NCBI GenBank assembly: GCA_028715345.1
Contig: JAQUSB010000003.1
Span: forward strand, 2,004 to 66,003
Direction of reading: 5' to 3'
Source of the DNA: Candidatus Omnitrophota bacterium
GTDB lineage: Bacteria; Omnitrophota; Gorgyraeia; 2-01-FULL-45-10
DNA length: 64,000 nucleotides
Below the pieces are notes generated by a model. The model made no database searches and had not been told where the DNA came from. It saw nothing but the letters and a program-made list of their open reading frames with translations. The translations under genes were made by a program, and so were the position numbers. Positions 1 to 64,000 of this stretch are shown here, in pieces. Numbering within the stretch: position 1 is the first letter of the stretch; every line of letters starts with the position of its first letter.

Positions 1-548
1 AGCATGTCGAGGTGGCGCGTAAATTCGTCGAGCCGCGTCAGTATATAGGGAACGTGCTCTTTTTCTATGTCGCGCCGGACGCCGCCGACTTTCAGCATAG
101 CGTAATTCTGCCTATTGCCCGTGACCGTCTCCATTATATCGCAGATGGGCTCCCTGTATTTCCAGCCCCACATGAATACCGTGTTGTAGCCTAAGAAATG
201 CCCTGCCAGCCCGGCCCAGAGCATATGCGAATGAAGACGCTCCAGTTCCTGCACTATCGAACGTATGTAAAGCGCCCTGTCCGGCACCTTTATCCCGCCC
301 AGGTCTTCGAGCGCCTGGACACAGGTGATCGGGTGGCTCGACGAGCATATGCCGCATATACGCTCCACGATGAATATCGACTGGTCGAAGGTCTTCGCCT
401 CGGATAATTTCTCGATGCCGCGATGGTTCCAGCCTATACGGACATCGACATCTACGACCTTCTCACCCTCGACGACGAGCTTGTAAAATTCCGGCTCTTC
501 CTGCAAGGGGTGATACGGGCCTATGGGTATATGCGCTTTATGGCTCAT
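1..548 (-). CDS. [NiFe]-hydrogenase large subunit, group-4 type (NuoD/EchE/HycE-like), N-terminal part; 3' end lies beyond window start
   Basis: Manual minus-strand translation from ATG at 546-548: MSHKAHIPIGPYHPLQEEPEFYKLVVEGEKVVDVDVRIGWNHRGIEKLSEAKTFDQSIFIVERICGICSSSHP... The RxCGxCxxxH motif is the N-terminal Ni-Fe ligand motif. The ATG overlaps the upstream gene's stop as ATGA. Not in the ORF track because it runs off the window edge. Confidence 0.75.
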   Translation of the reverse strand, partial: MSHKAHIPIGPYHPLQEEPEFYKLVVEGEKVVDVDVRIGWNHRGIEKLSEAKTFDQSIFIVERICGICSSSHPITCVQALEDLGGIKVPDRALYIRSIVQELERLHSHMLWAGLAGHFLGYNTVFMWGWKYREPICDIMETVTGNRQNYAMLKVGGVRRDIEKEHVPYILTRLDEFTRHLDM

Positions 549-1012
549 GCTTTCCTCGAATCTCTTTTGGGGACTATGAAATTCTTCCTCAAAGGGTAAA
601 CGCCCGTCGGCCAGTCATCGGGAAGAAGGAGCGGCCGCAGGTCGGTGTTGCCGTCAAAGTGTATGCCGAAAAGTTCATGCATCTCCCTCTCTATCCACCA
701 GGCCGATCTAGTTACACCAGTTATGGTGTCTATATGCGGGTCCTCTTTTTCTTTAATTATAGCGCGGAGGGAAACGACAAACCCGGACGCGTCTTCGGCG
801 AAATGGTAAAGCACTTCTATCGCGTCGAAATCATCGACCGCAGTGGCAATGGCAAATCTCAAGCCGAGCTCTTTGAACATATATTTAGTTAATAACACAA
901 TATCTTTCGGGTAGATGTCGACATAGGCGCGTTTCTCGTTCTTCTTCTCGGCCTTTATCACCTTCGACCCGAATTTATTCCGGATATCGCTTAAAATGTC
1001 ATCGATCTTCAT
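545..1012 (-). CDS. NuoC-like (complex I 30 kDa subunit family) hydrogenase subunit
   Basis: 155 aa. Resembles NuoC/EchD-type subunits of group 4 hydrogenases. Sits between the small and large subunit genes. Confidence 0.65.
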   Translation of the reverse strand: MKIDDILSDIRNKFGSKVIKAEKKNEKRAYVDIYPKDIVLLTKYMFKELGLRFAIATAVDDFDAIEVLYHFAEDASGFVVSLRAIIKEKEDPHIDTITGVTRSAWWIEREMHELFGIHFDGNTDLRPLLLPDDWPTGVYPLRKNFIVPKRDSRKA

Positions 1013-1013
1013 A

Positions 1014-1439
1014 TTATTTTTTCACCGTTATTTTATCGACTAGCTTTTTCATGCCCGCTATTATGGCTTCCGGTTTCGGCGGGCATCCCGGTATATACAC
1101 ATCCACAGGCACTATCTCGTCCAGAGGAGCGCCCGTATTGTAGCTGTCTTTGAATACCCCTCTCGACGAGCCGCACGCGCCCCAGGCCACGACGAACCCC
1201 GGCTTCGGCATCATCTCGTACAGCTTCTTTATGCGCGGCACGCAAAGCCTGTTCGTCGATCCCGTACATATCAGGACATCGGCGTGCTTGACGCTGCCGA
1301 CCATGATTATGCCGAAGCGTTCCAGGTCGTATCTCGGCGTAAGCGTGTCGAGAAATTCTATGTCGCAGTTATTGCAGCTGCCGCTCGAAAGATGGAACGC
1401 GTATATCGATTTGGACAATACCTTCTCTTTAAATCCCAT
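1014..1439 (-). CDS. [NiFe]-hydrogenase small subunit, NuoB-like (20 kDa family)
   Basis: 141 aa. Cysteines in NuoB/EchC-like spacing: SCNNCD...CTGS...ACGS...PGCPP. This is the proximal 4Fe-4S signature. Confidence 0.75.
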   Translation of the reverse strand: MGFKEKVLSKSIYAFHLSSGSCNNCDIEFLDTLTPRYDLERFGIIMVGSVKHADVLICTGSTNRLCVPRIKKLYEMMPKPGFVVAWGACGSSRGVFKDSYNTGAPLDEIVPVDVYIPGCPPKPEAIIAGMKKLVDKITVKK

Positions 1440-1440
1440 T

Positions 1441-2382
1441 TTACCTTCCTAAATATGCCAGCGCCGCCGCGATCACGGCGAGCGCGGTAACCGGCCCCCA
1501 GAAAAATTTCACGGCGTGGTCTATCCTTACTCTCGGGTTCGTATTTTTTATCACGACGATGAGCGCAAGTATTATCACGTATTGGATAACGGTCCTGATA
1601 ATGCCTTCAGAGCTGAATGTTATGCCGCCGAAATAAAGTATTATCATCAGGATCGGCAGCGCGAATAGCATTACCGCTTTTGCCAGCTTGAATATCCCCA
1701 GCGCTTTGCCGGAATACTCGATATACGTACCGGCCATTATCTCTGTCTCCGCCTCGGCTATGTCGAACGGTGTAAAACCGAGCTTCGCCTGGACGCACAA
1801 AAGCATTACAATGAACGAAATAACCCCGGAAGCGCTTGCGATCGTATTGCCGTTTGCGGCCTGATGCATCATTATATCACCGAGCCTTATCGCGTAACCA
1901 CTCTTTATTACGGGCACGAGCACCGCTATCACGAACGGCAGTTCGTACGACAACATGAGCTTCATCTCCCTGGAAGCGCCCAGCGAAGCGAGCGGGTTCT
2001 CCGACGCAAAGCCTCCGAGCATCAGGCTTATCGCCGGGATCATTAAAAGGTATATGACGACTATGAGGTCGCCTATGAATCCGGATCCCGGCGCAGGGCT
2101 TATGACTAGGATCATCGTCGAGACGAGCGTCGCGCTTGCCAAAGACAATAGCGGCATCCCCAGAAATATCGCTTTCGAAACGCCTTCCGGTATCAATGTC
2201 TCTTTATAAAAGAGCAGTTTTATCACGTCGAGAAAATTCTGGTACCACGGCGGGCCCACTCTCCATTGGACACGCGCGGTAAGGCGCCTGTCCACCCATC
2301 CGGCGAAAAGCCCCATAGTCGCGGAGAACGCGAAGCCGGGGAAAACCAGGAACAGGAATAAATATTCCAATATCTTCATCAT
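1441..2382 (-). CDS. Membrane subunit of hydrogenase, NuoH/HycD/EchB-like
   Basis: 313 aa, polytopic hydrophobic protein. Size and helix pattern fit the NuoH/HycD family. Adjacent to the hydrogenase subunit genes. Confidence 0.6.
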   Translation of the reverse strand: MMKILEYLFLFLVFPGFAFSATMGLFAGWVDRRLTARVQWRVGPPWYQNFLDVIKLLFYKETLIPEGVSKAIFLGMPLLSLASATLVSTMILVISPAPGSGFIGDLIVVIYLLMIPAISLMLGGFASENPLASLGASREMKLMLSYELPFVIAVLVPVIKSGYAIRLGDIMMHQAANGNTIASASGVISFIVMLLCVQAKLGFTPFDIAEAETEIMAGTYIEYSGKALGIFKLAKAVMLFALPILMIILYFGGITFSSEGIIRTVIQYVIILALIVVIKNTNPRVRIDHAVKFFWGPVTALAVIAAALAYLGR

Positions 2383-2409
2383 AAGTTATCCGTAATTGTA
2401 TCCACAATT

Positions 2410-2435
2410 GTAGGTCACCCTTAAGGGTGACCTAC
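2410..2435. repeat. 26-nt perfect palindrome, copy 1: gtaggtcaccc-ttaa-gggtgacctac
   Basis: Perfect inverted repeat overlapping the stop codon of the ferredoxin gene. Lies 28 nt upstream of the NuoH-like start. No U-tract follows. Confidence 0.6.
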
Positions 2436-2953
2436 TGCTGAGGGATCCGCTTCTTTACCGGGATCGTTTCTCCGATCCCTCTTTCCCATTTGAAATTCGT
2501 CTTGACGAGCAGATTTTCCGATATCTTGAAAATATTTTCTTCTTTATTCTCGTCGAACTCGCCGAAACGTATCCCGCCGTGACTGCACATCTCCAAACAT
2601 ACCGGCGATTGCCCCTCCTGCAACCTGCCTAAGCAATAGTCGCAGCGCGCTATAACGAAAGGTATCGTCTCCGGATAAATGACCCCGAACGGGCAGGCGC
2701 GCGAACAGCTCTTGCACGAAGTGCACCGCATCGAGTAGCGCTTCAACGCGTTATACGGCTGGAATTCGAGCGCTTTCCACGGGCACGACGCGACGCACGG
2801 TGAGTCCTCGCACCGCCTGCAGACAAGCGCGAAGTGCGCGAATTCAAGAAGGCTCAGCACGCCGTTATTCGACGGGTGCTGGATGTAGCTGCAGACCACG
2901 CCGCATTCCCGGCAATTCAGGCATATGTCCAGATCTATGAGCAGTCTCTTCAT
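2432..2953 (-). CDS. Poly-ferredoxin, 4Fe-4S clusters (HycB/HyfA-like electron transfer subunit)
   Basis: 173 aa with four Cys clusters: CLNCRECGVVC, CRRCEDSPCVASCP, CTSCKSCSRACP, CDYC...C...C. Confidence 0.6.
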   Translation of the reverse strand: MKRLLIDLDICLNCRECGVVCSYIQHPSNNGVLSLLEFAHFALVCRRCEDSPCVASCPWKALEFQPYNALKRYSMRCTSCKSCSRACPFGVIYPETIPFVIARCDYCLGRLQEGQSPVCLEMCSHGGIRFGEFDENKEENIFKISENLLVKTNFKWERGIGETIPVKKRIPQQ

Positions 2954-3772
2954 TTAATCCCAGATCTTCTGCAGATCCTTTATCTTGTCGTAAGTGAACA
3001 CAGGCCCGTCCTTACACGCGTAGTAAGGCCCTATTCTGCAATGGCCGCATTTACCGATACCGCACGACATATTCTTTTCCATCGACAAATATATGGCGCT
3101 CTCCTTTATACCGAGGTCGAGAAGCTTGAACGTGACGAACTTCATCATTATCGGAGGGCCGCATACTATCGCTGCGGTATTATTTATGTCGACGAGGCCG
3201 GGCTTCAATACGGTGGTAACCAGGCCTACGTTCCCTTTCCATGTATCGTCGCCCACATCCACGCTCACTTCTATGTCTATGTGCGGTGCTTTCGCTTTCC
3301 AGGAATCTATCTCATTCTTAAAAACTATATCTTTGGGCGAACGCGCGCCGTATTTCAACACTATCTTTTTGTAATCGTTGACCTCGTTAAATAGCGCGTA
3401 TAGAAGCGCCCGCAACGGAGCCAGGCCTACGCCGCCGCCCACTATGAATAATTCTTTCCCCTTAAAATCTTTCAGCGGATAACCGAGGCCGTAAGGACCG
3501 CGGACACCGACGATGTCCCCTGCCTTCGCCTGGTGCAGGAGGCCGGTGACCCTGCCTGTGCGCATTATGGTAAAATCGAGAGTGTCCTTGGAATTGTGGT
3601 TCGATGAAGGCGTGAACGGCGCCTCGCCTATGCCCGGCATCGTCACGTCCATGAATTGGCCGGCGCGGAACCCTATCTCGGTCCGCGGCTTGAGCGTAAA
3701 AGTCTTTATGTTATGCGTCTCTTCTACGACTTTCAATATCTCGGCTTCTGTATATGCGTACGGATTAGTCAT
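2954..3772 (-). CDS. FAD/NAD(P)-binding oxidoreductase with C-terminal 2Fe-2S, sulfhydrogenase gamma (HydG) / AsrB-like
   Basis: 272 aa. Ferredoxin-NADP reductase-like fold motifs: RAGQFMDV and GGGVGLAPL. C-terminal CGIGKCGHC...C cluster, as in PyrK/HydG/AsrB. Confidence 0.65.
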   Translation of the reverse strand: MTNPYAYTEAEILKVVEETHNIKTFTLKPRTEIGFRAGQFMDVTMPGIGEAPFTPSSNHNSKDTLDFTIMRTGRVTGLLHQAKAGDIVGVRGPYGLGYPLKDFKGKELFIVGGGVGLAPLRALLYALFNEVNDYKKIVLKYGARSPKDIVFKNEIDSWKAKAPHIDIEVSVDVGDDTWKGNVGLVTTVLKPGLVDINNTAAIVCGPPIMMKFVTFKLLDLGIKESAIYLSMEKNMSCGIGKCGHCRIGPYYACKDGPVFTYDKIKDLQKIWD

Positions 3773-4814
3773 TCGGCGGTTTATTCCATTTTCCCAAAAC
3801 GAGCCCTTTTAAGACTTCGCGCAGGTCTATATCGCCCGGGCAAGCTTCGATGCACCTGCCGCAGCCCGTGCACGCGAAATAATTCAATACTTCCGGGAAG
3901 AAATCGAACTTCTTCTCGAACCTGTTGCGCAGGCGCTCATATAACTGCTTCCTGGGGTTCGCGCCCCCGGCGACCCTGGCAAATGTATTGTAGAGGCAGG
4001 CATCCCACATCCTGAAACGCTTGTTCCCTGCCGCCGTCTTCTCGTCGAATAAGAGGAAGCAGTGGCACGTCGGGCAGACGAGGTTGCACGCCCCGCATTC
4101 GACGCACGTGGAGGCGAAGTCCTGCCATAACTGCACCAGGTTATAATTTTTCTTCACGGCGCCTTTTATCTGGGCGGTATTCTGTGTTCCCCTTTTATCG
4201 ATAAAATACTGCACTTCCCTGGTAACTTTTTCGCGGTTGGCCTGCCTTTTATTGAGGTCTGTAGCCGTATGCGGTTTGAAGAACATCCTGAAATTATTTA
4301 CAAGCCTCTCGCCCGCGGCGCTACCTACTTCGACGATGAAATGGTCATTTATACCGGACAGGTTTATATCGAAATATTTTTGCGGGTAAGGCGCGCCTTC
4401 CATCGCCAGGCAGAAGCATGTCTCTTTGGCGTAAGTGCAGTCTGTACCTATAATGAGGGTGTTTTTCCTGTTCTCGGCGTAAAAGGGATCCTCGGCGTCG
4501 CCTTTTAAAAATACGAAATCCTGCAGGATCAGGCTCGACAGGTCGCAGCCCTTCACCCCGGCTATGATAACCGGCTTCTTTTCTTTGGGTTTGCCGTCAA
4601 GGATCTTTTCTCTGGCGGGATTTATAAAGCTCTTTAAGGGCTGCGTCTGTCTGATGCCGCCCAACTCTATATCGCTTTCTTTTCCTGGATCGAACTCGCC
4701 GAAATGCAGCCTTTCCCCTTTAACGTAGGGGACGAAAATCCTATGCTCGGAAGACAACCTCGTGAATAGATCGTACAGATCTTTTTTGGTGATTTTGTAA
4801 ATTTTTTTCTCCAT
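3765..4814 (-). CDS. Iron-sulfur subunit, sulfhydrogenase beta (HydB) / AsrA-like
   Basis: 349 aa. Motifs CVECGACNLVCPTCHC and CTGCGRCIEACP. The HydB/AsrA family is always paired with the gamma/B subunit. Confidence 0.6.
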   Translation of the reverse strand: MEKKIYKITKKDLYDLFTRLSSEHRIFVPYVKGERLHFGEFDPGKESDIELGGIRQTQPLKSFINPAREKILDGKPKEKKPVIIAGVKGCDLSSLILQDFVFLKGDAEDPFYAENRKNTLIIGTDCTYAKETCFCLAMEGAPYPQKYFDINLSGINDHFIVEVGSAAGERLVNNFRMFFKPHTATDLNKRQANREKVTREVQYFIDKRGTQNTAQIKGAVKKNYNLVQLWQDFASTCVECGACNLVCPTCHCFLLFDEKTAAGNKRFRMWDACLYNTFARVAGGANPRKQLYERLRNRFEKKFDFFPEVLNYFACTGCGRCIEACPGDIDLREVLKGLVLGKWNKPPND

Positions 4815-4888
4815 AACTTCTCATAGTGTAAGTATTTATTTTAGAACGCGCCGCAGGTTAAGTCAATTCAATTTTAGATACATTACCC

Positions 4889-5296
4889 CTAAAATTTTAC
4901 GACCATGGCCCTGGGCGGGCATGCCCTTACGCACAGCTCGCAAGCGATGCATTTGTCGGAATCGAACAGCACCTTCATCGTCTTTTTGTCTATATAGAGC
5001 GCTTCTGTGGGGCATACGGATATGCAGGCGCCGCACTGCGTGCACCTCGATTCGTCCCTGGTCACATCCTTGCTCAAAGGCTGTATCTTCACGCCGAGGC
5101 CTGTAAGGTATTTTACGCCAGCGACGTAATTTTCCTTTTTGCCTTTCAGCTCCAACACCATGAGCCCTTCTTCCTTGGGCGTTATCTTGGCCTGTAGAAT
5201 GTTAAAAACGAGGTCAAAATCTTTGACAAGCTTATAAACTATCGGCTCATCGACCAATTTGTGCGGAAAAGTAAGTACTATTCTTTTGGATACCAT
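4889..5296 (-). CDS. NIL-domain / 4Fe-4S ferredoxin fusion protein
   Basis: 135 aa. N-terminal NIL-like domain, then CTQCGACISVCP and CIACELCVRACP. Confidence 0.55.
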   Translation of the reverse strand: MVSKRIVLTFPHKLVDEPIVYKLVKDFDLVFNILQAKITPKEEGLMVLELKGKKENYVAGVKYLTGLGVKIQPLSKDVTRDESRCTQCGACISVCPTEALYIDKKTMKVLFDSDKCIACELCVRACPPRAMVVKF

Positions 5297-5327
5297 GTCA
5301 AAACCTCCCTCATGTTAAAACCTCGGC

Positions 5328-6047
5328 CTATATTAGCTTTATTTCTCCCCAGCTTCCTAACTTATCGCCTATTATTATCAAAACGCCTTTAACGCCTTCT
5401 ATCGAGCGGGCAAGATCGATACCTTTTTTTATATCGTCGCCGCTCTTCACGGCATTCCCCGCCACCGTGGCGGCGGCGTCGGCAAGGGCTGCGCTATCCG
5501 ATACGATGAGGGCCGCGTCGGCATTGCCGAAACTCAATGAGTGGCTGACGGTGCCGCTCGACGTGCAGACGCCTAAGCCCTTTTCACTCAGGCCTATCTC
5601 TATGGCGAGATTGCCTGTGAAAGGCGATCTATCGCCGGCGTATATGCCCATCTTTCTTGTTTTCGCGGACCTGATAAATATGTCGCCGCCGTTCTCCACT
5701 ATCACTTCGTCCGAGAAGGCCATAAGGTCCCGCCCGACGAACTCGGCTACCGCGCCCGCGACAGCGGCCATCGGCCCTACGCCTGCTTTCGCCGCGGCAT
5801 CGGCCATGGCCTTAATGATAGCGGGAGCATTATCCTTAAGATCCACCGGCGCCAACGATGTATAAAATTCCGGGTCTTTCCGGATATACCGTTCTATGTC
5901 TGCCCTGCATGCCAGTATCGATCCGCGGGCCTGGTCCGTCAAATTCCTGGCGGCCATTATAAAAAGATCGGTCTCCCTCTCTTTCACCTCGAAAGAAACG
6001 AGATCCTCGGAATCGACCCAATCCCTGTATGCGCGTTCTTTGAACAT
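5328..6047 (-). CDS. Uncharacterised protein, UPF0280/ApbE-like superfamily (tentative)
   Basis: 239 aa, Ala/Gly-rich. Family assignment is from recollection only. Confidence 0.3.
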   Translation of the reverse strand: MFKERAYRDWVDSEDLVSFEVKERETDLFIMAARNLTDQARGSILACRADIERYIRKDPEFYTSLAPVDLKDNAPAIIKAMADAAAKAGVGPMAAVAGAVAEFVGRDLMAFSDEVIVENGGDIFIRSAKTRKMGIYAGDRSPFTGNLAIEIGLSEKGLGVCTSSGTVSHSLSFGNADAALIVSDSAALADAAATVAGNAVKSGDDIKKGIDLARSIEGVKGVLIIIGDKLGSWGEIKLI

Positions 6048-6053
6048 ATTATT

Positions 6054-7058
6054 TTAGCATATCCTGGGCAATTGTTCACCCGATAGCATATCCACAAGCC
6101 TGCGCCCGCCTGCCGCCGTATTTAGGCAAACTTTGCCCTTCTCTTCTTTAGTGATTTCCCCTATGATGTTCGCGCGCTTTCCGTTCTTATCTTTGCGGAT
6201 GATCTTCAATATTTTGTCCGCCTCTTTTGCCGCCGCGATAAAAATAACGCGCCCTTCGCAGGCAAGATAGAGCGGATCAAAACCCAAAAGCTCGCACGCC
6301 TGCCCGACGCCGTCACTGACAGGGACGGCTTTCTCGTCCAGAGCGATCCCGAACTTATGCGATGCCGTGATCTCGTTAAGCGTCGTGGCAACGCCGCCCC
6401 TCGTCGGATCTCTCATGAATTTCACGCTCGTCCCGGACGCTTTCAGGACTTTTTCGATAAGCCTGTTCAAGGCAGCCGAGTCGCTCTTTACTTTTGTTTT
6501 GAATTCAATGCCTTCGCGCCCAGACAGGACGCTTATAGCGTGTTCGCCTATGGGCCCGCTTACGATAACTTTATCTCCTGCCTTTATCCTATCGGGCGAA
6601 AGTTTATCGTAATATATCTCGCCCAGCCCGCTCGTATTTATGAAAATCTTGTCACAGCTTCCCCTCTCGACCACTTTTGTATCGCCGGTCACTATGCTTA
6701 CGCCTGCTTTTTCGGCTGCCGCGGCGGCGGACCTTACTATCTTTTCCAATATGCTTTTATCGAGCCCTTCTTCTATTATGAGGCCGAACGAAAGGTGTGC
6801 CGGGCGGGCGCCGCATACCGAAAGATCGTTCACCGTCCCGTGCACAGCGAGGCTGCCTATGTCCCCTCCCGGGAAAAATATCGGGTTAACAACGTATGAG
6901 TCCGTCGTGAACGCTATCCGCGTTTTGCCTATCGTCAATATCGCGGAATCTTTTTTCTGGCGCAGTATATTATTATCGAATTCCTTCATGATTACAGAAT
7001 CGATGAGCTTATGCATCAATGTCCCGCCGCTGCCGTGGGAAAGCGTTATCTTGTCCAT
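6054..7058 (-). CDS. hypE: Hydrogenase maturation carbamoyl dehydratase HypE
   Basis: AIR-synthase-like fold (MDKITLSHGSGG...). Ends with the conserved C-terminal PRIC motif. Start moved to the internal ATG at 7056-7058, because the longer ORF would overlap hypD by 68 nt. Confidence 0.8.
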   Translation of the reverse strand: MDKITLSHGSGGTLMHKLIDSVIMKEFDNNILRQKKDSAILTIGKTRIAFTTDSYVVNPIFFPGGDIGSLAVHGTVNDLSVCGARPAHLSFGLIIEEGLDKSILEKIVRSAAAAAEKAGVSIVTGDTKVVERGSCDKIFINTSGLGEIYYDKLSPDRIKAGDKVIVSGPIGEHAISVLSGREGIEFKTKVKSDSAALNRLIEKVLKASGTSVKFMRDPTRGGVATTLNEITASHKFGIALDEKAVPVSDGVGQACELLGFDPLYLACEGRVIFIAAAKEADKILKIIRKDKNGKRANIIGEITKEEKGKVCLNTAAGGRRLVDMLSGEQLPRIC

Positions 7059-7062
7059 TTTA

Positions 7063-8145
7063 TTATATCCTGCCCCTGTATTTATAATACGCCGCGCACG
7101 CCCCTTCGCTCGACACCATACAGGCGCCAACGGGATGCTCCGGGGTACAAAGTTTCGCGAACAATTTGCACTCGGGCGGCGTCTTCACTCCCTTTATTAC
7201 TTCGCCGCATATGCACGCCTTGTTTTCCTTCGGCGCGGCTATCTTCGGTTTAAATCTCGCCTCGGCATCGAATGCGCCGAATTCTTTTCGTATTTTTAAG
7301 CCGCTCTTTTTTATGCATCCTATACCGCGCCACGAAGAATCGTCAGCCTCAAAAACTTTATCGATGCTGTTTTTCGCTAATCTGTTCCCCGACTTCGTTA
7401 TTATCCTCGTATATTGTATCTCGATTTTCGGAGTCTTTTGTTCCAACAGCATCAATATCGCCTGCAATATATCGAGCGGCTCGATCCCGGCTACAACGCA
7501 GCGTTTCCCTCTTTTAGTCAAAAATCGATACGGCGCCGTCCCTATTACCGCGCTGACGTGGCCCGGTAGTAAAAATCCGTCTATATTAAGCTTCGGCTCT
7601 TCGGTCAGGGCCTTCAATGCCTCAGGCATCGTTTTATGGCCGCAGAGGACGGAGTAATTTTTCAATTTTTCTTTTTTTGCCGCGATAATAGACTGCGCGA
7701 CCGTCGGCGCCGTCGTTTCAAAACCTATCCCTAAAAATATCACCTCTTTATCCGGGTTTTTCTTTGCCAATTCAAGCGCGTCCATACTCGAATAGACCAT
7801 TTTTACTGCCGCGCCGCGGGCTTTTTCCTTATCGAGGCTCGAATGCGAGCCCGGCACCCTGAACATGTCGCCGAATGTCGCGATAATAGAATCTTTCCTT
7901 CGGGCAAGCGCTATCGCTTTATCGATGAACTCATTCGGCGTAACGCATACCGGGCATCCCGGGCCGGATATGAGGTTGATGTTCCCGGGCAATATGCCGC
8001 GCAAGCCGAAACGGAATATGCTCATCGTGTGCGTACCGCACACTTCCATGAAATTGTACCCACGGCGCGGATCCGCCTTCGCGCGTATCCGGCCGGCGAC
8101 TTTGTCTATGAGCCGCCTATTTCTGAATTCGTCTATGTATTTCAT
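7063..8145 (-). CDS. hypD: Hydrogenase maturation factor HypD
   Basis: 360 aa. Motifs CGTH, GPGCPVC and CPVC characteristic of HypD. Confidence 0.85.
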   Translation of the reverse strand: MKYIDEFRNRRLIDKVAGRIRAKADPRRGYNFMEVCGTHTMSIFRFGLRGILPGNINLISGPGCPVCVTPNEFIDKAIALARRKDSIIATFGDMFRVPGSHSSLDKEKARGAAVKMVYSSMDALELAKKNPDKEVIFLGIGFETTAPTVAQSIIAAKKEKLKNYSVLCGHKTMPEALKALTEEPKLNIDGFLLPGHVSAVIGTAPYRFLTKRGKRCVVAGIEPLDILQAILMLLEQKTPKIEIQYTRIITKSGNRLAKNSIDKVFEADDSSWRGIGCIKKSGLKIRKEFGAFDAEARFKPKIAAPKENKACICGEVIKGVKTPPECKLFAKLCTPEHPVGACMVSSEGACAAYYKYRGRI

Positions 8146-8148
8146 TTT

Positions 8149-8355
8149 TTACAGGTCTTTTAACGCGCGGAGAGTCTTACGCGCTTCGCTTTCTTTGAGT
8201 TTCTCGATCGCGAATCCCGCGTGCATGAGGATGTAGTCACCCGGCCTCGCCGTCTTCATCAGCGAGAAGTTCGCTTTTTTGCGCAAGCCGCCGGATTCGA
8301 CGACCCCATCGTCACCGTCTATCTTTATGACCTTCATCGGTATCCCTAAACACAT
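8149..8355 (-). CDS. hypC: Hydrogenase maturation factor HypC/HupF
   Basis: 68 aa. N-terminal MCLGIP motif. Confidence 0.8.
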   Translation of the reverse strand: MCLGIPMKVIKIDGDDGVVESGGLRKKANFSLMKTARPGDYILMHAGFAIEKLKESEARKTLRALKDL

Positions 8356-9470
8356 AGTGCCCTCGTATTCGCTATCGCTATCTGCCCTATCGGTATGCCG
8401 ATATCGTTCACCGGAACGCTTCTTGGCGGATACACCTCCAGGCCTTTTGCCCTCAGCCCTTCCACCGCCCTGGCCGTAAGATATTTGTTCTGAAAAACAC
8501 CGCCGGACAACACGACTTTCTTCGTCTTAAACCGCTTGCTTAAGCCCGCCGATATTTTCACGATAATATCCGCTATCGTATTGTGAAATTTGCACGCGAT
8601 AACGGCTTTGTCCGTCTTTTTTGCCAGGTCTTTAACTACCCCTTTTATCAGCGGGGAAGTCTTTATTATAAGCTCTTTTCTTTCTTTTCCGATATCAAAA
8701 TCATACTTATCGCGGCAGCCCGTCCGGATCGTCTTTTCCAGCTCTATCGGCAGCTCGGCCTCCCGCGTAACGCGGTCTTTGGCTAAAATAAGGCTCGCCG
8801 CGCCGTCGAACAGCCTGCCCGCGCTCGACGTAAGCGGAGAATTTATATTTTTATCGATCATTTTCTTTATCACAGACGCGTCGGCGCGGTTTCGTTTCTT
8901 TACAATGGTCATGAACTTGGGGCCGAATGCGCCATACAGGTAACTTACGGCCATGCGCCACGGCTGCCTCACCGCCATATCTGCGCCGGGCATCGGATAA
9001 TATTCCAGGTGAGCGGCCCTGGTAAAGCCTTTCAGCGAGCCTGCAAAAAATTCACCGCCCCAGATATTTCCGTCCGTGCCGTAGCCCGTGCCGTCGAAAG
9101 CGACGCCTATCACGTCTGCTTTTATGTCATTGTCCGCGATCGAGGAAGCGATATGGGCTTCGTGGTGCTGTATCCTGCAAAGCCTCGTTCCTTTGGTTTT
9201 AAGCTGTAAACTCTCGGCGAAATGCGTCGAAAAGTAATCCGGATGAAGGTCGCAAGCTATCACCTGCGGTTTTATGCCGAATTTTTTGCGGTACAGATCG
9301 ACTTCGGCGGAATATCTCTTAAAATTACCGAGCTCGCCCAGGTCGCCGAGATCGTACACGAGGAACGCGTCTCTGCCGGCAGCCAGGGCAAACGCGCCCT
9401 TCAGGTCGGCCCCGCAGGCAAGTATCGGTTTTTTCACGCTAAACGGCAGCTTCATCCGTCGAGTAACCAT
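8346..9470 (-). CDS. hypF: HypF-like carbamoyltransferase, Kae1/YgjD-like C-terminal domain only (truncated architecture)
   Basis: C-terminal HypF motifs CDLHPDY and LSGGVFQN...VP.NDIGI..GQ. The acylphosphatase, Zn-finger and YrdC parts are absent. Probable start is ATG 9468-9470 or 9453-9455. The ORF track's longer GTG start at 9713 would run through the palindrome-rich intergenic region. Confidence 0.6.
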   Translation of the reverse strand: MVTRRMKLPFSVKKPILACGADLKGAFALAAGRDAFLVYDLGDLGELGNFKRYSAEVDLYRKKFGIKPQVIACDLHPDYFSTHFAESLQLKTKGTRLCRIQHHEAHIASSIADNDIKADVIGVAFDGTGYGTDGNIWGGEFFAGSLKGFTRAAHLEYYPMPGADMAVRQPWRMAVSYLYGAFGPKFMTIVKKRNRADASVIKKMIDKNINSPLTSSAGRLFDGAASLILAKDRVTREAELPIELEKTIRTGCRDKYDFDIGKERKELIIKTSPLIKGVVKDLAKKTDKAVIACKFHNTIADIIVKISAGLSKRFKTKKVVLSGGVFQNKYLTARAVEGLRAKGLEVYPPRSVPVNDIGIPIGQIAIANTRALCV

Positions 9471-9910
9471 GGTAATATTATAACAAATCACCGTCCCGCG
9501 GAGGGGAAAATTTTTCGCTGCCCCGTAAAAGAATTCCCTCGGGATTGTGCCTCGCGTGGACGCGCAATTTTCAACCATGTGAAAATTGCGCTCGGTAAAA
9601 TTTCTCGTACGCTGCCTCGAAATTTTAACGCCCCGCTCGGCACGAATCCCTGCGGAAATTCTTTTCACCGGAGATCGAAAAACTTTTTTTACTAGTGTAG
9701 AGAAAATTTTCACTTACACGGGATGGCAGAACTTTTGGGTGGTGCCGGAGCGAATCTTGAAATTTTCGATACCTTATGCCGATGCAGGCTTTACCATCGA
9801 AAATTTCACGACAGTGAGCGAGGATGGCTTCTTCCTTCGCGAACGACGAGCGGAGGCACCACCCGAAAGTAAATGCCTGACTGAGGTGAAAATTTTCTCG
9901 GAGCGAACCC
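9471..9910. promoter_or_regulatory. Intergenic region with about 9 copies of the self-complementary motif GAAAATTTTC (variants GAAATTTTC, GAAAATTTC)
   Basis: Motif copies near 9509, 9572, 9581, 9597, 9620, 9703, 9760, 9801 and 9890. Contains a 12-bp-stem hairpin 9562-9591 (gcgcaattttca-accatg-tgaaaattgcgc). No credible ORF. Lies upstream of the hypF start and downstream of the pdaD stop. Confidence 0.4.
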
Positions 9911-10480
9911 CTAGAAGAGAAACACTGCCGCGGCGACTACCGTGGAATAATTGCCGTCCGGGCCGACTACGGCGGATTGGGTGGTATTTGACGTGCGGAT
10001 GATCTTGTCGCTCAGCTGGTATATGGCCTTATTCTCGTCCCACGACTTATCCTCGTCGAATTCGAGGCCGAGGGTCGACGCCAACATTTCTACCGCCAGG
10101 TCTTCGGCGAGGTCCCCGGCCACTTTTTCGCTCTGGCCGAAGGCGTGGTGCTCGCTCAAGTACCCGTAGGCCTGCGGATCCGCCGGGACGGCACAGCCGA
10201 TCGACGCCGCGATAAGGCGGTGCGGCTCGTTGCCGTTGCACCTGGACATTACTGCATACGTTATCATCCCGGGATAAAGTTCTTTTAAGCCTTCGTTCCT
10301 GGAAACGACTTTGCACTCGGGCGGTAGTATGCTCGAGACATGGACGAGGTTGCACTTCTCTATACCCGCGTCGCGCAGAGCAAGCTCGAAGCTCCTCAAT
10401 TCCGCCTTGTGGGTGCCGACACCTTTAGTGAAGAACATCTTTTTGGGAACAAGCAGGTTTTTCCTGGGAACTAATAGCAT
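9911..10480 (-). CDS. pdaD: Pyruvoyl-dependent arginine decarboxylase
   Basis: FTKGVGTHK...SFELAL..AGI...[11 protein letters not shown] matches the PdaD family, including the serinolysis site region. Paired with the agmatinase gene. Confidence 0.7.
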
Positions 10481-10486
10481 CGCATA

Positions 10487-10596
10487 CCTTTCAAGTTTAT
10501 TCAGCCTAGGGTTAGCTAAGTGCCGATATCTCCGATATCGGCCAAGTTTATTCAGCCATAGGGTTAGCTAAGTGCCGAGGTCTTTAGACCTCGGCC
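10487..10596. repeat. Two tandem copies of a 52-bp unit, each ending in a short hairpin
   Basis: Unit: agtttattcagcc(t/at)agggttagctaagtgccga plus hairpin. Hairpin 1 is ccgatatc-tc-cgatatcgg. Hairpin 2 is ccgaggtc-ttta-gacctcgg, followed by a T-rich tail on the plus strand. Confidence 0.5.
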
Positions 10597-11480
10597 TATT
10601 TCTTTCCGTAGAATATATAGCCCAACAGCCTGTAAATAAGTTTCGCAGCGAAAAAGTCCGACGCTACCTGCCCTTTTATCGGGCATAGCTCCACCACGTC
10701 GAAACCCACCACCTTCTTGTCTTTAGCGACGTCCCTGAGAAGGTCGAGCACTTCATACCATCCCAACCCGCCCGGTTCGGGCGTCCCGACCGCCGGCATA
10801 AGCGCGGGATCGAAAACGTCAAGGTCTATAGATATGTACACATTTTCCGCAAGAGAGTTCGTGACCTTGTCTTTCCACATCGGCGTATCGAGTATATCGT
10901 AAACATCTATGGTCTTGACCTTGGCGCCCGGTCCCTGCGAGGAGAGAAAATCCTTCTCTTCCTTCGATATGCTCCTCATCCCCACCTGCACTAGCGGGCA
11001 GATCTCGCTGATCCGCCGCGCCACACAGCCGTGATTGAGTTTCGAACCGAAATATTCATTCCTGAGGTCGTTGTGCGCATCGAGATGCAGGACCGAAATA
11101 TCGGGGTATGTCTCTTTGAAAGCCTTCACCGCGCCTACGGAAACGGAGTGTTCGCCTCCGAGCATAACGGGGAACTTCCCTGCCTTAAGGAGCTCCAGGG
11201 TCGACGAATAGACTTTCGCTACCATCTCCTCCGGACTGAGCTTTTCGACTTCGAGAGGCTCCGCTGTATGGATGCCTATCTTGAACGTTTCCTGATTTAT
11301 TTCGTCGTCGTACAGCTCCAGATACCTGGAAGCGTCTATGATAGCGGCCGGGCCCGAAGCGGTGCCGTGGATATAGGTCGTCGTCTTATCATAAGGGGCC
11401 TGCATTATAGCGACCTTGGCCTTTTTAAAACTGGAATATTCGTCCGGGAGAGCTATGAAATTTTTATTTGTCTCGTCCAT
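10596..11480 (-). CDS. speB: Agmatinase (arginase/ureohydrolase family)
   Basis: 294 aa with arginase-fold Mn-binding motifs: GGEHS, DAHNDL, SIDLDVFDPA. Confidence 0.75.
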   Translation of the reverse strand: MDETNKNFIALPDEYSSFKKAKVAIMQAPYDKTTTYIHGTASGPAAIIDASRYLELYDDEINQETFKIGIHTAEPLEVEKLSPEEMVAKVYSSTLELLKAGKFPVMLGGEHSVSVGAVKAFKETYPDISVLHLDAHNDLRNEYFGSKLNHGCVARRISEICPLVQVGMRSISKEEKDFLSSQGPGAKVKTIDVYDILDTPMWKDKVTNSLAENVYISIDLDVFDPALMPAVGTPEPGGLGWYEVLDLLRDVAKDKKVVGFDVVELCPIKGQVASDFFAAKLIYRLLGYIFYGKK

Positions 11481-11481
11481 T

Positions 11482-12513
11482 TTAACCCTGCATCAGTTCC
11501 GACACGCGCCGGGTGGTTTCAAAAACTTTTTGCGCCGATTTTTCATCAAGGGTGCCTACTCCGCAGGATGGTGTAATCAAAGACGACACTACTCCTTTTT
11601 CAATTCCCTTGGTATGTAAAATCTGCATCCAGGCTTTTAACGCTTGCGTAATAATTTCCGCCGAATTTTTTTCTACGGCGTTCGAACTGGGGACGATGCC
11701 CCACGCCACAGCGCTGCCCCGCTCGAAAAATCCTTTTAATTCCGCCGCATACAACAAAAACTCTTTTGTAAAATTATAGGCGTCAAAATTTATTATGTCA
11801 ATACCTCTTTGCAGAAGGAACGACCAATCCGTATTGCCGCAGCAGTGCACACCGCACAGAGCGCCTTCCTCTTTAACGGCGCCTGCAACTTCTTCCAGAA
11901 TACCCGAAGCCAGCGCCTGGTCCATCATGACATACCCGGAGCCGAAGGATATCAGGTACGGCTCGTCGAGAAAAATTATTACATTGGGCGATAATTTCTT
12001 AAGCTGCCTTATCTGCCATCTGGCCTTCATGGCGAGAACTTTGGTCAGGACTTCTACCAGGTCTTTGTTATAAAATATGGATTCCTTATTCTGGTTCGTA
12101 AGCGTCATGGCATAGCTTATGGGGCCCGTTATATGCCCTTTGACGAATTTGGTTTCTTTAGGCAGGAACGCCTTCCTCCTTAAAAATTCATAAAAGCCCG
12201 CGGCATATTTTTCCGATATCCCGAAAAAATCGACATCCCCGTCGAGATATTTCCCGTACACCTTTTCGATATCGCCCATTATATCGGCCGTATCGACATG
12301 CACGGTTTTTTTGATCTCGTCCACTACGATGCCGGGTATATTCTCGGAATACTGGACGTACATATTTTCCAGATATGACAGGCGCGAAAGCTGTGGCCAG
12401 AACGGTATGGACGGGAAATTATCGAATATTACGTCGCAGGCCGCTTTCGGGTCTCTGAAAGGGACAGAGCCTATCCCTGTTGCCTCAAAATTGAATTTCA
12501 AGCCTTCTCCCAT
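11482..12513 (-). CDS. MetE/UroD-superfamily methyltransferase (cobalamin-independent methionine synthase C-terminal-domain-like)
   Basis: 343 aa, TIM-barrel-like. Possible Zn ligands at GVHCCGN and SCGVG. Confidence 0.4.
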   Translation of the reverse strand: MGEGLKFNFEATGIGSVPFRDPKAACDVIFDNFPSIPFWPQLSRLSYLENMYVQYSENIPGIVVDEIKKTVHVDTADIMGDIEKVYGKYLDGDVDFFGISEKYAAGFYEFLRRKAFLPKETKFVKGHITGPISYAMTLTNQNKESIFYNKDLVEVLTKVLAMKARWQIRQLKKLSPNVIIFLDEPYLISFGSGYVMMDQALASGILEEVAGAVKEEGALCGVHCCGNTDWSFLLQRGIDIINFDAYNFTKEFLLYAAELKGFFERGSAVAWGIVPSSNAVEKNSAEIITQALKAWMQILHTKGIEKGVVSSLITPSCGVGTLDEKSAQKVFETTRRVSELMQG

Positions 12514-13460
12514 TGGCTAAGCCGCTTGATCCTCTTAAGCATGTTGGGGTGGGTGCTCAGAAGTTCCATCAGTTTGTCGCCGAAACCGAGCTTTACGGTT
12601 TTATTCTGCAGGGCCATCAGCTCGCTGTCGGATATCGTGCCGGATCTGTCGAGATCCAGGTCCTTCAGGCTCTTCAATTCGTAAAGGGCACGGGACGGAT
12701 CGTTCGCGAAGAACGCCTTCATCCCTTCGACATCCTTGATCGCCTCTTTCGGCATCCTCGCCGACCCGTACACCAGTTTATACAAAGCCGACGCGAGCTG
12801 CGCCGGTTTATTACCGAGCTCGACCGAACCTTTATCGGCGAAATATTCGCGTATCCTCGACGCGTAAAGGACGAGCAGGTTCGTGAGGAAATAGAACAGG
12901 AACGCAATAAGCCCGACGACCATCGTGTTCGACTGGCCGCGGTCTCTCCTGTCCCCGAAGAACAGGAATTGCCACGCTATCCTGTAAAGTATTATCGGTA
13001 TCACCGAGAGTAGAGTTATAGTGAGAACGTCCCTGTTCTTTATATGGCTCATCTCGTGGCCCAGGACGGCCCTGAGCTCGTTCCTGTCGAGGAGGCCCAT
13101 GATGCCCTCGGTAACGCATATCCTCCCGTCCCTTATCGAACGTCCGAACGCGAAAGCGTTCGGGACGGAGATGCGCGCGATGCCGATGCGCGGAGCGGGT
13201 ATATTGGCGGCCATCGCGAGCGATTTGATCATCGACTGCAATTCCTGGTTCTCGCCCGCCTTCAGGTATCTCACCTGCATCGACCACTCGATAAGTTTCG
13301 GTCCCAACATATACTGGACCAGCATTATGACGAGCGACAATATAAGATAAAAATAGAAATTACCGATGCCGAGCGAATAGCTCACCATCGAGATTATCGC
13401 GTATATTATCGCGAAAAGGACCGCTGTAAGCAGCCACATCCTTAACCTCAAACCCCACAT
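12498..13460 (-). CDS. htpX: M48 family membrane zinc metalloprotease HtpX
   Basis: N-terminal transmembrane helices. HEMSH zinc motif (HExxH) in typical HtpX context. Confidence 0.75.
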   Translation of the reverse strand: MWGLRLRMWLLTAVLFAIIYAIISMVSYSLGIGNFYFYLILSLVIMLVQYMLGPKLIEWSMQVRYLKAGENQELQSMIKSLAMAANIPAPRIGIARISVPNAFAFGRSIRDGRICVTEGIMGLLDRNELRAVLGHEMSHIKNRDVLTITLLSVIPIILYRIAWQFLFFGDRRDRGQSNTMVVGLIAFLFYFLTNLLVLYASRIREYFADKGSVELGNKPAQLASALYKLVYGSARMPKEAIKDVEGMKAFFANDPSRALYELKSLKDLDLDRSGTISDSELMALQNKTVKLGFGDKLMELLSTHPNMLKRIKRLSQWEKA

Positions 13461-13483
13461 ATAACTACCCTCCGGATTTTACT

Positions 13484-14740
13484 TTACGCCTGTATGAATA
13501 CTTCCCGCGCCGCCAGCGCCGCCGCGCCCATAACTATAGCATCCTCGCCCAGGAAGCTGGGCACGATCTTCACTATACTGGCAGGCTCTTCGAACGCGAA
13601 CCTTTTGACCGAACTCTTTATAGGCTCGAAGAGAAGGTCTCCGGCGGCCTCCATCCCTCCCCCTATTATGACCATAGAAGGGTTGAGAAGGTCTATCATA
13701 TACGCTATCCTCACGCCGAGGTCCCTGCCGGCTTTGTCTAAAAGCTCTATAGCGAGCTTGTCGCCTTTTTTAGCGGCGCCTATGACTGCCTCTTTGGTTA
13801 TGGCATCGGCCTTACCTTTCGCCGTATTGAGTATTTCCGTTGCCTGGCCTTTCTGAACGGCCTTCTTCGCCTCATATACGACGCCGAGGTCCACTCCCCA
13901 CGGCCGCAGGTAAGCGAATTCTTTTATATACCCTTTATCGTCCGACTGCAGCCCGTTATAAGCTATCTGCGTCTCCCCCGCGCAGCCGCTCGACCCCGTA
14001 TAGACATCGCCGTTTATCACCATCCCGCACCCGACATCGGAGTACACGTAGATAATGTTATCGACGTCCGCGGAAGGATTTAGCGTCCTCTCGCCGAACG
14101 CCGCGCAGGAGGCGTCGTTGCCTATATATACGGATATATTGAATTTTTGCTCTATGGCTTTGGTGAATTTCAGGAAACTGACCCTCGTCCTGCCCCTGGC
14201 CGGATCCGTATCGCGGATAGTGCCGGACGGGTAATCTATTATGCCCGATATGCCTATGCCTATATTTTTTATGTCCGGCGCGTTTATTTTGCTCTTCGCG
14301 ATGACATCTTCTATCGCCTTCGTTACCTCCGGTATCAGTTCCTCCATATTCACGGGAGGGCGCGGCACCTTAACTTTGGCTATCACATTGACCTTGAGGT
14401 CCGCGACTATGGCCAATATATTCGTCGGGCTTATATCCACCCCGACGACATACCCGCTCTTCGCGTTCAATTCCAGAAGCTCCGGGCGCCTGCCGCCGGA
14501 AGAGGTGTCGAGCCCGACCTCGAGTATTATCCTTTTATTTATATAATAATCCGCGTAATTCGTAACGGTAACGATATTCGACCCGAGGACCCTCGATATC
14601 TCCGCCCTGGATATGGGCCCTTTCCTGCGTATCAGTTCCAGTATGGCAAGGTTGCGCCTCTCCCTGTCCTGCGTAATATGAAAGCTGAAGACGTTATCGC
14701 TATTCATTACCACCCCATATGTTTGGTTTTGGTAACGCAT
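13484..14740 (-). CDS. ROK family transcriptional regulator / sugar kinase (NagC/XylR-like)
   Basis: N-terminal winged-helix region (LAILELIRRKGPISRAEISRVLG), then a ROK glucokinase-like domain (GVDISPT, GIGISG, GNDASCAAFGE, CGCG). Confidence 0.65.
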   Translation of the reverse strand: MRYQNQTYGVVMNSDNVFSFHITQDRERRNLAILELIRRKGPISRAEISRVLGSNIVTVTNYADYYINKRIILEVGLDTSSGGRRPELLELNAKSGYVVGVDISPTNILAIVADLKVNVIAKVKVPRPPVNMEELIPEVTKAIEDVIAKSKINAPDIKNIGIGISGIIDYPSGTIRDTDPARGRTRVSFLKFTKAIEQKFNISVYIGNDASCAAFGERTLNPSADVDNIIYVYSDVGCGMVINGDVYTGSSGCAGETQIAYNGLQSDDKGYIKEFAYLRPWGVDLGVVYEAKKAVQKGQATEILNTAKGKADAITKEAVIGAAKKGDKLAIELLDKAGRDLGVRIAYMIDLLNPSMVIIGGGMEAAGDLLFEPIKSSVKRFAFEEPASIVKIVPSFLGEDAIVMGAAALAAREVFIQA

Positions 14741-15465
14741 ATATCTTTTAAGTATATGGTCGCCACGGAACTGTTGCCGGCCGTTAAAGTGCCGAATTCG
14801 AACCTTACGGCCGATATATTCTTCGTGTCTAACGCCTTTTTTATCGGCTTAAAATTGAGCGTGTAAACCTGCCAGCTTTTCGACAGATCGGATGATATAT
14901 CCCTCTCCGCCCTGTACGTCCTATTGTCCGAATCGACCAGCACTACCGTGAGGGATTCGTCCCCCGACTCGCCCCGGGCGGTATATTTTATATCCAGCTT
15001 AGTAAGGTCGAGCGGCTCTTTCAGGCGTATTTCATAATTTGCCCATCCGCTGCCCCTGGAATTGCACAGGATAAGCTCGTCGCCCTTGGCCCTGCTGAAC
15101 GTCCTGGCGTCGCCGGTGAAACCGGTATACTTTACTATGTATTTGTTCGGTTCCGATCCTTTTACGAGGTACAGGCCTTTCTCGCGGATGCTCCCGAATT
15201 TATCCGTCTCCGACGCCGCAAAAGACGGTATCTCGCCTAGTATCTTTATATTCACGTCTATATTGCTTTTGAAAAAAAGCAGCACTAACGCCAAGGCAAT
15301 AGCCGCGGCGGCTATGGCCCACGGGAACTTAGAAGGCGGCTTATGCCCTATCTTCTTATTTTTGTCCGAAACCTTGAGGTATATCTTTGCTATTTCTTCC
15401 TGGGCCGACGAACGCATTCTCTCTTTCTTAAAAGGGTTGTTCAGAGTCTCTATAATTTTACTCAT
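14707..15465 (-). CDS. Membrane-anchored protein with CBM-like beta-sandwich domain (paralog family 1 of 4)
   Basis: Start set at ATG 15463-15465 (MSKIIETLNN...), which overlaps the permease stop as TAATG. One transmembrane helix, then a domain sharing motifs with the N-termini of genes at 17407, 27581 and 29942. Confidence 0.4.
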   Translation of the reverse strand: MSKIIETLNNPFKKERMRSSAQEEIAKIYLKVSDKNKKIGHKPPSKFPWAIAAAAIALALVLLFFKSNIDVNIKILGEIPSFAASETDKFGSIREKGLYLVKGSEPNKYIVKYTGFTGDARTFSRAKGDELILCNSRGSGWANYEIRLKEPLDLTKLDIKYTARGESGDESLTVVLVDSDNRTYRAERDISSDLSKSWQVYTLNFKPIKKALDTKNISAVRFEFGTLTAGNSSVATIYLKDICVTKTKHMGW

Positions 15466-16349
15466 TATCCTTTCATTCCCGTAAGTTTTATCCCCTCGAT
15501 AAAGAATCGCTGATTGAACAGGAATACTATTATGATGGGAACCATCGTTATGAGCGAGCCCGCCATGAGCAGACCCCAATCCGGCTGGGCGTACTGGTAT
15601 AGCTCCTGAAAATATGCCAATCCTATCGGAAGCGTCCTCTTCTCTATGGAATTAGTGACGAGAAGCGGCCACATGAAACTGACCCAATTACCGAGCGATA
15701 CGAATATGGTCAAAGTGGCGAGCGCGGTATTGGAGAGCGGCAGTATCACTCTCCAGAATATGCCCCACAGGCTGCACCCGTCTATCTTTGCCGCGTCCTC
15801 GAGGTCACGCGGCAGGGTCATAAAGAACTGCCGCAGTAAAAACGTCCCGTAAGCGGTGAATATCGACGGTATTATAAGCGCCTTGTAAGTGTCGATCCAT
15901 CCGAATGTCCGCATCAGCGCGAATACCGGTATCATCGTGACCGAACCGGGTATCATCATCGTCGCAAGGTAAGCGAAGAATATCTTGTCCCTGCCGGGGA
16001 ACTGCAGGCGCGCGAAAGCGTACGCGGCGAGAGCGCTCGTAGCCACCTGCCCGAACGTGACCGCTACACATACGAATATGCTGTTTAAGTAAAACCTGGC
16101 GAACGGCACCACCTTCCAGACATCTACGTAATTTTTCCAATAAACGGGATCGGGAAGCCAATGGATATCTTTGAGGTTGAATATGAATACCGAATTGTAC
16201 GATTTAAGCGAGGTCGAGATCATCCATAAGAACGGAAGTATCATGGTGACGCCGCCCAGTATCAGGAAGCCGTATATAAGGCAGGCCTTCAAGATCTTTT
16301 TCTTCCTCGCGATCTTAACCTTATTTGCCAATGATCCTTCGTCACGCAT
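15465..16349 (-). CDS. Carbohydrate ABC transporter permease (MalG-like)
   Basis: 294 aa, 6 transmembrane helices, EAA-type permease loop. Confidence 0.7.
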   Translation of the reverse strand: MRDEGSLANKVKIARKKKILKACLIYGFLILGGVTMILPFLWMISTSLKSYNSVFIFNLKDIHWLPDPVYWKNYVDVWKVVPFARFYLNSIFVCVAVTFGQVATSALAAYAFARLQFPGRDKIFFAYLATMMIPGSVTMIPVFALMRTFGWIDTYKALIIPSIFTAYGTFLLRQFFMTLPRDLEDAAKIDGCSLWGIFWRVILPLSNTALATLTIFVSLGNWVSFMWPLLVTNSIEKRTLPIGLAYFQELYQYAQPDWGLLMAGSLITMVPIIIVFLFNQRFFIEGIKLTGMKG

Positions 16350-16364
16350 AACGCGGGCCTTCTA

Positions 16365-17309
16365 TTAGTAGTGTGAATATTGGACCAATTTGCCGCCGAA
16401 CCGCCAATTGAACATGGTCACCAAAAATACGATCACAAAAACGAACCACGCTATGCCGGCCGCGTAACCTACGTGCTGCCAGCTGTACAGGTGGTTGTAT
16501 ATAAGATATTCCAAAGTCGTCGTCGACCTGTCCGGGCCGCCCCCGGTCATTATATATGCCTGCATGAAACCGCCCTGGAACCCGCCGATAACAGACATAA
16601 CCGCTATAAAAAAAGTGGTAGGGCTTATCATCGGCCACGTTATCGACCAGAACCTGTCCCACGACCCCGCTCCGTCTATCTGAGCGGCTTCGTATAATTC
16701 ACGCGGGACACCCTGTAGGGCCGCCAGGAACAATATCATGTTATACCCGCCCATCATTATCCACAGGCCCATGATCATAAGCGACGGTTTGGCCCATGCC
16801 GTGGACGTAAGCCAGGGAATGCCCTGAAAATGGATGCCGAATAAATTGCCGAATTTTATGATCATATTGTTCAAAAGGCCAAAATCGAAATTATATATCC
16901 ATGCCCACAAAAGGCATATCGCCACGCCGTTTGTAATGGTGGGCAGAAAATAGATCGTTTTGAATAAATTTATCCCTTTTATCTTATTATTTACTATCAA
17001 AGCCAGCCCTAACGACGCCATTATCTGCAAAGGTATTATCATCATCAAATACAACGTATTACCGAGGCATTTCCAGAAAAGAGGATCGTTTGCGACAAAA
17101 GAGGCAGATTCTTTGTGAAATCCTATAAGATTAATAAAATTGGAAAGGCCGATAAATTTGGGGGGCGACAGCATATCCCAGCTGACAAAGCTTAAAACAA
17201 GCGATAATATCACGGGCACAAGGGTAAAAACCGCGAATCCCAGGAAATTCGGCAATACAAAGAGATACCCGGCGATCGCTTCTTTTTCAGAACTTTTTAA
17301 TTTTATCAA
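16365..17309 (-). CDS. Carbohydrate ABC transporter permease (MalF/UgpA-like)
   Basis: 314 aa polytopic permease with the EAAQIDGA motif. Confidence 0.7.
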   Translation of the reverse strand: MIKLKSSEKEAIAGYLFVLPNFLGFAVFTLVPVILSLVLSFVSWDMLSPPKFIGLSNFINLIGFHKESASFVANDPLFWKCLGNTLYLMMIIPLQIMASLGLALIVNNKIKGINLFKTIYFLPTITNGVAICLLWAWIYNFDFGLLNNMIIKFGNLFGIHFQGIPWLTSTAWAKPSLMIMGLWIMMGGYNMILFLAALQGVPRELYEAAQIDGAGSWDRFWSITWPMISPTTFFIAVMSVIGGFQGGFMQAYIMTGGGPDRSTTTLEYLIYNHLYSWQHVGYAAGIAWFVFVIVFLVTMFNWRFGGKLVQYSHY

Positions 17310-17406
17310 CTAAGTATCCTCAAAATCCTCTGAAAAGATAACAATTGGGATAATATTTGAGAAACTTCTGTAGAATATTATATCACAAGAAGGATAAGTT
17401 ACAATA

Positions 17407-19506
17407 TTATTCGAAGAAATTTTCGACTTTGAGGAGCTCTTCGGCTTTTTTGGCTATAGGGTCGGCGTGGAACCTTTTTCGTATCGCACCGTTATTGAGG
17501 TAATTGTTCATCGCGATGAATGACATCGCCTGGTCCAGGCACAGGTATTCTATCGCCACTTTTCCTGTCTTAACATTTATAGCGTCATAAAATCCGTATT
17601 CGCCGTACGCGTTATAGCGCGACAGCATTTCGCGTATATTTTTAACGGCTTCTTTAGGGATGAATTCAAGGGCGAGGAATGTGGCATGAGGAGTAACGAC
17701 TCCCGCCTTGTATCCTTTCATCCCCAGCGGTTTGGCGCCGTATTCCGAGTAACCGCCTTCCGGGACACAGGACGGGGACATCCCGAAGACCGGGTATTCC
17801 AGCTTCTCAAGCGCGTACTTAGCCTGGACCCTGGCGTGAACTTCGTCGTTTATGCCGAGCCCTTTCTTCGCCAGCCTTTTCTCGTCTATGATGATCGTCG
17901 GCATAAGCGCTTCGAACATACTGCCGCCCCAGCTCGGGATAAATTTCATGTCTTCATACGTATAGTATCCGCCGATAGTTTTACATCCGAGATAAACTTT
18001 CTCTTTTCTGTCTTTCGGCGTCTGTGTCTGCCAGAACCATGTCTCGGGGAATGTCCTGTCGAGCGCGAACCAATGCTCTTTAGGCACATCGCCTTTGCCT
18101 ATCGCTATATAACTTATCGCGCGCGGTTCTGTATAAAAAGCACCGTAGTGGTATTCGGAGTAATAATCTATATTCGTGTAAAAACCGTGATACATCTGCC
18201 GCTCCACCGGGTCATAGAAGAATGAGAAGTCCATAGGGTCTATGAGTTTCTGGCATCTCTGCCCCAGCTCTTTGGGAAAAGCGTTCTTCGCCACTATGAG
18301 CCCCGCGGCAAGCCACCCGGAATCGACGAACGATATGAAGTTGCTCGTCTCCTGGAATATGGTTACGTCGTAATAATTGTAAGGAAAGCCTTTATATTTT
18401 TTGAATTTTTCTATCGAGCCGATGGTCCGGCTGAGCCTCGCTACGGCATCTTCTTTCGTAATGAACCCGAGGTCATAAGCGGAAACAACGCACATCATAT
18501 AAACGCCGATATTGGTGACGTTGGTATAATCCCCTATCTTCGTATCTTTGGATACCGTCGCGGTTTCGCTGAATTGGATATTGTCAAGCGGCAGGCCGTA
18601 TTCTTTATCCGTGATAAGATCGAAATATTTCCAGGTGTCCCTGGCGATCTGCCTTATCAGCGCTTTGTCGTCCCTGGGGAATTCTTTCTTTACAAAAACT
18701 TTGGACGGAAAACCGCCGAGGCGTGTTATGAGAAATTTCGCGAACTCCTCCGCACCCGTCCCCTCGGCCGTCTTCTTTTTGCCGTGCATAACGACATCGT
18801 TTATGCTCGGCCCGGGGTTGCCGGTATTAACAAAAGCAAAGTCGTCGAAGTACAGCGTACCCTCGGACGAATCGACTCTGCGCTTCTCGAAGGTTATAAC
18901 CATCTCTCTTAAACCGGACCAGTCGTTTATGCCGTTCATCACATTGAGGGGGATCGATATCTTCTGCCACTTGTCCGTCACGCCCTTCACTATATAGCTT
19001 GCCTTTATCGTCTCCTCGCGCCCTTCGCTGTCCGGCTTATACTTACTGAATTCTATCTTGAACAGGGTCGGGAAACCCTTTTTCGCGTCGCCCTTGACCC
19101 AGAATTCGAAATGGTCGTATTTCGACGCGTCGAAATCCCTCAACTGCGTCCAGAATCCGTTAACGGCATTGGAGGGAGAATTTACATTGTATTCTATCTT
19201 CAGAGAAGAGCCTGCTTCCCCGCGCCTTACCAGGTTATCCAGGGCCGCCGTGACCCACTGGGATTTGTCTTCGGGATTACTTTCCCATGTGCCGGATTCT
19301 CCGTATAAATTATTGATAAGGCTGTCGCGGTCGAAATCCGCCACTACGGCGGAGGAAGGCGTTTTTGCCTGAGGCTGGGCTTTCGAAGGCGTTTCGGAGG
19401 AAACGGTCATGCCGGCGCTCATTATGAAAAATACCGCCAAGAGCAGAAGTATACGGAATGTTATTTTTTTGACCGGCATACGATCCCCCGCATTAGCTGA
19501 CTTCAT
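17407..19506 (-). CDS. Secreted protein: CBM-like N-terminal domain plus (alpha/alpha)6 glycoside-hydrolase-like domain (GH144/DUF3131-like, tentative)
   Basis: 699 aa with signal peptide. N-terminal domain is paralogous to the one in gene 29942. C-terminal helical barrel-like region with YGFYDA and LDQAM motifs. Confidence 0.45.
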   Translation of the reverse strand: MKSANAGDRMPVKKITFRILLLLAVFFIMSAGMTVSSETPSKAQPQAKTPSSAVVADFDRDSLINNLYGESGTWESNPEDKSQWVTAALDNLVRRGEAGSSLKIEYNVNSPSNAVNGFWTQLRDFDASKYDHFEFWVKGDAKKGFPTLFKIEFSKYKPDSEGREETIKASYIVKGVTDKWQKISIPLNVMNGINDWSGLREMVITFEKRRVDSSEGTLYFDDFAFVNTGNPGPSINDVVMHGKKKTAEGTGAEEFAKFLITRLGGFPSKVFVKKEFPRDDKALIRQIARDTWKYFDLITDKEYGLPLDNIQFSETATVSKDTKIGDYTNVTNIGVYMMCVVSAYDLGFITKEDAVARLSRTIGSIEKFKKYKGFPYNYYDVTIFQETSNFISFVDSGWLAAGLIVAKNAFPKELGQRCQKLIDPMDFSFFYDPVERQMYHGFYTNIDYYSEYHYGAFYTEPRAISYIAIGKGDVPKEHWFALDRTFPETWFWQTQTPKDRKEKVYLGCKTIGGYYTYEDMKFIPSWGGSMFEALMPTIIIDEKRLAKKGLGINDEVHARVQAKYALEKLEYPVFGMSPSCVPEGGYSEYGAKPLGMKGYKAGVVTPHATFLALEFIPKEAVKNIREMLSRYNAYGEYGFYDAINVKTGKVAIEYLCLDQAMSFIAMNNYLNNGAIRKRFHADPIAKKAEELLKVENFFE

Positions 19507-19577
19507 TCTACCCTAAACAAAACCCCTCCGCAAGTATTTTACTCGCCGAGGGGTTTCATTTTTGTCTATTCTCGCTA

Positions 19578-22500
19578 TTAACCGGGCCGCAGGACTTTTA
19601 TCGGGCTCTTCGTTATGTCTCTTTGAATGCGGCTTATTTTAAGTTCGCCCCTCGGTTTATCTATATCGTCCGGCAGGACCAATTTGTTCTTGGCCAGGGA
19701 AGCTCCTAAAACGCCTTCCATAGCCTGGCGCAGCATCCAGCCTGCCGCACCCGTATAGCCGTGCCATATCATGCGCCCCTGGTCGAATGTGGTCAGGATG
19801 TCGGCCGATTGTTTATTAGGCTGCCCGCCGTACAGCTCCACCTCTTTTACGCGCGGTATCGGCGAAACTTTGAGCCACAGCCTGTACGAAGTCTTTCTAT
19901 ATTCATCGGCTTTGGCGCGGTCGCCTCTGCGGTCGAATTCTTCGGCGATAAGGCGCGCCGCCCTTACAAGCCACTGGACTCCGTGGCAATACATACCGTT
20001 CTCGCGCACGCCTTCCGGATATTTGCTGCTCCTGCCGAGATACGGCTTGGTGTCTTCGCGCAGGGCCGGCCACCCGAGGAGGATAGCGTTCTCCCTCTCC
20101 AGGACGTCCAGCGCCGTATTGAATACCGTCAGGCCCCTTTCGAAATTGATGCCTGCTTTCACCGCCCACGACGCCGTCAGCGCGTCTATCTCCCAGACGC
20201 CGCTTCCTTTTATGCCTATCTCCGTGCCGTCGTCATGGAACGCGCGCAAATACCTGTCGCCTCTCCACGTCTTCTCGAGGCTTGTTTTAAGATCTTCCAT
20301 CCTCTTTACGTAATACGCTTTTTTCTCCTTGCCTTCCTTCATCTCTATGATATTGACCATCTCTTTCAGGATATAATAAAGGAAGAAGCCGAGCCATACG
20401 CTCTCGCCCTTGCCTTCGCTTCCTATCTCGTCGAGCCCGTCGTTCCAATCGCCCGTCTGGATAAGCGGCAGCCCGTTCTTGCCGGTCCTGTCCTTTAAGA
20501 TGAGGTCTACGGACTTCATGCAGTGCTTGTATATGGTGTCGGATCTCGTCGTCCTGTGGTACAGATGCCCCCAGCCCTGCTTGTTCTTCGGGAGCTTCGC
20601 GAACGGGAATTGCGATATGACGTACGAGGCCATCTCGTCGAGTATCGACGTATCGCCCGTCGTCCTTATATATTCGACAACGCCCCAGACAAGCCATACA
20701 GGATTGTCGGAAGCGTGGGACCTGCATGAGAACGCAGTCCGTCCGTCCGTCAACGTAAAGAACCAGTGGAAGACGTCGCCTTCGATGAACTGCTGGGAGG
20801 CGTGCAGTATTATCTGCTTGCGCGCCAGCGCCGGATCGACCCATATGAGGTTGACGGTATCCTGCAGCTGGTCCCTGAAACCGTAAGCGCCGCTCGTCTG
20901 GTAGAACCCGCGCCTCGCCCATATACGTTCGGCAAGGGCCTGGTACTTCAGCCAGTCCTGGTAGCGGTCGAATTCGGGCTTGTTCGTTTCGACTTTGAGC
21001 GTATCCATAAGGCCGAGCCACCACTTCTTTGTCTGGGCCAGGCTCTTACGTACCTCGTCCACGTTCTTATATTTTCTGATTATTTTATCCGCTTCTTTCC
21101 TGTCGTCGCATTGGCCCATTACGACCGACATGGTATGCTCTCCGTGCGCGGGTATAGTGACCTCCTCCAGGAACGCGGCCACCTGCGAAATATCGCCGAA
21201 ACATTTCCTGTCGGATGAGCCTTCTTTTACCATATACGGGCGCACGACATCGCCGCCGCATCCGAAGAACTTGCCGCGGCTCGTTTCGACCGCAGGCGAC
21301 TTCATAGAAGTGGAAACGAACGCCCATCCTGAGCGGAAAATGTTACGGGGGTTATTGAAGAATAACGACCCGGTCGACCTTTGATATTTCATCATCAGCG
21401 GGCCGGCCCGTTCGGGCTGGAATCCCAGCACCATCTGGAAATACGGGACAATGCGCAATTTCTTGTCGCGGTCCGAATTATTCTTCACCGTGAGCAGATA
21501 TAAACCTGCAGGGTCGTCCGGCGGGACAAATACCGTAAGCTCAGTCGAAACAGAACCGCGGGCCATACGGAAGATAGCGGTCCCGTCGACGCTGAACTCG
21601 GATTCGCATCGGGCGCTCTTATCGCGGAGCGGCAGATACGTCGGCGAGTACCAGTCGTTGCCGTCCGGGTCGTACAGGTAGAACGCTTCCGTCGGTATCT
21701 CTTTTGTGACTATGTCCGGCCAGTCGGGCGTCAGCCTGTTCTGCTGTGAATTACCGTTAGAGGACGTGTGAAGCCCCCTGTTCGTGACCATGATCGAATG
21801 GACTGCGTTAGATACGGCATGGTCGATAGGGCGCGGCGTGAAGGGCGTATGGACGACCAGTTTTTTGCCGTCCTGGCTGAACGTGGAATACGGCTGCGGC
21901 GTCCCCGGGGGGATCTCGCCGTGGCCGATAAGGACAGACGCTTTTTTGGCCGCAGCGGCCGCTTTCGCTTTGGGCGCGGCGCTCTGGGGCTTCAGATGTT
22001 GGGCGATCAATTCGAGAGCCGTCTTCTTATTTTTCGTAAACCCTATCATGAAGCGTACCTTCACTGAAGCCTTCGGAGCGATCTGTGCATTGACTGCAAG
22101 GCTTCCTATAGGATCGAATGTCGGATACGGGTTCGTATCGCGCGCCGTCAGGAAATTGAGCGTCTCGAGTATTCGCGGCGACCAGATACTGCGCACGCGG
22201 CCGATGAAATCGACTCGTGAAGTGAGGAACCCTTCCGGCGCGGCATCGCTGGCCAGGATACCCATCGTCTTCGCGCTCTTCTGGTACGCGAGCACGGCGT
22301 TGGAAGAACTTACGTATTCCATCTCCGGATATAACCTGGCGTATTGCGTATGGAACCTGTCATGGATACCGCCGACAAGCACCCATTCAAGGTACGGGAC
22401 CACTTTAAGTTCCCTCGCCTTGTCCGTGGTATTTTCGAGAGTGACTTCCCATATCTCGGCGTTGCTTTCTTTATCCGGCAGGCTTATCTTTATATTCGTC

Positions 22501-25500
22501 CGGATGCCTTTACTGGTATTTGCCACCCTGAAAGAATCACCGCGTTTTTCTATCTTAGACGCGTCAAATTTGCCTTTCGGGAAATTTCCCACGACGGGCC
22601 AGAACCTCTTATCGCTCTCGGGCTTTTCCGCCTTATCTACGAGGAATAATATCCTGCCGCAGGGATCCATAGGGTCATACGCGCGCCTTGTAACGTCGCA
22701 TTCCTTATGAATACCTTCGCTGAATATTTCTCCGTTGTCCCTGATGATGACCCTGTATTCCCTGTTCGCGAGCTCATGGCTTTCCACGGTGCGCGATCTT
22801 TTCCTGTGATGGAGCGCGCGCAGGATAACAGAGAAGACGGTGCATGCTATAACGGCCGCGATAATGACCGCCGTTTTTTCGAATACAGGCATCGACTGGA
22901 ACGTCGCGATCAGGCCCGGTTTATTCATAGCGGCGTTCTGCATCGCTATGGAAGTGTTCCAGACCTTGTCCCATTCGTTGCCGCGGGGAATATAAAAAGG
23001 TATCAGGAGCGGCGCCCATGTAGCGAACCTTTTCACCGCGTCCGGTATATAACGCTGGGCGGCGGCAGGGCCGATGAAACGCGCTATGCGTTCGTCGAGC
23101 CTGTCGAGGCCGAGGAAGCTCAAATTAACGAGAGTGGCGACGCGCAGCCCCATATGGTCCATCCATATGAGCACCCTGAAGAAATCGCACGCCATTATCC
23201 AGATGAAGACCTGCAGGCTCCACGCGCGGAACGCTTCGGGCGACATCGTGATGTTATTGAATATCGCGAATCCCGTGCGGATAGCGCCGTCCTGGTTATA
23301 CCACGTGGGATCGGGCATCATGCGAAGGCCGGTAAATATGATCGGCGACATCCAGAGGCCCCATCTCAATACATATATCATGTGCTCGACAAGCTGGGCA
23401 AAGCCCGCCTTCGAAAAGAAAAATTTTATCGGGGTCTTGTCTTTTTCGAAGTATGCCTGCATGAATACTTTATTTATAGCGAACAGCCACGCGGCTATCG
23501 ACCAGTTAATGACACCTGCCAGGGATTCCGTGTATATAAGCTTTACGCCCCCGGTGTAAGTGCCGAGGTCGATACGGCCCCACTTGTTAACGAGCGGGTA
23601 TGTGACGTAATTGACGGCTTCGAAGCCGGAGCTTACATATAATTTGAACTTCTCGACGATCACAGGCACCTGCAGCGCGTCCATATAGAAGGCCGCGGCG
23701 CTGCCGATAAAAGCTCCGAGTACGGAATCGACGAAATACAGCTTCCAGGTATGGACGCGGCCCGTACCTTTGAAAGCGTAAAAAGCATCTCTTAAAAAAC
23801 TGACGCCGCCTGACGACAGGATGCCTATAATGAGGCCGAACACTATCCTGTTCGGCATCGCAAGAGTTATCATATTCTTACTCATCGCGTAGCTGAACCC
23901 GAACCCTACTATAGCGCCCCTGGCGTATAACGAAAGATCCCGGTAACTATAACGCGTCCTCTCAAAGAACGGCAGGCTGCCGTCGAACGATTCTATGATC
24001 GTCTTGAGGAACGGGAATATCAGGGCGCCTGCGATGATGCCTATCAGCATAGGGACCGAGCCCATCACTTTCTGGGATACGGGTGAAGCGATAATCATAT
24101 TCAGGACAAAGAGTATACCCATCACTATAGCGCTGAAGGCCATACCCTTCTTCATACCGCCGTTAACGTGTTTTAAGAGAGTTTCCCCGGACGGAGCGAT
24201 AAGCTTGCCGCTATCTAAAAGCATACCGGTGATAAGGTAAACTTCGGCCCAAAGGCCGCCGAAGGAAAGCATGCTCGTAATGATGCAGGCGACTGCTTTT
24301 AACGCCGCAGGCAGTGAAGCAACGGCCGCGGTGGAGCCGAAATCGGCGATCAGCGGGGCCACAACAACGCCCATCGATACGAGAAAGACCGACAGGTGCG
24401 CTCTAAAAGTCTTCAAAGGCCTCTCTCTTATGGAGATGCCTATCCCGTTAGCAACGGCTTCATTGAATCCGAATATGATGATAAGCCTGCCGACATTTTC
24501 GGTAATTATAGACCAGTATTTCCATATGCCCAATGTAAGGGCATTGCCCAAAGTATGAAGGAGGCCGGGGCTTTCCACTAAAAGAAGCCAGTTGAATAGA
24601 TACGGCACTCCGGCTATCAATATAGAAGATATCGGCCTAAGCTGTTTGCCCGAAGAGGCAAGCGACCTGGCGTTCGCGGCGTGGTAAATTATAAAGGTAA
24701 GGGCGGCAACGGTGTTGCTGAAAGTCAAAAGCTGGACCCATGAAGAAGGCGGCTGTAAAAGCTCCATCCTGCTCGATGCGGCGGCCAAAAATCCCGAAAC
24801 TAGGACATTACGCAATGTCTCGGCGCCTGTGAGGCTTTTCCCGGTAAGCCCGTATTTGAGTATCTGCGCTATACCTGCGCCCAGCAGCGCCACTATGACG
24901 AAATTCACCCCAAGCCCGGCGTCGAGGGCGCCTTTTATCCCCATAGCGTAAACGCTTATGCCGGTTCCGAGTATCAATACCGCCGACACGCCGTAAAGAA
25001 GATCTCGTTTAATGCCCGACACAGGCGAACCATCTTCTTTCTTACGCGCAGATATCCTGCCGAATAAAGCCATTATCAACGCGGCAAGAAAACCGACTAA
25101 TAAGACTATAGAAACTTTTATCAGGGCAAGGTACTTCTGCAAAAATGACATTTTGAAAAATTCAAGATCGAAATATAATATGCCTTCGAGTTTTTTATTC
25201 GGGTCGAGCGGGCTTACCACAAATACGACTTCATTGAGCGGCCCTATCCTGTCCCAATCCACCGCTTCATTTATATAACTCCAGTCTTTGGTAAGGCGCA
25301 TCGGTATGGCCTGCATAGTACCCTTGCCTTTTATCTCGAGCTTAACGGATACCTGTTTCAGCTGTTCGGGAGTAGACGCTTTTACGCTGGCCCTGACGGC
25401 ATCGACCATTTTCGGGCTGAATCTGGAAGGAAAGCTTTTTGTCCACACTCCGGCAATAGCGCCGCCGTATATCGTGTAATCGAACTTCAGGATGTTCTTA

Positions 25501-25709
25501 TCTATCAATTCTTCGCGTTCGCCCGTCACGTCGCCCATGGCAGGGCCCATATTGAACATGCCTTTTTCGCCCGCTTCGAGGATGCTGAAACCCGTAGGAT
25601 CGTTAACAACGGAAGGGCGTTTCTCGGCTGCGCAGGCGGAAGATGTAAATATTCCCGCCGCTATGATAAGGACAGACAGGGCCTGCAATATTCTTCTGCG
25701 TTCGATCAT
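19578..25709 (-). CDS. Giant membrane protein: N-terminal periplasmic domain, about 20 transmembrane helices, and C-terminal GH94 phosphorylase/glucanase-like catalytic domain
   Basis: 2043 aa. GH94 hallmarks in the C-terminal third: YQTSGAYGFRDQLQD (DNA about 20856-20900) and TGDWNDG (about 20441-20465). Two beta-sandwich GH94 N-domain-like segments. Residues about 200-1000 are continuously hydrophobic. No GT-A/GT84 DxD domain recognised. Confidence 0.6.
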   Translation of the reverse strand: MIERRRILQALSVLIIAAGIFTSSACAAEKRPSVVNDPTGFSILEAGEKGMFNMGPAMGDVTGEREELIDKNILKFDYTIYGGAIAGVWTKSFPSRFSPKMVDAVRASVKASTPEQLKQVSVKLEIKGKGTMQAIPMRLTKDWSYINEAVDWDRIGPLNEVVFVVSPLDPNKKLEGILYFDLEFFKMSFLQKYLALIKVSIVLLVGFLAALIMALFGRISARKKEDGSPVSGIKRDLLYGVSAVLILGTGISVYAMGIKGALDAGLGVNFVIVALLGAGIAQILKYGLTGKSLTGAETLRNVLVSGFLAAASSRMELLQPPSSWVQLLTFSNTVAALTFIIYHAANARSLASSGKQLRPISSILIAGVPYLFNWLLLVESPGLLHTLGNALTLGIWKYWSIITENVGRLIIIFGFNEAVANGIGISIRERPLKTFRAHLSVFLVSMGVVVAPLIADFGSTAAVASLPAALKAVACIITSMLSFGGLWAEVYLITGMLLDSGKLIAPSGETLLKHVNGGMKKGMAFSAIVMGILFVLNMIIASPVSQKVMGSVPMLIGIIAGALIFPFLKTIIESFDGSLPFFERTRYSYRDLSLYARGAIVGFGFSYAMSKNMITLAMPNRIVFGLIIGILSSGGVSFLRDAFYAFKGTGRVHTWKLYFVDSVLGAFIGSAAAFYMDALQVPVIVEKFKLYVSSGFEAVNYVTYPLVNKWGRIDLGTYTGGVKLIYTESLAGVINWSIAAWLFAINKVFMQAYFEKDKTPIKFFFSKAGFAQLVEHMIYVLRWGLWMSPIIFTGLRMMPDPTWYNQDGAIRTGFAIFNNITMSPEAFRAWSLQVFIWIMACDFFRVLIWMDHMGLRVATLVNLSFLGLDRLDERIARFIGPAAAQRYIPDAVKRFATWAPLLIPFYIPRGNEWDKVWNTSIAMQNAAMNKPGLIATFQSMPVFEKTAVIIAAVIACTVFSVILRALHHRKRSRTVESHELANREYRVIIRDNGEIFSEGIHKECDVTRRAYDPMDPCGRILFLVDKAEKPESDKRFWPVVGNFPKGKFDASKIEKRGDSFRVANTSKGIRTNIKISLPDKESNAEIWEVTLENTTDKARELKVVPYLEWVLVGGIHDRFHTQYARLYPEMEYVSSSNAVLAYQKSAKTMGILASDAAPEGFLTSRVDFIGRVRSIWSPRILETLNFLTARDTNPYPTFDPIGSLAVNAQIAPKASVKVRFMIGFTKNKKTALELIAQHLKPQSAAPKAKAAAAAKKASVLIGHGEIPPGTPQPYSTFSQDGKKLVVHTPFTPRPIDHAVSNAVHSIMVTNRGLHTSSNGNSQQNRLTPDWPDIVTKEIPTEAFYLYDPDGNDWYSPTYLPLRDKSARCESEFSVDGTAIFRMARGSVSTELTVFVPPDDPAGLYLLTVKNNSDRDKKLRIVPYFQMVLGFQPERAGPLMMKYQRSTGSLFFNNPRNIFRSGWAFVSTSMKSPAVETSRGKFFGCGGDVVRPYMVKEGSSDRKCFGDISQVAAFLEEVTIPAHGEHTMSVVMGQCDDRKEADKIIRKYKNVDEVRKSLAQTKKWWLGLMDTLKVETNKPEFDRYQDWLKYQALAERIWARRGFYQTSGAYGFRDQLQDTVNLIWVDPALARKQIILHASQQFIEGDVFHWFFTLTDGRTAFSCRSHASDNPVWLVWGVVEYIRTTGDTSILDEMASYVISQFPFAKLPKNKQGWGHLYHRTTRSDTIYKHCMKSVDLILKDRTGKNGLPLIQTGDWNDGLDEIGSEGKGESVWLGFFLYYILKEMVNIIEMKEGKEKKAYYVKRMEDLKTSLEKTWRGDRYLRAFHDDGTEIGIKGSGVWEIDALTASWAVKAGINFERGLTVFNTALDVLERENAILLGWPALREDTKPYLGRSSKYPEGVRENGMYCHGVQWLVRAARLIAEEFDRRGDRAKADEYRKTSYRLWLKVSPIPRVKEVELYGGQPNKQSADILTTFDQGRMIWHGYTGAAGWMLRQAMEGVLGASLAKNKLVLPDDIDKPRGELKISRIQRDITKSPIKVLRPG

Positions 25710-25738
25710 AAAATAACTCCCGTATTTATCTTGCTTTT

Positions 25739-27568
25739 CTAGGACGTCTCTTTAACGTTAATTATCATATTCACTTCTTCTACGGAATCTTTCCTTATAC
25801 CTTTATCGGGCATGCGTACAAGGCCCAGGTCGTCGACGGATATCGACACTTTATAGGCGCCGGGCTCATTGGGCGCCTGCCAGACCTTATCCCTGGTCTG
25901 CCTTTCATCCGCGAACTTACCGGCATCGCTCTTCCATTGAAGTAAAAGCAGGTCCTTTTCGCTCTCCTCTTTCACTTTTTTAGGAAGCCTGCTAAGGTCG
26001 GTCTTGTCCTGCAGATATTCGGCGAACTTGTCTTCTTCGGCGAGGGTAGCCATAGTAAACCTTATCCTGGCGCCCGGCTGTACCGTTATCTGCGGGTCCC
26101 CCGCTTCCGTATATGTCACTTCCAATTTTTTATCTTCGCCTTTACCTCCGCCTTTAAGCCACGCGCTCGCGTCGCCGGCCTCCATCGGGATCATTTCCAG
26201 GGTTATCGGTTTGGCCGGCTCCCACATCCTGTACATATCTTTAGAGCCGAAAGTGAAGGAAGGGCTGCTGCCGTTCTTTATATCTTTGATATCGGCGGTT
26301 ATGATGTCCGCGGTATATGAATAAGCGCTGTTTATATTTATTTTTTTCAGGATTTCCAGCGCCTTATCGTATTCTTTGTCGGCGTAATACTCGAGAGCTA
26401 TCAGCGTATAGGCAAGATCGCCTATATTCTTCCTGTAATAATTTTTTACCAGTTCCTGCAGACCGTTCAATGCGGTATCTTTCGGGAAGTCCGAGAAATA
26501 CAGGCGGCACAAGGTCTCGAACGCCCGGTCGAACCAGACGCTGTTCTGGTAATTCTTAAGAAAACCCTCCAGATTCTCCACCGCTTTGGCGTAATTTTTT
26601 TCGTAATAGTAGCAGAGGGCCATTTTGTATTTGCAGTAATCCATCACCTTCGAGTCCGGGTAGTCCCGCTCGAAAGCTTCGTAATAATTCCTCGCTTCCC
26701 TGAACCTGTTGGCGCCGAAATATTTTTCCGCTATCTCCATCAGCTTGGCCGCCATGATATCTTTACCGAGGTAGGCCTGACCTGCGTTTATGTATGTGTC
26801 GTATATCGACGCGGCCGATTTCATATTGCCCTGGGCGAAATTCTTATCCCCGTCCTTCTTTATATCCTCCAATATGTCCTGCGCCGCCTTGGGGTCGACT
26901 TTCTGGGAATACGCTATCTTCAGCTTGAGCGCGTAATCGCCCATACCTTTGGCGTTGAATTGCTCGGCCATTTTGTTAAGCCGTCTCTTATTCAGAGCGT
27001 CGTCGTTGGAATATTTGGATATCTTTTCGGCTATTTCATTCAAAAACGCCTCGGTCTTCTGCGGCTGGAACTGTTCTTTTGTCACTAAAAACTTGAGGAA
27101 ATACAGATCGAGCATCAGGTCTTTCGATTTAGCGCTCGCAAGTCCTTTGTCTATATATTCGCTCGCCTCGCTGCGGTATCTCTCGCTCAGCATCATATAA
27201 AGCCTGCCGGAATCTATGTCGTTCTTCCGCGAAAGGAACGCCAGCTCGTCCAGCCTGGCTTTCGCTATAGCGTAATATAACGCTTCGGTATATTTGAAAC
27301 CCGGTTTGTCGGCCACCATGCCTTTTATGCCGTCCGCGAACCTTTCGAAATCATCGGCGGCGGCGCATTTGGCGATAGCCTCTTCGGCTATCTTTATTAT
27401 GGCGGCATCTGAATCCGCGCGCGCTATACGCGAAAAATCGTTGTCGAATTTCACCGGCTGGGGCGCGGCGGCTTCTGCCGGCTGCACTGCCTCATCGGCG
27501 AAAGACGGGGAAAAGTTAAGGAGAACGGCGCAACCCATCAAAACCAATATCGATATTGTTTTTTTCAC
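25739..27568 (-). CDS. Secreted tetratricopeptide-repeat (TPR) protein
   Basis: 609 aa with signal peptide. Repeated Y/A/L-rich helical pairs typical of TPR. Confidence 0.55.
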   Translation of the reverse strand: MKKTISILVLMGCAVLLNFSPSFADEAVQPAEAAAPQPVKFDNDFSRIARADSDAAIIKIAEEAIAKCAAADDFERFADGIKGMVADKPGFKYTEALYYAIAKARLDELAFLSRKNDIDSGRLYMMLSERYRSEASEYIDKGLASAKSKDLMLDLYFLKFLVTKEQFQPQKTEAFLNEIAEKISKYSNDDALNKRRLNKMAEQFNAKGMGDYALKLKIAYSQKVDPKAAQDILEDIKKDGDKNFAQGNMKSAASIYDTYINAGQAYLGKDIMAAKLMEIAEKYFGANRFREARNYYEAFERDYPDSKVMDYCKYKMALCYYYEKNYAKAVENLEGFLKNYQNSVWFDRAFETLCRLYFSDFPKDTALNGLQELVKNYYRKNIGDLAYTLIALEYYADKEYDKALEILKKININSAYSYTADIITADIKDIKNGSSPSFTFGSKDMYRMWEPAKPITLEMIPMEAGDASAWLKGGGKGEDKKLEVTYTEAGDPQITVQPGARIRFTMATLAEEDKFAEYLQDKTDLSRLPKKVKEESEKDLLLLQWKSDAGKFADERQTRDKVWQAPNEPGAYKVSISVDDLGLVRMPDKGIRKDSVEEVNMIINVKETS

Positions 27569-27580
27569 CTGTACGCTCCT

Positions 27581-29860
27581 TTATTTTGACTTCGATTTAG
27601 CGAATCCTGCTCTTGTAAGCGCGTCTTTGACATACGCGTTCTTCATGAAATTTTTCCATATAAAACCGGTCCGGAAATTTTCTATCGGCAGTAATATCAT
27701 GGCTTCGCCTATCCCGTAATAAGTAGAAGCATACCAGTTGCGCTCCAAGTTAAGCGAATCCCTGAAACCGTACTGGCCCCACAGCCTGGGATAATTCATA
27801 TACATATATTTTAATGCCGAGAGAGACGGATACGGGGTGAAGACTATAGACCCGGCCGGCCCTGTGGGAGAAATGGTGGCGTCGTTCTCGGGTTCGCCGT
27901 TCCCTGTCGGCGGGACACCGAAATGCATCGTGTATCCCTGCGGCCGCGCCATCGAAGTTATGCCCCACATGTTCGGCCCGAAACCTTTGAACTTGTCGGC
28001 ATTATCTATGCAGAATTGCCTGTTCGCGATGGTCGCGTTCGTGGAATTTTCGAACCAGTTCACGCCCTGCTTATCGGCTATACCTCGAAAATCGAACCAT
28101 ATATTGGCGTATTGATAGGAAAAAAGGCTGCCGTGCCAGCTGTATATGAAAGGTTTGCCGCCTTTATAAGAATCCTTATTCCTGAGCCAGGCGTAAAACA
28201 CTTCCGGCGGCGCCGGATGCGTAGGCGAACCTATAGCTAAAAGTGTTATGAGTACGACTTCATCCGTATAATAATCCCAGTATGATTCAAGAAAACCGCG
28301 TTCGGGCGACCACCCCATCGAATAACAATTATACCAGCCGCCCTTTTCGGTACATAAGAACTTTTCCCATTCGACCCTTTTGTATATCTCTTCCGCTTTG
28401 GCCTTTACATCCTGCCCGAAATATTCCCCTGCGGTAAGTGCGCCTGCCACAAGTATGGCCGTGTCGACGGTGGATATCTCGCTCTTGCCCGCGCGTTTGG
28501 CGGTATGAGGGTTAAGAAAATGATAAAAGAACCCGTATCTTCCTTCCGCGATCGGCTCCATATCCGGGCCTCTCGGGAGAAATACATTCAGCGCAGTCAA
28601 TACGCGTATCCGCGCTTCCTTCTTATCTATCCATCCCCGTTCGGCGCCTATGCAGAGAGCCGCCATCCCGAAACCTGTCGCCGCTATGCTGGCGTCGCCG
28701 CCGCCTGACGTATCCGAAAATAAACCCGTCACCGGATTCTGGTGGTCTTTGAAGAAATCGAATGCCTTGCGCTCGACCAAGTTCAGGAATTCATCGTCCG
28801 TCATCGGCTTCACGCCGCAATCTATCAATACGCCTGTCGCCTTTTCGGCGCCTTTGATGTCCGAAGCGACAGCCCTTATCTGGTAGCTGCTTAGTCCTCT
28901 CGTATTATCCGGCTGCCACTCTACCTTATATACCTTTTTACCGGCGTCGTAATCATAACCTATGGTCTTCCAGTTTACGCCTTTGTCGGCGCTGTATTCG
29001 AATCTCACGCTCTCTATGAACGGGTTGGCGTCAACGTCTTCCGCTTTTATTGCCAGGGTAGTAGCGCCGGAAAAGGCCCTGCATTGCCTGGCGCTCGATC
29101 CGTTCACGGTGAAGGAAGACTCTGCGGGAGCTGCTATCTCTTTCGGCGAGGCCGACTCCAAAACGTCTATGGGCCTTGAGCCGATCAATATGTCATCTAT
29201 ATATACGGCGCCGGCCGTATTGCCGGCTTTGTTCTCTACGACGAATACGAGTTCCAGGATCTTTTTCCAGTCCGTTATCTTGGTAAAATATTTAAAAGGT
29301 ATTACTACCTTCTGCCATTCTTTAGTAATTGTGCCGTGCTTCAGAAATGCGTTCAGATAAACATAGCTTGTTATGTCTTTGCCGAATTCGAATATGCCGT
29401 TCGCGTCGATATCCTGGTGCAGTTCCATCTTTATATTGCCGCCTTCCTGGTCGCCTTTTATCCAGAAAGACAGGTAGTCGTACTTAGTAAGGTCGAGCGT
29501 CTCGGTAGCTTTGTCTTTGCCCGGGACCGTTTTACCGAGCTTCATCCAGTAGAAAGCGTATTCGCCGAGTTTTTCCACGTTATAGTCAAGCTGGACGGAA
29601 TAACCGCACGCCCCGCGCGTAAATTCTTCTTCCGGAACGGCAGTGGCGTATAGAACACCCGGCAGCTCTTCTTTACCGCCCGATATGCCGCCGAGAGAAT
29701 TCGTAAGCGTACCGTTATTGTAATCGGATAATATTATAGGAGGAATGAATTTCGATCTTGTGTTCCTGCCGGGTTCTCGCGCGAAAGCATCCGGTGCGGA
29801 TTGCAGGATGATGCCGATGGACGTAAGGACCGATATTATGGTTAATATTTTTTTTCTCAT
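27581..29860 (-). CDS. Secreted CBM-like domain plus GH144/DUF3131-like (alpha/alpha)6 hydrolase-like protein
   Basis: Likely start ATG 29858-29860 (MRKKILTIISVL... signal peptide). Catalytic-region motifs (GFFYHFLNP, SWHGSLFSYQY, YGFRDS, GWIDK) are shared with gene 38010. Confidence 0.45.
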   Translation of the reverse strand: MRKKILTIISVLTSIGIILQSAPDAFAREPGRNTRSKFIPPIILSDYNNGTLTNSLGGISGGKEELPGVLYATAVPEEEFTRGACGYSVQLDYNVEKLGEYAFYWMKLGKTVPGKDKATETLDLTKYDYLSFWIKGDQEGGNIKMELHQDIDANGIFEFGKDITSYVYLNAFLKHGTITKEWQKVVIPFKYFTKITDWKKILELVFVVENKAGNTAGAVYIDDILIGSRPIDVLESASPKEIAAPAESSFTVNGSSARQCRAFSGATTLAIKAEDVDANPFIESVRFEYSADKGVNWKTIGYDYDAGKKVYKVEWQPDNTRGLSSYQIRAVASDIKGAEKATGVLIDCGVKPMTDDEFLNLVERKAFDFFKDHQNPVTGLFSDTSGGGDASIAATGFGMAALCIGAERGWIDKKEARIRVLTALNVFLPRGPDMEPIAEGRYGFFYHFLNPHTAKRAGKSEISTVDTAILVAGALTAGEYFGQDVKAKAEEIYKRVEWEKFLCTEKGGWYNCYSMGWSPERGFLESYWDYYTDEVVLITLLAIGSPTHPAPPEVFYAWLRNKDSYKGGKPFIYSWHGSLFSYQYANIWFDFRGIADKQGVNWFENSTNATIANRQFCIDNADKFKGFGPNMWGITSMARPQGYTMHFGVPPTGNGEPENDATISPTGPAGSIVFTPYPSLSALKYMYMNYPRLWGQYGFRDSLNLERNWYASTYYGIGEAMILLPIENFRTGFIWKNFMKNAYVKDALTRAGFAKSKSK

Positions 29861-29890
29861 GATATTTATGGAGGCTGTGTTTAATTTGGG

Positions 29891-29916
29891 GTAGGGCACC
29901 CTTAAGGGTGCCCTAC
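29891..29916. repeat. 26-nt perfect palindrome, copy 2: gtagggcaccc-ttaa-gggtgccctac
   Basis: Same core CACCCTTAAGGGTG, with a compensatory T/A to G/C change in the outer stem. Lies between the 29942 gene stop and the 27581 gene start. Confidence 0.6.
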
Positions 29917-29941
29917 CTTGCTCGTGAAAGCTTACTTCTTA

Positions 29942-30559
29942 TTACTTGTTCTTCGTGAACCTTAGATCGTCGAGGTAGATCACGCCCTTCTTATTGGACG
30001 CTATCCTGTCTTCGAATACGATGACGAATTCGGTAAGGTTCGAGTAATCCGTAATTCCTTTAAAGTCTTTAAGAGGAATTACCACATCCTGCCACTGGTC
30101 CGTTATGTTTGTGACATAATAACGGCCGACCTGCTTCGATGCATTCTTCAATTCGACTTTGAATACGGTCGTGTAGCCGATCTTCGCATCGCCCTTTACC
30201 CTGAACGCGACATTGTCATACTTGGAAGCATCCAGGTTCTGGAGGAACATCCAGAATCCGTTATAAGCCGGGTTCTTGGATTCGACGCTGTACTCCAACT
30301 TCATACCGAAACCTTTTGTGCCGTACCTGTTCACGCTGTCAAAAGCTTCCGTGCAGCCCTGCGAAAAATCTGTTGGATCTTTGGACCACGCTCCGAAGTC
30401 GCCGCCTATATTATTCGGCTTCTCCCCGGAATCGAAATCGGCCACCAAAAGCTCACTCCCCGAAGCAGCGGGAGCTTTTTCAGCAGCGAAAGCTGCGGGC
30501 ACTGCAAGCGCGCAAACAAAAGCCGCCAGCATCACCATATATACAAGCTTTTTTACCAT
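29942..30559 (-). CDS. Secreted single-domain CBM-like protein (paralog family)
   Basis: Start at ATG 30557-30559, preceded by AGAAAGGGGGAGGTT (strong Shine-Dalgarno). Signal peptide, then a domain aligning with the N-terminus of 17407 (ADFD...G..G.W...LEY.V......NGFW..L...DASKYD...F.VKGDAK). Confidence 0.5.
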   Translation of the reverse strand: MVKKLVYMVMLAAFVCALAVPAAFAAEKAPAASGSELLVADFDSGEKPNNIGGDFGAWSKDPTDFSQGCTEAFDSVNRYGTKGFGMKLEYSVESKNPAYNGFWMFLQNLDASKYDNVAFRVKGDAKIGYTTVFKVELKNASKQVGRYYVTNITDQWQDVVIPLKDFKGITDYSNLTEFVIVFEDRIASNKKGVIYLDDLRFTKNK

Positions 30560-30633
30560 AACCTCCCCCTTTCTTTTGGTTAAAGTATACACAGGGGGGC
30601 ATTAAATACCGGTTAAAGGAATATTAAAAGATT

Positions 30634-32109
30634 CTAATGTAGAGGCAGGGTTATTACGAAGGAAGTGCCCGTCCCGTGGCTCGATGTTACCTTAATAGAG
30701 CCATTATGAGCGTCCACTATGGCCTTTACTATGCTGAGGCCCAATCCGAAGCCGTAACTTTTCCTCGTCCCATGGACACGGTAAAACCTGTCGAATATAT
30801 GCTCTATTTCATCTTGCGGTATACCGACACCGCTGTCTTTAATGACAATGGTGGCATTATTATTATCTTTTTCCACACTTATATTTATCCGGCCGCCCTC
30901 ACCTGTATATTTAACCGCATTATCAAGGATATTGAGGAAGAGCTGCCTTAGCTCTTTTTCATCCCCTATCACTTCCACGTATTTTTTGACTTCAAGGCTT
31001 ATGCGGACATTCTTCCTTTCCGCTACTTTTTTCATATTGGTGGTGACGCTTTCTATCAACAGGCTCAGGTCGAGCATCTTTCTTTCCGGCATTATCCTTT
31101 TGGATTCGAAACTGGCAAGCATCAGCAGGTTCTCCACCAGCCTCGTCATCTTATCTATCTCTTCAAGCGAAGATCTCAATATGGCTTCGTACTCTTCCGC
31201 TGAACGCATCTTCTTAAGGACAACTTCGAATTCGCCTTTCAATATAGTGAGCGGTGTCTTAAGTTCGTGCGACAGGTCTTCGAAGAGGTGCCTCTGGGAA
31301 GTGAAAGCGTACTCGAGCCGGGCCAACATATCATTGAACGTTTCGGCAAGTTTCTGTATTTCATCTTTAGTATTCGGGATATTCAGCTTCATCTTCATAT
31401 TTTCTACGGTTATATCATGGATGGTCCGTATCATATTATTTACCGGCTGCAAAGTCATCTTTGCCAGGAAAGCGCCCATGACGCCTGTTATCAGGACGGT
31501 GATCGGGAAAAGTATAAATAGCGTCAGCTTAAGGCTGTTAAGGGCATTGGTTATCGAATCGATCGGCGTGCCTACCTGGACGATATACTCTACCCTGTCG
31601 TTCTGGACGGCGGGAGTAATAAAGACCCGGAATAGCTGCACTTTTTTCGTAGGGTAGGATGACGTCAGGGTATCGAATGTGCTCCTGCCTTGCAGGGCGG
31701 CGAACAGGGTCTGTTCCGATACGCTGGTAATGCCTTGAGTATTTTTTGAGGATGCGACTATCTCGCCTGTGGCGTCGAATATCTGCACTATGAGGTTGAG
31801 GAGTTTAGGGTCTTTGGACCTTGCCTCTACCCATCGCTGGGCCACTGTGGCAAAATTCAGCTGATCATTCCCTGCCATCACCTGATCGCCTGTATCATAA
31901 TAACGCATGGTCCCGAGCCTCTCGGTGACCCAATATGTGCTCATAGCCGAAACTATGCCTTCCGCGCGCGAGCGGAGGAGGGTATCCATATTCTCGTAAA
32001 GGGATTTCGAGACCTGATGATATAGGACGACGCTGAACGCGGAGAGCGTCAGGGCCAATATGGCCATGTAGACTATGCTTATCTTGAAACGGATCGATTT
32101 GTAGAACAT
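30634..32109 (-). CDS. Sensor histidine kinase (HAMP, HisKA, HATPase_c)
   Basis: N-terminal transmembrane helix plus sensor domain. H-box FEDLSHELKTPL. N, G1 and G2 boxes in the C-terminus. Confidence 0.75.
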   Translation of the reverse strand: MFYKSIRFKISIVYMAILALTLSAFSVVLYHQVSKSLYENMDTLLRSRAEGIVSAMSTYWVTERLGTMRYYDTGDQVMAGNDQLNFATVAQRWVEARSKDPKLLNLIVQIFDATGEIVASSKNTQGITSVSEQTLFAALQGRSTFDTLTSSYPTKKVQLFRVFITPAVQNDRVEYIVQVGTPIDSITNALNSLKLTLFILFPITVLITGVMGAFLAKMTLQPVNNMIRTIHDITVENMKMKLNIPNTKDEIQKLAETFNDMLARLEYAFTSQRHLFEDLSHELKTPLTILKGEFEVVLKKMRSAEEYEAILRSSLEEIDKMTRLVENLLMLASFESKRIMPERKMLDLSLLIESVTTNMKKVAERKNVRISLEVKKYVEVIGDEKELRQLFLNILDNAVKYTGEGGRINISVEKDNNNATIVIKDSGVGIPQDEIEHIFDRFYRVHGTRKSYGFGLGLSIVKAIVDAHNGSIKVTSSHGTGTSFVITLPLH

Positions 32110-32110
32110 T

Positions 32111-32782
32111 TTATTCTTTCAGTATATATCCCCTGCCGCGCACCGTCTGTATCAGTTTTTTCTTTGAGTCCGGGTCTATTTTATTGCGCAGGTAATTTAT
32201 ATAAACATCTATCACGTTAGTGAACGTGTCGAAGTCTATATCCCATACATGCTCGGATATCATGGTACGGGTCACGACCTTGCCGGCGTTGCGCATGAGA
32301 TATTCCAGAAGCGCGAACTCTTTCGCCGTAAGTTCTATATCTTTCCCCGCCCGGGTGACTTTATGCGTATTCAGGTCTATTACGAGGTCGCCGACCTGCA
32401 GTTTCGACGCCTGCGCCTGTTCGCTCTTTTTCCTGAGCATAGCGCGCACTCTCGCCAATAGCTCTTCGAAAGCGAACGGCTTGGTGAGATAATCGTCCGC
32501 TCCGGCGTCGAGGCCTGTGACCTTATCTTTGACGGCGTCTTTTGCGGTAAGCATTATTATGGGCATGAGTACTTTATCGGCGCGCAGTTTTTTGCATACG
32601 GTTATACCGTCAAGCTTGGGCAGCATCAGGTCGAGCAGGACGAGGTCGTAATCGTTCGTTTTGGCCAAAAACAGGCCGTTCTCGCCGTCATTAGCGATGT
32701 CGACCGCGTAGCCCTCTTCTTTAAGGCCCCGCTTTATAAAATCCGCGATCTTCTTCTCGTCTTCCACTACCAGTATGCGCAT
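32111..32782 (-). CDS. OmpR-family response regulator
   Basis: REC domain (MRILVVEDE...DLVLLDLMLP) plus winged-helix DNA-binding C-terminus. Confidence 0.8.
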   Translation of the reverse strand: MRILVVEDEKKIADFIKRGLKEEGYAVDIANDGENGLFLAKTNDYDLVLLDLMLPKLDGITVCKKLRADKVLMPIIMLTAKDAVKDKVTGLDAGADDYLTKPFAFEELLARVRAMLRKKSEQAQASKLQVGDLVIDLNTHKVTRAGKDIELTAKEFALLEYLMRNAGKVVTRTMISEHVWDIDFDTFTNVIDVYINYLRNKIDPDSKKKLIQTVRGRGYILKE

Positions 32783-32789
32783 AACGCTT

Positions 32790-35162
32790 TTACCCCATTA
32801 TCACTTTTACGTCGTGGGACCTGTTGTCGGACATATCTTTTACGATATTAGAACTTATTTTTTTGCCGTCAACGTGAATCTCCCTTACCCCTTTTGATAT
32901 ATGGCGCGGGTTCTTTACCTCTATATTATACACCGCGTTACCGTACCTGCGCTTCATTTTAAACCCGCTCCACTTAGAAGGTATGCAGGGGTCTATCAAT
33001 AACCCGTCGTAAGTAGGCCGCACGCCCAGGATCCAATTGGTCGATACCCTGTAAAGCCATCCCCCGGAGCCCGAATACCACGTCCACCCGCCCGCTCCGT
33101 AATCGGCCGCCTGCGGGCCGTTGGTATTGCCGGGGGTCACGTACGGCTCACATTTATAAAGATCCGGTTCCATCCCGCGCTTCACCGGACAGAAACTCGA
33201 ATACATCTTGTATGCCTTGTCGCCGCGGCCGAGATAACATTCCGCCAATACCGCCCAGCACGCCGCGTGCGTGTAGACCGCGCCGTTCTCCCTCACGCCG
33301 GGCGCGTAACGCGTGATGTAGCCGATGTGCTCGTCCGGCACCGTAAACCCGGGAGCTATCAGAAGCGGCCCGTAATCTTTCTGCAAATATTTCCACACCG
33401 ATTCCATCGACTTTATTTTGCGCTCTTCGGTCGAAACATCGTTGAAGACGCCCCAGGTCTGCGTCATAAGATAGATCTTACCCTCTTTACACTTACGGCT
33501 TCCCACGATCTTCCCGTCGTCCCTGGTCGCCGCGAAATACCACTCCCCGTCCCAGCAATATTTATTTACCGCTATCCTGAGCTTTTTGGCGCGGGCGATG
33601 TAATCCTTCGCCCTCTTCTTGTCATGCTTCCTGCCGGCGATCTCCGCGAACCTTAAGAGTATGTCATAAAGGAACTGCCCAAGCCATGTGCTCTCGCCCT
33701 TCCAGCCTGTACCGATGAGATTAAACCCGTCGTTCCAGTCGCCGGCCCCTATCAAAGGAAGGCCGCGCTTCGAGAACCGGGAGAGGACCTTATCTATCGC
33801 TTTACAGCAATGCCGGTAAAGCGGCTCTGCCGGGCCGTCGACATACGGCACTTTCGTATCGAGGACCTTGAAATCTTTCGTCTCTTCGAGATAATTTAAT
33901 AATATATAAACCATCCAGAGCATATTGTCCGTCATATCGGTGATGGCGCCAATCCGGGTAAGCTGGTGCCACCAGTGGTGGACAATGCCGTCTTTGAGCT
34001 GGTGCTCCGCATGCATCAGTATCTGCTTTTTACAGAGCTCCGGCTTCAGCGGCAGGAATACCTGGGAATCCTGGAGCTGGTCCCTGAAACCGTACCCGCC
34101 CGAGAACTGATAGTAAGCCGTCTTCGCCCAGAGCCTGCCTGCTATCGTCTGGTATTTGAGCCATCTGTTCGTAAGTATGTCGAATGCCTCGTCCGGGGTC
34201 TTTACCTCGAGCGGCGCAAGAAGGTCGTCCCAAAATTTTTTCGTCTTCGCGAGTGCCTTATCGGCCTCTTTTACACTGTGATATTTTTTAATAAGCTTTT
34301 TAGCCTGGCCCTCATCCGCCATGTGGCCTATCGTGTAAATGATGACTTTACTTTCGCCGGGCTTCAGGTCTATATTCACCCGGAAGCTCGATATCGGGTC
34401 GTACCATTCTCCGGCGCTATTCGTCAAAGCGTCATTATCCATCGCGGCGGGATTTGCAATGCTCCGATACATCCCGAAAAATCTTTCTTTATCACCCTCG
34501 TATGAGGCGCATCTTTCGCTTATGCTCGAAAAACCCGCGATCGGGTGCTCCGTCATGCCGGTAGATATGTATTTGGGAACGAGATGTTCCTTCTTTTTAC
34601 CGAATAACGCGTTCAGGTCCTTGTCGAACCGCGTGGTTATGAAAGTCTTCTGGAATTCGCGGTGCGTGTCATCGGAATTGCCCAGGCACCATTCGAAATA
34701 TGTCGTGAGATCGAGGCGCCTCTTTTTGGTATCCTCGTTCTTTATCGTTATCTTCCATATCTCGAGGTTTTCGTCCGGCGGTATGAATACGGCGGCTGAA
34801 GACCTTATGCCGTTTATTTTCGAAGTGATGATCGTATATCCGGCGCCGTTGCGGACCTCATATAGATCGAATTTCGGGCAGAGCGGCTTCCAGGCAAGCG
34901 ACCATACTTTTTTCGTATCGCGGTCCCTTATGAATATATATTTGCCCATATCATCGCGTATAAGGTCCTGGAGCCAGCGCGTAATCCTTGCTACGGCGGA
35001 ATTTTTCCACCAGCTGTATCCCGATCCCGCCTGTGATATTATCGCTCCGTATTCGCCGTTCGACATTATATTGATCCACGGCCTGGGCGTGTCGGGGCGC
35101 GTTATGACGAATTCTTTCCCGTCATCCGTGAAATACCCGTATTTGGTCTTGAATTTACTCAT
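32790..35162 (-). CDS. Cytoplasmic GH94 glycoside phosphorylase (cellobiose/chitobiose/1,2-beta-oligoglucan phosphorylase family)
   Basis: 790 aa with no signal peptide. YQFSGGYGFRDQLQDS and GAGDWNDG motifs. Confidence 0.75.
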   Translation of the reverse strand: MSKFKTKYGYFTDDGKEFVITRPDTPRPWINIMSNGEYGAIISQAGSGYSWWKNSAVARITRWLQDLIRDDMGKYIFIRDRDTKKVWSLAWKPLCPKFDLYEVRNGAGYTIITSKINGIRSSAAVFIPPDENLEIWKITIKNEDTKKRRLDLTTYFEWCLGNSDDTHREFQKTFITTRFDKDLNALFGKKKEHLVPKYISTGMTEHPIAGFSSISERCASYEGDKERFFGMYRSIANPAAMDNDALTNSAGEWYDPISSFRVNIDLKPGESKVIIYTIGHMADEGQAKKLIKKYHSVKEADKALAKTKKFWDDLLAPLEVKTPDEAFDILTNRWLKYQTIAGRLWAKTAYYQFSGGYGFRDQLQDSQVFLPLKPELCKKQILMHAEHQLKDGIVHHWWHQLTRIGAITDMTDNMLWMVYILLNYLEETKDFKVLDTKVPYVDGPAEPLYRHCCKAIDKVLSRFSKRGLPLIGAGDWNDGFNLIGTGWKGESTWLGQFLYDILLRFAEIAGRKHDKKRAKDYIARAKKLRIAVNKYCWDGEWYFAATRDDGKIVGSRKCKEGKIYLMTQTWGVFNDVSTEERKIKSMESVWKYLQKDYGPLLIAPGFTVPDEHIGYITRYAPGVRENGAVYTHAACWAVLAECYLGRGDKAYKMYSSFCPVKRGMEPDLYKCEPYVTPGNTNGPQAADYGAGGWTWYSGSGGWLYRVSTNWILGVRPTYDGLLIDPCIPSKWSGFKMKRRYGNAVYNIEVKNPRHISKGVREIHVDGKKISSNIVKDMSDNRSHDVKVIMG

Positions 35163-36478
35163 CTGTATCCCGCAGACTTATCTTTAAGCAATGCGTTTAC
35201 TTTGTTCATAAAACTCTTTACCGCATCCTGCACCGTCTTCTTGCCGCCGAATACAAGGTCGAGTTCCGGGAGTATATACATCTCCTTTGCTTCGCGCCAC
35301 GCCGGGTGGAACGGTTCATAGATAACGTACTTCATGGCGTCATTCAGCATCTTCTTATTTTTCGGGGGAAGGTCGCCGCCTATCCAGTGCGGCCCATTGG
35401 CTATCTCTATTATCGCCGGCTGGGCAAGCCCGGTATCGGCGAGCATCGCCTGGGCATCCTTACACGTCAGCGCTTTCACCACCTGGTAAGCTTCCTTCGG
35501 ATGGGCGGTGCCCTTCAATATGCAGTAGCCGGACCCGCCCGTCCCGAAAGCCCGGATACCTCTGGGCCCTTTAGGGAACATCGCGACGTCCCAGTCGAAT
35601 CCCTGGACCTTCCTCAAACCCGGCGTTTCCCATATCCCGGAAGCGAACATCGCGAGGCGGCCCGTAGCGAACATGCCCTGCACGCCCATCGCCAGGTCCG
35701 TCATAGTTATCGAGGACGGGTGGACCTTGTATTTATTTATAAGGTCCGAATAGAACTGCAGGCCGGCGATAGATTCTTTCGAATCGAGCGTGCATTTGGC
35801 CGGGTCTTTGACCTTATCGACAAGGCTCCCGCCGAATGAATAAACGAAATTCTGCCACGCCCACGCGTAAAACCCGTATTGGACCACCCTGCCGTCGGGA
35901 TCGAGCTTCGTCAGCTTCTTCGCTTTGTCCAGCATATCATTCATATCCCAATCATCCTTAGGATACGGGACGCCGGCCGCATCGAACAGTTTTTTATTAT
36001 AATAAACGCAGGCGAACGGCGCGGTGTCTCTCGGGATCGAGTAAAGCTTACCATCAACGGTGAATCTGCCGATTATCTCGGGATAAAAAGCTTTTATGTC
36101 GAAGTCGGGGTCGTCTTTTATGTAAGGATTGAGGTCCAGGAGGACGCCTTTAGTCTGGAACGTGACGAAGAGGTCGACTTCCGTGCAGATGATATCGGGC
36201 GCGGCCCTGCCCGCGATCCTCGTCAATAATTTATCGACGTAACCGCGATACGGCGTATGTTCGAGCCTTACCAGTATCTCGGGGTGTCTGGCCTGCCACC
36301 CGGCTATCAGATTCTCCATGATGTTAACTTCATCGGGGGCGCCCCAGAATGCCACTCTTATTTCTACGGGTTTGGAAGCGTCGGATACTTTTTTAGAGCA
36401 GCCTGTTACGGAAAACGAAAAGAACGCCGCGAGGACTAAAGACAATAATATCACGCGTCTCTGTTTCACCTTTGCCAT
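35159..36478 (-). CDS. ABC transporter extracellular solute-binding lipoprotein (family 1, sugar-type)
   Basis: 439 aa. Lipoprotein signal with lipobox VTGC. Overlaps the GH94 gene stop by 4 nt. Confidence 0.65.
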   Translation of the reverse strand: MAKVKQRRVILLSLVLAAFFSFSVTGCSKKVSDASKPVEIRVAFWGAPDEVNIMENLIAGWQARHPEILVRLEHTPYRGYVDKLLTRIAGRAAPDIICTEVDLFVTFQTKGVLLDLNPYIKDDPDFDIKAFYPEIIGRFTVDGKLYSIPRDTAPFACVYYNKKLFDAAGVPYPKDDWDMNDMLDKAKKLTKLDPDGRVVQYGFYAWAWQNFVYSFGGSLVDKVKDPAKCTLDSKESIAGLQFYSDLINKYKVHPSSITMTDLAMGVQGMFATGRLAMFASGIWETPGLRKVQGFDWDVAMFPKGPRGIRAFGTGGSGYCILKGTAHPKEAYQVVKALTCKDAQAMLADTGLAQPAIIEIANGPHWIGGDLPPKNKKMLNDAMKYVIYEPFHPAWREAKEMYILPELDLVFGGKKTVQDAVKSFMNKVNALLKDKSAGYR

Positions 36479-36519
36479 TCCTTTCGCTTAAGGATTGCGG
36501 GTATTTAGGCAAGAAATCG

Positions 36520-37881
36520 TTACATGAACAGATAGAATTTGAAATAGACCGAGGACATATAGTCTTCTATGTTATAGTAGTAATTACCTCTATAACCGAC
36601 GTCGACCCTGATAAGGCCGGGCGCGTAATATTCCAGGCCTGTCAGGAAGGCCGTATTATCGAAATCGGACATATTCGTGCCGCATGAAAGGTCGAGGCCT
36701 GTCTGGAACCAGAGCTTATCGTAAAATTTATACTGCAGCCTTGTTTCCACACCCACCCACCCTGCGCTGTCGTTAACGGTATTTTTTTGGTTAGGATCGT
36801 ATGAAGGGGCAGTATTATCCCATTCGTCCCTGAAGTCGAGCACATCCCTGAAAGTGATAGTGCCGTTAAGTTTTGTGGTAAAGTCGTGGCCTATCCTTAT
36901 CTGCATCTCGTATTTGCTGAATTCGTTCCTAAAAGGCATGTAACAATCCAATGAATAGCTGATCCTGGGAATGACGCTTGTTTTAAGATCTCTCGATTTC
37001 ATCCTCAATTCCGCGGCGTAGAAATAATGGTCGGGGTTATATGTAAAGCTGGATTTGGGACGTTTGCTTTTAAAGTATTCGAATTGACCGAACCATTCGC
37101 ACCTTTCACTCGGAGCAAGCGAAAAATATGTAAAATAGGTATGCCTTGTCTCATAGTACGCGTTAGTGGACCCGTCGTTCTTGGCATTCATCGTAGAATA
37201 TCTGTACCCGATGTTTATAGTCTCGAACCAGTCTATACCGGGTATCTTTTTGGAATGCATAAGGAGTATCTCATTCTGGTCCCATTGTTCGTGCTTATAG
37301 TTGACGTTCCTGTTAGGCTCTTCTAAATATATAGGAAATTGATTCTGATATATGTCGCGGTAATCGTGAGTATATCGTATCTGTCCCTCTTTGTTCTTGG
37401 GGTCGCTCATGGTCACTTCTGTGCCGTATGCCCTTGTAAAGATAGGTTTAAGCTGGCTTCTATAGTCAGCTGCGTTATTCCAGGGCTGGTTATTATGCAG
37501 CCAGCGTATCTTTTTGGCGTCCATTATATAAGCGTCGATAGGCCTTGCTTCCTGATATATCTCCACTCTTTGCGCTATGGTAAAATATTTGGCAAGCCTC
37601 AAACCCTCGAAAGTCTCATAATAAGGGGCGGAACCTATCCTGTTTATATCTATCTTTTTCAGGATCGGCTCGGGTTCCGGGATAATTTTTCTCTCTACGC
37701 CTTTTGAAGTTATCTCTATGCCTTCGGCGGCAGGCTGTCCCAGTTCGGAAGTAGTATAGCCGGTGTTTACGGGCTTTGCGGCAGCGGTTTTATCATCGGC
37801 GGAAAAAGCGGGGCCCGCAAAAAAAGAAGCGCAGAATATCACGCTCACGGCCAAAGCGACTGCAAAGTTATCTCTGTTCAC
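36520..37881 (-). CDS. Putative outer-membrane beta-barrel protein
   Basis: 453 aa with signal peptide. Alternating Y/F-rich amphipathic strands. C-terminus is aromatic-rich (YFKFYLFM). Confidence 0.3.
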   Translation of the reverse strand: MNRDNFAVALAVSVIFCASFFAGPAFSADDKTAAAKPVNTGYTTSELGQPAAEGIEITSKGVERKIIPEPEPILKKIDINRIGSAPYYETFEGLRLAKYFTIAQRVEIYQEARPIDAYIMDAKKIRWLHNNQPWNNAADYRSQLKPIFTRAYGTEVTMSDPKNKEGQIRYTHDYRDIYQNQFPIYLEEPNRNVNYKHEQWDQNEILLMHSKKIPGIDWFETINIGYRYSTMNAKNDGSTNAYYETRHTYFTYFSLAPSERCEWFGQFEYFKSKRPKSSFTYNPDHYFYAAELRMKSRDLKTSVIPRISYSLDCYMPFRNEFSKYEMQIRIGHDFTTKLNGTITFRDVLDFRDEWDNTAPSYDPNQKNTVNDSAGWVGVETRLQYKFYDKLWFQTGLDLSCGTNMSDFDNTAFLTGLEYYAPGLIRVDVGYRGNYYYNIEDYMSSVYFKFYLFM

Positions 37882-38009
37882 AGATCAGCCTTTCATTTGG
37901 TTAGCATTTGATAGTTTTTAATAATATTAGCATATTATAATCTTTTGTCAAGCTCAAGTTGATAGCCGTATAAATCGGCGGATTTTTGTTTACCCGGATT
38001 GCGACAGCT

Positions 38010-39245
38010 TTACCGGAAGCAAAGACCCATCCACTTCTTTATGGGGCCGGTCTGCATAAATTTCTCCCAGACGAGCCCTGTCATATAGTTTTCCAGCATT
38101 ATAACGGTGATCCCCTGGTCGATGCCCAGGTACTCTTCCGACCACCAGTTCAGGTCAAGATTAAAGGCGTCCTTGAAGCCGTATTTGCCGTAGAGGAAGC
38201 TTTTATGATTATCGTAAAGATATTTCAATCCCGCCAGCGACTTTTCCCAATCGAAAACTATCGAGCCGGCCATCCCGGACGGCGCTATCGTCCCGTCGTT
38301 CATCGCCTCGCCCGGTTTGGCGCCGTACCCCTTGTAGCCTTTCGGCCCTATGCACGCCGTCAGCCCCCAGGAATTTTCACCGTACGTTTCGTATTGCGCC
38401 GAGCCCTCGATGCAGAATTCGCGATTCGCCTGAACGGCACTGACAGAATTCGTGTAATAATTTATGCCGCTCACATCTTCGTAAAGGCCGCGGAAATCGA
38501 TGAATGCCTGCGAATACTGATAAGTGAATATGCTCCCCGTATAGCAATAGATAAGCCTGTGGCCGGCATACTCCCCTTCGGGCCGCGACCATTCATACCA
38601 CGATTCGGCCGGTATCGGATGGGTCTCGGAACCTATCGCGAGCGCATACAGTATCATGGCCTCACTGTAAGAATCCCAATAATAAGGAAGGAACCCGTAT
38701 TCGGGCCGCCACCCCATGCACATTATCTTGCGGCCATTCATCATCCACTGCCAGTCGACCCTGTCGTAGATCTCTTTGGCAAGTGTTTCGGCCTCGGTGC
38801 CTTTGAAATATTCTCCCGCGAATAATGCCCCGGCTAAAAATAAGGCCGTATCTATGGATGAAAGCTCGGAGTTCCACGCTCTCGAGCCCGTCCGCATATC
38901 GAGGAAATGGTAGAAGAAACCGTGTTCGTTAGGGATTGTGTCGCGGAACGTGGTCAGGATTTTAACAACGCGTTCGTAGGCCTGGCCTTTCTCTATCCAG
39001 CCGCGCGAATCGCCTATGCAGAGCGCCGTAAGGCCGAAACCCACGACGGCAACGCTGCAGGGAGCCCCGGGGCGCGAAGAGTCCTTTATAAGGCCATTGG
39101 CTGTATTCGATTCTCCGGCAAAATAGTGAAGTGTGTCGTATTCAAGTTTGGTAAGGAATTCTTCGTCGCTCGGGTAGGCAGGCCGGATAAGCGAAAGGAA
39201 AGATATCACCGTCAATAATATTAAGAATGGCTTTTTTATCGTCAC
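38010..39245 (-). CDS. Secreted GH144/DUF3131-like (alpha/alpha)6 hydrolase-like protein (catalytic domain only)
   Basis: 411 aa with signal peptide. Paralog of the catalytic region of 27581 (GFFYHFLDMRTG, YTGSIFTYQY, YGFKDAFNL, GWIEK). Confidence 0.45.
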   Translation of the reverse strand: MTIKKPFLILLTVISFLSLIRPAYPSDEEFLTKLEYDTLHYFAGESNTANGLIKDSSRPGAPCSVAVVGFGLTALCIGDSRGWIEKGQAYERVVKILTTFRDTIPNEHGFFYHFLDMRTGSRAWNSELSSIDTALFLAGALFAGEYFKGTEAETLAKEIYDRVDWQWMMNGRKIMCMGWRPEYGFLPYYWDSYSEAMILYALAIGSETHPIPAESWYEWSRPEGEYAGHRLIYCYTGSIFTYQYSQAFIDFRGLYEDVSGINYYTNSVSAVQANREFCIEGSAQYETYGENSWGLTACIGPKGYKGYGAKPGEAMNDGTIAPSGMAGSIVFDWEKSLAGLKYLYDNHKSFLYGKYGFKDAFNLDLNWWSEEYLGIDQGITVIMLENYMTGLVWEKFMQTGPIKKWMGLCFR

Positions 39246-39931
39246 GTCTTATATTTTAATATTACGGAATCTATGCCGGAGAGTATATCCTTTAAACGTT
39301 TGCCGTCTTCTGCAGGTATTGAACCCTTGTCGGCCAGCGCATTTATCCGCTCTTCCAGCGCCATAGAGTCGGTTTTGATCTTCTTGATGTCTTCATGCAG
39401 GCCCTCCACCATCTCTTCGAGAGCCGTCGCAGCGCTCCTCATCTCATCGCCGCGCCGTATCTTGAAATTGACTAAGAGGTCGCCGCGATGTATGGCCTCG
39501 GCGGATTTCTCTATCCTGTACATAGGCCCGGCTATCCTGTGTGATATGAATATGCCTGCGAAGAATATCAATACGGAGAGTATTATGACTTTCGGGATGA
39601 GCGATCTGTTCACGGAACGCAGAGCGTCTTTTAACGCGGCCTTATCCTGCGAGCTGAGCAGTTCGGCCTCGCGGAATATTTTTTCTAATCTGTAATCGCC
39701 CTTGCCGTATCTGACCTGTTCGTAATCGGTAATGCGGTTCACGTTCTCGAGGTTCTGCGAAACTTTAAAGTGGGAAAAGTTCTCGATGATCGAACCCCAC
39801 ATCCCCATGTAAAGCCCGAAACCCGTAACGAACATTACGACAAGAAGGGTGAGTACTGTCAGGACGGTGTATTTAAGCTGGAACCTTTTATTGACAAGGT
39901 AATTTTTTCTTTTATAGGTCGTTTCGGCCAT
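39242..39931 (-). CDS. Membrane protein with two transmembrane helices and a HAMP-like cytoplasmic helix, no output domain
   Basis: 229 aa. The second transmembrane helix is followed by HRIAGPMYRIEKSAEAIHRGDL, a HAMP-like amphipathic linker. Confidence 0.35.
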   Translation of the reverse strand: MAETTYKRKNYLVNKRFQLKYTVLTVLTLLVVMFVTGFGLYMGMWGSIIENFSHFKVSQNLENVNRITDYEQVRYGKGDYRLEKIFREAELLSSQDKAALKDALRSVNRSLIPKVIILSVLIFFAGIFISHRIAGPMYRIEKSAEAIHRGDLLVNFKIRRGDEMRSAATALEEMVEGLHEDIKKIKTDSMALEERINALADKGSIPAEDGKRLKDILSGIDSVILKYKT

Positions 39932-39976
39932 GCCGTAATTATATCATAAAAAATACCGACAGGCTAATCTAAAAAA

Positions 39977-40002
39977 GTAGCGCACCCTTAAGGGTGCGCT
40001 AC
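39977..40002. repeat. 26-nt perfect palindrome, copy 3: gtagcgcaccc-ttaa-gggtgcgctac
   Basis: Same core, with two compensatory outer-stem changes. Lies between the 40035 gene stop and the 39931 gene start. Confidence 0.6.
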
Positions 40003-40034
40003 AATACTGATGCGGATAACTTCCGGTAATACCG

Positions 40035-43000
40035 TTACAGCGACTTGTCGACTGCCTCTTTCGTGAGCCTCTGGGCTTCCGCGTCGGCATTCATATTCAC
40101 AGGTCTCGCCCTCGGTATGATCCTTATGACAAAATAAGTCGACATCTTTAAAGGATCTATGGGCTCGCCGTTCGCGTCCAGGAACAGGCCTATCCTGCCA
40201 AGGAAAGCCGCAAAGTCCCCGTCTATCACCTGATCGAATCCCAACCTTAACGCAAGATCATATATGGCGGGCACAGGGACGGAAAGCGGATTACCGTCAC
40301 TGTCGGTAGATTGAACGTCCAGTATCCTGCTTTTCGCGTGCAAGCCCTGAATTGCGGCCTGGAACGCTTTACCTTCAGCGGTATCTATCAAGGCTCCGTC
40401 TTCATTTATAGCTATCACAGCCCTGATATCCCCTTTACCTATATAAGCCGCTGCCGCCTCTACGGCTTTGTCTTTTGTTGTCCGCACGTTTATTACAAGG
40501 TCTGGCAAATAATTGTCCAACTTCTGCCCTATGCGCTGGGCGACCTGATCGGTGCCTTGTCTGCTTTCTTTTCCGATCCTAACGATAAGAACTTTGCCCT
40601 CTTTGACAAGCAATTCTTGGTTTGTTTTCAACGAAACAGCCGTGGCATTTAACGATTTCACTCCGGATGTTCCGGCAAACGCCATTATCTCCTCCGCCGT
40701 CATGCCGGACAAATTGAAATTCCCCGGCGTGAGTTCATCGGGAAGAAGCCTGCGGCCCATATCCTGCGAGCCGAAATTACGCGCTCCGGTCCGCGCATCG
40801 CGCGTAGCGGCCGTCAAAATATCCTCGGCCTGGAAGACTTTCGCCGGTTCCGGTCTGGACGGTGTCCGCTCTTTCGGCAGGCCCGGAGCCACCTGGCTTC
40901 CGGTCTTTCCGCTCGTCTCGGCTGGTACCGCCGCTTTATCGAACGCATCGCGGAGCAATACTCTGTCCGCATCGGTATCGGTAAGACGCATAAATACACC
41001 GGCCGCGCCTTTAACTTCTCTACCTGCCTCGTCTTTCCTCGGCTGTGTCAAAGCATCGTAGGAAGCCTTAGCGAATAGATCGCGCACCATATGAGGACTG
41101 ACATTATTCAGGTATCCTTTCGCAAATCCTATAGCAGGACGCCCGGGCGCGGGATTTTCCACAGGAACAAAAGAAACGATGAACGGCATATATTTTTGAG
41201 GCTGGGCCAGTACCTGCTGATAGCTTATGTGCTGGTCGCCTGTGCCCTGCATAACCCATTCTATGCCGAGCATAGTAAGATGGTCTCTTAATTCCTGGTA
41301 TTTACGGCCTTCCGTATAAATGAACGGCACAAATTTACGGTTATTCTCCTCTGCAAATTTAGCGGCTTTTTGTATAGTTCGCGCAAGCTCCGCCATAGAA
41401 CCGATATTCTGCGGAAGATCGAATTCCGTTATATTCGACTCTATGCTCTTATTGCGCGCGGCCTGCTGTATTTTCGCAAATTCCTCATTTATAGCCCCGG
41501 GGCCTCCGGCCTGTAACTCCGCCAGCTTCTTTTCAAGCATACCTTTGCCCAATTCCACGTAAGGCTGGCGCAAATATAGATTCTGCTGGAAGATCCTTGT
41601 GGCAGGATTATTGAGATCATTAAGATCGACGTCTTCGGGAGTATATCCTTTCTCGGCAAGAGCTTTTACTATAAGCCTGTTGCCTACCGTATTGGTCATT
41701 CCGTAAAAAGTAGTAAATAGCCCGCCCATGGCATCGGCAAGTTCCTGTTTGCTCGTTTTAACTGTGTTGGGCGCAGGGATATTAACGACATTGAAAGTTT
41801 CGGCAGGAATTGCCGTCTCGCCGAGACGGGACAGGTTTATTACCATCCTGTCAGGCTTTGAGGCATAATGCTTCTTCTGGGCTTCCCACGCGCTCTGCTT
41901 TATCGCGACGAGGTTGGCAAAACCTTTCTGCCATATGCTCTCGTTGAAATTCTGCTCCATCGCTTTGCCGAACCAGAAAAATTCGTCCGGCACTACCAAA
42001 GCTATATCGGTTATGCCTTCATCCGCTATCTTATTGCCGAGATGGTAACCGGGATGCCTGCCTTCGCGGACTTCGACTATGCCTTTATAGCGGTTATCCC
42101 AGTATTCTGCGGCATCCAAATTGTGATATGCCAGTAATGTCATCATGTGGAGATCGCCCGTCCAGCGTCCGCCGACATTATCGAACATAGCGCCGAAACC
42201 GGGTATGTCGCGAATATCAAGCTCATTAGACAATTCCGAGTTCCTTATAAAAGCGGACAAACGGCTTTGCTCAGGCCTGTCGGTAGTCTCAAAAAACATA
42301 TTACCCAGGACTGTACCGAATATATCTTTCAATTCCCGGGATGATATACCTATGCCTTTTGCATGGAACATATCCTTAACCGAACCAGGCGCAAATAGAC
42401 TAAATCCCTTAAAAAGATCCTTCGAAGAACGCTCTTTGCCTTCAGGATAGTTGTTATCGTGCATTGCCTCGAATACTGTATCGGCAAATGCTCTGGCAAA
42501 GAACGGCGCGAATCCATTTTCAACGGCCACATTCTTAAGGAGTGTATAGAAAATTTCCGAGAATATCATCATCGTCTCGTCGGTAGAGCCGGATTTCGAA
42601 CTTGGGATGACCGCTATCTGGTCCCATGACGCATCCATTTTCTTCAGAGTTTCCCGCAGAGAATCCTCATAATTTTTCCCCAGCTCATATTCGCCGACGA
42701 TCTTCCCCGTTCCGGCATCGATCAGCTCGAAAACCTCCGATATGCCCTGGAATGGCGTGTGCTGGCCGCCTATACCCGGCTTTATTATGAACCGGATAGG
42801 CTTGCCGAGCCTTGCGGCGCGCCTCTGGAAAAATTGTTTCATGCTCTCTACCGTATCGACGAATATTTTCTTGCCGCCTTCTACATAATAACCCTGATTG
42901 CCTTCTTTCCCTATCGCGTGAGAACCGTCCACAGCCGCGCCTACCGGCACGCCGTAGCCTATCTGCTTGCCGTCCTTGTTATACCCGCCATTCATAAATA

Positions 43001-45656
43001 CCGCGGCAGGATTGGTAGTGGCAACGAGCGGCGCATGCATCTTCGCAGAAATAACAGCCGCTCCCTTAATTTCCGCCTGCAACCTTACTTTCGCCAGCGC
43101 CTTACGAATATTCTGCGATGGTGCTATCTCTTCGACAGAGTTTTCCGACGAATCCGGATTCCTTATGTGCGCCATTTCGTGATCGAAGCCTTCCAGCAGA
43201 AGATCCCTGCCTTCGTCCATTGAAGCAAGGCCGAGGAAATCTTCTTCATCTATATATATCGTCGTTCTCGTTACACCGAAATGGAGATACAGGTCCGGCG
43301 CAACACCCTGCTTTATTAATTCGCGCGATAAGCCTCTTACGATAACGATATTGGTATCAGTGAGAGATCCGGACACCTGCCTGATCACAGTTACGATGTG
43401 TTCCTGCATTTCCGAACCGTACATAGCGGCCGGCATCAGCCATGGCGAGATGTCTATATCAGCCGGATTATATCGGATATACTTAGAACGCAGTGAAAAG
43501 GCCTGACCCATCAGTATCTTATTTTCTATGATCCCGTTCACCGTACCGCGCTTATCCATCGTCCTCGCCACGTCCGCGCCGTGAGCTCGCGTGCGCGGGC
43601 CGTGCTCGGCGGCTGTCAAAGCTTCGCCGTTACCGCGTATAGCGCCCGTCTCGTCTCCGACCCTGGGCATTGTCTTCGCGAATTCTCTGGCAAATATGGC
43701 GTCAAAAACGGGGCTTCGTAGTATGGCGTCTACTATCTCATTAGCCCTCCGGTCGATAGCGGCTCCTCTTTCGGAGCCGGGATCATTTCCGGGTTCCACA
43801 TTCCCTATCTCGAACCCGGCTTCTTCAAAAAATAGATTTGTAAGACTTATCCGCATACCCGAAGCATACGCCGCTTTCATCGTATTCTCATCGCGAGCCA
43901 ATTCGTGGCTGCGGACTGCGGGTAATGCTTTCTCGAACCAGTATTCTATACTACGGGCAACCCAGCGTTCCTCAAAATCCTTACCTGTCGCGGCAAGCTC
44001 TCTTGTGATACCGGAATCTACCCTTATAAGACGCGACCTCAGCATTGGCGCGAGCATCCCCTTCTTGGCCGCATCCGGGCTTACCAGTATGTCTTCGATG
44101 GGTGTGCGCTGATTCGTCAATACCTGTATATAAGGCGTGGGAACGTCTTTGGTAATGGACGGGCATACTACTATATATGATATGCCGCGCTTCTCGAGGA
44201 GCTTAGACATGCCTTCGGAGTGGAAACCGCCCGTCACGAGGACCGCGAACTGCTGCTTCTGTCTGTCCATCTCTTTTATCGTGTTATCGACCAGCGCCTT
44301 GTCGCGTTTGGTCGCGATGACGTAAAATTCCTCGAGCTTCGGCATACTCTTCGCGACAGCTTCGCTCGGGAGCTCGGCTTCGTAGGCGAGGCCGTATTTG
44401 ACGGATTCTTTCCTTATGAAATCGGTAAATATTTCGTGGGTAAATTCACCCCTGTGCGTCTGGTAATAATTAAAATCGCCGTTTAGTAATTTAATATTGG
44501 CCATCCCGATAAGGATATCGATGTGGCGCGACAATTTATCGAGCGTCCTCTGGTCGTCGCTTGTGAACAATTTCTCTTTTATGCCGGCCTCGAGCGCCTT
44601 TATTTCATTGAACAATTTCTCATTGTCGATCTTGGAATATACGGAATTGTATATTATATAGTTGTAGAGATTCGGATATTTTACCGAAAGGTCGATATTG
44701 TTCTGGATGGCGGTCTTTTTTAAATAATTGTAGAATTCTACCGATGAGATAGCCCCGGATTTAAATGCGATGGACTTCGAGACCATTTCCGTAAGCGCGT
44801 CTTTGGAAATGGCCTTGGATATCTCATCGATAAGGCCTGCCCTCTCCTTGTCGGTAACATTGAAATTGATCTTCTTCTCATACGCAAGGACGCTTACGAG
44901 CCTGAAAAGATTTTCGTAGCTTCTTAGATTGATCTTGCACTTCTCGGCCATGGACTGGAGAAACCGTATATAATCATTGAACTGCATCTTCTTCGATTCG
45001 TAGTCTTGCGACTTCGCGTCCATAGCTTTCAGGTTGTCGCTGTATATAAACCCTTTCAGACGGTTCAGCGCGCCTTTTATGGAATTGTAATACTTCTCGG
45101 TCTCTGCTTTAAGAGGATAACTCGATGTGAACGCGTTCAGGTTCTGTATGTATGCAGCGCGGTCTTCGGCGCCGAATAATTTTATCGGATAATTCTTGGT
45201 AATAGAAAGAAATTCGGGGCCGGTGATCTCACCCTTCTTCATAAAGTATGCGGCGACTTCCTTGCGGACTTCTTCGTCCGGAAATGCCTTAAACCAGGTC
45301 GTGTCTATCAGGCCGTCGGCTCCTTCTACCGATATGAGGCCCAAAGAATGGTTCTTTATCAGGCCTTCGAGGATATTGACTATATTGGTCTGGGCTTCAT
45401 AATTGCAGTGGGCATCCTGGATATTTATTATAAACTTATTCGAATTACCCGAGAATTTCGACTTGATCAGCCCGTGATCTTTTTCGATAATTATGTTGTC
45501 GATGGTAGCGGGCGTATGACTTTTTTGCACAATATCTGTTTTGCTCTGGAGAGGATCTGCAAAAGCAATACTCGAAACGAAAAATGAAAAAGCTACGATG
45601 ACCGACATTGATTTGCATAAAAAGGTGTTACGCCTGAAAGTTGACTGAACTTCCAT
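40035..45656 (-). CDS. Giant secreted protein with an embedded phosphoglucose isomerase (SIS-fold) like domain
   Basis: Start at ATG 45654-45656 with AAGGAGA Shine-Dalgarno. Signal peptide MSVIVAFSFFVSSIAFA. PGI-like motifs PGIGGQHTPFQG, VIPSSKSGSTDET and VGGRWTGDLHM in the middle third. HExxH (DHEMAHI) upstream of them. N-terminal 500 aa is a K/N/Y-rich helical region. Confidence 0.45.
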   Translation of the reverse strand: MEVQSTFRRNTFLCKSMSVIVAFSFFVSSIAFADPLQSKTDIVQKSHTPATIDNIIIEKDHGLIKSKFSGNSNKFIINIQDAHCNYEAQTNIVNILEGLIKNHSLGLISVEGADGLIDTTWFKAFPDEEVRKEVAAYFMKKGEITGPEFLSITKNYPIKLFGAEDRAAYIQNLNAFTSSYPLKAETEKYYNSIKGALNRLKGFIYSDNLKAMDAKSQDYESKKMQFNDYIRFLQSMAEKCKINLRSYENLFRLVSVLAYEKKINFNVTDKERAGLIDEISKAISKDALTEMVSKSIAFKSGAISSVEFYNYLKKTAIQNNIDLSVKYPNLYNYIIYNSVYSKIDNEKLFNEIKALEAGIKEKLFTSDDQRTLDKLSRHIDILIGMANIKLLNGDFNYYQTHRGEFTHEIFTDFIRKESVKYGLAYEAELPSEAVAKSMPKLEEFYVIATKRDKALVDNTIKEMDRQKQQFAVLVTGGFHSEGMSKLLEKRGISYIVVCPSITKDVPTPYIQVLTNQRTPIEDILVSPDAAKKGMLAPMLRSRLIRVDSGITRELAATGKDFEERWVARSIEYWFEKALPAVRSHELARDENTMKAAYASGMRISLTNLFFEEAGFEIGNVEPGNDPGSERGAAIDRRANEIVDAILRSPVFDAIFAREFAKTMPRVGDETGAIRGNGEALTAAEHGPRTRAHGADVARTMDKRGTVNGIIENKILMGQAFSLRSKYIRYNPADIDISPWLMPAAMYGSEMQEHIVTVIRQVSGSLTDTNIVIVRGLSRELIKQGVAPDLYLHFGVTRTTIYIDEEDFLGLASMDEGRDLLLEGFDHEMAHIRNPDSSENSVEEIAPSQNIRKALAKVRLQAEIKGAAVISAKMHAPLVATTNPAAVFMNGGYNKDGKQIGYGVPVGAAVDGSHAIGKEGNQGYYVEGGKKIFVDTVESMKQFFQRRAARLGKPIRFIIKPGIGGQHTPFQGISEVFELIDAGTGKIVGEYELGKNYEDSLRETLKKMDASWDQIAVIPSSKSGSTDETMMIFSEIFYTLLKNVAVENGFAPFFARAFADTVFEAMHDNNYPEGKERSSKDLFKGFSLFAPGSVKDMFHAKGIGISSRELKDIFGTVLGNMFFETTDRPEQSRLSAFIRNSELSNELDIRDIPGFGAMFDNVGGRWTGDLHMMTLLAYHNLDAAEYWDNRYKGIVEVREGRHPGYHLGNKIADEGITDIALVVPDEFFWFGKAMEQNFNESIWQKGFANLVAIKQSAWEAQKKHYASKPDRMVINLSRLGETAIPAETFNVVNIPAPNTVKTSKQELADAMGGLFTTFYGMTNTVGNRLIVKALAEKGYTPEDVDLNDLNNPATRIFQQNLYLRQPYVELGKGMLEKKLAELQAGGPGAINEEFAKIQQAARNKSIESNITEFDLPQNIGSMAELARTIQKAAKFAEENNRKFVPFIYTEGRKYQELRDHLTMLGIEWVMQGTGDQHISYQQVLAQPQKYMPFIVSFVPVENPAPGRPAIGFAKGYLNNVSPHMVRDLFAKASYDALTQPRKDEAGREVKGAAGVFMRLTDTDADRVLLRDAFDKAAVPAETSGKTGSQVAPGLPKERTPSRPEPAKVFQAEDILTAATRDARTGARNFGSQDMGRRLLPDELTPGNFNLSGMTAEEIMAFAGTSGVKSLNATAVSLKTNQELLVKEGKVLIVRIGKESRQGTDQVAQRIGQKLDNYLPDLVINVRTTKDKAVEAAAAYIGKGDIRAVIAINEDGALIDTAEGKAFQAAIQGLHAKSRILDVQSTDSDGNPLSVPVPAIYDLALRLGFDQVIDGDFAAFLGRIGLFLDANGEPIDPLKMSTYFVIRIIPRARPVNMNADAEAQRLTKEAVDKSL

Positions 45657-45889
45657 CACTATCTCCTTAATTTGCTTTATATACAAAGATATTTAACTTT
45701 TCATTTATTTACAGAATGTGTTTAATTCTATCATATATAAGGAAGGTCGTCAACCTTCAAAAACTAACTATTTTATATTTTAATTTTACCGGCCTCCGCT
45801 TCGTAAACCGCTTGGCAGGATTTACGATAGCAGAGGCCGATCACTACCGGGGTGGCACCGCGGCAGTGTTTAAATATTATCGCGGGTCG
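45657..45889 (-). promoter_or_regulatory. AT-rich intergenic region: probable promoter and 5' UTR of the 1883-aa gene and 3' end of the giant gene
   Basis: 233 bp with no ORF. AT-rich 45660-45780. Weak inverted repeat cggcctc...gaggccg at 45789-45838. Confidence 0.3.
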
Positions 45890-48800
45890 TTACGCCGCGC
45901 TTGAGAGCAGTATCATAGCGCTTCTGTATATTTCGACTTCTTCCCCGATATTTTTAGGAACGACGGGCGGCAAATACGTGTATTTTTTCGCCGTCGAATC
46001 GTAATACAATCCGGGTATCTCGCTATCGAGAGCCATACTGTTCTCCGGAACTTTGTCCATTAAAGCGACCCTATAAGCGACCTTTTCCGAATTGACCGCC
46101 GCGAGCACACGCTTGCCGGCAACGGTCACTTCTTTCACTTCCAGCGTCTTCATATAGGTAGCAGCGCCGCTTAGTTCGCCCGAGGCCGATACTATGCTTA
46201 TATTGGACATGCTCAATCCTTGCGGCAGGCCTGCCGATATTTCACTTTCGATCTCTTCTATGTTCTTGGCACGGCCGTCAGCGTTATTCTCGACGAGCCT
46301 TATCTTTTTTATATTTTCCGCTGAGCACCCCGCGCCCGCCAGGAATGCTTCCGCACGCTCTTTTGTGGCAATGTCTTTGCCGTATAGGAAGGATACTTCG
46401 CCGCCGGCGGCTATGATCTGAGCGACTCCGTCGGCAAATGTCGGGTTATTCAGCGCGACCTTTTCGGTTATAACCACTCCCGCTCTCTTCCCGGCCGAAA
46501 CGGCGTCTTTAACGATAGATCTGTTGTTATAGAGAGAAGATTCGTTAAGTTTAAGTATGTGATCGGCGACCATTGGGCGCAACCCTTCTACGCGTTCTCT
46601 CATCGATGGAGTTTGCGTTATTCTGTCGAGCGCCATACCGAATATCTCGGCAGGCTCCATATCCTCTATATCGCCTATCAGGGCATTTACTATCCTTCTT
46701 ATATGGCCGCGTCCTTCGCTGTCTATGTCCTCCGCAACCAATGCCCCTTTGTAATTTGTAATAAGTATCTCGGCAAGCGCGGAGGCCAGGTCGGCATCGG
46801 TCATCGCGTCATCTACGAACAGGCAAACCTGCCTGCCGGTTCTCTTCCTTGAAATAAATTCGTCGGCCGTCTTCGCCGTTTCTACGGAACAATTTTCGCC
46901 GAGGACATCCTTTATGATCTTAACTCTTCCGGCGGCGCGGTACGAACTTACCTCGGGTATACCGACGACAAAGCCCTCCGGCTTATCGGTAAGACGCATC
47001 ACTTTCGCTATATGCTCTATAGCTCTGCCCAAAGCCCCCTGGACCTCTCCGGCATCGAGAGTCTGTGAGTATAATTCATAGAGGTAGCGATGCTTGTTTA
47101 CGGCTTCGCCTTCCCCGAGATCCGGCACTTTCTGCCCGAAAAATTCATTCTCTTCCGGCAGGAAACGCGTAAATTGCAAGTCTCGCGGATCGACGCTCGA
47201 TCTATCCGTCTCCGCCCTTATTATAACGTCGGCATCGCGTATCTCTTGCTCGTCGAGGAGCCTTACCGTTTTCAGGTTCGCGTAAAATTCCACCAGTTTG
47301 TCTGATAAAAACTGGTCGGTATTTAACTCCGCTACAATGTCACGGCGTAATCCGTTTAAACCCGGATCATAATAGTATATATTCCTGCCCAGAGCCGGCG
47401 CCGGCTTTTTATTTAATGTGATCAGTTCCGAACTTCCCGCCGAGACAACTTCAAAATAATCGTGCCAGCCGTTCCTGTCTATATAGTCCTGTATGGCAAA
47501 TTGCAGTAACGGGCTTCTGTATATATTGGCGTTGCATGTTACGACTATGCGGTATTTCCCGTGCCCTTTCTTCGGCGGAGGCAGGTTCGTTAAAGTCTTA
47601 AGCGGCCCGGTTTCGGTAGTAGTAATGGCCGGTTTTCTCTCATCCCCTTTTCCGCCGAGCCACACCGTCGCAACGGCACTTATACATAGGCCGGCCATCG
47701 CAAGGGCGGGACCATACGGCAGGTTTGCCAAAAACATCTTTATGGCAGGCCAATTATACAATACGATGCCGGCGGCTATGCCCGCAAGGATCAAGAAGGA
47801 CGCTTTCACCTCACCGCGCTCGTTCTGATGCAGTCCCGGGGCGATTTTCTTTTCTACCCTGTAGACCATCCGATAGCCGTCCAGCTCTCTGCGCAAACCC
47901 TTTGTTTTTCCGGTAACAACAAACTTGTTTCTAGCAACACCTTCCTTTTTAAAACCTATAGCTTCCAGCGCTTTCCAGGCGTCGACATCCAATTCATTTA
48001 CCGTCATCTCGATCCGGGAACGTCCTGCCATCCTCTCAAGCAGCCATTTCTTTATAAGGGCTTCCTCTACGCCGCAACCTTTGTAATCGGGATCGACTAT
48101 GATCCGCACTATCCCGATATATCCTTTATTCAGATCATAGACTATAGCGCCCACAACTTTACCGTCATAGAGCGCCACGCCTCCGAGACGGATCCTGACA
48201 TTCCTTGTGGCATCGGCATATGCCTGTTTATCCATCCGGTAATTACCGTCGACGGGCTCCGCGCGGTTCTCTATATCCTCTATCTCGGGATAATACTCCT
48301 GATTCAGGTTGCTAACTTCAAAATCTTTTTCAGGCTTCGCCGGAGACGCCGCAGGCTCGTATTCGCTTCCTGAGCGTATTTTCACTAAGTCCGCTTCCAA
48401 TTCCATCTTTCTTCTCACTTGTACCAAGTCCAATGTCATGACCATACGAGGACCGTCTGTTGGCGAATAGCGCGTGAAACCGTTGTTTAAAAGAAGGTCT
48501 TTTATTGCACGACTGCGTCCGTTTATTTCTACCTGCGCGTAAGTATGCCCTTCCGAAGCGAATCTTTCCTTAACAGTTCTCATGACCTTTGTGCAAGCGT
48601 AGCCGGAGCAATAGTTATACCTAAGGCAGAACGAGTCCATCACTATCTTGTGCTTCTTATATTCGTTATAGAGAATAAAGCCTACAGGTTTGTGGCCGTC
48701 CCTTATTATTAACCCGCGTTTTCCGCTTTGTAAATATATCTTGGCCCGTGTCGAATGGTCTATTTTATTAGCCCCCATTTCATCCACTGCTTCCTTGAAT

Positions 48801-51800
48801 ACCATATCTACGATACCTGCGCTGTTCTCATTCATATTTTCGATGGTAATCGGCGAATCGGCCGCATATTCCAGCGTAAGAGACGCGAAACCGAACCTTA
48901 TCGCGAATGTGTTGTAAATACCGTGGACAAAGAAATTGATGACGAGGGCGGGAACCACGCTTATAACAAGCCCGGCATAAGGATCAAATCCCCATGCCGC
49001 CGATAAGGCGCGGACGCATATGCTCATCGTGATCATCATGCCTGCCCAGATACCGATGATGCCGAGGCCTCTCGGAAGCTCTTCGCGCCATGTATTATTA
49101 AGGTGCGCGCGCAGGAACGTTATAGGCAACAAGGTCTTTATCAATTCATGCCGCGCCGCGAACCAGCCGATCTTGTATTCTTCTGTTATCCCTAACTCAT
49201 ATGCGCGCGCTCGTGTCGAAGGGAGAATAAGGGCCGTGCTTCCGGTCTGCGTGACCGAGGCGATCTTCTTAAGCGCGAATATCCTGGCATTGCGTATATC
49301 TTGATACGGTATAACCGATACCTTTTCCACCTCGATACCATTGTCGCTTAAGAAACCGGTAAAACGTTTTAGAGATTCTTCGTTCTTACCAAATACCTCT
49401 TCCTGCATGAACGGCCGGATGACCAATCTGCCGCCGGTCTTTACGGAATCGCATATTAACTTCCAGTCTTCCCTGCCGGCCGGTGAATCGAAATCGGATG
49501 AAACGCCGCATATGGAAAAGATAAGTTCAGGCTTTCTCGCATCAGGTAAAGCCGCTATTTCGGGCAGGTATTCATTGTAATATCTGGTAATGGTCGGGAC
49601 CCGTAATCCGGTCCCTTTTTCCTGTTGAAAATCTATATTTACTACTGCATCGCTTTGAGTTGCCGTTTTCAATAATTCCCTGACGCAAGGATACCCGCTT
49701 CCGCCTATCTCGAATATCTTCGCTCTCTTAAGCCGCTCCCTATCCGCGGGTTTTGAAAACGCCTCTGTAATAACGGCAAGCATCCACGCCCCTCTGTGGC
49801 TTTCGCGGGCCAGAGCTTCGGGTGTCGTATCGAGACCGAGTAACTCTGCGGCATATCTGATGCTTGCTTCGGATAACGCGCCCGGAAATGTTTCAACAGG
49901 TTTCTGCATTATTACGCGCGGCTTCGGTCCCGGTTTGGGCAAAGGTTTAGGCTCCGGCGGCGGGGGAGCCAGTAAAACTTTCGGCTGATGAAACATCAAG
50001 TCCGGAGGAGGCAGAGGGAAACGCGCGATCCAGTCATCCTCCGGGAATATTTTGAGTATCGCTTCCGCCTCCTGCTTCATACGATTGATCTCCGGGTCTG
50101 TCCATCCTCTGCCCTGCCTGAGACCTCCGGCAAATTCTTTAAGTTTTCTCCCCGCTTCATCGGCTTTACCCAATACAAGCGGCCTGAAAAATGTAAGAGC
50201 GCGCTCCAAACGCTTTGCCCCGTATATTTCCGTCTTACCGAAAATGGCCCCTATCCTGTTTATCTTCATCGGCGCATTGTAGTCTTCGGACATGCCGTAA
50301 CGCAATGCAAGAACTCTGCGCAGATCATGAGATCCGGGTATATACTCAAGTGCGGCGCGTATAATATTGATCTTGCGCTTGATTATAGGATGGCGCGCTA
50401 TCACCGAGCCCAGCCATCGCGTCTTGGTGGTCGAGGAAGGTTCCGCCTTTTTGACTTTTCCGAAATATTCCTCTTTTATGAGCCGCGGGTACTGGGCAGA
50501 ACCGGGAAATTTATTTGATTTAAGCGAATCGGCCGCTATAACGTCGAATTCTTCTTCCGTTATCAATTCGTCTTCAAGCATAAATCTTACTCTGTCGGCG
50601 GCCGCAAGCGGCAGCTTGCTTCCGCGGCCTTCACCCATATACACCCTGTCTATCTTTTCGCCATGCCGCCATGCGCGCCATGCTACGCGAATATCGTTAT
50701 AAGGATCGAAAGGGTTGCCGACTATTATGGATAACATGATAAGATTAAATATTCCCAATATCGTCAGGCAGGCTTTTGAAGTATGTTGCGGGTCCATTCC
50801 GGTATTTTGCAGCATCAGCAAAATTATTATGCCTATAATAGATATGCCGAGAGATAATTTTGTCATAAATATGCCCGGCGCTAAAGCCACGCGCACAGGA
50901 TGCTCGAAATAGGCGCCATCGGCAGAATCATAAAATCCTCCCGTGACCCTTCCGTCCTCTTCTACTATACCGACGGAGCCGCGATCTTTATCAGCTGAGG
51001 CGTGAAGCATTTCATGGGATTCCGCCAGGAACCGCGCGCACCGTTTACCGATAAGCGGGATCCGGTTTAATATCTTTATCGAAATAGCAAGGCTGTTAAT
51101 ATAATCCGCTAAAGAAACTTTTGGGTTTTTCTGTTTTTCGCGCCATATTTTAAATCGTATTTTCGTATCTTCGAGGTCGTTTTTAGAGAACATAAAAACG
51201 GCGTTGACCATAAAGGCGCTGATCAAAAGTATCGATCCTTGATGATAAAATAACGCGCCCGACAGGATCGCTACGGCGACCGCACTCATTGCGATACCGG
51301 GCCAACCTTTTGATCCCGGAATATGCACGCCGTATCCGTCAAATACGGGATCATTCGGATGCTGGATAAAATGTCCCAGCTCGTGCCAGAATACGGAGAG
51401 AAAATAGACTGCGGCTGTCATAATGAGGGTAAAGCCTAAGCCGCCGTTATCGATACCGGCGAAGTGGGCAATGACCGGCGGTACAAATCCCAGTAGCGCC
51501 GTAATAAGCTGCGGCATCGATATGGCGGATCTCGGCGGTAATTTCGATGAGGCAATATAGTCTTCATAAGGGACAAGCCTGCCCAGCAATTTATTGATCT
51601 TTTCTTCGGGAAGCCGGGTATTTTCGCGATATTTCCCGGCCTCTTCCTTTACTTTTCTGACCAATCCGCCGAGGTCGATAGTGCGGTCGAGCCTGTCCAA
51701 AAGCATGATATCGGATATGTCCATAAAGCCGTCTTTCGCGCAATCATATAGGCTCTCGGATCTGCCGCGGACCAGAAGGGCCGATATATTTTTGATTAAG

Positions 51801-54800
51801 GAGTCATCGGTAAGCCCAAGCCGATTAAGCTCTTTTTTCATCCAATCGGCATACTCTGTTTCGTCAGGATTCGACCTGCCTCTCATTAAACCGGTACCCG
51901 GGCGTATTCTGATAAATTTCCCGGATGCGCCTAAGATTTCCGAGATACCATTGTCGGCAGAGCCGGCCTCCGCTACGGAGCCTTCCGTTACCTTAAGCGT
52001 TTTCCCATCGCCTTCTTTTAGAAGGACCACAGGCCTGCCCATCGAAAGATACTGTTGCATATCGAGCAAAATATTCTTCACTTCGGCTGCACTCAAGAGA
52101 TGCCTCGTGCGGCGATCGATGTAGCTGTCGGGTTTCGGCATACCGTAAATATTCGGGAATTCTATTTTGATAACCATAGCCAGAAGCTGGCCGTTAACTT
52201 TGTTCGCCTCGGGATTGCCGTTATTAAGCAACGTGAACAGCCTGCTCCACCCGTGAATATTTATAAACGATCTCGTAAAATCCCTTAAGCCCGCAAGGCT
52301 CCATACAAAACGCTGCATCTCTTCCAATATGTAATTTTCTTCTGCGGTCAATATGCAAAATACTTTATTGCCGCCATTGGCAGGCCATACGATGGCAAGG
52401 TGGCCGCCGGCTCCCTGCAAGCCGCGCGCTACAACTTTACTATCCCTAAGGATGCTGACCGTATCGGACGACGGGATGCCGTGCTCCTCTTTAATGTCCC
52501 TGCAGAAATTATTCAGGTCATAGAGCCTGCGTGGCTTCGTATTTCTCAATGTGATAAGCTTATTCAGGGTTATTTCCGCGTTTTTCCGGTCGACCGGGGT
52601 CTTTGCGGCCACGGCGGGCCGGGAGGCAAATCCTTTCGCGTATAGCGCATCTTTATATCTTGTTTTCAGAAGTCTTGTGTGAACGTATCTGGTAATGGCC
52701 ATCCCCTGGTCCCTGGCATCATCGATAGCAAGCCATTTCGGCACGTTCTCGAAGAAATCGCCGGACTCATGCATAGCCTCTTTCGCTCCTGTATACTGCC
52801 GTAATATGTCTATCTTCTCCTGGGTAGTTTTACCGACAGCGCCCGGAGTCGTTACAAGCTCCTGAGTGATAAGCCAGAGGAACAGTGTCTGCTCTCCTAT
52901 TATCACCGACTCCTCATAAACTTCATCGGACTCGCTTCCTATATTATTATCGTGGCGTAATTCGTGGAGGAGACGTTCTATGCGCACGAAATTGGCGCCG
53001 TCTATAGCGTCCGCGTCGAACGATTGCTCGTTCACGATATCGTCGAGCCTGAAGAAAAATTCGTTAAATACGATGGTTGCTTCGTTATTTTCGAAATCGT
53101 AATAACGCGCGGAGTCTATCATGAGATCGGGCGCTACGGCAAATTTCAGCTTAGCCAATTCCAGGTTGGAGGACAGATTTATCCCGGTTACATGCGTATC
53201 CGCCTGAATAGGCTTGCTCTGGACTGCCTCCTTCAATATCTTATGAAATTCCGGGCTAACAGACGCTATATAGCACATGGTCGAGAATAACATGTTGAGC
53301 TTGGCAGGCAATGGGCCATCCGAAGGAAAGATGACCGCAAGCGCTTTTTCTATTTCCGAGGGGCTTTTTTCGTCAAGGTTATCGATGATTTCCTTCAGGC
53401 TTTCTAATTGCGAATTATCCAGTTCCGCTATGGTTCGGCACTGTAATCGTTCTATCGGCGGCAAGGCCATCGCTTTACCATAAGCGCCTTTACCGGAAGG
53501 CCCATCGGCGCGTGGGACGCTAAGTTCCGGCGCTTCGACGGCCTTTAATGCCTCAGCCGCGCTCTTCCTGAGCTCAGGCGGCAGCTTTTCATTACCTGAT
53601 ATTTTCTTTAAATATGGGATGTTTTCTTCCGATCCCCCTATCCCCATCTGCTCGATGATACGCTCCAGGGCGGTTGTTGCATTATAACGTTCTCCGTTTC
53701 TTGTATAAGACGGTTTCCTGTTATAATCATTCATATCAGTCGCAATTTTTATAAAGATATCTATGAAAAGCCGCGCATCATCCATCATCGGCACCGTCCC
53801 CATAACTACATCAGCTTCCCGCACCTGTTCCGGACCGACTTTATTAAGCATTGCCATAAAGGCGCTTACCGCGTTCGGGCCGCCTATACCGGCGAGTTTA
53901 CGGATAGCGTCGACATATTTGCCGTAATCGTCACTTTTTAATTGTTCTATAAGGGCGTTTTCTTCCGCTTTCATATCGGCAAGGGCTTTTTCTGCGGCGG
54001 CTCGCATTGCCGGCGGGCAAGCGCTCTCCCCCGCTATAGCCTTAAGGTGCTTTTCGACTTTTCTGTTATTGATACCGCAAAGCGCTTCAACGGCCCGCGC
54101 TTGCGCCAATGCAGAGGCAATGTCCTCAATAATGGCCGGAGATTCTACATCGTATTCCCCGTATTTTCTTTTAGTGATAGACTCGGCTGTCTTCCCTAGC
54201 GCCTCGGCGGCGGCCGCACGCACTTCGGTATCATTGTCTTTTAATGCCTCTTTCAATATTTTCACGGCGTTTTTCAGGACATCATCCTGGTCCGGACGCA
54301 CTTGTATGGGAAGCCCGAAATCACCGCCATACACTTCACCGATAGCCCTGGCGGATTCGGCGCGGACTTCCGCATAATTATTTTTCATTTTTCCCGTAAG
54401 GGCGGAAATAGCTTTCTCATCTGCATTCTGTTTTAAGGCTTTTATCAGCTCCTTCTGAACGACCGGGTCTGCTTCTTTCTCCAGCGCCTCGATAAGCTCC
54501 TTCTCCGCAAGATGGCCGAATGCGGATAATCCCGCCGCGGCCTTAATACGTTTCGCGGGATCTTCATCATTAAGCATAGTTTTGAAAGCTTTCAGGTCAC
54601 GGTCATGTATCTGCCGTTGAATAGATATCCCTTTGATGGATTCGCCGAAATTGTCCTTGCCCGTAATTTTTTGAGCTATCCGCCCGTATCTATTAAGCTC
54701 CATCCTGCCTTTAACCGCGTCCAATTGTTCCTCTAGGGATCTTTCCGGCATCACATTATCTTTTTTATGCTTCGCGAAATCGATAAAGGCGCGGTAGCCG

Positions 54801-57800
54801 CCCAGCACGATCGCCGTTATGGTCACAAGCCCGATGAGAGCTTTGAGGGAGTAGCTGAAAAATCTTCTGCCTTCCCTGGGTTTACCGGCTTCTTTATCCA
54901 GATAGGCAAGGTTCGCGAACTGGTGGATGATAGTCGCGACGGCAAAGAGAGGCCCATAAAGGGTCGCTATTATAGACGGGGTGGTTAAAAGGTATGTTAT
55001 ATCGGTGTTTGAGAAATATAAAATATCCGCTGTGGGTATGGTTATGAAAGCGGCGTTCATCGCGGTAATTGCGGCTATACGATACCACGGCGGCGCGTTA
55101 GGCATATTTTTAGCCTTAACGTAATGCGCTATAAAGAAGAGAGACCACGTTATAACCACGGACCATAAATTGCGAAGGCCGGGCACAAATAAAAGTCCGA
55201 TATTGACCGCCCAGAAAAGGCTCTGCTCTATTGCCGCCTGATATATACGCGCTTTATCATCCCCCAGCCATTTGCGCAGGGCCGGGATCATCGCCGATCC
55301 TTCTTGCGGAGCAGAAGGAGACTCGGGGCCTTCCACGATAGCATTCAATATAACCCATATATCTTTGCGGACACTTTCCGACGGGTCCTCCCGTTTCATC
55401 TTTAACGCTGCGCAAACCTCAGGCCGTCTTATCGCTTTCAGAAGCTCCGGCTCTTTCGTTCCGACGAGATCCTTAAAGAGTGCAACGGCAAATTGGCCTG
55501 TTTCGTCCGGCCGGCCGATAAACGAAGCCAGCGCATCTATATCGGAAACTATCTCTTTTATTATATCCTTATTCTTACTGCGGGCGAATTCACCGATAAT
55601 ACCGAATGCGCTCTCGCGCCTCGCTATATCGAACGGCTCTTCTAATCCCGCAATATATATGCATAATTTCACCACCGGCCCGATATCTCCGCCGGATTCG
55701 GCAAATGCCTTATTCGCATTCACAAAACTGCGGCGGAATTTTTCCGACATTACGCAAGCCGGTATGGTCGAATCCGCCAGCATATCGAGCAATGCATCAT
55801 TACCTTTTTTTACGATTATGGCAACCGCGTCATATGACTTTATTATATCGCCGTCATCATCTTTAGATATCATATCTTCCAATATATCTATAAATGTTTT
55901 ATCAACCCCTTTTATCTTAATGCGCAACTCCGCAAGTATTTCCGACTGCTCACTTCCTCCTAGCAAAATAAGCCCTGAGATCATGCTTAAACTTCTGAGG
56001 CGGGATCTTTCGTCTTTATCGGCCAGACCGCGGAAAAATATACTTATCGCGGTCTCATAACGTCCTTCGACCTGCACGCGTGCTTTTGCTATGGCACCGC
56101 ACATGATCGGATCTTTGTTTTTCATTAGATAGTAAAGCATTCCCTGGCTTAAATCGCGAAGATGAGTATTAGGTGAGGCGGCGCATTCAAGTAAAAGCTC
56201 TATAGCAGGCGTAGCTTTAGCTATATAGTTATAAAAGTCCGCGAGCAGCCCCGCAGGCGCATTGTTAATTATCCCGTGAAGATCCATTAAAGCTTCTATT
56301 TTTTCATCGGCATCACCTTCTAGCAGTGCTCTTAACGCTACCCTCGCCTCATATTCTCTTCTACCCGGTATATCCCTATACCAATCCAGCGTGGCCCCTT
56401 CCATGCCTTTAACAGGTATCGGCCAGACAGATGCCATAGCCGCCATGCTTATCGCGTTGGCCGCACCGCCATTAAGTACCCCTAAATAAGCCAGCGCCTG
56501 CGCGGCCGATGCCGCGGCTATCATAGCGATCGAAAGAATAAGCGGATTACGCTTCAGCCAGTCGACTGCGCGCCGTACCGGTCCGGCGTCAGACGAGGTT
56601 TTAGACGGGGTGCGTTTCGTCGCCGCCTTTTCGCCGATGCCGTCATAGGACAAATTTAAAAGTACATCGCGGCCTTTATTTTTTTCGAACCAGCCTTCAG
56701 GATATACTTCATCATCTAGCAATATCCATACATTTTTAATGCCCGACCATTCGAAGCCGGCATTCGATACTATTTCATAGGTCCCATTGGCTTCCGGGAT
56801 CGTGATTATTTTCGTAAGCGGCATAGTCTGCGCGGCACGCTCGCATACGGCGGCAAAGAGCGCTTTGCCTATGCCCTTATGTTCAAAGTCTTTCCTGACC
56901 GCGACAAATTTTACTTTAGCGCCGATACCTGTTCTACCCAGATGGCAAAAACCTACTATCCGACCGCCTTTATCTCTATATACGGCAACTACGTTATGCT
57001 TGGCATTTATTTGTGCTACCGGTATCTCTATCTTATCGTATTCATCCTCATTAAGGATACCATCCTCGACTAACCTGTGGAATATTTTGTTTATAGCCTC
57101 TTCATCTCCTTTTCTATGGTTAGTCCCATCGAGAAATTCTATCTTATCGTAAATATCCGATTTCACATTAAATGTCGCGCCGAAGACTTTGACTTTCTTT
57201 GAGCCGCCATGTTTAGGTTCCCGTCCGGAAAGCGTCCCGTACCCCACATCTATGCCTCTCTCATTAAGATAGGGAACGAGGAATGTGTTTATAAGTGAGT
57301 GGGCGACGATGCTGAACAATATGGAGTCTATGGGGTTAGATACGAAGTATGCTATGGTTAGGCCTGTTACTGTTACGAGGGCCGGTATTATAAGATGATA
57401 TGATGCGGGCTTTCTCTCTTCGGAACCAGGAGGGGCCCTTTCATTAAGTATGTGCAGGAGTGTGAATACAGCGCCGAATACTACTAAAGATGCGAAGAGT
57501 ATGGATGAATTTACTACCGGAGTGAAATTAAAGTATGACTCTACTACAGCCGCTATGCCGTAAGGTATGCCTACCCTTAATAAGAGGTCTTCTACTATAG
57601 GAGCTGTTACCTGAGGTGTATATCCTATGCCTGTCTTAGGCTTTATGTATTTATCCCATAAGTCGCCTATGGGGCGTAAGGTGGCAGGGGCGACTGGAAG
57701 CTCAGGCAATAAATATTCCGCCATGCCTGCGCGCCATTCGTCATTCTTTTCCGACGACGGCACCACGGACCCTAAAGATTTTCCCGATTTTTTCTCTCCC

Positions 57801-60800
57801 GGGATATCGGTAAGGCGCACCATAGCGCCGAATTTAACATCCTTATGCTCCTGCAGGAATTTAGCAAGATACAGATGTTCTATTTCGACAAAGCTCGCAT
57901 CAGAAGCTTTCCATATTTTCGCGTCGCTCTGCTTTTCTTCTGTTATTGTCCTGACATTAACGCCTGCACCTACATGCACTCTCCGGCCTATCTTATCGAA
58001 TATTTTCCTCAGCCTTTCAACATCTACGCTATTCTGCGGCGCCGGAACAATGCTATTCTCCCTATCCAATATCCGGTCATATACGACCATATCGCCGATC
58101 TTCATAGAGCCGCCATTTTTCGGCCCTTTGAGCCCTCCGGCCAGCCCAACGAATAAAACATCTTTAATGGAAAGTATGTTAACCAGGTAATCTATTGCGC
58201 CTACTATCTGATCACCATACGCGTCATCCAAATCCATAATTAAGATCCTTTGGGCATCGGGTAAAATTACTACGCAATGATCGCAGCCTTCGCGCTCAAA
58301 ATCTTCGAAACTCGCGCCATTGCCGGCGCGTTTGACCAGAGCCTTAGCAAATTTCTTGGGGCTGAATACGAATATCGCCCGGGAAATTCCGCGCGCGTCA
58401 CGGCCGAGCGTCTCGTCGTACAATTTTCTGTAGTCTGTTTTAAATTCAAGGATAGACAGAGATGTGTACGGAATGTTCTTATATTTAAGCATGGCGATAT
58501 ATTCGGCCATCCGCGTTCCTCCATGCAGACCTGCAAGGACGTATAGAATTTCCCCCGTCTTTGTTATTGCGCGATAGAAATGCCCCCTTACCTCTCCATA
58601 CGATCCCGGCTTGGCATCCGTCAGGTTACGCTCATTTTTAGTGCCGTGGCTGGCCGCATAGACTTCTTTTACTTCGGTAAATTCACCCGAATGAAGACGT
58701 TCGGCTAACATAGTTTCTGACTGTTCATTCAGACCGATATGTATCTCTATGCCTGCGCCTTTCTTTAAATTTTCTATTAAACCTGCCGGCATATAATCGT
58801 CAACATACGGCTCTATTTCCATAAGGCTTTCTTCGGCATTTGCGGGAGTTTTCAGAGAATCGTAAAGAGCTTTAATCTGCGATTTACTAAAAACTGAAGA
58901 TACTACGGCAGGCTGAACTGTATAAGCCTTAGGCAAATGCATGGGAACGGCATTAGGGATAGAATTTTCTCCCCAGCTTATCTGCCCGCTATTGTCAATG
59001 ACCTTCCTGTCTCCTAAAAGCGTCAATATGGAAAATATCTGAAGCGAATGGCCGAACATCACAATCTTCTTACCTATATATCTTGGGTCGCTGTTCAATT
59101 TTTCCAAAAATGCTTTTGAGCGTATCAACAGATCTATGACACTCTCACCGCCGCCGGGCCTAACTGCCGCATCGAGATATTCATGATACCTTTCGCGCTC
59201 AGCCTGCTGCTCAGAAGTAAGCATATCGAGCGTTTTATTCTGTAATGCGCCGCCGTACTTCTCGTTTATAAGAGGATCCCGTATAACAGTAAGGTCTTTA
59301 CCGGTCCTATCTCTCACAAGACTTGTGAATGCCGCTGCTGTATCTTTTGTACGCGTAAGAGTGCTTGTTAATATGATCACGTTATCGTTTACTATATCGT
59401 CCTCTAATTGCTTGAACAAACTTTCGGCGCCTAGCGCGGCCTGCCTCTTGCCTTTTGGGGTAAGTTGGTTTATATCTTCATCGGCAGCGCCGCCGATTAT
59501 CCCTTCGATAAGATTTGCTTCAGTCTGGCCGTGCCTTACAGCGATTATGTCTATATTATTTTCAACGACGGCGCCTTCACCGGCAAATCCGATCCTCCCG
59601 GTAGAGCTGTCTAAAAATATCTTGTTGTCTAACTCAGCGATGGCCCCGTCTTCTTTAGCCTTTTCCTGCCCCGGGCCGTCGAGCTTAAACCTCTCGTCCA
59701 TCATGTCGCCGAGGCCTTCGGGATCCGCGACGAATCTCATCTTTCCTTCGAGTGACGGCGGGAACTGCTGGACCGTATTATTTCTGACAAATACAGCTGT
59801 CGCGCCTTCGTTGGCAAGTTCCAACATATCAAAATCGTTTCCGCTGTCGCCCAAAACGGTTATATTCTTTGTCTCGATGCCAAACCTTGCGGCATGAACC
59901 TTTACCCTCTCTCCTTTGCCTGAAAGAACGATATCTATGTACTGGTTATTATTGTTTGTGAGACGGAATCCCATGGGAGATAATTTTTCATTTAGTCTGG
60001 AAAATAGCACAGGCGTATGTTCAGCAAGGACATTGCCCATATTTATGGTTATGACCGACAGCTTGTGATCGACCTCTATCTTCGACGGCCACTGTATATC
60101 TTTTCCTATATATTTTGAGAGGCCCAACTCTCCCATTACTGCGTCGATCTTTTCAACTGCAGCCGCCCTCTGATGTTCGTCAAGCCTTAGCGAATTATTT
60201 TCTTCGGCATGCAGGTTGCCGTCTGCATCCACCCACCCCACATCGCCGCCAAGTTCACCCAATAGATAGAATTGTCCCGGATATTTTATATGCTTCAGGA
60301 ATTCATATTTTCGCAATTTCTCATGTATCTTCGGAAGTCTCTGGCCTGTCACTATCGCCCATCGCCCTCCCCTATCGAGCGTCTCCGCTATCCGGCGCTG
60401 CAAAGATGCGGGGATAGGCTGGCCGCTTAAATGCAGAGTCCCGTCAAAGTCACTTGCAAACAAATGTTCTGATAGATCGCCAAACGGTTTCAAGTTAGCT
60501 ATCGCCTTTTCGCCGACGCCGTCTTTCCGTAGATCCCGGATTGTCGGGTGGCCCTTATACTCATTAAACCAATCTTCCGAATATATTGCGTCATCAAGCA
60601 ATACCCATACATTCCCGATACCGGACCATCTGAGCCCGGAATGCTCTGCTATATCGGCAATCTCCCTGGCTGACGCCGAAGTTATGATCTTCGTTATGGG
60701 CATCGTCCGCACAGCGCGTTCGCAGGCGGCGGCAAACAGAGCCTTGCCTATACCTTTGTGTTCAAGGTCTTCCCTTACGGACACGTATTCTGCTTCGGCC

Positions 60801-63800
60801 CCGATGCCGTACTTCTTTATATAGCAGAATCCGGCTATCTCGCCTTTATCGTCTCTGTATACGGCAATTATGTCCCTTTGCACATCCGGATTTTTGACAG
60901 GTATATGCGTATCGTCATATTTGCTCTCCGTGATATAGCCCTTTTCCACAAGACGGTGTAATAATCCGCCGTTTATAGCCGCGCCGTCTTGTAAGCTATA
61001 TTTGCTTCCGTCGAGAAATTCTACTTTGTCATAAATATCTCCGTTCACCTCGAACGTTGCGCCGAAGACCTTCACTTCTTTTTTCGGCGTTCCTTCTTTT
61101 GGAAATTCGCCTAACGTCCCATATCCTACCTTTACCCTAAAGTACCCCAATAAGGGCACAAGTGCGGTATTTGCAAATGAATGTGCGGCGACATTGGCTG
61201 CTATGGCAAGTAATGGATTTGATATGTAGTAAGCTATGACCAAGCCTGATATGGCTACAAGAGTAGGTATGAATAGATGGTAAAATGATCCGGAAGCAGG
61301 AACTTCCGCTATCTTATTTCTCAAAATCCGTACAGCGCGCGGCGGGCTTAAGCTTTTGTTATTCAAAACATACGTCCCGGAGACAAAAAGGCTTGCGCCA
61401 TTGGCATAAGCTCCGGCTATATTCGTATCGTTTATCCCGCCCTGCACCATTATCTCCTTGCCGGGCGCCTTCCGGCCGATCTCGATGATCTTGGCAAACT
61501 GGCTTACATCGGCTTCGGCCCCGGTAGCGCCTGTCTCTATAGACGAGACTACGATCATATCCGCCTCTTTAAGGATCGCGGTCGGTATAGAATCGACCGG
61601 TTCGTCCTTCTCCAGGACTATGCCGGCCTTAATATTCAGCGATTTTATATACCTGATAGCATCCAAAAGACGCGCCTTGTCCTTGAAACTGTCAAATTGT
61701 ATGTCAATGCTCCTCACGCACCCCGTATCGGCAAACCCTTTAAGGTATTCCTTTGTCGGCTCCCAACACAGAAGATGAACATCGAAAGTCTTTTCGAAAC
61801 CTGCGTCCTTCATCGCGTTGATCAATCCGGGAGTGAATTGCCCCGTATTATCCGGATATGCCTTATTACTATTTTCGCGGCCTGTGTTGCTGAAATATCC
61901 GTTATCCCGCACGTCGTAATGAATACCGTCAGCGCCCGCAGCCTGTATCTCCAGGGCTTTCCCGATCAATTCTTCGTCTTCCATTTTGCGCAATACAGAG
62001 AGAGGAACGAAGATATGCGGATTCTTTCTATTCAATAGATGCGCTATTGTAAATATCACCCCGAATACGCCCAGAAGTGAGAACGATATGCTTGAATTTA
62101 TAAGCGGTGAGAACTCGAAGAATGACTGTATTATGGCGGCGATACCATAAGGTATGCCTACCCTTAATAGAAGGTCTTCTACTATAGGAGCTGTTACCTC
62201 GGGGGTATATCCTATGCCTGTATACGGCTTTACCTTCGCATCCCACCAGTCGCCTATGGGACGGATGGTGGCGGGGCCTGCAGGGGCAGGCGCTACAGCT
62301 TGCTGTAACACGGCCTTGCTTTTCAGATCTTGAGCAAAATACGCAAGGCCTGCTAAAAACCCATATTTCAAAGTATTTACATCGTTGTCTACAACTCTGA
62401 CTAACGGCACCTCTTGTTCTGCGATCCCGAGCGCGGTATTTGCCGACATAGCCGTTATCTTTCCCGCTTCTCCCGAAAGAACTCCTCCTGACAATACGAC
62501 ATTTTCGATATTATAATAATTTTCGATTGCCCGTTTCAGGGCGGCAATACATTTCCCGACATTTACAAAAACCACTTCCGCATCATTACGCTGTTCTGCA
62601 TTGCCCGATCCAAGCCAGCCTGTCAAAATGCGCGGCACATCGTCGGTTTCGGCAAATTTGTATTTATTATAAAGCCCTAGCCAACGGGCATTATTCGAAA
62701 TGCCGTACCATGATATATACGCTCCTGCCCAACCGTTAACTCCTGTCATGCTATGAACGGGCGCGCCGCCACTCATATCTATCACGGCTTTGGAAAATTC
62801 ATTGATACCATCCGCGTAATTACCGTTTTCGTCTATAAATCCGGAGGAAAGAGTGTTCCCGAATTTAAGTACGAGCGTATTTTTGTACCCAAACCTTCTC
62901 CCTATGCCATGGGCTTCCATGTTTCCGTCGTTTTGGGTAAAAACCGGCTTGCCCGGGTAAGCCGCCGATATAAGTCGAGGCAGAGAAGCGACGTCTTTAT
63001 CTGATATCGGAATAAATTTTTCTTCCTGACCGGCCGGTTTTCCTAATACGTTATCTCCCCTTGCAATAATACCCAGACCTACGCTTACTCCTATATAGTC
63101 GAGCACTTCATCCGGAATGCCGTTCGTACGCATGCTTACTCTGGCGGCTTCTATGGCCCTTTGTGCCAGATATGCCATATCGTTCGGGTCGACACCTTCC
63201 GGACACGTCCTAATACTTACCGGGGCGGTCAAATACCGGTAGGTTCCTTTCCCGTCTACTTCCGCAACGCCTATTTTCGTAACCATTTTCCCGAAGTTAA
63301 CACCCAATATCCTGACATCGGCTTTTTTGCCGGCGGGTAACGCTGTCCGTATAGCGCCGAGGACAGCGGGGGCCTTTACAATTTCTTTTTCCGTTTTATC
63401 GGAAATAGTAAATCCCGCCGTACCAAAACTTTTCCCGGCCATTTCGCTCGTACGCAGAGGCTTCGCGTCTTTGTCAAAGTGTGAGTTAAAAGATTCTCTC
63501 AAAGTATTTGTAAAACCGGGAATGGTCGAAGCTATTTCAAGGCCTGTCGTTCCCCGTGTTTGTATACGATTGTATATCTCGGTGCAGGCGTATCGCATGA
63601 TATTTTCGAACGCGCCATCTTCCAGGTTTTTGGGAATACTCAAAGCAAAATCCATGGAAGCACCGGGCGTGCCTGTGAACTCAAAAGAAACTGTTTCGAA
63701 GCTCCCCGGATATTTGACTGCATCCTGCCTGAAGCGCTCAAAGACCTCCTGCCATTCATACAAAAATCTCTTATCGGTTAAAGACGACAGGGAAGCGTTA

Positions 63801-64000
63801 TGCACCTTCGATACAACCCCTTTACGGTCGAGAGACCACTCGCAAACTTTACCGTGTTTATTCAGAAGCTCCACAAGCTGTTCGCGGCGGCCTTTTTTAA
63901 CAACAAAAATACTGTATCCGCCGCCGCCTGTTCCTATCGAACTGGCGCCTTCGATGATCTCCCCGGCCTCAGCAATAACGTCATCCAAATAACTGCTGTC
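45890..64000 (-). CDS. Giant multi-domain membrane-associated megaprotein, partial (5' end beyond window); more than 6032 aa in window
   Basis: A single uninterrupted minus-strand frame of about 18.1 kb. Recognisable enzyme-domain motifs are interspersed with hydrophobic helices. See the domain features below. Confidence 0.6.
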   Translation of the reverse strand, partial: DSSYLDDVIAEAGEIIEGASSIGTGGGGYSIFVVKKGRREQLVELLNKHGKVCEWSLDRKGVVSKVHNASLSSLTDKRFLYEWQEVFERFRQDAVKYPGSFETVSFEFTGTPGASMDFALSIPKNLEDGAFENIMRYACTEIYNRIQTRGTTGLEIASTIPGFTNTLRESFNSHFDKDAKPLRTSEMAGKSFGTAGFTISDKTEKEIVKAPAVLGAIRTALPAGKKADVRILGVNFGKMVTKIGVAEVDGKGTYRYLTAPVSIRTCPEGVDPNDMAYLAQRAIEAARVSMRTNGIPDEVLDYIGVSVGLGIIARGDNVLGKPAGQEEKFIPISDKDVASLPRLISAAYPGKPVFTQNDGNMEAHGIGRRFGYKNTLVLKFGNTLSSGFIDENGNYADGINEFSKAVIDMSGGAPVHSMTGVNGWAGAYISWYGISNNARWLGLYNKYKFAETDDVPRILTGWLGSGNAEQRNDAEVVFVNVGKCIAALKRAIENYYNIENVVLSGGVLSGEAGKITAMSANTALGIAEQEVPLVRVVDNDVNTLKYGFLAGLAYFAQDLKSKAVLQQAVAPAPAGPATIRPIGDWWDAKVKPYTGIGYTPEVTAPIVEDLLLRVGIPYGIAAIIQSFFEFSPLINSSISFSLLGVFGVIFTIAHLLNRKNPHIFVPLSVLRKMEDEELIGKALEIQAAGADGIHYDVRDNGYFSNTGRENSNKAYPDNTGQFTPGLINAMKDAGFEKTFDVHLLCWEPTKEYLKGFADTGCVRSIDIQFDSFKDKARLLDAIRYIKSLNIKAGIVLEKDEPVDSIPTAILKEADMIVVSSIETGATGAEADVSQFAKIIEIGRKAPGKEIMVQGGINDTNIAGAYANGASLFVSGTYVLNNKSLSPPRAVRILRNKIAEVPASGSFYHLFIPTLVAISGLVIAYYISNPLLAIAANVAAHSFANTALVPLLGYFRVKVGYGTLGEFPKEGTPKKEVKVFGATFEVNGDIYDKVEFLDGSKYSLQDGAAINGGLLHRLVEKGYITESKYDDTHIPVKNPDVQRDIIAVYRDDKGEIAGFCYIKKYGIGAEAEYVSVREDLEHKGIGKALFAAACERAVRTMPITKIITSASAREIADIAEHSGLRWSGIGNVWVLLDDAIYSEDWFNEYKGHPTIRDLRKDGVGEKAIANLKPFGDLSEHLFASDFDGTLHLSGQPIPASLQRRIAETLDRGGRWAIVTGQRLPKIHEKLRKYEFLKHIKYPGQFYLLGELGGDVGWVDADGNLHAEENNSLRLDEHQRAAAVEKIDAVMGELGLSKYIGKDIQWPSKIEVDHKLSVITINMGNVLAEHTPVLFSRLNEKLSPMGFRLTNNNNQYIDIVLSGKGERVKVHAARFGIETKNITVLGDSGNDFDMLELANEGATAVFVRNNTVQQFPPSLEGKMRFVADPEGLGDMMDERFKLDGPGQEKAKEDGAIAELDNKIFLDSSTGRIGFAGEGAVVENNIDIIAVRHGQTEANLIEGIIGGAADEDINQLTPKGKRQAALGAESLFKQLEDDIVNDNVIILTSTLTRTKDTAAAFTSLVRDRTGKDLTVIRDPLINEKYGGALQNKTLDMLTSEQQAERERYHEYLDAAVRPGGGESVIDLLIRSKAFLEKLNSDPRYIGKKIVMFGHSLQIFSILTLLGDRKVIDNSGQISWGENSIPNAVPMHLPKAYTVQPAVVSSVFSKSQIKALYDSLKTPANAEESLMEIEPYVDDYMPAGLIENLKKGAGIEIHIGLNEQSETMLAERLHSGEFTEVKEVYAASHGTKNERNLTDAKPGSYGEVRGHFYRAITKTGEILYVLAGLHGGTRMAEYIAMLKYKNIPYTSLSILEFKTDYRKLYDETLGRDARGISRAIFVFSPKKFAKALVKRAGNGASFEDFEREGCDHCVVILPDAQRILIMDLDDAYGDQIVGAIDYLVNILSIKDVLFVGLAGGLKGPKNGGSMKIGDMVVYDRILDRENSIVPAPQNSVDVERLRKIFDKIGRRVHVGAGVNVRTITEEKQSDAKIWKASDASFVEIEHLYLAKFLQEHKDVKFGAMVRLTDIPGEKKSGKSLGSVVPSSEKNDEWRAGMAEYLLPELPVAPATLRPIGDLWDKYIKPKTGIGYTPQVTAPIVEDLLLRVGIPYGIAAVVESYFNFTPVVNSSILFASLVVFGAVFTLLHILNERAPPGSEERKPASYHLIIPALVTVTGLTIAYFVSNPIDSILFSIVAHSLINTFLVPYLNERGIDVGYGTLSGREPKHGGSKKVKVFGATFNVKSDIYDKIEFLDGTNHRKGDEEAINKIFHRLVEDGILNEDEYDKIEIPVAQINAKHNVVAVYRDKGGRIVGFCHLGRTGIGAKVKFVAVRKDFEHKGIGKALFAAVCERAAQTMPLTKIITIPEANGTYEIVSNAGFEWSGIKNVWILLDDEVYPEGWFEKNKGRDVLLNLSYDGIGEKAATKRTPSKTSSDAGPVRRAVDWLKRNPLILSIAMIAAASAAQALAYLGVLNGGAANAISMAAMASVWPIPVKGMEGATLDWYRDIPGRREYEARVALRALLEGDADEKIEALMDLHGIINNAPAGLLADFYNYIAKATPAIELLLECAASPNTHLRDLSQGMLYYLMKNKDPIMCGAIAKARVQVEGRYETAISIFFRGLADKDERSRLRSLSMISGLILLGGSEQSEILAELRIKIKGVDKTFIDILEDMISKDDDGDIIKSYDAVAIIVKKGNDALLDMLADSTIPACVMSEKFRRSFVNANKAFAESGGDIGPVVKLCIYIAGLEEPFDIARRESAFGIIGEFARSKNKDIIKEIVSDIDALASFIGRPDETGQFAVALFKDLVGTKEPELLKAIRRPEVCAALKMKREDPSESVRKDIWVILNAIVEGPESPSAPQEGSAMIPALRKWLGDDKARIYQAAIEQSLFWAVNIGLLFVPGLRNLWSVVITWSLFFIAHYVKAKNMPNAPPWYRIAAITAMNAAFITIPTADILYFSNTDITYLLTTPSIIATLYGPLFAVATIIHQFANLAYLDKEAGKPREGRRFFSYSLKALIGLVTITAIVLGGYRAFIDFAKHKKDNVMPERSLEEQLDAVKGRMELNRYGRIAQKITGKDNFGESIKGISIQRQIHDRDLKAFKTMLNDEDPAKRIKAAAGLSAFGHLAEKELIEALEKEADPVVQKELIKALKQNADEKAISALTGKMKNNYAEVRAESARAIGEVYGGDFGLPIQVRPDQDDVLKNAVKILKEALKDNDTEVRAAAAEALGKTAESITKRKYGEYDVESPAIIEDIASALAQARAVEALCGINNRKVEKHLKAIAGESACPPAMRAAAEKALADMKAEENALIEQLKSDDYGKYVDAIRKLAGIGGPNAVSAFMAMLNKVGPEQVREADVVMGTVPMMDDARLFIDIFIKIATDMNDYNRKPSYTRNGERYNATTALERIIEQMGIGGSEENIPYLKKISGNEKLPPELRKSAAEALKAVEAPELSVPRADGPSGKGAYGKAMALPPIERLQCRTIAELDNSQLESLKEIIDNLDEKSPSEIEKALAVIFPSDGPLPAKLNMLFSTMCYIASVSPEFHKILKEAVQSKPIQADTHVTGINLSSNLELAKLKFAVAPDLMIDSARYYDFENNEATIVFNEFFFRLDDIVNEQSFDADAIDGANFVRIERLLHELRHDNNIGSESDEVYEESVIIGEQTLFLWLITQELVTTPGAVGKTTQEKIDILRQYTGAKEAMHESGDFFENVPKWLAIDDARDQGMAITRYVHTRLLKTRYKDALYAKGFASRPAVAAKTPVDRKNAEITLNKLITLRNTKPRRLYDLNNFCRDIKEEHGIPSSDTVSILRDSKVVARGLQGAGGHLAIVWPANGGNKVFCILTAEENYILEEMQRFVWSLAGLRDFTRSFINIHGWSRLFTLLNNGNPEANKVNGQLLAMVIKIEFPNIYGMPKPDSYIDRRTRHLLSAAEVKNILLDMQQYLSMGRPVVLLKEGDGKTLKVTEGSVAEAGSADNGISEILGASGKFIRIRPGTGLMRGRSNPDETEYADWMKKELNRLGLTDDSLIKNISALLVRGRSESLYDCAKDGFMDISDIMLLDRLDRTIDLGGLVRKVKEEAGKYRENTRLPEEKINKLLGRLVPYEDYIASSKLPPRSAISMPQLITALLGFVPPVIAHFAGIDNGGLGFTLIMTAAVYFLSVFWHELGHFIQHPNDPVFDGYGVHIPGSKGWPGIAMSAVAVAILSGALFYHQGSILLISAFMVNAVFMFSKNDLEDTKIRFKIWREKQKNPKVSLADYINSLAISIKILNRIPLIGKRCARFLAESHEMLHASADKDRGSVGIVEEDGRVTGGFYDSADGAYFEHPVRVALAPGIFMTKLSLGISIIGIIILLMLQNTGMDPQHTSKACLTILGIFNLIMLSIIVGNPFDPYNDIRVAWRAWRHGEKIDRVYMGEGRGSKLPLAAADRVRFMLEDELITEEEFDVIAADSLKSNKFPGSAQYPRLIKEEYFGKVKKAEPSSTTKTRWLGSVIARHPIIKRKINIIRAALEYIPGSHDLRRVLALRYGMSEDYNAPMKINRIGAIFGKTEIYGAKRLERALTFFRPLVLGKADEAGRKLKEFAGGLRQGRGWTDPEINRMKQEAEAILKIFPEDDWIARFPLPPPDLMFHQPKVLLAPPPPEPKPLPKPGPKPRVIMQKPVETFPGALSEASIRYAAELLGLDTTPEALARESHRGAWMLAVITEAFSKPADRERLKRAKIFEIGGSGYPCVRELLKTATQSDAVVNIDFQQEKGTGLRVPTITRYYNEYLPEIAALPDARKPELIFSICGVSSDFDSPAGREDWKLICDSVKTGGRLVIRPFMQEEVFGKNEESLKRFTGFLSDNGIEVEKVSVIPYQDIRNARIFALKKIASVTQTGSTALILPSTRARAYELGITEEYKIGWFAARHELIKTLLPITFLRAHLNNTWREELPRGLGIIGIWAGMMITMSICVRALSAAWGFDPYAGLVISVVPALVINFFVHGIYNTFAIRFGFASLTLEYAADSPITIENMNENSAGIVDMVFKEAVDEMGANKIDHSTRAKIYLQSGKRGLIIRDGHKPVGFILYNEYKKHKIVMDSFCLRYNYCSGYACTKVMRTVKERFASEGHTYAQVEINGRSRAIKDLLLNNGFTRYSPTDGPRMVMTLDLVQVRRKMELEADLVKIRSGSEYEPAASPAKPEKDFEVSNLNQEYYPEIEDIENRAEPVDGNYRMDKQAYADATRNVRIRLGGVALYDGKVVGAIVYDLNKGYIGIVRIIVDPDYKGCGVEEALIKKWLLERMAGRSRIEMTVNELDVDAWKALEAIGFKKEGVARNKFVVTGKTKGLRRELDGYRMVYRVEKKIAPGLHQNERGEVKASFLILAGIAAGIVLYNWPAIKMFLANLPYGPALAMAGLCISAVATVWLGGKGDERKPAITTTETGPLKTLTNLPPPKKGHGKYRIVVTCNANIYRSPLLQFAIQDYIDRNGWHDYFEVVSAGSSELITLNKKPAPALGRNIYYYDPGLNGLRRDIVAELNTDQFLSDKLVEFYANLKTVRLLDEQEIRDADVIIRAETDRSSVDPRDLQFTRFLPEENEFFGQKVPDLGEGEAVNKHRYLYELYSQTLDAGEVQGALGRAIEHIAKVMRLTDKPEGFVVGIPEVSSYRAAGRVKIIKDVLGENCSVETAKTADEFISRKRTGRQVCLFVDDAMTDADLASALAEILITNYKGALVAEDIDSEGRGHIRRIVNALIGDIEDMEPAEIFGMALDRITQTPSMRERVEGLRPMVADHILKLNESSLYNNRSIVKDAVSAGKRAGVVITEKVALNNPTFADGVAQIIAAGGEVSFLYGKDIATKERAEAFLAGAGCSAENIKKIRLVENNADGRAKNIEEIESEISAGLPQGLSMSNISIVSASGELSGAATYMKTLEVKEVTVAGKRVLAAVNSEKVAYRVALMDKVPENSMALDSEIPGLYYDSTAKKYTYLPPVVPKNIGEEVEIYRSAMILLSSAA
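47150..47560 (-). other. Domain of giant protein: low-molecular-weight protein tyrosine phosphatase / ArsC-like
   Basis: P-loop VVTCNANIYRS (CX5R-S; DNA 47521-47565). Confidence 0.55.
49250..49750 (-). other. Domain of giant protein: class I SAM-dependent methyltransferase-like
   Basis: Motif I IFEIGGSGYP (DNA 49691-49720). Preceded by the proline-rich linker PPPPEPKPLPKPGPKP (about 49910-49970). Confidence 0.45.
50990..51395 (-). other. Domain of giant protein: membrane-embedded HExxH motifs (site-2-protease/M50-like)
   Basis: VFWHELGHFIQHP (DNA 51343-51395) inside a hydrophobic helix. Second HExxH, AESHEMLHA, about 100 aa downstream (DNA 51006-51035). Confidence 0.4.
53300..54700 (-). other. 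Domain of giant protein: HEAT/ARM-like alpha-helical repeat region (PBS-lyase HEAT-like)
   Basis: Repeats of the type DPAKRIKAAAGLSAFGH, DNDTEVRAAAAEALGK (DNA 54193-54240), AEVRAESARAIGEV. Confidence 0.5.
56850..57100 (-). other. Domain of giant protein: GNAT acetyltransferase copy 2 (copy 1 at about 60700-61000; further GNAT-like domains at about 48560-48700 and 48050-48250)
   Basis: Shared motif FEHKGIGKALFAA (GNAT motif A) in both duplicated modules. Further GNAT-like segments contain YKGCGVEEALI. Confidence 0.55.
58950..59550 (-). other. Domain of giant protein: histidine phosphatase (phosphoglycerate mutase-like) fold
   Basis: RHG motif IIAVRHGQTEANL (DNA 59511-59550). Downstream GHSLQI supplies a second catalytic His. 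Confidence 0.5.
59750..60470 (-). other. Domain of giant protein: HAD-superfamily phosphatase (Cof/sucrose-phosphatase-like)
   Basis: Motif I SDFDGTL (DNA 60426-60460). Motif III/IV GDSGNDFDMLE (DNA 59821-59860). Confidence 0.6.
61400..61950 (-). other. Domain of giant protein: ribulose-phosphate 3-epimerase / hexulose-phosphate-type TIM barrel-like
   Basis: FDVHLLCWEP (DNA 61741-61775), then MVQGGINDTN...LFVSGT, resembling the RPE family DxHLM and VDGG motifs. Confidence 0.45.
62300..63988 (-). other. Domain of giant protein: GHMP-kinase C-terminal-like and ROK/glucokinase-like sugar kinase region
   Basis: GTGGGGYSIFVV (DNA about 63920-63950). ROK-like NDGNMEAHG (DNA 62897-62930) and LSGGVLSGEAG. 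Confidence 0.45.

What the first reader, a model, noticed from the sequence alone, without database searches (positions are those of the whole stretch)
1..5296. Hydrogenase cluster mixing group-4 membrane-type subunits with a sulfhydrogenase-type NAD(P)H module
The large subunit, the NuoC-like and NuoB-like subunits and a NuoH-like membrane subunit indicate an energy-converting (Ech/FHL/Mbh-like, group 4) enzyme. Immediately upstream in the same operon direction are HydB/HydG (AsrA/AsrB)-like subunits, typical of cytosolic group 3b NAD(P)-linked sulfhydrogenases, plus a HycB-like polyferredoxin and a NIL-4Fe-4S protein. No Mrp/NuoL-type antiporter subunit appears between 1441 and 5296. This suggests a minimal membrane-bound hydrogenase wired to NAD(P)H rather than to ferredoxin or formate, an arrangement that is uncommon. 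The remaining subunits, if any, lie beyond the window start.
Basis: partly seen in the sequence, partly recalled or inferred. Interest (0 to 1): 0.6.

Follow-up and report, generated by a model that had tools for sequence, protein, structure and literature searches.

The report
Front half of a Hun hydrogenase operon

Summary
The gene content is as described. On the minus strand, 4814→1 encodes an AsrA/HydB-like protein, an AsrB/HydG-like flavoprotein, a four-cluster ferredoxin, NuoH-, NuoB- and NuoC-like subunits, and the first 182 residues of a group-4 [NiFe] large subunit.

The "minimal, antiporter-less" reading fails. In all 24 related loci where the DNA after the large subunit is visible, a full Mrp-type antiporter module follows. 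It comes directly after the large subunit or after one inserted gene. The closest genomes are among them (97% and 90% identical in the large-subunit fragment). After the Mrp module come a NuoI-like ferredoxin and, in most loci, the HycI protease.

Gene order and the CGIC/CYCC nickel-binding signature match the published Hun complex (Glass et al. 2021; HydDB group 4g). The same arrangement is called the "Mbh-Mrp-oxidoreductase type" by Méheust et al. 2020. It was reported in Omnitrophica, Elusimicrobia, Atribacteria, Bacteroidetes and Kosmotoga.

The NIL-ferredoxin gene is not part of the cluster. It pairs with a COG2122-type gene, and a conserved promoter-like site separates it from hunA.

The NAD(P)H idea remains plausible and untested: all flavin, NAD(P)H and 2Fe-2S motifs of HunB are conserved.

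Already known; interest is low to moderate.

The parts
1..548 (-). hunG, N-terminal 182 residues of the [NiFe] group-4 large subunit; cut by the window start
   Evidence: Translation. Pfam NiFeSe_Hases and Complex1_49kDa. L1 motif RICGICSSSH. 96.7% identical to the 395-aa L003 orthologue, which carries L2 DPCYCCTER and a C-terminal extension. The ATG overlaps the hunF stop by 4 nt.
545..1012 (-). hunF, NuoC/MbhK-like subunit (155 aa)
   Evidence: Complex1_30kDa 3.5e-25. Conserved position in all related loci.
1014..1439 (-). hunE, NuoB/MbhJ-like small subunit (141 aa) with the Cys pattern for one proximal [4Fe-4S] cluster (SC-NN-C ... GAC ... GCPP)
   Evidence: Oxidored_q6 1.5e-28. NuoB subfamily model NF005012 scores 139.7 bits against a cutoff of 116. 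Sequence.
1441..2382 (-). hunD, NuoH/MbhM-like membrane anchor (313 aa, about 9 hydrophobic segments)
   Evidence: NADHdh 2e-61. Hydropathy.
2432..2953 (-). hunC, CooF/HycB-like ferredoxin (173 aa) with 16 invariant Cys, i.e. four [4Fe-4S] clusters
   Evidence: Fer4_11 2.2e-14. Invariant Cys at 11/14/17/21, 45/48/53/57, 77/80/83/87 and 104/107/119/123 across 13 loci. PDB relatives include the FHL subunit HycB, 7z0s_B, at 1.3e-10.
2954..3772 (-). hunB, AsrB/HydG-like flavoprotein (272 aa): FAD, NAD(P)H site and a [2Fe-2S] cluster
   Evidence: FAD_binding_6, NAD_binding_1 and DHODB_Fe-S_bind. 9nez_C at 6.4e-54. GEAPFTPSS, GGGVGLAPLR, CGPPIM and C237-x4-C242-x2-C245-x7-C253 are invariant in 13 Hun loci and in P. 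furiosus HydG.
3765..4814 (-). hunA, AsrA/HydB-like iron-sulfur subunit (349 aa), first gene of the conserved operon
   Evidence: Fer4_22 1.1e-29. 9nez_B at 2e-36. 15 Cys are invariant, including in P. furiosus HydB. Genes upstream of hunA differ between loci.
4838..4866 (-). Promoter-like site TTGACT-17 nt-TAAAAT in the 74-nt gap before hunA
   Evidence: Joint-best match in 10.6 kb (10 of 12) and the best on the coding strand. Both hexamers are conserved in L003 and L004 while the flanking sequence diverges. This is a consensus match only, not shown to be functional.
6054..9713 (-). Accessory [NiFe] maturation genes upstream: hypF (C-terminal Kae1-like half only, 9713→8346), hypC (8355→8149), hypD (8145→7063), hypE (7130→6054)
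   Evidence: HypF_C and HypF_C_2. tblastn synteny with L003, L004, L026, L029, L041 and L043. hypC, hypD and hypE are assigned from sequence and from the Pfam-annotated counterparts in L021.

Best explanation
Window 4814→1 is the promoter-proximal part (hunA to hunG) of a hun operon in an Omnitrophota genome. The remaining genes lie just beyond the window start: hunH-O, an Mrp-type ion-translocating module with two antiporter-like subunits; hunP, a NuoI/HycF-like ferredoxin; and hycI.

The encoded enzyme is a roughly 16-subunit, Mrp-linked group-4 [NiFe] hydrogenase. Its peripheral arm is wired like formate hydrogenlyase: input module, then the HycB-like HunC, the HycF-like HunP, the NuoB-like HunE, and finally the Ni-Fe site in HunG. 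In place of a formate dehydrogenase, the input module is a sulfhydrogenase beta/gamma-like pair, HunA and HunB.

Most likely mechanism (inferred, not shown): HunB exchanges a hydride with NAD(P)H at its FAD. Electrons pass through its [2Fe-2S] cluster, the HunA clusters and the four HunC clusters to the hydrogenase module. The reversible reaction NAD(P)H + H+ <-> NAD(P)+ + H2 is coupled to H+/Na+ movement through HunD and the Mrp module. Because H2 evolution from NAD(P)H is uphill by about 18 kJ/mol at standard conditions, either the ion gradient helps drive H2 release at moderate H2 levels, or H2 oxidation to NAD(P)H pumps ions when H2 is plentiful. Ferredoxin may be an additional or alternative partner at HunC or HunP.

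My sub-probabilities: it is a Hun operon with Mrp genes beyond the edge, about 0.93; NAD(P)H is a physiological partner, about 0.5.
For: **Identity**
- The nearest genomes, L003 (9.5 kb collinear at 77% DNA identity; large-subunit fragment 96.7% identical) and L004, continue after hunG with the following genes: a 602-aa Proton_antipo_M protein, MbhD/E, MnhB, Oxidored_q2, a 491-aa Proton_antipo_M/N protein, MNHE, MrpF, MnhG, a NuoI-like Fer4 protein and HycI.
- The same order holds in 24 distinct loci from at least six phyla. Every one shows an antiporter module after the large subunit.
- The published HunG signature CGIC/CYCC is present in all Hun-type loci where L2 is visible. It is absent from the Ech-type and other group-4 loci fetched (DPC[IV]SC, DPCFSC).

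**Literature**
- Hun operon and its HydDB 4g assignment: 10.1101/536078.
- "Mbh-Mrp-oxidoreductase type": 10.1101/765248.
- asrA/asrB/cooF plus Mrp in Saganbacteria, with Omnitrophica as the nearest relatives: PMC6349859.
- Omnitrophota "Group 4g, Mrp-linked": PMC8542988.

**Wiring**
- HunC matches HycB and HunP matches HycF best, at 4.6e-15.

**NAD(P)H**
- HunB and HunA match the solved NADPH-linked sulfhydrogenase I gamma and beta subunits.
- Every cofactor motif is invariant.
- No other catalytic input subunit is conserved next to hunA.
- A Rex-type NADH-sensing regulator sits divergently next to hunA in one Bacteroidales locus.
Against: - The window itself stops inside hunG. The Mrp module, HunP and the L2 motif are therefore inferred for this genome from relatives, not seen. 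The source contig was not found in the collections.
- No biochemical data exist for any Hun complex in the library searched.
- The only published model assumes ferredoxin, not NAD(P)H, as donor.
- HunA and HunB score below the NCBIfam cutoffs for both the sulfhydrogenase and the Asr families, so they form a separate subfamily whose substrate could differ.
- Rex and Rnf adjacency was each seen in only one locus.
- No Rex operator above chance was found in the window.
Confidence: 0.8

Rival explanations
1. One reading: a minimal, antiporter-less membrane hydrogenase (NuoH-type anchor only) wired to NAD(P)H.
For: Within the window no antiporter-like gene lies between 1441 and 5296.
Against: The operon is cut by the window start. 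All 24 related loci with visible downstream DNA, including the 97%-identical and 90%-identical relatives (large-subunit fragment), carry a full Mrp module after the large subunit, directly or after one inserted gene.
Confidence: 0.03
2. Ferredoxin-only Hun (model of Glass et al.): HunABC merely accept electrons from reduced ferredoxin and relay them. The enzyme is then a conventional ferredoxin-driven, ion-pumping, H2-evolving Mbh with extra iron-sulfur subunits, and the HunB nucleotide site is vestigial or regulatory.
For: This is the published proposal. HydDB annotates group 4g as putatively ferredoxin-coupled. HunC and HunP are ferredoxin-like and could dock ferredoxin as MbhN does. Ferredoxin to H2 is exergonic and fits an ion-pumping module.
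Against: A vestigial site would not keep the FAD motif, GGGxGxAPLR, CGPPxM and the 2Fe-2S cysteines invariant across phyla and identical to the NADPH-using sulfhydrogenase gamma subunit. P. furiosus MBH needs no such subunits to use ferredoxin.
Confidence: 0.3
3. HunAB serve a catalytic subunit encoded elsewhere (formate-hydrogenlyase-like), as in the variants with a molybdopterin oxidoreductase gene inserted next to hunB.
For: Saganbacteria RX5A and "some MAGs" carry a molybdopterin protein in the cluster.
Against: No such gene lies in the 19.5 kb of the window upstream of the cluster that was scanned, nor next to hunA in any of the loci examined here. Their upstream neighbours are unrelated to each other.
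Confidence: 0.07
4. Two unrelated enzymes that happen to be adjacent: a soluble AsrAB-like sulfite or sulfur reductase fragment, plus a separate Mbh.
For: HunA and HunB score comparably against the AsrA/AsrB and sulfhydrogenase subunit models.
Against: There is no AsrC (siroheme) gene in the cluster or nearby. The hunA-hunB-hunC-hunD order is invariant in every locus, with overlapping or abutting reading frames.
Confidence: 0.03

Closest known systems
Hun complex (hunA-P), Glass et al. 2021, bioRxiv 10.1101/536078; the same arrangement is called the 'Mbh-Mrp-oxidoreductase type' group-4 hydrogenase by Méheust et al. 2020 (10.1101/765248) and is described for Saganbacteria RX5A (PMC6349859)
   Same: Same gene order: AsrA-like, AsrB-like, FeS protein, NuoH, NuoB, NuoC, large subunit, then the Mrp-like genes and a NuoI-like protein in the relatives. 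Same CGIC/CYCC signature. Same phylum among the reported hosts (Omnitrophica).
   Different: Nothing substantive. This lineage has hyp genes, plus an inserted COG2122 and NIL-ferredoxin pair, directly upstream. Some relatives carry a PhoU-like gene or a third antiporter-like gene inside the Mrp block.
Pyrococcus furiosus membrane-bound hydrogenase MBH (PDB 6CFW; HydDB group 4d)
   Same: Mrp-linked group-4 [NiFe] hydrogenase. The large subunit is 42% identical. It has homologous NuoB-, NuoC-, NuoH- and NuoI-like subunits and MbhD/E, MnhB, C, E, F and G counterparts.
   Different: MBH has one antiporter-like subunit, takes electrons from ferredoxin directly at MbhN, and has no HunA, HunB or HunC. 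Its L2 motif is CLSC, not CYCC.
Escherichia coli formate hydrogenlyase FHL-1 (PDB 7Z0S; group 4a) and Thermococcus onnurineus Fdh-Mrp-Mbh (group 4b)
   Same: Same peripheral-arm logic: a substrate-oxidising module feeds a four-cluster HycB-type ferredoxin, then a HycF/NuoI-type subunit, then the small subunit. HunC matches HycB and HunP matches HycF best. The 4b enzymes are also Mrp-linked.
   Different: The input module is a flavoprotein/FeS pair, not a molybdopterin formate dehydrogenase. The large subunit is only 38% identical to HycE, and NuoC is not fused to it.
Pyrococcus furiosus soluble sulfhydrogenase I (PDB 9NEZ; group 3b), beta and gamma subunits
   Same: HunA and HunB are homologous over their full length (2e-36 and 6.4e-54), with all cluster, FAD and NAD(P)H motifs shared.
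   Different: The catalytic subunits are group 4, not group 3b, and the complex is membrane-bound. HunA and HunB fall below the NCBIfam cutoffs for HydB/HydG and ShyB/ShyC.
Salmonella anaerobic sulfite reductase AsrABC
   Same: HunA and HunB resemble AsrA and AsrB (TIGR02910 at 1e-35; TIGR02911 at 5.5e-68).
   Different: There is no AsrC siroheme subunit. Scores are below the family cutoffs (124 against 323 bits; 229 against 289 bits).

Membership tests
Hun complex (Glass et al. 2021) | Operon begins with AsrA-like, AsrB-like and FeS-protein genes, followed by NuoH-, NuoB- and NuoC-like genes and a group-4 large subunit, in that order | tested here: met
   Window 4814→1. Identical order in all related loci.
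Hun complex (Glass et al. 2021) | Mrp/Mnh-like module (HunH-O) and a NuoI-like HunP downstream of the large subunit | tested here: inconclusive
   This lies beyond the window start, so it is not visible for this genome. It is present in the nearest relatives L003 (as far as the contig runs) and L004, and an antiporter module follows the large subunit in all 24 distinct loci with downstream DNA.
Hun complex (Glass et al. 2021) | Large-subunit metal-binding signature: L1 CGIC and L2 CYCC | tested here: inconclusive
   L1 RICGICSSSH is present in the window. L2 lies outside the window. DPCYCCT[ED]R is present in every Hun-type relative, including the 96.7%-identical L003 protein, and absent from the Ech-type and other group-4 loci.
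Hun complex (Glass et al. 2021) | No AsrC (siroheme sulfite reductase) partner for the AsrAB-like pair | tested here: met
   No such domain was found in any ORF scanned from 1 to 19.5 kb.
HydDB [NiFe] group 4g | Classification of the full-length large subunit by the HydDB classifier | not testable with these tools
   No HydDB tool is available and only 182 residues are in the window. The literature reports 4g for HunG and for the Mrp-linked enzymes of Omnitrophota.
[NiFe] group 4 (energy-converting) hydrogenases | NuoD-type large subunit with an N-terminal CxxC; NuoB-type small subunit with a single proximal cluster; NuoC- and NuoH-type partners | tested here: met
   For the L003 orthologue, the best solved relatives are MbhL (4.6e-91) and HycE (1.3e-86).
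[NiFe] group 3b sulfhydrogenase | Group-3b alpha and delta catalytic subunits together with the beta and gamma subunits, forming a soluble heterotetramer | tested here: not met
   The large subunit scores 150.9 bits on a NuoD model against 27-30 bits on the ShyA/HydA models. The small subunit is NuoB-type, and a membrane anchor is present. Only the beta/gamma-like pair is shared.
Ech-type / minimal six-subunit group 4e hydrogenase | Only two membrane subunits (NuoH-like and one NuoL-like) and no Mrp module | tested here: not met
   Relatives carry eight Mrp-type genes. The genuine Ech/Coo-type loci retrieved (L015-L020) differ in gene order and in the L2 motif.
Formate hydrogenlyase (groups 4a / 4b) | Molybdopterin formate dehydrogenase as the electron-input subunit | tested here: not met
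   No molybdopterin protein lies in or next to the cluster, either in the window or in the loci examined.
Anaerobic sulfite reductase AsrABC | AsrA and AsrB above the family score cutoffs, plus AsrC | tested here: not met
   TIGR02910 scores 123.6 bits against a cutoff of 323. TIGR02911 scores 228.9 against 288.6. There is no AsrC.

The most novel reading that the evidence does not exclude
Hun is an ion-translocating NAD(P)H:proton oxidoreductase, or in reverse an H2:NAD(P)+ oxidoreductase that pumps Na+/H+. That would make it a group-4 hydrogenase that acquired a pyridine-nucleotide dehydrogenase module (SHI beta/gamma-type) independently of the NuoEFG module of complex I. No group-4 hydrogenase has been shown to have this activity. 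It would give fermenters a way to dispose of NADH electrons as H2 using the membrane potential, and would give H2-consuming acetogen-like bacteria an extra coupling site.
Probability: 0.45. Interest if true: 0.6.

Novelty: already known. Interest (0 to 1): 0.3.

Why it matters
This particular locus adds little. The gene cluster, its distribution (Omnitrophica included) and its odd CYCC motif are already published.

The input module looks like a competent NAD(P)H dehydrogenase, whereas the published model assumes ferredoxin.

If NAD(P)H is the partner, Hun would be a second, independent solution to linking pyridine nucleotides to an Mrp-type ion pump, parallel to complex I. It would also change how H2 and redox budgets are modelled for many uncultivated subsurface phyla.

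Cultivated Kosmotoga species carry the operon, so the question can be tested experimentally.

Tried and rejected
- **Finding the source contig to read past the window start.** An exact-protein look-up of HunF found no record. An exact 49-mer scan of the metagenome collection found nothing. A protein-based scan returned at best the same 87-93% relative. The downstream content therefore rests on relatives.
- **Homologue search with the truncated large subunit.** It returned only partial proteins, probably because of the short query. It was useful only as an entry point to contigs.
- **Rex as support for NADH coupling.** A Rex gene lies next to hunA in one Bacteroidales locus but in no other locus and not in the window. 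A Rex-operator search of the window gave one 3-mismatch hit inside hypE, which is at chance level. I treat this as a weak hint only.
- **Rnf adjacency.** Seen only in L002, so not used.
- **In-frame stop in the L002 large subunit.** It sits at a position that is Leu in L003, in one metagenome contig. I regard it as an error or a pseudogene, not recoding.
- **Selenocysteine or split large subunit as an explanation for the many 'partial' hits.** Rejected. The L001 and L022 splits come from contigs with fragmented gene calls throughout.
- **Sulfite reductase and formate hydrogenlyase readings.** Rejected for lack of AsrC and of a molybdopterin subunit.
- **Literature follow-up on Hun biochemistry.** Nothing found.
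- **HydDB classification.** Could not be run.

Full report
**1. What is in the sequence**

All genes of the finding lie on the minus strand. In order of transcription they are:
- NIL + ferredoxin protein, 5296→4889
- AsrA/HydB-like protein, 4814→3765
- AsrB/HydG-like protein, 3772→2954
- Fer4_11 polyferredoxin, 2953→2432
- NuoH-like membrane protein, 2382→1441
- NuoB-like protein, 1439→1014
- NuoC-like protein, 1012→545
- the first 182 residues of a [NiFe] large subunit, 548→1, cut by the window edge

Pfam and NCBIfam confirm every assignment with strong E-values. The large-subunit fragment carries the N-terminal nickel-binding motif RICGICSSSH. From the AsrA-like gene onward the reading frames overlap or abut, with gaps of -8, 0, 49, 1, 1 and -4 nt.

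**2. What lies beyond the window edge**

The source contig could not be found, but close relatives could.
- L003 is a Candidatus Omnitrophota MAG. It is collinear with the window over 9.5 kb at 77% DNA identity. Its cluster proteins are 87-93% identical to the window's, and its large subunit is 96.7% identical to the window fragment.
- L004 is a second Omnitrophota MAG, with 69-87% protein identity.

In both, the large subunit (395 and 417 aa) is followed directly by a 602-aa Proton_antipo_M protein, an MbhD/MbhE fusion, MnhB and a NuoK/MnhC-like protein. L004 continues with a 491-aa MrpD-like protein, MnhE, MrpF, MnhG, a PhoU-like protein, a NuoI-like 2x[4Fe-4S] protein and the HycI protease.

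The same order is found in loci from Nitrospinaceae, Methylomirabilales, Planctomycetales, Endomicrobia/Elusimicrobia and Bacteroidales, and in further metagenome contigs. The order is AsrA-like, AsrB-like, Fer4_11, NuoH, NuoB, NuoC, large subunit, Mrp block, then a NuoI-like gene, and HycI in most loci. In all 24 distinct loci where DNA after the large subunit is visible, an antiporter module follows.

It does.

**3. Which enzyme this is**

The literature already describes this cluster.
- Glass et al. (bioRxiv 10.1101/536078, section 8) named it the 16-subunit "Hun" complex. They found it in Atribacteria, Firmicutes, Omnitrophica, Elusimicrobia, Bacteroidetes and cultivated Kosmotoga. They obtained a HydDB group 4g call for the large subunit HunG, and they pointed out a distinctive signature: CGIC in L1 and CYCC in L2.
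- Méheust et al. (10.1101/765248) call the same arrangement the "Mbh-Mrp-oxidoreductase type" and state that the function of the oxidoreductase is unknown.
- Matheus Carnevali et al. (PMC6349859) describe asrA-, asrB- and cooF-like genes next to a group-4 hydrogenase with Mrp subunits in Saganbacteria. Its nearest relatives are in Zixibacteria and Omnitrophica.
- Williams et al. (PMC8542988) list "Group 4g, Mrp-linked" hydrogenases in Omnitrophota.

I tested the signature directly. Every Hun-type locus fetched has DPCYCCT[ED]R. The Desulfovibrio Ech/Coo-type loci and other group-4 loci retrieved by the same searches have DPC[IV]SCTER or DPCFSCNDR. The window's own L2 is outside the window, but its 96.7%-identical orthologue has it, together with a HycE-like C-terminal extension that fits the hycI protease gene found at the end of the operon in relatives such as L004.

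The full-length orthologue is 42% identical to P. furiosus MbhL and 38% identical to E. coli HycE.

**4. The operon boundary and the NIL-ferredoxin**

The NIL-ferredoxin gene and the UPF0280 gene upstream of it (NCBIfam PRK04334, 3e-89) occur in front of hunA only in a subset of close Omnitrophota relatives: L003, L004, L029, L041 and L043. They are absent in L025, L026 and L040 and in all other phyla. There the genes upstream of hunA are unrelated to one another.

The 74-nt gap between the NIL-ferredoxin gene and hunA holds the best coding-strand promoter-like match in 10.6 kb, TTGACT-17 nt-TAAAAT at 4866→4838. Both hexamers are conserved in L003 and L004 while the sequence around them diverges.

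NIL/ferredoxin and COG2122 proteins are two of the three components of the DUF39 homocysteine-synthesis route, shown genetically in Desulfovibrio and Methanosarcina (PMC5764234). That UPF0280 corresponds to COG2122 is from my own knowledge, not tested here. No DUF39 gene was seen within 19.5 kb.

I conclude that the conserved hydrogenase operon starts at hunA and that the NIL-ferredoxin is a neighbour, not a subunit.

**5. How it probably works**

Shown by sequence:
- HunB aligns over its full length with the gamma subunit of the solved NADPH-linked sulfhydrogenase I (9nez_C, 6.4e-54).
- Four HunB elements are invariant across 13 Hun loci and P. furiosus HydG: the flavin-binding stretch (GEAPFTPSS), the nucleotide-binding GGGVGLAPLR and CGPPIM motifs, and the four cysteines of the [2Fe-2S] cluster.
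- HunA matches the beta subunit (9nez_B, 2e-36) and has 15 invariant cysteines.
- HunC has 16 invariant cysteines, i.e. four [4Fe-4S] clusters. It belongs to the CooF/HycB family, which includes the HycB subunit of E. coli formate hydrogenlyase.
- The NuoI-like HunP of the relatives matches HycF best.

Inferred: the peripheral arm is wired like formate hydrogenlyase, with the SHI beta/gamma-like pair taking the place of formate dehydrogenase. Electrons would run from NAD(P)H to FAD, then the [2Fe-2S] cluster, the HunA clusters, the HunC clusters, HunP, HunE and finally the Ni-Fe site.

Energetics, from standard potentials (established knowledge: about -320 mV for NAD(P)+/NAD(P)H and -414 mV for H+/H2): H2 evolution from NAD(P)H costs about +18 kJ/mol at standard conditions. 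An Mrp-coupled enzyme would therefore do one of two things. It could spend ion gradient to release H2 when H2 is not scavenged, or it could conserve energy while oxidising H2 to NAD(P)H. The direction cannot be read from the sequence.

The window also encodes sugar ABC-transporter permeases, a ROK-family protein, a glucoamylase-like protein and a GH94 phosphorylase-like protein. These fit a sugar-fermenting lifestyle in which H2 is an electron sink.

Glass et al. instead propose ferredoxin as the donor to HunABC. That remains a serious rival, and ferredoxin could also enter at HunC or HunP alongside NAD(P)H. Both characterised relatives of HunAB work with pyridine nucleotides. Sulfhydrogenase uses NADP (HydDB table). 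The Salmonella Asr enzyme is NADH-linked by my recollection, which I did not verify here. This, together with the invariant motifs, is why I put NAD(P)H coupling at about even odds.

**6. Verdict**

The group-4 assignment and the chimeric NAD(P)H-type module hold. "Minimal", "no antiporter", "uncommon" and the NIL-ferredoxin as a subunit do not.
- The cluster is a regular member of the published Hun / Mbh-Mrp-oxidoreductase family, so I rate it already known.
- The remaining scientific interest is generic to the family, not to this locus. No Hun complex has been characterised biochemically in the literature searched. The question of NAD(P)H versus ferredoxin coupling is open and can be tested in Kosmotoga.

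Noticed in passing
window 45890-63988 (minus strand); also 40035-45686 and 19578-25709: A giant ORF of at least 6032 aa starts about 12 nt from the window end. Its Pfam hits are scattered enzyme-like domains: ribulose-phosphate 3-epimerase, HAD hydrolase, histidine phosphatase, two GNAT acetyltransferase regions and HEAT repeats. It is followed by an 1883-aa ORF with no Pfam hit. A separate 2043-aa ORF has GH94 (cellobiose/chitobiose phosphorylase-like) domains at its C-terminus. From memory, giant genes are reported for Omnitrophota; these ones were not analysed further.
   Followed up: partly
window 4889-6047 (minus strand): A NIL + 2x[4Fe-4S] protein (5296→4889) and a UPF0280/PRK04334 protein (6047→5328) sit between the hyp genes and hunA. 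They match two of the three components of the DUF39 homocysteine-synthesis pathway (PMC5764234). No DUF39 gene was seen within 19.5 kb. The pair is present at this position only in a subset of Omnitrophota relatives.
   Followed up: partly
window 8346-9713 (minus strand): The hypF gene encodes only the C-terminal Kae1-like domains (HypF_C, HypF_C_2). The acylphosphatase, zinc-finger and YrdC-like domains found in the 765-aa HypF of locus L021 are missing. The same short form occurs in L003, L004 and other relatives, so the N-terminal half is either encoded elsewhere or dispensable.
   Followed up: partly
L021 4968-5594 (Bacteroidales MAG JAIPAP010000002): A Rex-type redox-sensing regulator (Put_DNA-bind_N + CoA_binding) lies divergently, directly upstream of hunA. 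It was seen in this one locus only.
   Followed up: yes
L002 9305-9310 (JGI Ga0599244_0000645); L002 17522-19307: The Hun large subunit of this contig has a single in-frame stop at a position that is Leu in L003, probably an error or a pseudogene. In the same contig rnfC and rnfD follow the hun operon after hycI and one further gene. This was not seen in other loci.
   Followed up: yes
L010 12267-13421, L013 12349-13575, L014 4997-6328; L008 9268-9873, L009 5590-6174, L004 17867-18499: Variants inside the Mrp block. Endomicrobia/Elusimicrobia loci carry a third antiporter-like (MrpD-type) gene between hunG and hunH. Planctomycetales loci carry a PhoU-like gene directly after hunG. Several Omnitrophota loci carry a PhoU-like gene before hunP.
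   Followed up: no
window 9911-11480 (minus strand): A pyruvoyl-dependent arginine decarboxylase gene (10480→9911) and an agmatinase/arginase-family gene (11480→10596) lie adjacent. Together they form a putrescine-synthesis pair.
   Followed up: no

Follow-up and report, generated by a model that had tools for sequence, protein, structure and literature searches.

Palindromes between genes of a Candidatus Omnitrophota genome very probably belong to a GTAG-type REP family associated with a tyrosine transposase

Three perfect palindromes with a common core lie in gaps between genes of a 64,000-nucleotide stretch of Candidatus Omnitrophota DNA, referred to below as the window. They raise the question of what kind of element they are and whether they tie the neighbouring genes together. 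A preliminary description of the locus left the choice between a REP-like (repetitive extragenic palindrome) element, an RNA processing site and an operator for a dimeric regulator. We consider it very probable that the palindromes are members of a GTAG-tagged REP family, part of a REP/RAYT system common in Candidatus Omnitrophota. They are assigned to the GTAG-type REPs because, in relatives, such palindromes flank a gene that scores as a REP-associated tyrosine transposase (RAYT). The kind of element is already known, namely a REP spread by a domesticated HUH/tyrosine transposase; no description of this particular family, which many Omnitrophota genomes share, was found.

Copy 1 occupies positions 2410-2435 and reads GTAGGT-CACCCTTAAGGGTG-ACCTAC, a perfect palindrome with 13-bp arms, placed on the minus strand on the basis of its tail (see below). 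Copy 2 (29890-29917, no strand assigned) reads G-GTAGGG-CACCCTTAAGGGTG-CCCTAC-C and copy 3 (39977-40002, minus strand) reads GTAGCG-CACCCTTAAGGGTG-CGCTAC. With the core present at these three positions and only paired changes in the outer stems (GT/AC, GG/CC, CG/CG), the initial account of three perfect palindromes sharing an invariant core is confirmed. The length of 26 nt that it gave to each is right for copies 1 and 3, but copy 2 is a perfect palindrome of 28 nt and extends one nucleotide beyond 29891-29916 on either side. The core occurs exactly three times in the window versus 0.06 expected from dinucleotide-preserving shuffles, and a count of three was reached in 0 of 100 shuffles. Copies 1, 2 and 3 are also the longest perfect hairpins of the 64 kb. 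Their RNA folds range from -23 to -29 kcal/mol (z = -4.3 to -5.1), with -26.1 kcal/mol for copy 1 (z = -4.3) and -29.0 kcal/mol for copy 2 (z = -5.1). The copies are isolated singletons with more than 10 kb between them, giving a density of 3 per 64 kb, each intergenic. The site of copy 1 was found identical in an independent assembly (L108, run ERR7569997). No Rfam family was detected in the whole window at gathering thresholds. Viral contigs searched with the 26-mer pattern gave 0 matches, which argues that the repeat is not phage-borne. A 1.4-kb Logan contig was the sole one found with identity to the window.

The genes around all three copies lie on the minus strand. The copies therefore do sit between co-directional genes, as first described, while two details change, namely the relation of copy 1 to a stop codon and that of copy 3 to a T-tract. 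Each copy had been placed 3-35 nt past a stop and 28-45 nt ahead of the next start. These ranges suit copy 2, which is 25 nt past the stop of a CBM_11 gene (29942-29944) and 30 nt ahead of the ATG of a glucoamylase-like gene (29860). They also suit copy 3, which is 32 nt past the stop (40035-40037) of an ORF encoding 1883 amino acids (40035-45686) and 45 nt ahead of an ATG at 39931. Copy 1, by contrast, overlaps a stop: the TAG (2432-2434) that ends the 4Fe-4S ferredoxin ORF at 2432-2953 belongs to the GTAG arm of the palindrome itself. Its distance to the next ATG (2382), that of an NADH-dehydrogenase-like gene (1441-2382), is 27 nt.

A scan of species-representative genomes matched at least 107 stretches, most of them in about 25-30 MAGs that are chiefly Candidatus Omnitrophota; the 26-mer also turns up in a small number of MAGs that bear the names of other groups, among them Bacillota (Ch29), Elusimicrobia (CG06) and Syntrophomonadaceae. 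The unit is 5'-GTAG-NN-(5-bp stem)-TTAA-(5-bp stem)-NN-CTAC-3', and approximately half of the copies extend one side with NN(N)-TGTGGATAA(C/G)TT. GTAG is carried by 93 of the 116 exact-core copies among the matches listed and by 3/3 window copies; the T and G of this tag were left unimposed by the search pattern. Matches lacking GTAG (from the Bacillaceae Bacillus and Robertmurraya, from Taibaiella and others) have different heads; they were set aside as apparently fortuitous or ordinary hairpins. Copy numbers in the fetched pieces amount to at least 9 in CP070780.1, at least 14 in JADHWH01 and at least 11 in MHFL01. Pairs of REPs 36-82 nt apart are seen in some relatives, doublets being a minority.

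The preliminary description proposed comparative genomics as a check, and the hairpin structure is indeed kept in relatives. The unbiased test of covariation is provided by the free NN/NN stem positions of the 116 exact-core copies. Among the matches listed, these are Watson-Crick paired in 111/116, and the complementary dinucleotides come in 12 combinations. The stem is preserved in variant cores, for instance GACGTTTAAACGTC, CCCGGGCTTAAGCCCGGG and CACGCTTAAGCGTG. A covariation table shows double-sided changes in 7/7 variable pairs and 98% of cells paired, figures that are partly circular since the members of the underlying alignment were chosen beforehand for palindromy. Seven of the 11 stem pairs are variable, and the GTAG/CTAC and TTAA blocks are invariant across the relatives' cores, the central TTAA being embedded in TTTAAA in some variants. 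The symmetry is perfect even at variable spacer positions, which could reflect either a symmetrising copy mechanism or selection on each pair. No enrichment of G-U was seen among the rare non-Watson-Crick positions of the 116 copies listed, and selection at the RNA level via G-U pairs was dropped for that reason.

Among the matches listed, 63 copies lie between tandem genes, 14 between convergent and 2 between divergent ones. The family essentially behaves as the generic REP that the preliminary description had set against its own proposal; 8 copies are nominally within ORFs (crude ORF calls, among the matches listed). The claimed link between the hydrogenase, glycan and HAMP genes through the element is not supported, as the genes that precede the repeat in relatives are unrelated (hisF, accD-like, mlaD-like, TPR and Mg-chelatase genes, for instance). 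An Omnitrophica MAG syntenic with the window (63-86% amino-acid identity over the main segments) carries REPs at a site whose counterpart in the window has none. No target-site duplication was detected, direct repeats at k = 3-6 being near the uniform expectation; those at k = 2 beside the hairpin show an about two-fold excess (13 versus 6.75). The flanks of the hairpin prolong the inverted repeat. A MITE, defined by terminal inverted repeats with target-site duplication, was rejected on this ground.

The palindromes flank a small gene at three genome loci and on six metagenome contigs. Flanking on both sides is found at L003:6718-7203, L015:6301-6792 and L050:6806-7291. The L003 and L015 products score 119 and 116.7 bits with the NCBIfam model NF047646, "REP-associated tyrosine transposase" (cutoff 80), versus 29.9 and 19.8 bits with the IS200 model (cutoff 55), and both match Pfam Y1_Tnp. 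The L050 gene is 45% identical to that of L003 (tblastn). The sole PDB match of the L003 protein is 4ER8, E. coli TnpA-REP (E = 3.8e-10), with about a third of positions shared over the aligned segment. In this alignment, the HUH motif EHIHF pairs with EHMHC, and the catalytic Tyr-x3-Asn motif YIHNNPLKH with YIYINPVKH. The metagenome RAYT relatives (L109-L114, 46-56% identity) have palindromes of this class, with the tail, next to them on one or both sides. RAYTs at 33-44% identity are accompanied by classical GTAG-plus-hairpin REPs in which the CTAC mirror is absent. At another locus (L103), a remnant of a RAYT start adjoins a REP. The combination of GTAG-superfamily REPs and a RAYT has been termed a REPtron (Nunvar et al. 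2010, PMC2817692; Di Nocera et al. 2013, PMC3733652). In the 64-kb window no RAYT was found, either among two plus-strand ORFs and other small ORFs, which lack a Y1/RAYT match, or by tblastn with the L003 protein; the link between the window and a RAYT is thus one of repeat homology to the REPtrons of other genomes. Among the candidates first put forward, it is the REP-like element that agrees with these data, given the GTAG tag, the covarying stems, the position at gene 3' ends and the RAYT flanking in relatives.

The repeat also has a conserved tail. The 9-mer TGTGGATAA stands at a fixed offset of 2-3 nt from a hairpin in 45 of its 67 exact occurrences, and variants (TGTTCATAAC, TGGGGATAAG and TGTTAATAAC) are found in some genomes. 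In the window, copy 1 is followed on the minus strand by the spacer AAT and TGTGGATACAAT (2395-2409), which has one mismatch to the family 9-mer. The offset of 3 nt from CTAC is usual for the family, and the final three bases, CAA, differ from the 12-nt consensus TGTGGATAACTT. Copy 2 has neither tail nor T-tract. Near copy 3, a degenerate tail with one mismatch, TGCGGATAAC (40011-40020, plus strand), lies 8 nt from the hairpin versus the usual 2-3 nt and is probably a decayed tail. The commonest tail form includes a perfect DnaA-box 9-mer, TTATCCACA. Because TGTGGATAA keeps a constant distance to the hairpin, the tail is assigned to the element, and its match to a DnaA box is probably a coincidence; no box clusters independent of hairpins were seen. 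A role of the tail as a promoter or -10 element was dropped owing to its poor fit to sigma-70 hexamers. Past the tail, an ATG is found at +11 to +14 in about 12 of 61 cases, among them hisF and RAYT genes. Downstream of copy 1, a second partial tail motif, GGATAACTT-ATG (2380-2391, minus strand), abuts the ATG (2382-2380) of gene 1441-2382, where a ribosome-binding or 5'UTR role is possible. In relatives, this tail-then-ATG layout recurs at RAYT genes as well as at a number of host genes, and the tail may, judging from its position, serve as a ribosome-binding site.

GTAG REPs are elements of 20-40 bp that lie between unidirectional or convergent ORFs, flank RAYT genes and occur in PVC phyla (PMC3733652). 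The Omnitrophota repeat shares with this superfamily the 20-40 bp size, the terminal GTAG, the short loop, the sub-families with complementary stem changes, the location in unidirectional or convergent gaps and the presence of REPs beside the RAYT gene. However, in the superfamily GTAG is described as unpaired and found at one end, whereas here it is mirrored by CTAC, so that both strands present GTAG plus hairpin. Moreover, the Omnitrophota stem is perfect, without a bulge, its centre is an invariant TTAA, and the conserved 12-nt tail TGTGGATAACTT follows 2-3 nt outside one foot. Known GTAG REPs are described within one species or genus, whereas the Omnitrophota 26-mer is identical across many species-level genomes. 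These distinctions rely on descriptions in words of the GTAG REPs, for which 24 family consensus sequences have been published. E. coli TnpA-REP (PDB 4ER8) makes base-specific contacts with GTAG, and the tag guides the enzyme to cut at CT (Messing et al. 2012, PMC3479197); the enzyme requires a GTAG that is unpaired and splayed, together with a mismatched bulge in the stem (PMC3479197). GTAG 5' of the hairpin foot and a CT dinucleotide available for cleavage are present in the Omnitrophota repeat as well. Unlike the bulged E. coli stem with its unpaired GTAG, its stems are perfect and allow GTAG to pair. In E. coli, REPs are organised into BIME arrays with IHF-site linkers, whereas the Omnitrophota copies are mostly singletons with a tail.

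REPINs are non-autonomous repeats tied to a RAYT that persist in a lineage (Bertels & Rainey 2011, PMC3116915), and these properties are shared. A REPIN consists of two inverted REPs and a spacer, while the window copies are single hairpins. A REPIN was rejected for the window copies, which are isolated singletons, and doublets are not dominant in relatives. The left end of IS200 is a perfect palindrome just upstream of the Y1 transposase gene; it can insulate the gene as a terminator and is immediately followed by the ribosome-binding region. The Omnitrophota palindrome resembles it in symmetry and in lying just upstream of a Y1 transposase gene. Yet IS200 moves as a whole and is present in several copies, whereas in Omnitrophota it is the short hairpin unit that is multiplied, and the L003 transposase scores as a RAYT rather than as an IS200 enzyme (119 versus 29.9 bits).

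Many Omnitrophota species have kept the 26-mer unchanged, whereas their RAYTs are down to 45-50% identity. A doubtful extension, to which we grant only a small chance, is that the family forms a distinct, deeply conserved and self-contained REP class, in which, on both strands, the GTAG guide stands at one foot of a perfect hairpin and its complementary C-T cleavage dinucleotide at the other, and whose tail was perhaps co-opted by the host. If so, the tail would be a portable ribosome-binding/start module for downstream genes, or would provide dispersed DnaA-binding sites.

The palindromes might instead be terminators or mRNA-stabilising 3'-end hairpins, immobile and selected at the RNA level through a lineage-specific termination or processing factor. 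Their position after gene 3' ends and their very stable stems (see above) agree with this, as does copy 3, which on its coding (minus) strand reads GTAGCG…CGCTAC-TTTTTTAG, a TTTTTT run (39971-39976, minus strand) following immediately 3' of the hairpin. A terminator scan accepted this copy (11 pairs, 8 GC, tail TTTTTTAGAT) and found no T-tract beside copies 1 and 2; the statement that the palindromes lack a U-tract and are not classical terminators is therefore correct for the latter two and wrong for copy 3. Family flanks are somewhat more often T-rich than expected, by a loose criterion (about 23% versus 12.6% background), but a real T-run accompanies only about 10 of 108 family hairpins, as judged by eye. 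Neither an identical 26-mer across dozens of species nor the flanking of both ends of a transposase gene is terminator behaviour, and G-U pairs are not enriched. This explanation of the family is improbable, although a REP could act as a terminator secondarily, without this being how the family arose.

Cleavage by RNase III or another double-strand-specific processing enzyme between the cistrons of a polycistronic mRNA would account for a perfect RNA stem of 11-13 bp between co-directional genes. Canonical RNase III substrates measure about 20 bp or more, so the stem is short for one. E. coli REPs are known to influence mRNA decay (PMC3479197), but the GTAG tag, the DNA tail and the RAYT flanking would be left unexplained, which makes such a processing site highly improbable. 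Almost no credence can be given to an operator through which a dimeric global regulator or nucleoid protein coordinates adjacent genes: the perfect dyad symmetry and the invariant GTAG/CTAC and TTAA blocks, as possible base contacts, would suit it, but the sites lie past stop codons (in only 2/108, among the matches listed, between divergent genes, the expected place of promoters), the genes beside them in relatives have unrelated functions, the family is explained by its RAYT linkage, and 7/11 stem pairs vary freely while remaining complementary, which speaks for a folded single strand over read-out of the duplex.

As a GTAG-type REP, and by analogy with E. coli TnpA-REP, the element would fold into a hairpin in single-stranded DNA. 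The RAYT, a single-copy HUH/Y1 enzyme, would bind the hairpin and its 5' GTAG and would cut and rejoin the strand at a CT dinucleotide; by such mobility the repeats would be spread or maintained in trans. Since GTAG is mirrored by CTAC, A3 and G4 would serve as guide on either strand, and the C-T complementary to them, located at the 3' foot of that hairpin, is the predicted cleavage site. In the window, the hairpins would be transcribed within intercistronic or 3' regions. Transcription of the 1883-aa gene probably ends at copy 3, a hairpin followed by U6. The ferredoxin gene would owe its TAG stop to copy 1, whose tail region lies directly ahead of the next ATG. Copy 2 is probably no more than a 3'-end or mRNA-stability hairpin.

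Omnitrophota form a PVC-related phylum, uncultured and with very small cells, and, to our knowledge, studies of REP/RAYT systems have so far dealt almost entirely with Proteobacteria. For the window itself the outcome is deflationary: the hydrogenase, glycan and HAMP genes are not functionally connected by the repeat. The finding places a well-defined REP/RAYT family in Omnitrophota, whose repeat is conserved far more widely than known REPs, described at the level of a species or genus, and the symmetric GTAG…CTAC design leads to a simple, testable prediction of where the RAYT would cut. The motif GTAG-N7-TTAA-N7-CTAC, with or without TGTGGATAAC, offers a cheap flag for Omnitrophota contigs and may also reveal mis-binned contigs in MAGs.

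The three palindromes lie where the preliminary description had placed them, namely GTAGGTCACCCTTAAGGGTGACCTAC at 2410-2435 (minus strand; copy 1), (G)GTAGGGCACCCTTAAGGGTGCCCTAC(C) at 29890-29917 (copy 2) and GTAGCGCACCCTTAAGGGTGCGCTAC at 39977-40002 (minus strand; copy 3). All are perfect, and a perfect-hairpin scan returns them as the longest three perfect hairpins of the 64 kb. Exactly three copies of the 14-nt core are present in the window, against 0.06 in dinucleotide-preserving shuffles, none of which (0/100) reaches three. Folding as RNA gives -23 to -29 kcal/mol (z from -4.3 to -5.1); Rfam has no match anywhere in the window. It is highly probable that the palindromes are GTAG-type repetitive extragenic palindromes (REPs) of a REP/RAYT system, RAYT standing for REP-associated tyrosine transposase. 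Among the candidates initially put forward, the REP was thus the right one, with relatives that flank RAYT genes.

Applied to one genome per GTDB species, the pattern AGNNCACCCTTAAGGGTGNNCT matches at least 107 stretches, with several copies per assembly. Roughly 25-30 assemblies with the label Candidatus Omnitrophota/Omnitrophica, together with MAGs named 'uncultured Planctomycetia', supply most of the matches listed; at least 9 copies are found in the complete chromosome CP070780.1, at least 14 in JADHWH01 and at least 11 in MHFL01. For a few of those listed, the MAG bears the label Bacillota (Ch29), Elusimicrobia (CG06) or Syntrophomonadaceae. A viral contig collection yielded no match to the 26-mer pattern. 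Judged by its sequence, the window itself is Omnitrophota-like: 9900-13500 is syntenic with the Omnitrophica MAG locus L094, the main segments being 63-86% identical in amino acids.

Among the matches listed, 93 of 116 exact-core copies carry the GTAG head, of which the search pattern fixed only AG. The free positions, two on either side, provide an unbiased covariation test: they are complementary in 111 of these 116 copies, where chance would give 1/16, and take 12 complementary dinucleotide combinations, the commonest being GG/CC, GT/AC and CG/CG, which are also the three variants of the window. Relatives preserve the stem with other cores (GAGGTTTAAACCTC, GACGTTTAAACGTC, CACGCTTAAGCGTG, CCCGGGCTTAAGCCCGGG and more). 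When 33 distinct 26-mers are aligned, GTAG, CTAC and the TTAA at the centre never vary, each of the seven variable pairs changes on both sides, and pairing holds in 98% of cells, against 30-42% with the partner column slid. Since these 26-mers were chosen beforehand for palindromy, the free-position test is the cleaner of the two.

Small ORFs lying between two family hairpins are REP-associated tyrosine transposases. Two of them, L003:6718-7203 (CP070780.1) and L015:6301-6792, match Pfam Y1_Tnp and score 119 and 116.7 bits, respectively, with NCBIfam NF047646 ('REP-associated tyrosine transposase'; cutoff 80); on the IS200 model neither reaches the cutoff. A third, L050:6806-7291, was identified by tblastn alone (45% identity), and the REP that follows it (7288-7313) supplies the TAG on which it stops. 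For the L003 protein, PDB offers a single relative, E. coli TnpA-REP (4ER8; E = 3.8e-10); the two proteins align at both the HUH motif (EHIHF/EHMHC) and the catalytic Tyr-x3-Asn-x3-His segment. When metagenome contigs were searched with an alignment of the three RAYT proteins, the six closest relatives (L109-L114, 46-56% identity) had perfect GTAG…TT(T)AA(A)…CTAC palindromes beside them, on one side or on both, with covarying cores and the same tail (see below); one such palindrome is perfect over 48 nt, both tails included. RAYTs at 33-44% identity (L116, L118, L120) are accompanied by GTAG-plus-hairpin REPs of the classical kind, which lack the CTAC mirror.

The tail, TGTGGATAA(C/G)TT, lies 2-3 nt outside CTAC in 54 of 214 flanks, that is at 50 of 108 hairpins, four of them with a tail on both sides (among the matches listed). 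Its conservation ends abruptly beyond 12 nt, while on the tail-less side complementarity is gone within about 5 nt, so the repeat unit is asymmetric and about 40 nt long. In the window, copy 1 has a tail at 2398-2406 with one mismatch to the 9-mer, copy 3 a degenerate one at 40011-40020, 8 nt away, and copy 2 none. In REPtrons (a RAYT gene with its flanking REPs) the tail usually stands just 5' of the RAYT start codon, for example CTAC-AT-TGTGGATAAC-TTT-ATG in L015, which suggests an origin as 5'UTR and ribosome-binding region of the transposase gene. The tail followed by ATG also precedes several host genes of relatives, including hisF, whose canonical N-terminus begins 3 nt past a tail; likewise, the tail region of copy 1, GGATAACTT-ATG (2380-2391), adjoins the next gene's start codon. 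The commonest tail includes TTATCCACA, which is the perfect DnaA-box consensus. On sequence grounds the likeness is probably coincidental, since the 9-mer is tied to a hairpin in 45 of 67 exact occurrences (among the matches listed), its form differs among genomes (TGTTCATAAC, TGGGGATAAG, TGTTAATAAC) and no clusters independent of hairpins were seen.

Of 108 family hairpins among the matches listed, 63 occupy co-directional gaps, 14 convergent and 2 divergent ones, 8 fall nominally within crude ORF calls and 21 at locus edges. The same distribution has been reported for REPs (PMC3733652). That the palindromes are primarily terminators or stabilisers is improbable: by eye, a clear T-run follows the stem in only about 10 of these 108, so most are not canonical terminators; the sequence is identical across species, and the palindromes flank a transposase gene. 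Within the window the preliminary description had seen no U-tract after any copy. This holds for copies 1 and 2, which are not called terminator-like, but not for copy 3, which is so called and is directly followed on the coding strand by TTTTTTAG. Less probable still is an RNase III site, which may be a side role of the palindrome and explains none of the DNA-level features. An operator is the least probable reading of all, given hairpin positions relative to genes that do not fit and the free covariation of the stem. Target-site duplications (flanking direct repeats) are absent beside family hairpins, and on that test a MITE was rejected.

Essentially all window genes are on the minus strand in a crude ORF map. 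By Pfam, copy 1 lies between an NADH-dehydrogenase-like gene and a 4Fe-4S ferredoxin, copy 2 between a glucoamylase-like gene and a CBM_11 protein, and copy 3 between a HAMP protein and a 1883-aa ORF without a Pfam match. Copy 1 had been placed after a stop; in fact the ferredoxin stop codon (2432-2434) is the TAG of its own GTAG arm on the coding strand. Apart from this and the U-tract of copy 3, both strand-related details, the original observation was sound. The functional link proposed among the neighbouring hydrogenase, glycan and HAMP genes is unsupported. As secondary effects, we infer that copy 1 supplies a stop codon, that copy 3 probably acts as a terminator, and that copy 2 is simply an intercistronic hairpin. 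The 1883-aa ORF (40035-45686, minus) shares about 50% identity across 481 aa with a gene at L070, on the Omnitrophota chromosome CP070780.1; other giant minus-strand ORFs encode 6032 aa (45890-63988) and 2043 aa (19578-25709). The ORF at 6357-6899, the sole long plus-strand ORF in 6060-7060, has no family match; the gap that holds it is bordered by hydrogenase-maturation genes on the minus strand (hypD, 7063-8145), and a minus-strand gene may here have been mis-called or frameshifted.

In relatives, upstream ORFs often end on a REP-supplied stop, either TAG of GTAG or TAA of the central CTTAAG (L013 2173-2198; L014 3156-3181; L050 7288-7313; L074 2419-2444), so REP insertions seem able to replace gene 3' ends. 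L094 has two REPs 3' of its arginine decarboxylase gene, whereas the corresponding site of the window has none; the genomes are too diverged for this difference to prove recent movement. A 124-bp tandem duplication (L094 7590-7830; MHFL01000055.1) encloses these REPs, its unit comprising a REP, that REP's variant tail TGGGGATAAG and the opening codons of the gene that follows (ATGATCAGGCCC…). It is a REP-associated local duplication. Two other pieces look like remnants of decayed REPtrons: REP, tail and the opening 16 nt of a RAYT gene (ATGGGAAATATAAAAC…) at L103 ~3880-3920 (minus), and REP and tail followed by a 3-codon ORF at L015 5945-5990. Downstream of the window's own arginine decarboxylase gene, a GAAAATTTTC-like palindromic 10-mer recurs at least six times within 9560-9900 (minus), at intervals of about 40-60 nt, and one copy is a 30-nt hairpin (GCGCAATTTTCACATGGTTGAAAATTGCGC, 9562-9591); together they could form an array of binding sites.

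The Bacillota bacterium Ch29 MAG (JABVCK01; L013, L029, L036, L043, L066, L075, L098) has large scaffolds and carries many copies of the same REP, nearly all of the GTAGCC/GGCTAC sub-type; either the MAG is mislabelled or the family is present across phyla. Contigs of 2-5 kb with an Omnitrophota-type REP also occur in three SulCav_AS07-7 bins named Acetofilamentum, Melioribacter roseus and Ignavibacterium album (L007, L008, L019; DYKL01, DYLN01, DYLO01), which suggests mis-binning. The motif may therefore serve as a binning check.

E. coli TnpA-REP binds the single-stranded DNA hairpin and reads the 5' GTAG base-specifically, A3 and G4 specifying cleavage at a C-T dinucleotide (PMC3479197). 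By analogy, the Omnitrophota RAYT would bind the REP hairpin and its 5' GTAG. With CTAC as the 3' foot, G4 would pair with C23 and A3 with T24, so that guide and matching C-T would share one hairpin, on both strands; the predicted cleavage is between C23 and T24. However, the Omnitrophota stem is perfect and bulge-free, whereas removal of the bulge abolished binding in E. coli (PMC3479197), and its GTAG, unlike that of the E. coli REP, can pair. Details of recognition must therefore differ.

REPs and RAYTs are already well known, and 24 families of GTAG REPs have been catalogued over several phyla, the PVC group included (PMC3733652). Full-text literature searches returned no paper joining Omnitrophota or Omnitrophica with REP, RAYT or REPIN. 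The Omnitrophota repeat is probably a new member of the GTAG REPs, a known kind of element, distinguished by its mirrored tag, perfect stem and tail, and by conservation of the same 26-mer over many species, with RAYTs diverged to 45-50% identity.

Follow-up and report, generated by a model that had tools for sequence, protein, structure and literature searches.

Gene content of the hyp–hydrogenase locus

The window, which is the whole 64-kb stretch of Omnitrophota DNA analysed here, carries hydrogenase-maturation (hyp) genes beside a [NiFe]-hydrogenase operon. Its hypF gene encodes only one domain of the usual protein. The features of the locus are as follows.

3..4814, minus strand: group-4-type [NiFe]-hydrogenase operon, putative client enzyme (profile matches), comprising the next seven genes
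3-548, minus strand: hydrogenase large subunit, 5' part only, the rest lying beyond the window edge
545-1012, minus strand: NuoC-like gene
1014-1439, minus strand: NuoB-like small subunit
1441-2382, minus strand: NuoH-like gene
2432-2953, minus strand: ferredoxin gene
2954-3772, minus strand: sulfhydrogenase gamma-like gene
3765-4814, minus strand: sulfhydrogenase beta-like gene
6054..7130, minus strand: hypE, with C-terminus ...PRIC (TIGR02124, 442 bits)
7063..8145, minus strand: hypD, 360 aa (PF01924; TIGR00075, 459 bits)
8149..8355, minus strand: hypC, 68 aa, start overlapping the hypF stop (PF01455, TIGR00074)
8346..9470, minus strand: short hypF, Kae1-like (ASKHA-fold) carbamoyltransferase domain only, 374 aa (PF17788 + PF22521)
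9471..9910, minus strand: pdaD–hypF spacer with nine palindrome-like GAAA(A)TTT(T)C motifs (pattern count)
9477..9485, minus strand: extended -10 promoter-like element TGTTATAAT, read from the sequence, ending 6 nt before the hypF ATG
11482..12513, minus strand: X343, MetE-like 'core methionine synthase' gene (weak NF002119 match; AF2 model resembling MetE/MesD TIM barrels)

The hypF reading frame runs on the minus strand from an ATG at 9470 to a stop at 8346, and the longest possible frame, from a GTG at 9713, would encode 455 aa. HypF_C (PF17788) and HypF_C_2 (PF22521) were the sole Pfam families detected in the 374-aa product. The TIGR00143 (hypF) profile aligned through its positions 381-740 of 741 with nothing N-terminal, and the score of 262.2 bits fell below the curated cut-off of 466.1. 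When E. coli HypF was used as tblastn query, residues 378-743 alone were matched, at 9467-8355 of the window. The best solved relative, residues 395-746 of 3VTH, aligned end to end. The sequence-only reading, which had described a roughly 370-aa protein reduced to the Kae1-like domain with hypC, hypD and hypE intact downstream on the same strand, was thus borne out by the profile and tblastn matches.

Compared with canonical HypF (E. coli; Caldanaerobacter subterraneus, PDB 3VTH/3VTI), the short protein lacks the acylphosphatase domain, the two Zn-finger motifs and the YrdC-like domain (approximately 380 residues). The Kae1-like domain of the canonical protein is homologous to it over the whole length, and the two forms share their metal ligands, operon partners and HypE acceptor motif. 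The missing parts were sought with an HMM of the N-terminal module (acylphosphatase, Zn-finger and YrdC) built from seven full-length HypFs; an unfiltered search of all six-frame ORFs in the window gave no match (best E = 0.8). The acylphosphatase domain PF00708 was absent from the short protein by Pfam and by the module HMM in all window frames, the two zf-HYPF motifs (PF07503) by Pfam and by the HMM in the window and the related loci, and the YrdC-like adenylating domain PF01300 by Pfam, tblastn and the HMM in the window. The tblastn search and the unfiltered six-frame HMM search both ruled out remains of a decayed N-terminus, in the 440-bp spacer as well as in the rest of the window. A stand-alone YrdC or acylphosphatase gene was found neither among the Pfam-scanned ORFs of the window nor by the HMM. 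The module was also absent within 10 kb of the short hypF in 30 loci; the search covered L003-L008 and the 27 short loci of the genome scan.

[quoted passage not shown] RICGICS and DPCYCC, and with them all four Ni-Fe cysteines in both CxxC pairs, are present in complete orthologues of the large subunit. With the PRIC end and these CxxC pairs kept, the product of HypF appears still to be needed by the pathway.

Conservation and distribution of the short form

The database contains at least 120 homologues of the short protein, all of 352-407 aa and with PF17788 and PF22521 only (top 120). Among the best 80 species-level genome loci, 27 had the short form, labelled as Omnitrophota (23) or as 'uncultured Planctomycetia' MAGs (4). 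The remaining 53 all had N-terminal-module sequence; most were complete full-length genes, and the rest ran off a contig end, had lost sequence to masking (L086) or were interrupted by a frameshift. In total, the architecture seen in the window recurred in 29 further loci with differing upstream contexts. In a neighbour-joining tree (without bootstrap values), the short forms were one clade nested among full-length HypFs. We propose a single loss of the three upstream modules, at the root of a large Omnitrophota clade, and the short form appears to be the norm for this large clade of uncultured Omnitrophota. At least one Omnitrophota-labelled MAG (L082) has a HypF with the YrdC part, and its YrdC fragment, used as query for an N-terminal-only HypF of Omnitrophota, matched 27 proteins, all of them short fragments.

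The size of the short family is not readable from protein lengths alone, since frameshift artefacts occur among the 'short' entries. P0389 (L097), the one entry examined among those of the 50%-identity library that fall outside the clade, was a frameshifted full-length gene from a long-read assembly. Of the 27 fragments matched by the L082 query, the two with contigs examined, P0244 (L095) and P0265 (L096), were likewise pieces of frameshifted full-length genes in long-read assemblies, and a half-YrdC HypF in a WOR-3 chromosome (L086) was an effect of masked Ns.

Residues H102, H106, D126 and D356 of the short HypF aligned with H475, H479, D502 and D727 of E. coli HypF, which we take to be metal ligands. 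All four were invariant in 26 short-HypF sequences (mean column identity 59%), as were the DGxGxGxDGxxWGGE and SGGVxxN nucleotide motifs. The protein therefore has the His-His-Asp-Asp metal site and the nucleotide motifs of a Kae1-like domain, and these ligands, which the sequence-only reading had named as worth inspecting, proved fully conserved. The AF2 model was confident (pLDDT 90.9, pTM 0.90) and was matched by Foldseek to the Kae1 domain of 3VTH and of 3VTI, a HypE-HypF complex (TM 0.90-0.91, rmsd approximately 2 Å); structurally aligned, it and 3VTH were 38% identical. The dN/dS values of hypF in six pairs (0.11-0.23) indicated purifying selection. Such selection, with every catalytic ligand kept, is what a working enzyme would show, and the selection together with the lineage-wide conservation therefore points to a working gene.

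The gene X343 was found in 23 of the 30 short-hypF loci, and in 12 loci it ended within -35 to +83 nt relative to where hypF starts. X343 is the ancestral neighbour immediately upstream of the short hypF; agmatinase and pdaD were inserted between the two in the clade of this window. It accompanied the short hypF in 21/27 loci versus 0/53 other loci, an association that is confounded with phylogeny. X343 is unlikely to be the missing activating enzyme: it resembles a MetE/MesD-like Zn TIM barrel, has an HCC...SCG zinc motif and bears the NCBI name methionine synthase. An unannotated gene of 554/575 aa between hypC and hypD (L003, L023) was rejected as a partner because its product bears a signal peptide and resembles a secreted protein of glycosidase type, and because it occurs in only two loci.

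Source of the activated carbamoyl group

In the textbook route to the CN ligands of [NiFe]-hydrogenases, carbamoyl-adenylate is channelled within a four-domain HypF. The acylphosphatase domain converts carbamoyl phosphate to carbamate, and the YrdC-like domain converts carbamate and ATP to carbamoyl-AMP, which the canonical protein reportedly passes on internally. None of the acylphosphatase, Zn-finger and YrdC-like domains is encoded in the hyp–hydrogenase locus described here. To our knowledge, the only exception to the four-domain HypF is HypF1 of Cupriavidus necator (Ralstonia eutropha) H16, a protein of 394 aa encoded on megaplasmid pHG1 in the hypA1B1F1CDEX operon.

HypF1 and the short HypF both consist of the Kae1-like domain alone and start at the YrdC/Kae1 boundary (PVLACGAWLKN in HypF1 versus PILACGADLKG here). 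Both keep the HHxAH, DGxGxGxDGxxWGGE and C-terminal Asp motifs, and both genes lie directly upstream of hypC-hypD-hypE. The neighbour-joining tree (without bootstrap values) set HypF1 apart, beside E. coli HypF and HypF2, and gave no common truncation event for the two forms; the Omnitrophota short HypF thus appears to be a second, independently evolved Kae1-only HypF. The O2-tolerant hydrogenases of C. necator, an aerobe, belong to groups 1/2/3, whereas the Omnitrophota with short forms are anaerobes with a group-4 hydrogenase. The replicon that encodes HypF1 also carries a full-length HypF2, whereas no full-length partner was found within 10 kb of the short form in 30 loci, and the short form here is conserved in 27 or more species-level genomes. 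An E. coli hypF mutant was not complemented by HypF1 (PMC5350229); HypF1 also seemed inactive anaerobically in E. coli, and an external supply of carbamoyl-adenylate to it is a proposal only (PMC9100943). An explanation by which a Kae1-only HypF works only aerobically would misfit the Omnitrophota, an anaerobic clade that depends on the short form.

The division of labour that the short HypF would need exists in t6A synthesis, where TsaC/Sua5, a YrdC-fold maker of an acyl-adenylate, works with a separate Kae1-fold metalloprotein (TsaD/Kae1/Qri7). There, threonylcarbamoyl-AMP serves tRNA A37, whereas in the HypF reaction carbamoyl-AMP serves the HypE cysteine. The short-HypF model matched TsaD/Kae1 with TM 0.51-0.58 among the strongest of the TsaD/Kae1 matches listed, and the protein is not TsaD (TIGR03723 35.4 versus a cut-off of 296; TIGR00329 28.6 versus 208). 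In the O-carbamoyltransferases TobZ/NodU/CmcH, a Kae1-like domain transfers carbamoyl from carbamoyl-AMP made by a YrdC-like domain of the same chain (PMC9633730); unlike in the short HypF, both domains are in one chain. For the short HypF, only a faint precomputed PF02543 match was present, in one homologue.

The reading that we consider best is a functional, vertically inherited single-domain HypF that receives its carbamoyl donor in trans, from the product of a gene elsewhere (probability approximately 0.6). We infer carbamoyl-transfer activity for the short HypF and, as a separate point, supply of the activated donor in trans. The short HypF would keep only the Kae1-like active site, and the donor could come from a stand-alone YrdC/Sua5-family enzyme or from an unlinked HypF N-terminal module, in parallel with the handover of threonylcarbamoyl-AMP from TsaC/Sua5 to a separate Kae1/TsaD. 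HypE would then dehydrate the carbamoylated product to a thiocyanate. This would supply the CN ligands for an Fe(CN)2CO unit built up on HypCD and destined for the group-4 [NiFe]-hydrogenase encoded next to the hyp genes. Against supply in trans, free carbamoyl-AMP would have to survive diffusion. It also speaks against this reading that C. necator HypF1 failed to complement E. coli and appeared inactive there under anaerobic conditions, and the Omnitrophota are anaerobes. A more far-reaching version, which we regard as tentative and somewhat doubtful, holds that the HypF-type acylphosphatase/Zn-finger/YrdC module is absent from all genomes of the anaerobic Omnitrophota clade that matures [NiFe]-hydrogenases, and that carbamoyl is activated otherwise. 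A moonlighting housekeeping Sua5/TsaC, an unrecognised enzyme or the Kae1-like domain itself might then be the activator.

A genome-level hint in favour of the best reading, which also bears on the alternatives, comes from a source-data table published by Seymour et al. 2023 (PMC10066038). There, genome #104, taken by table index as GCA_000954095.1 (Ca. Omnitrophus magneticus SKK-01), is 98-100% complete and is listed with TIGR00072-75, TIGR00100, TIGR02124 and TIGR00057; it thus has hypA-E annotated, and TIGR00143 is absent from its entries. The table gives genome sizes of approximately 1.4-3 Mb. A near-complete genome with hypA-E and without a listed TIGR00143 match would fit an autonomous Kae1-only enzyme. 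An enzyme of this kind would need no YrdC-type partner: its ASKHA domain, with ATP and carbamoyl phosphate (or carbamate) bound, would either form the adenylate or pass the carbamoyl group of carbamoyl phosphate straight to HypE. The lack of a partner within 10 kb in 30 loci, the tight packing of the locus and the invariant nucleotide-binding motifs favour such an enzyme, as does the crystallisation of Kae1/TsaD relatives with bound ATP or ADP (Foldseek target list). It is nevertheless unlikely: no insertion or motif was seen in the short proteins beyond what full-length HypF has in its Kae1 domain, and C. necator HypF1 alone does not rescue an E. coli delta-hypF strain (PMC5350229). The same entry for the genome taken as SKK-01 counts against a redundant or accessory copy, for which an unlinked full-length hypF would do the essential chemistry while the short form assists or modulates HypE. 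Mutations in the nucleotide pocket of the YrdC site of E. coli HypF reportedly abolish maturation, which also argues against the autonomous enzyme.

The precedent for a redundant copy is C. necator, with the short HypF1 (L002:2035-3219) and the full-length HypF2 (L012:1247-3706) on the same replicon, and the YrdC-containing HypF of the Omnitrophota-labelled MAG L082 also favours it. We find this explanation rather improbable. No genome prefix carried both a short and a full-length copy among the best 80 loci (a weak test, since the search patterns limit the scan), the genomes are small, and purifying selection with invariant catalytic ligands fits a working enzyme. A pseudogene, an assembly-error truncation or a mis-called start is hardly credible, even though some database 'short HypFs' are artefacts of this kind (the frameshifts in P0389, P0244 and P0265 and the masking in L086). 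In thirty loci, from independent assemblies and with three kinds of upstream context, the protein begins at one and the same domain boundary, no N-terminal remnant occurs in any frame, the dN/dS values are low (0.11-0.23), and a promoter-like element is conserved at the start. Degeneracy of the gene, which the sequence-only reading had kept as an option, is refuted by the invariant ligands, the dN/dS values, the confident model and the lineage-wide conservation. Its other options, a split or second hypF elsewhere and a non-canonical synthesis of the cyanide ligands, are both candidate explanations, with no partner found within 10 kb in any of the 30 loci. A sequencing gap or indel that would restore the N-terminus fares no better in view of the independent loci and the promoter-like element; a local indel or assembly gap is excluded because the short architecture recurs in 29 further loci with different upstream contexts.

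HypF1 of C. necator has been hard to interpret, given its full-length paralogue and its inactivity in E. coli. A second, independent Kae1-only HypF, which is the conserved and selected hyp-operon form in dozens of Omnitrophota species, suggests that single-domain HypFs are probably real enzymes and not relics, and it weakens the idea that they work only aerobically. It also provides a set of small genomes for phylogenetic profiling of the carbamoyl-activating partner. If the module is indeed absent from the genomes of the whole clade, natural CN-ligand synthesis would not require three of the four HypF domains. Annotation based on TIGR00143 calls the short genes 'hypothetical' or misses hypF, and the hydrogenase-maturation capacity of Omnitrophota is therefore under-called.

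Upstream spacer of the short hypF gene

The extended -10 element, of the form TGnTATAAT, is conserved 6 nt 5' of the hypF ATG. TGnTATAATATTA was invariant in the window, L017, L015 and L024, and the flanking spacer was otherwise unalignable. A simple sigma-70 scan did not list the element because there is no -35 match. The position of the element implies a putative hypF mRNA that is leaderless or near-leaderless. The GAAA(A)TTT(T)C motif gave 21 overlapping pattern matches, which correspond to the nine sites, in the 440-bp spacer; the mean was 1.4 per 440-bp segment, and the next-best segment had 7. The copies are possibly an operator array. Similar motifs were also present in the L015 spacer.

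Extent and distribution of the short HypF

The minus-strand open reading frame (ORF) with its stop at 8346 can start at GTG 9713 (455 aa) or ATG 9470 (374 aa), the latter being the start used in the sequence-only reading. Pfam matches comprised PF17788 (residues 94–194) and PF22521 (203–444, both in long-ORF numbering), which together make up the Kae1-like domain of HypF, and nothing else was matched in the protein. The NCBIfam equivalog TIGR00143 aligned over positions 381–740 of 741 only, with 262 bits against a cut-off of 466 bits; scores under this cut-off are the reason why most members of the short-HypF family bear the name 'hypothetical protein'. When the window was searched by tblastn with E. 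coli HypF (750 aa, from NC_000913), residues 378–743 matched 9467–8355 as the sole region, and residues 1–385 gave no match (best E = 0.49). The sequence-only reading of a Kae1-only HypF of about 370 aa, with hypC, hypD and hypE intact downstream on the same strand, was thus borne out. Residues L8, P9 and F10 (numbered from ATG 9470) are invariant or nearly so among homologues, and the start is therefore ATG 9470 or ATG 9455. The NCBI entry for this protein (P0001, 363 aa, 'hypothetical protein PHI58_01170') apparently begins 11 codons further in, at a GTG (window 9437–9470), which removes these conserved residues.

Genes of the hyp region in the window
4889–5296, NIL-domain ferredoxin
5328–6047, UPF0280/COG2122
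6054–7130, minus strand, hypE, family cut-off passed
7063–8145, minus strand, hypD, family cut-off passed
8149–8355, minus strand, hypC, family cut-off passed
8346–9470, minus strand, short hypF
11482–12513, minus strand, X343, MetE-like

A protein database search returned 6,692 relatives, the best 120 of which (52–100% identity) are all 352–407 aa long with PF17788 and PF22521 only; the taxon names given among these 120 are all Candidatus Omnitrophota/Omnitrophica. One genome per GTDB species was then scanned, and the resulting 80 loci were sorted with N- and C-terminal HMMs. HypF was short, with the N-terminal module (acylphosphatase, Zn fingers and YrdC) absent within 10 kb, at 27 of the 80 loci, which split cleanly from the rest and are labelled Omnitrophota (23) or 'uncultured Planctomycetia' MAGs (4). 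N-terminal-module sequence was carried by the other 53 (WOR-3, Bacillota, Isosphaeraceae, Bryobacterales, Actinomycetota and others), mostly in complete full-length genes, the remainder being frameshifted or cut by a contig end or masking. In a neighbour-joining tree of Kae1 domains (no bootstrap), the 28 short forms made one clade nested among full-length HypFs. The HypF of one Omnitrophota-labelled MAG (L082, JAHJUB010000120.1, 2–1408) retains the end of a YrdC domain where the contig is cut, so the short form is not universal in Omnitrophota as labelled by NCBI. This protein clusters with Bacteroidales HypFs, apart from the short clade; either some Omnitrophota do not have the short form or this copy came horizontally.

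Protein length alone was an unsafe guide to the short form. P0389 (L097), a 'short' representative from a long-read assembly, was really a frameshifted full-length gene, small YrdC-containing fragments (L095 and L096) were artefacts of the same type, and the apparent truncation in a WOR-3 chromosome (L086) was caused solely by partial masking with Ns. In these long-read metagenome assemblies (ERZ250395xx) hypD was split too.

The one described Kae1-only HypF is HypF1 of Cupriavidus necator (R. eutropha; 394 aa), encoded directly upstream of hypC-D-E-X on pHG1. C. necator additionally has the full-length HypF2, and either copy is said, in work of Wolf et al. from 1998, to be enough in the native host. 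HypF1 grouped with E. coli HypF and HypF2 in the neighbour-joining tree (no bootstrap), which makes the truncation in Omnitrophota a separate event. The Omnitrophota short HypF is thus independently evolved and clade-wide, while the 'truncated HypF' type itself is already known. HypF1 has been called an 'unusually truncated version' that failed to complement an E. coli ΔhypF strain (PMC5350229); it seemed to lack activity in anaerobic E. coli, where it even disturbed the host's own HypF (PMC9100943).

Integrity of the gene and its upstream spacer

The motifs HHHAH, LDGIGMG and AGDGG start at residues 475, 501 and 725 of E. coli HypF. By motif position, its H475, H479, D502 and D727, reported as the metal ligands by Petkun et al. 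(2011), correspond to H102, H106, D126 and D356 of the short HypF. All four were invariant among 26 homologues, as were the DGxGxGxDGxxWGGE block and the SGGVxxN nucleotide motif, in an alignment with a mean column identity of 59%. The AlphaFold2 model was confident (mean pLDDT 90.9, pTM 0.90) and superposed on Caldanaerobacter HypF at the Kae1-like domain, also as it stands in the HypE–HypF complex 3VTI, with TM 0.90–0.91 and an rmsd of ~2 Å; the closest solved relative by sequence was 3VTH residues 395–746. Six orthologue pairs gave dN/dS of 0.11–0.23. With catalytic residues, fold and selection all retained, the earlier suggestion of a degenerate gene did not hold; the short hypF is a real, functional-looking gene.

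An HMM of the N-terminal module (399 positions) was built from seven full-length HypFs (E. coli, Thermus, Parabacteroides, Acaryochloris, C. necator HypF2, Sulfobacillus and Streptomyces). Searched with filters off against all six-frame ORFs of the window and six related contigs, it found nothing (best E = 0.8), and the 440-bp upstream spacer is therefore not a decayed HypF N-terminus. The spacer carries TGTTATAAT at 9485–9477 (minus strand), 6 nt upstream of the hypF ATG. TGnTATAATATTA is invariant in the window and three related loci (L017, L015 and L024), ending 6–11 nt before the hypF start in otherwise unalignable spacers, and none of the four has a Shine-Dalgarno sequence ahead of that start. 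This pattern suggests that TGnTATAATATTA is an extended −10 promoter and that the hypF transcript is leaderless in the window's sub-clade. The promoter-like element lies exactly where any N-terminal domain would need to be encoded, and was counted with the ligands, fold and selection as evidence that the short HypF is intact and functional.

The same pdaD–hypF spacer (9471–9910) holds nine copies of a palindrome-like GAAA(A)TTT(T)C, ~20–90 bp apart, amounting to 21 overlapping pattern matches, where windows of 440 bp have 1.4 on average and the next-best one has 7. Similar motifs are present in the equivalent spacer of L015, and the array may represent operators of some regulator.

Operon context and client hydrogenase

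A co-directional order was kept in 30 loci: X343, short hypF, hypC, hypD, hypE, (hypA), UPF0280/COG2122, NIL-ferredoxin, sulfhydrogenase beta/gamma-like, ferredoxin, NuoH, NuoB, NuoC, [NiFe] large subunit and antiporter-like subunit. X343 ends at −35 to +83 nt relative to the hypF start in 12 loci, leaving no room there for an N-terminal module. In the clade of the window, X343 and hypF have been separated by the insertion of genes for agmatinase and pyruvoyl-dependent arginine decarboxylase (pdaD; 9911–11480). In deeper-branching loci (L026–L040) X343 abuts hypF, with a biotin operon (bioB, bioU-like, bioF, bioD) upstream, and a third upstream context is lpxC-fabZ-lpxI (L003, L016 and L023). 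Two of these genomes have a gene for a 554–575-aa secreted protein between hypC and hypD (L003 11339–13003, L023 11276–13003); it had no Pfam match and distantly resembles a 648-aa protein of L042.

By its RICGICS and DPCYCC motifs, both retained in the large subunit, the client is a real [NiFe]-hydrogenase. HypE ends in PRIC in 24 of 25 loci; with the large-subunit motifs, this argues that the cell still needs S-carbamoylated HypE. The hydrogenase (3–4814) combines a complex-I-like membrane module (NuoH, NuoB, NuoC, large subunit) with FAD- and NAD(P)-binding, sulfhydrogenase/AsrAB-like beta and gamma subunits, and an antiporter-like subunit follows the large subunit in related loci. The nearest large-subunit matches in other phyla were in Endomicrobiales and WOR-3 (L094 and L048), where hypF is full length. 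Group 4g [NiFe]-hydrogenases have been reported in Omnitrophota, with HypF unmentioned there (Seymour et al. 2023, PMC10066038).

X343 is probably not the missing carbamoyl-activating piece. It had no Pfam or PDB sequence match and only a weak match to NF002119 'methionine synthase', its HCCG...SCG zinc-type motif is invariant, and its confident model best matched MetE and MesD TIM barrels; the 'core methionine synthases' described by Price et al. (2021) are similar. X343 and UPF0280 occur near the short hypF in 21 and 19 of 27 loci, respectively, against 0 of 53 each near full-length hypF; in other phyla, X343, UPF0280/COG2122 and NIL-ferredoxin were all absent from the surroundings of hypF (53 genomes). 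The short forms all come from a single clade, so the X343/UPF0280 link may simply be inherited gene order. X343, UPF0280/COG2122 and NIL-ferredoxin look like genes of methionine/homocysteine biosynthesis, and in ~20 Omnitrophota species they are interleaved and co-directional with hyp and hydrogenase genes (window 3–12513, L015–L040), which could reflect a functional link or inherited synteny.

Source of the activated carbamoyl group

On the best-supported reading, the short HypF would perform the last HypF half-reaction only, transferring carbamoyl from carbamoyl-AMP to the HypE cysteine; architecture, intact active site, selection and the need for the product were observed, and both the activity and the carbamoyl source are inferred. 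We favour an activated carbamoyl group supplied in trans, made by a protein that would be encoded elsewhere. Such supply is likened to t6A synthesis, in which stand-alone TsaC/Sua5 passes its acyl-adenylate on to Kae1/TsaD, a separate protein. A rival reading, which we consider unlikely, has the Kae1 domain working autonomously, with ATP and carbamoyl phosphate as its own substrates. Slightly less probable still is a redundant short copy backed by a full-length HypF elsewhere in the genome, as C. necator has. Genome-wide evidence is indirect. TIGR00072 is a protease family, TIGR00073, TIGR00074, TIGR00075, TIGR00100 and TIGR02124 are hypB, hypC, hypD, hypA and hypE, and TIGR00057 is the Sua5/YrdC family. 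The Seymour et al. source data (PMC10066038) list all seven for genome #104, and TIGR00143 is not among the families listed; the genome table of that study has GCA_000954095.1, Ca. Omnitrophus magneticus SKK-01 (estimated completeness 98–100%), in row 104. If both tables share an index, this argues against a full-length HypF in SKK-01, a putative carrier of the short form; a split N-terminal gene would still be compatible. Genomes with the short form may have no activating half of HypF at all.

Elsewhere in the window, a giant minus-strand ORF of 6,032 aa (45890–63988) has scattered enzyme domains (ribulose-phosphate epimerase, HAD hydrolase, histidine phosphatase, two GNAT) and HEAT repeats, and the next ORF (40035–45686, minus strand, 1,883 aa) had no Pfam match. 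Giant ORFs are a known Omnitrophota trait, with 'Large ORFs', some of ~6,000 aa, tabulated by Seymour et al. 2023 (PMC10066038). A 2,043-aa ORF (19578–25709, minus strand) has an orthologue in L005 with GH94 domains of the cellobiose/cyclic beta-1,2-glucan phosphorylase type; its flanking genes encode a glucoamylase-like protein, ABC sugar transport components and a ROK regulator.

Follow-up and report, generated by a model that had tools for sequence, protein, structure and literature searches.

Adjacent modules of a probable family of dispersed, hairpin-forming intergenic repeats in the pdaD-hypF gap of a Candidatus Omnitrophota genome

What occupies the long spacer that separates pdaD from hypF in this genome, and has it anything to do with hydrogenase maturation? 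In the window, by which we mean the whole 64-kb stretch of DNA analysed here, the two genes lie 440 bp apart (9471-9910), from the start of hypF at 9470 on the minus strand to the stop codon of pdaD at 9911-9913; an earlier interpretation, hereafter the sequence-only reading, had placed the gap and named its neighbours in the same way, and the coordinates and Pfam assignments bear this out. The order of genes on the minus strand is ROK-family protein, HtpX-like M48 peptidase, an unknown gene, agmatinase, PdaD, the gap, HypF (represented by its C-terminal half), and then HypC, HypD and HypE, all three identified downstream of hypF and followed in turn by an Fe-S/FAD oxidoreductase and complex-I-like genes. 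The closest protein relatives of this HypF all belong to metagenome-assembled genomes (MAGs) of Candidatus Omnitrophota, and the organism itself is carried by anaerobic-digester samples, among them JGI 3300010355, JGI 3300009780 and ENA ERZ795059. The sequence-only reading had seen in the gap an array of palindromic A/T-rich sites, for which it offered three explanations: a multi-site operator, a structured non-coding RNA or the decayed 5' half of hypF. The answer that we consider probable is that the gap consists of two adjacent modules, A and B, belonging to a clade-specific family of dispersed, modular and hairpin-forming intergenic repeats of Candidatus Omnitrophota, and that it has no role specific to the hyp genes.

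The palindromic sites themselves are real and clustered, even if the number first reported, some nine occurrences of a 10-bp palindrome with single-nucleotide variants included, was too generous. The ungapped palindrome GAAAATTTTC occurs in the gap as two exact copies (at 9702 and 9888) and one copy with a single mismatch (at 9506), and the remaining A/T-tract sites are 9-bp forms (GAAATTTTC at 9759, GAAAATTTC at 9799), half-sites or gapped forms. Their clustering far exceeds chance: the gap makes up 0.7% of the 64-kb window and holds seven of its 38 occurrences of AAATTT, together with five of its eight occurrences of GAAAATT. Outside the gap, GAAAATTTTC with one mismatch is found at six sites, against 4.5 expected from shuffles for the whole window, so that the check for motif enrichment, run within the window, found the motif elsewhere at about its shuffled expectation. 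When the folding of the gap is compared with that of shuffled sequences, z is -8.5 for the plus strand and -8.25 for the minus strand, and every A/T-tract site turns out to be one strand of a helix in module A or module B (table 1). The helices concerned are the terminal arms, outer stem and hairpins 1 and 2 of A, and the terminal arms and P2 hairpin of B, the terminal arms of B containing both exact GAAAATTTTC sites. The hairpin with a 12-bp stem that had been reported at 9562-9591 is among them, with a perfect stem formed by 9562-9573 and 9580-9591. A replication origin, archaeal or bacterial, which repeated A/T-tract boxes might suggest, was considered and rejected: the organism is a bacterium of Omnitrophota, cumulative GC skew follows a monotonic course through the whole window, and each of the boxes is part of a helix in a dispersed repeat.

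Table 1. Coordinates of the repeat modules, their helices and the flanking genes in the window.
Feature	Position	Strand	Basis and remarks
hypF, Kae1-like C-terminal half only, 374 aa	8346..9470	-	Pfam HypF_C and HypF_C_2; downstream neighbour
Putative extended -10 promoter element TGTTATAAT	9477..9485	-	Sequence inspection; 6 nt upstream of the hypF ATG, outside the repeat modules
Repeat module A, complete copy	9506..9687	+	Covariance model; antisense to flanking genes; outer-stem variant GGAATTCCC..GGGATTGTGCC
A, 5' terminal arm GAAAATTTTTCG	9506..9517	+	Pairs with 3' arm 9675-9687
A, outer stem, 5' strand AAAAGAATTCCCTCGGGATTGTGCC	9527..9551	+	Pairs with 9639-9665; inverted repeat and MFE fold
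A, hairpin 1, GCGCAATTTTCA-ACCATG-TGAAAATTGCGC	9562..9591	+	Inverted repeat; the hairpin of the sequence-only reading
A, hairpin 2, stems TAAAATTTC/GAAATTTTA, 14-nt loop TCGTACGCTGCCTC	9593..9630	+	Inverted repeat
A, outer stem, 3' strand GGCACGAATCCCTGCGGAAATTCTTTT	9639..9665	+	Inverted repeat, MFE fold, covariance model
A, 3' terminal arm GATCGAAAAACTTTT, slightly degenerate	9675..9687	+	Covariance-model alignment
Repeat module B	9700..9899	+	nhmmer; about 40-nt internal deletion and variant hairpin relative to the family consensus of about 235 nt
B, 5' terminal arm GAGAAAATTTTCAC	9700..9713	+	Perfectly complementary to 9886-9899
B, helix P1, 5' strand ACTTTTGGGTGGTGCC	9731..9746	+	Pairs with 9855-9870
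B, helix P2 hairpin, TCTTGAAATTTTCGAT ... ATCGAAAATTTCACGA	9755..9811	+	Inverted repeat
B, helix P1, 3' strand GGCACCACCCGAAAGT	9855..9870	+	Inverted repeat and B alignment (11 sequences)
B, 3' terminal arm GTGAAAATTTTCTC	9886..9899	+	Pairs with 9700-9713
pdaD, pyruvoyl-dependent arginine decarboxylase	9911..10480	-	Pfam PvlArgDC, E = 4e-60; upstream neighbour in the direction of transcription

Membership of the two families is clear. When 52 other copies are used to build a covariance model, the A module of the window scores 145.6 bits on the plus strand (E = 2.4e-39) compared with 46.5 bits on the minus strand, its orientation being the minority one for the family; the covariance-model search finds no further A copy in the 64-kb window. 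Its central part (9566-9630) matches, by blastn against the fetched loci, the same junction in the related locus L002, where it is inverted relative to the genes, and the outer stem of the L002 copy has a wholly different sequence that is still complementary (GGGTGGGTGT/ACACCCACACCC). The other helices behave similarly across the A family. The terminal helix (alignment columns 3-13 with 185-195) is paired in 92.9% of cases, with double changes in seven of its 11 pairs; helix 6, which is hairpin 1, is 98.9% paired and includes for example a pair found as CG in 25 copies, AU in 22 and UA in three; and helix 7, which is hairpin 2, is 99.3% paired with five covarying pairs. For the B family, nhmmer adds 15 matches spread over 13 other loci, at E values as low as 1.7e-29, and the segment 9724-9873 of the window matches by blastn the copy of L011, which lies in a different genomic context. 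Helix P1 of B covaries as well, being GTGCGCCGCC/GGCGGCCAC in four loci (L088, L165, L169 and L087) and CTTTCGGG/CCCGAAAG in L011, and P2 shows two compensatory double changes with respect to L011 (TTAAAATTTCGAT/ATCGAAATTTTAA).

The size of the A family became apparent from a metagenome scan, in which the loop of hairpin 2 served as the search pattern and through which the main A alignment is consequently ascertained by that one loop sequence. The scan returned 95 stretches, with five to seven pattern matches, and hence at least as many copies, on single contigs of 0.71-0.83 Mb, and about 60 distinct and complete A copies, typically 165-175 nt long, could be gathered from genomes and metagenomes of Candidatus Omnitrophota. 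A covariance-model search of 806 kb of loci found about 55 A copies, some of them independently of the search pattern; in these the loop differs, and even the A/T motif does, while pairing is kept (for instance GAAGATCGC/GCGATCTTC in L005), so that the constant loop seen in the main alignment is an artefact of ascertainment. The consensus of the 52-sequence alignment comprises 52 base pairs, of which 96.4% of cells are paired at a mean identity among copies of 76%. Compensatory double changes occur in 33 of these 52 pairs, against 16.2 in column shuffles (none of 500 reaching the observed value) and at most 15 with slid partners. The modules, 165-240 nt long and multi-helix (A being a long stem that carries two hairpins), are accompanied by others: A or B may be succeeded by C-D, a pair measuring about 300 nt, or by E, and together they form mosaic arrays (A-B, A-C-D, B'-C-D and E-containing) in both orientations. 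Common to all module types are the inverted termini of about 12 bp, T-A3-4-T5-CG ... CG-A5-T3-4-A, in which the lengths of the A-run and the T-run covary, as (4,4) 25 times and as (3,3) 16 times.

Searches for a known equivalent were negative. No family of Rfam 15 matched the window or any of nine loci at its gathering score, and the matches that appeared at E<=10 were at chance level; ARAGORN found no tRNA-like genes; pattern scans of viral contigs and BLAST against plasmids and phages gave no match; and literature searches turned up nothing relevant on the terminus sequence or on repeats and structured RNAs of Omnitrophota. The best reading is that the family is previously undescribed and that it is REP/BIME-, BOX- or MITE-like in kind.

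How the modules came to lie in this particular gap can be judged from 12 related loci in which the pdaD-hypF junction is readable. The junction is empty in three of them: 33 bp separate the two genes in L003, whose PdaD is 97% identical, and the distance is 20 bp in L166 and again 33 bp in L013. In L001, L007 and L009 it measures 56-70 bp and is free of modules, and it extends to 200-675 bp in L138, L002, L010, L087, L005 and L014, which carry different modules or orientations. A TGnTATAAT sequence is kept 6-12 nt before the hypF start codon in all 12 loci, modules present or absent, and the closest relatives, L003 and L166, retain this putative promoter without any A/T motif site. Judging by such sequence comparison, the gap is an insertion between the pdaD stop codon and the hypF promoter, and hypF appears to own an extended -10 promoter downstream of the modules; a consensus scan of the gap itself found neither a sigma-70 promoter nor an intrinsic terminator. 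Since the same 374-aa hypF follows pdaD at the short junctions of the relatives, the stand-alone C-terminal half of HypF is the normal gene of the clade.

Elsewhere the modules keep company with genes of all kinds. An association specific to hyp genes, which seven hyp-centred loci all carrying modules had suggested, was dropped when the metagenome scan showed unrelated contexts. With gene contexts called from open reading frames of at least 90-100 aa rather than by a gene finder, the A copies are flanked by housekeeping genes unrelated to one another, such as those for transketolase, cyclophilin, YmdB, an NrnA-like DHH protein, DapB, SpoIID, RecO and DnaK, or CoaX, IlvC, TruB, NrdR, S6, Pgk, ValS and Fmt. 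On its 5' side A has a co-oriented gene in 47 cases and an opposed one in seven; by flanking orientation, 31 copies are sense (+,+), five antisense (-,-), 13 lie between convergent genes and one between divergent genes. In 28 cases the TAA stop codon of the upstream gene forms the first three bases of the A element, and the native C-terminus is intact where this could be checked, namely for PdaD in L003 compared with L002 and L138. Most B copies, like the A copy of the window, are antisense to the neighbouring genes. The same orthologous sites, after NrnA, DapB, SpoIID, PdaD and HtpX, are occupied across genomes.

The copies appear to be old. Identities between A copies on the same contig are 66-88% and the nearest relative of a copy is always on another contig, so that there is no sign of recent transposition. 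No target-site duplication of at least 3 bp exceeds chance among the A copies; TA...TA flanks occur in 34 of 60 copies against a shuffled mean of 27 (maximum 33), with the qualification that the TA may belong to the inverted repeat. No autonomous insertion sequence (IS) with module termini was found among pairs of left and right termini 600-3000 bp apart in 1.45 Mb, and the one candidate for a parent IS, the long terminus pair of L158, proved to be an A copy that an unrelated IS had interrupted. Short assemblies of the species of the window are identical to it through pdaD, B and part of A and then switch to another context (for example fmt); because the switch falls inside the repeat, the genome of this species must hold further copies.

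How might such a family arise and persist? If REP/BIME, BOX, ERIC and Correia elements are a guide, the modules would be non-autonomous repeats, selfish or semi-domesticated, that are gained, lost or exchanged at intergenic junctions. Sitting in spacers at the 3' ends of genes or between co-directional genes, they would be carried on mRNA as closed stem structures. Their inner hairpin stems reuse similar A-tract and T-tract sequence, and the GAAAATTTTC sites are strands of these helices. The fold may be maintained because a copy has to fold in order to propagate, or else a stable structure at the 3' end may be tolerated or even useful, possibly as a barrier to exonucleases that would protect the upstream pdaD-operon transcript. 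At the locus considered here, a large stem structure would follow the pdaD operon at its 3' end and precede the hypF promoter. The data show that the modules are non-coding, that they belong to dispersed families of many copies whose folds are constrained, in which contexts and orientations they lie, and that their presence at the orthologous junction varies between relatives; from this we infer the transcription of the modules, the mode of their copying and any effect on mRNA.

A different evolutionary interpretation starts from the same folds: the modules could be functional structured RNAs within operon transcripts, present in many copies because they are used at many operons and not because they spread selfishly. 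They might punctuate processing or stability in cis (for example with the A/U-rich closing stem as a site of RNase III type), tie the end of translation on the adjoining UAA to events further downstream, or give rise to stable RNAs by excision. Several observations speak for such a function, including the co-directional orientation of A (31:5), the 28 copies that begin on the upstream TAA and leave the native C-terminus intact, the high level of pairing maintained in spite of limited identity, the lack of young copies and the occupation of the same sites across genomes. Moreover, between A copies that follow the same orthologous gene there are 25 compensatory double changes compared with 15 broken pairs. 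A strand signal comes from the companion module D (about 235 nt, highly conserved), whose copies run in the sense direction of the adjacent genes in 17 cases out of 18 and which shows a GU:AC ratio of 58:10, with U-G/C-G alternation in a well-supported helix; in A, G-U pairs are enriched in the terminal helix (GU in eight copies at columns 13-185) and UG occurs 14 times at columns 23-174. The sense bias with stop-codon abutment, the strand-specific G-U conservation of D and the compensation at orthologous sites fit selection for RNA function at least as well as selfish spread. Against this stand the counts over all A pairs, where GU (43) and AC (39) give no strand signal, and the equal folding of the window region on both strands. 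The A copy of the window runs antisense to the adjacent genes, as do most B copies, and module content at one and the same junction varies between genomes; in the closest relatives the junction is empty, which indicates that the modules are dispensable there.

On balance, we regard it as unlikely that the modules are functional RNAs multiplied by use. The same low degree of belief attaches to the fuller version of this idea, in which A, B, C-D and E would be structured RNA cassettes of operon transcripts instead of selfish DNA, sharing an A/U-rich stem that starts from the stop codon, with D as a new class of RNA of complex fold. As for the structured non-coding RNA that the sequence-only reading had envisaged as one option, the idea survives in one sense: the gap does contain two folded elements supported by covariation, but these are multi-copy dispersed repeats and not a single-locus RNA gene.

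The remaining explanations concern DNA, and their probability is much lower. The segment might be invertible through the 14-bp repeats 9700-9713/9886-9899, a perfect inverted repeat flanking 172 bp, or the elements might be folded single-strand recombination sites of attC type, given that they follow the ends of open reading frames and that their structure is conserved above their sequence. The inverted position of the A module of the window relative to that of L002 and L138 at the same junction would agree with inversion. However, these inverted repeats are the generic termini of modules at all copies, no promoter-like site lies between them and three independent assemblies of the species of the window have a single orientation. 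As to attC-like sites, the copies are dispersed among housekeeping genes instead of being arrayed beside an integrase, and on inspection their termini are unlike the attC core sites RYYYAAC/GTTRRRY. Recombination of either sort is thus very improbable.

Slightly less credible still is the proposal of the sequence-only reading that the palindromes form an operator array for a dimeric factor of Rex, Fnr/CRP or IHF type controlling the hyp operon. It is true that the hypF promoter is immediately preceded by palindromic A/T-tract sites, and that the proximal terminus A5T4 is about 20 nt upstream of TGnTATAAT, with what we take to be similar spacing in five occupied junctions. In addition, GTGAAAATTTTC resembles one Rex half-site plus spacer. 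Yet the Rex consensus TTGTGAANNNNTTCACAA, allowing up to three mismatches, has three matches in the window, none of them in the gap and in total no more than chance would give. The same motifs are helix strands beside dozens of unrelated genes, and they are missing from the hyp promoter of the closest relatives (L003 and L166), and the rest of the window shows no enrichment of the motif. Diverged copies replace the A/T motif itself, as in L005, and non-palindromic stems covary with complete turnover of their sequence, which argues that selection acts on pairing and not on a sequence recognized by protein. The last proposal, a decayed remnant of the 5' half of hypF (acylphosphatase, Zn-finger and YrdC domains), which the lack of an N-terminal half in the present HypF might suggest, has a probability close to nil, for a six-frame Pfam scan of the gap gives no match even at E<=10, relatives have the 374-aa gene 20-33 bp after pdaD and repeat modules known from elsewhere account for the whole gap.

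The interpretation of the gap as two adjacent members of a dispersed repeat family has some practical consequences. In annotation, it removes the tempting but wrong inference of a hydrogenase-specific operator or of a decayed hypF. Repeats of this sort break metagenome assemblies of the clade and inflate its intergenic gaps. The family would also be an unusually elaborate addition to the small set of mosaic intergenic repeats of bacteria, being multi-helix, strongly covarying and held together by one closing stem, and it comes from an uncultured phylum in which such elements are undescribed in the libraries searched. Given the abutment of stop codons, the sense bias and the RNA-like features of D, the modules are a reasonable target for the mapping of transcript ends in metatranscriptomes.

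It remains to place the family among known repeats, namely REP/BIME, BOX, MITE/ERIC/Correia and attC elements. REP units are single hairpins or imperfect palindromes of 20-40 nt, with a 5' signature of GTAG type, and are linked to RAYT transposases. The REP/BIME elements of Escherichia coli and other Proteobacteria resemble the Omnitrophota modules in being multi-copy, extragenic palindromic units that are transcribed, as the latter would be too. Both lie at the 3' ends of genes and in co-directional or convergent spacers and almost never at divergent promoters (one divergent case for A), both form mosaic arrays in either orientation with hairpins preserved by compensatory change, both consist of old and diverged copies with no recent bursts, and both may stabilise the 3' ends of mRNAs. 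They differ in that the Omnitrophota units are multi-helix, of 165-240 nt, and end in TAAAATTTTTCG termini, and there is no sequence similarity between the two. The BOX elements of Streptococcus pneumoniae, with their ordered succession boxA-boxB(n)-boxC, offer a parallel for distinct sub-elements in variable combinations that are intergenic, co-transcribed (presumably so in Omnitrophota) and predicted to fold stably; in contrast, the sequences, sizes and phylum of the modules are others and each Omnitrophota module has its own closing inverted termini.

The MITEs, such as the Correia elements of Neisseria, and the ERIC/IRU elements of enterobacteria are likewise short, non-coding and dispersed, with terminal inverted repeats, insertion polymorphism and differing internal sequences within the same termini, and they are co-transcribed with their neighbours and exert orientation-dependent effects on transcripts, as the Omnitrophota modules may also do. 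The Omnitrophota copies differ in being old and in that covariation conserves each internal hairpin in its own right, something that a mechanism depending on terminal inverted repeats alone does not require; the search for target-site duplications found none beyond the possible TA, and that for a parent IS found none in 1.45 Mb. The attC sites of integrons, which are arrayed after promoterless cassettes next to intI, share with the modules a folded, imperfectly palindromic form, a position directly after the stop codons of open reading frames, a fixed orientation and the conservation of structure above sequence; the modules differ from them in lying outside cassette arrays, in having core housekeeping genes as neighbours and in possessing termini unlike R''/R'. 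What sets the Omnitrophota family apart from these known repeats is the size of its modules and their branched, independently covarying architecture.

In related Omnitrophota, as in the window, hypF is a stand-alone gene of 374 aa lying right behind pdaD and encoding only the Kae1-like C-terminal half of the protein; the acylphosphatase/Zn-finger/YrdC half is absent both from the pdaD-hypF gap and from the sequence adjoining hypF. Elsewhere in the window, an open reading frame of 2043 aa occupies positions 19578-25709 (-). An extended -10 element, TGnTATAAT, recurs at the equivalent place in the comparison loci L001-L003, L005, L007, L009, L010, L013, L014, L087, L138, and L166, and because it precedes the hypF start codon by only 6-12 nt, it suggests that the hypF mRNA is leaderless or nearly so. 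At junctions occupied by the dispersed hairpin-forming repeat modules (types A, B, and D among them), the A5T3-4 terminus of the last module lies 19-23 nt upstream of this element.

Features of the hypF region and of the repeat modules (L numbers, comparison loci)
Feature	Position	Strand	Remark
hypF, Kae1-like C-terminal half	window 8346-9470	-	immediately follows pdaD
hypF counterparts	L003:6001-7125; L166:~6505-7614		
Extended -10 element	window 9477-9485	-	conserved across related loci
D module	L116:4176-4412	+	15 other matches besides these three
D module	L107:8912-9145	-	
D module	L014:5659-5888	+	
A pair, head-to-head	L155:4056-4237	+	terminal arm common to both copies
	L155:4228-4404	-	

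The D module is a strongly conserved multi-helix element of ~235 nt, with invariant unpaired stretches (GACATACAGATAC and TTGTAAACCCCAT) and a GU:AC ratio of 58:10, which lies sense to the neighbouring genes in 17 of its 18 copies, the genes just downstream being as diverse as truB, nrdR, rpsF, hypF, hypD, pgk, valS, and fmt. It has no match in Rfam and is a candidate for a new class of structured RNA. A metagenome contig that also carries repeat modules matches the Rfam group I intron (RF00028, 60.2 bits, L174:1155-1345, +).

Two short assemblies of the species that the window comes from change context within an A repeat (L176:~1090-1352; L177:~1020-1042), continuing into an fmt gene or another B copy; either these assemblies are chimeric or copies of the repeat have truly recombined. 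Separately, an IS element with a 482-aa DDE-type transposase sits in the CATG loop of hairpin 1 of one A copy (L158:~300-1900), with an identical junction in a second contig, L147. Among known systems, the head-to-head arrangement of two A copies in L155 resembles a REPIN doublet.
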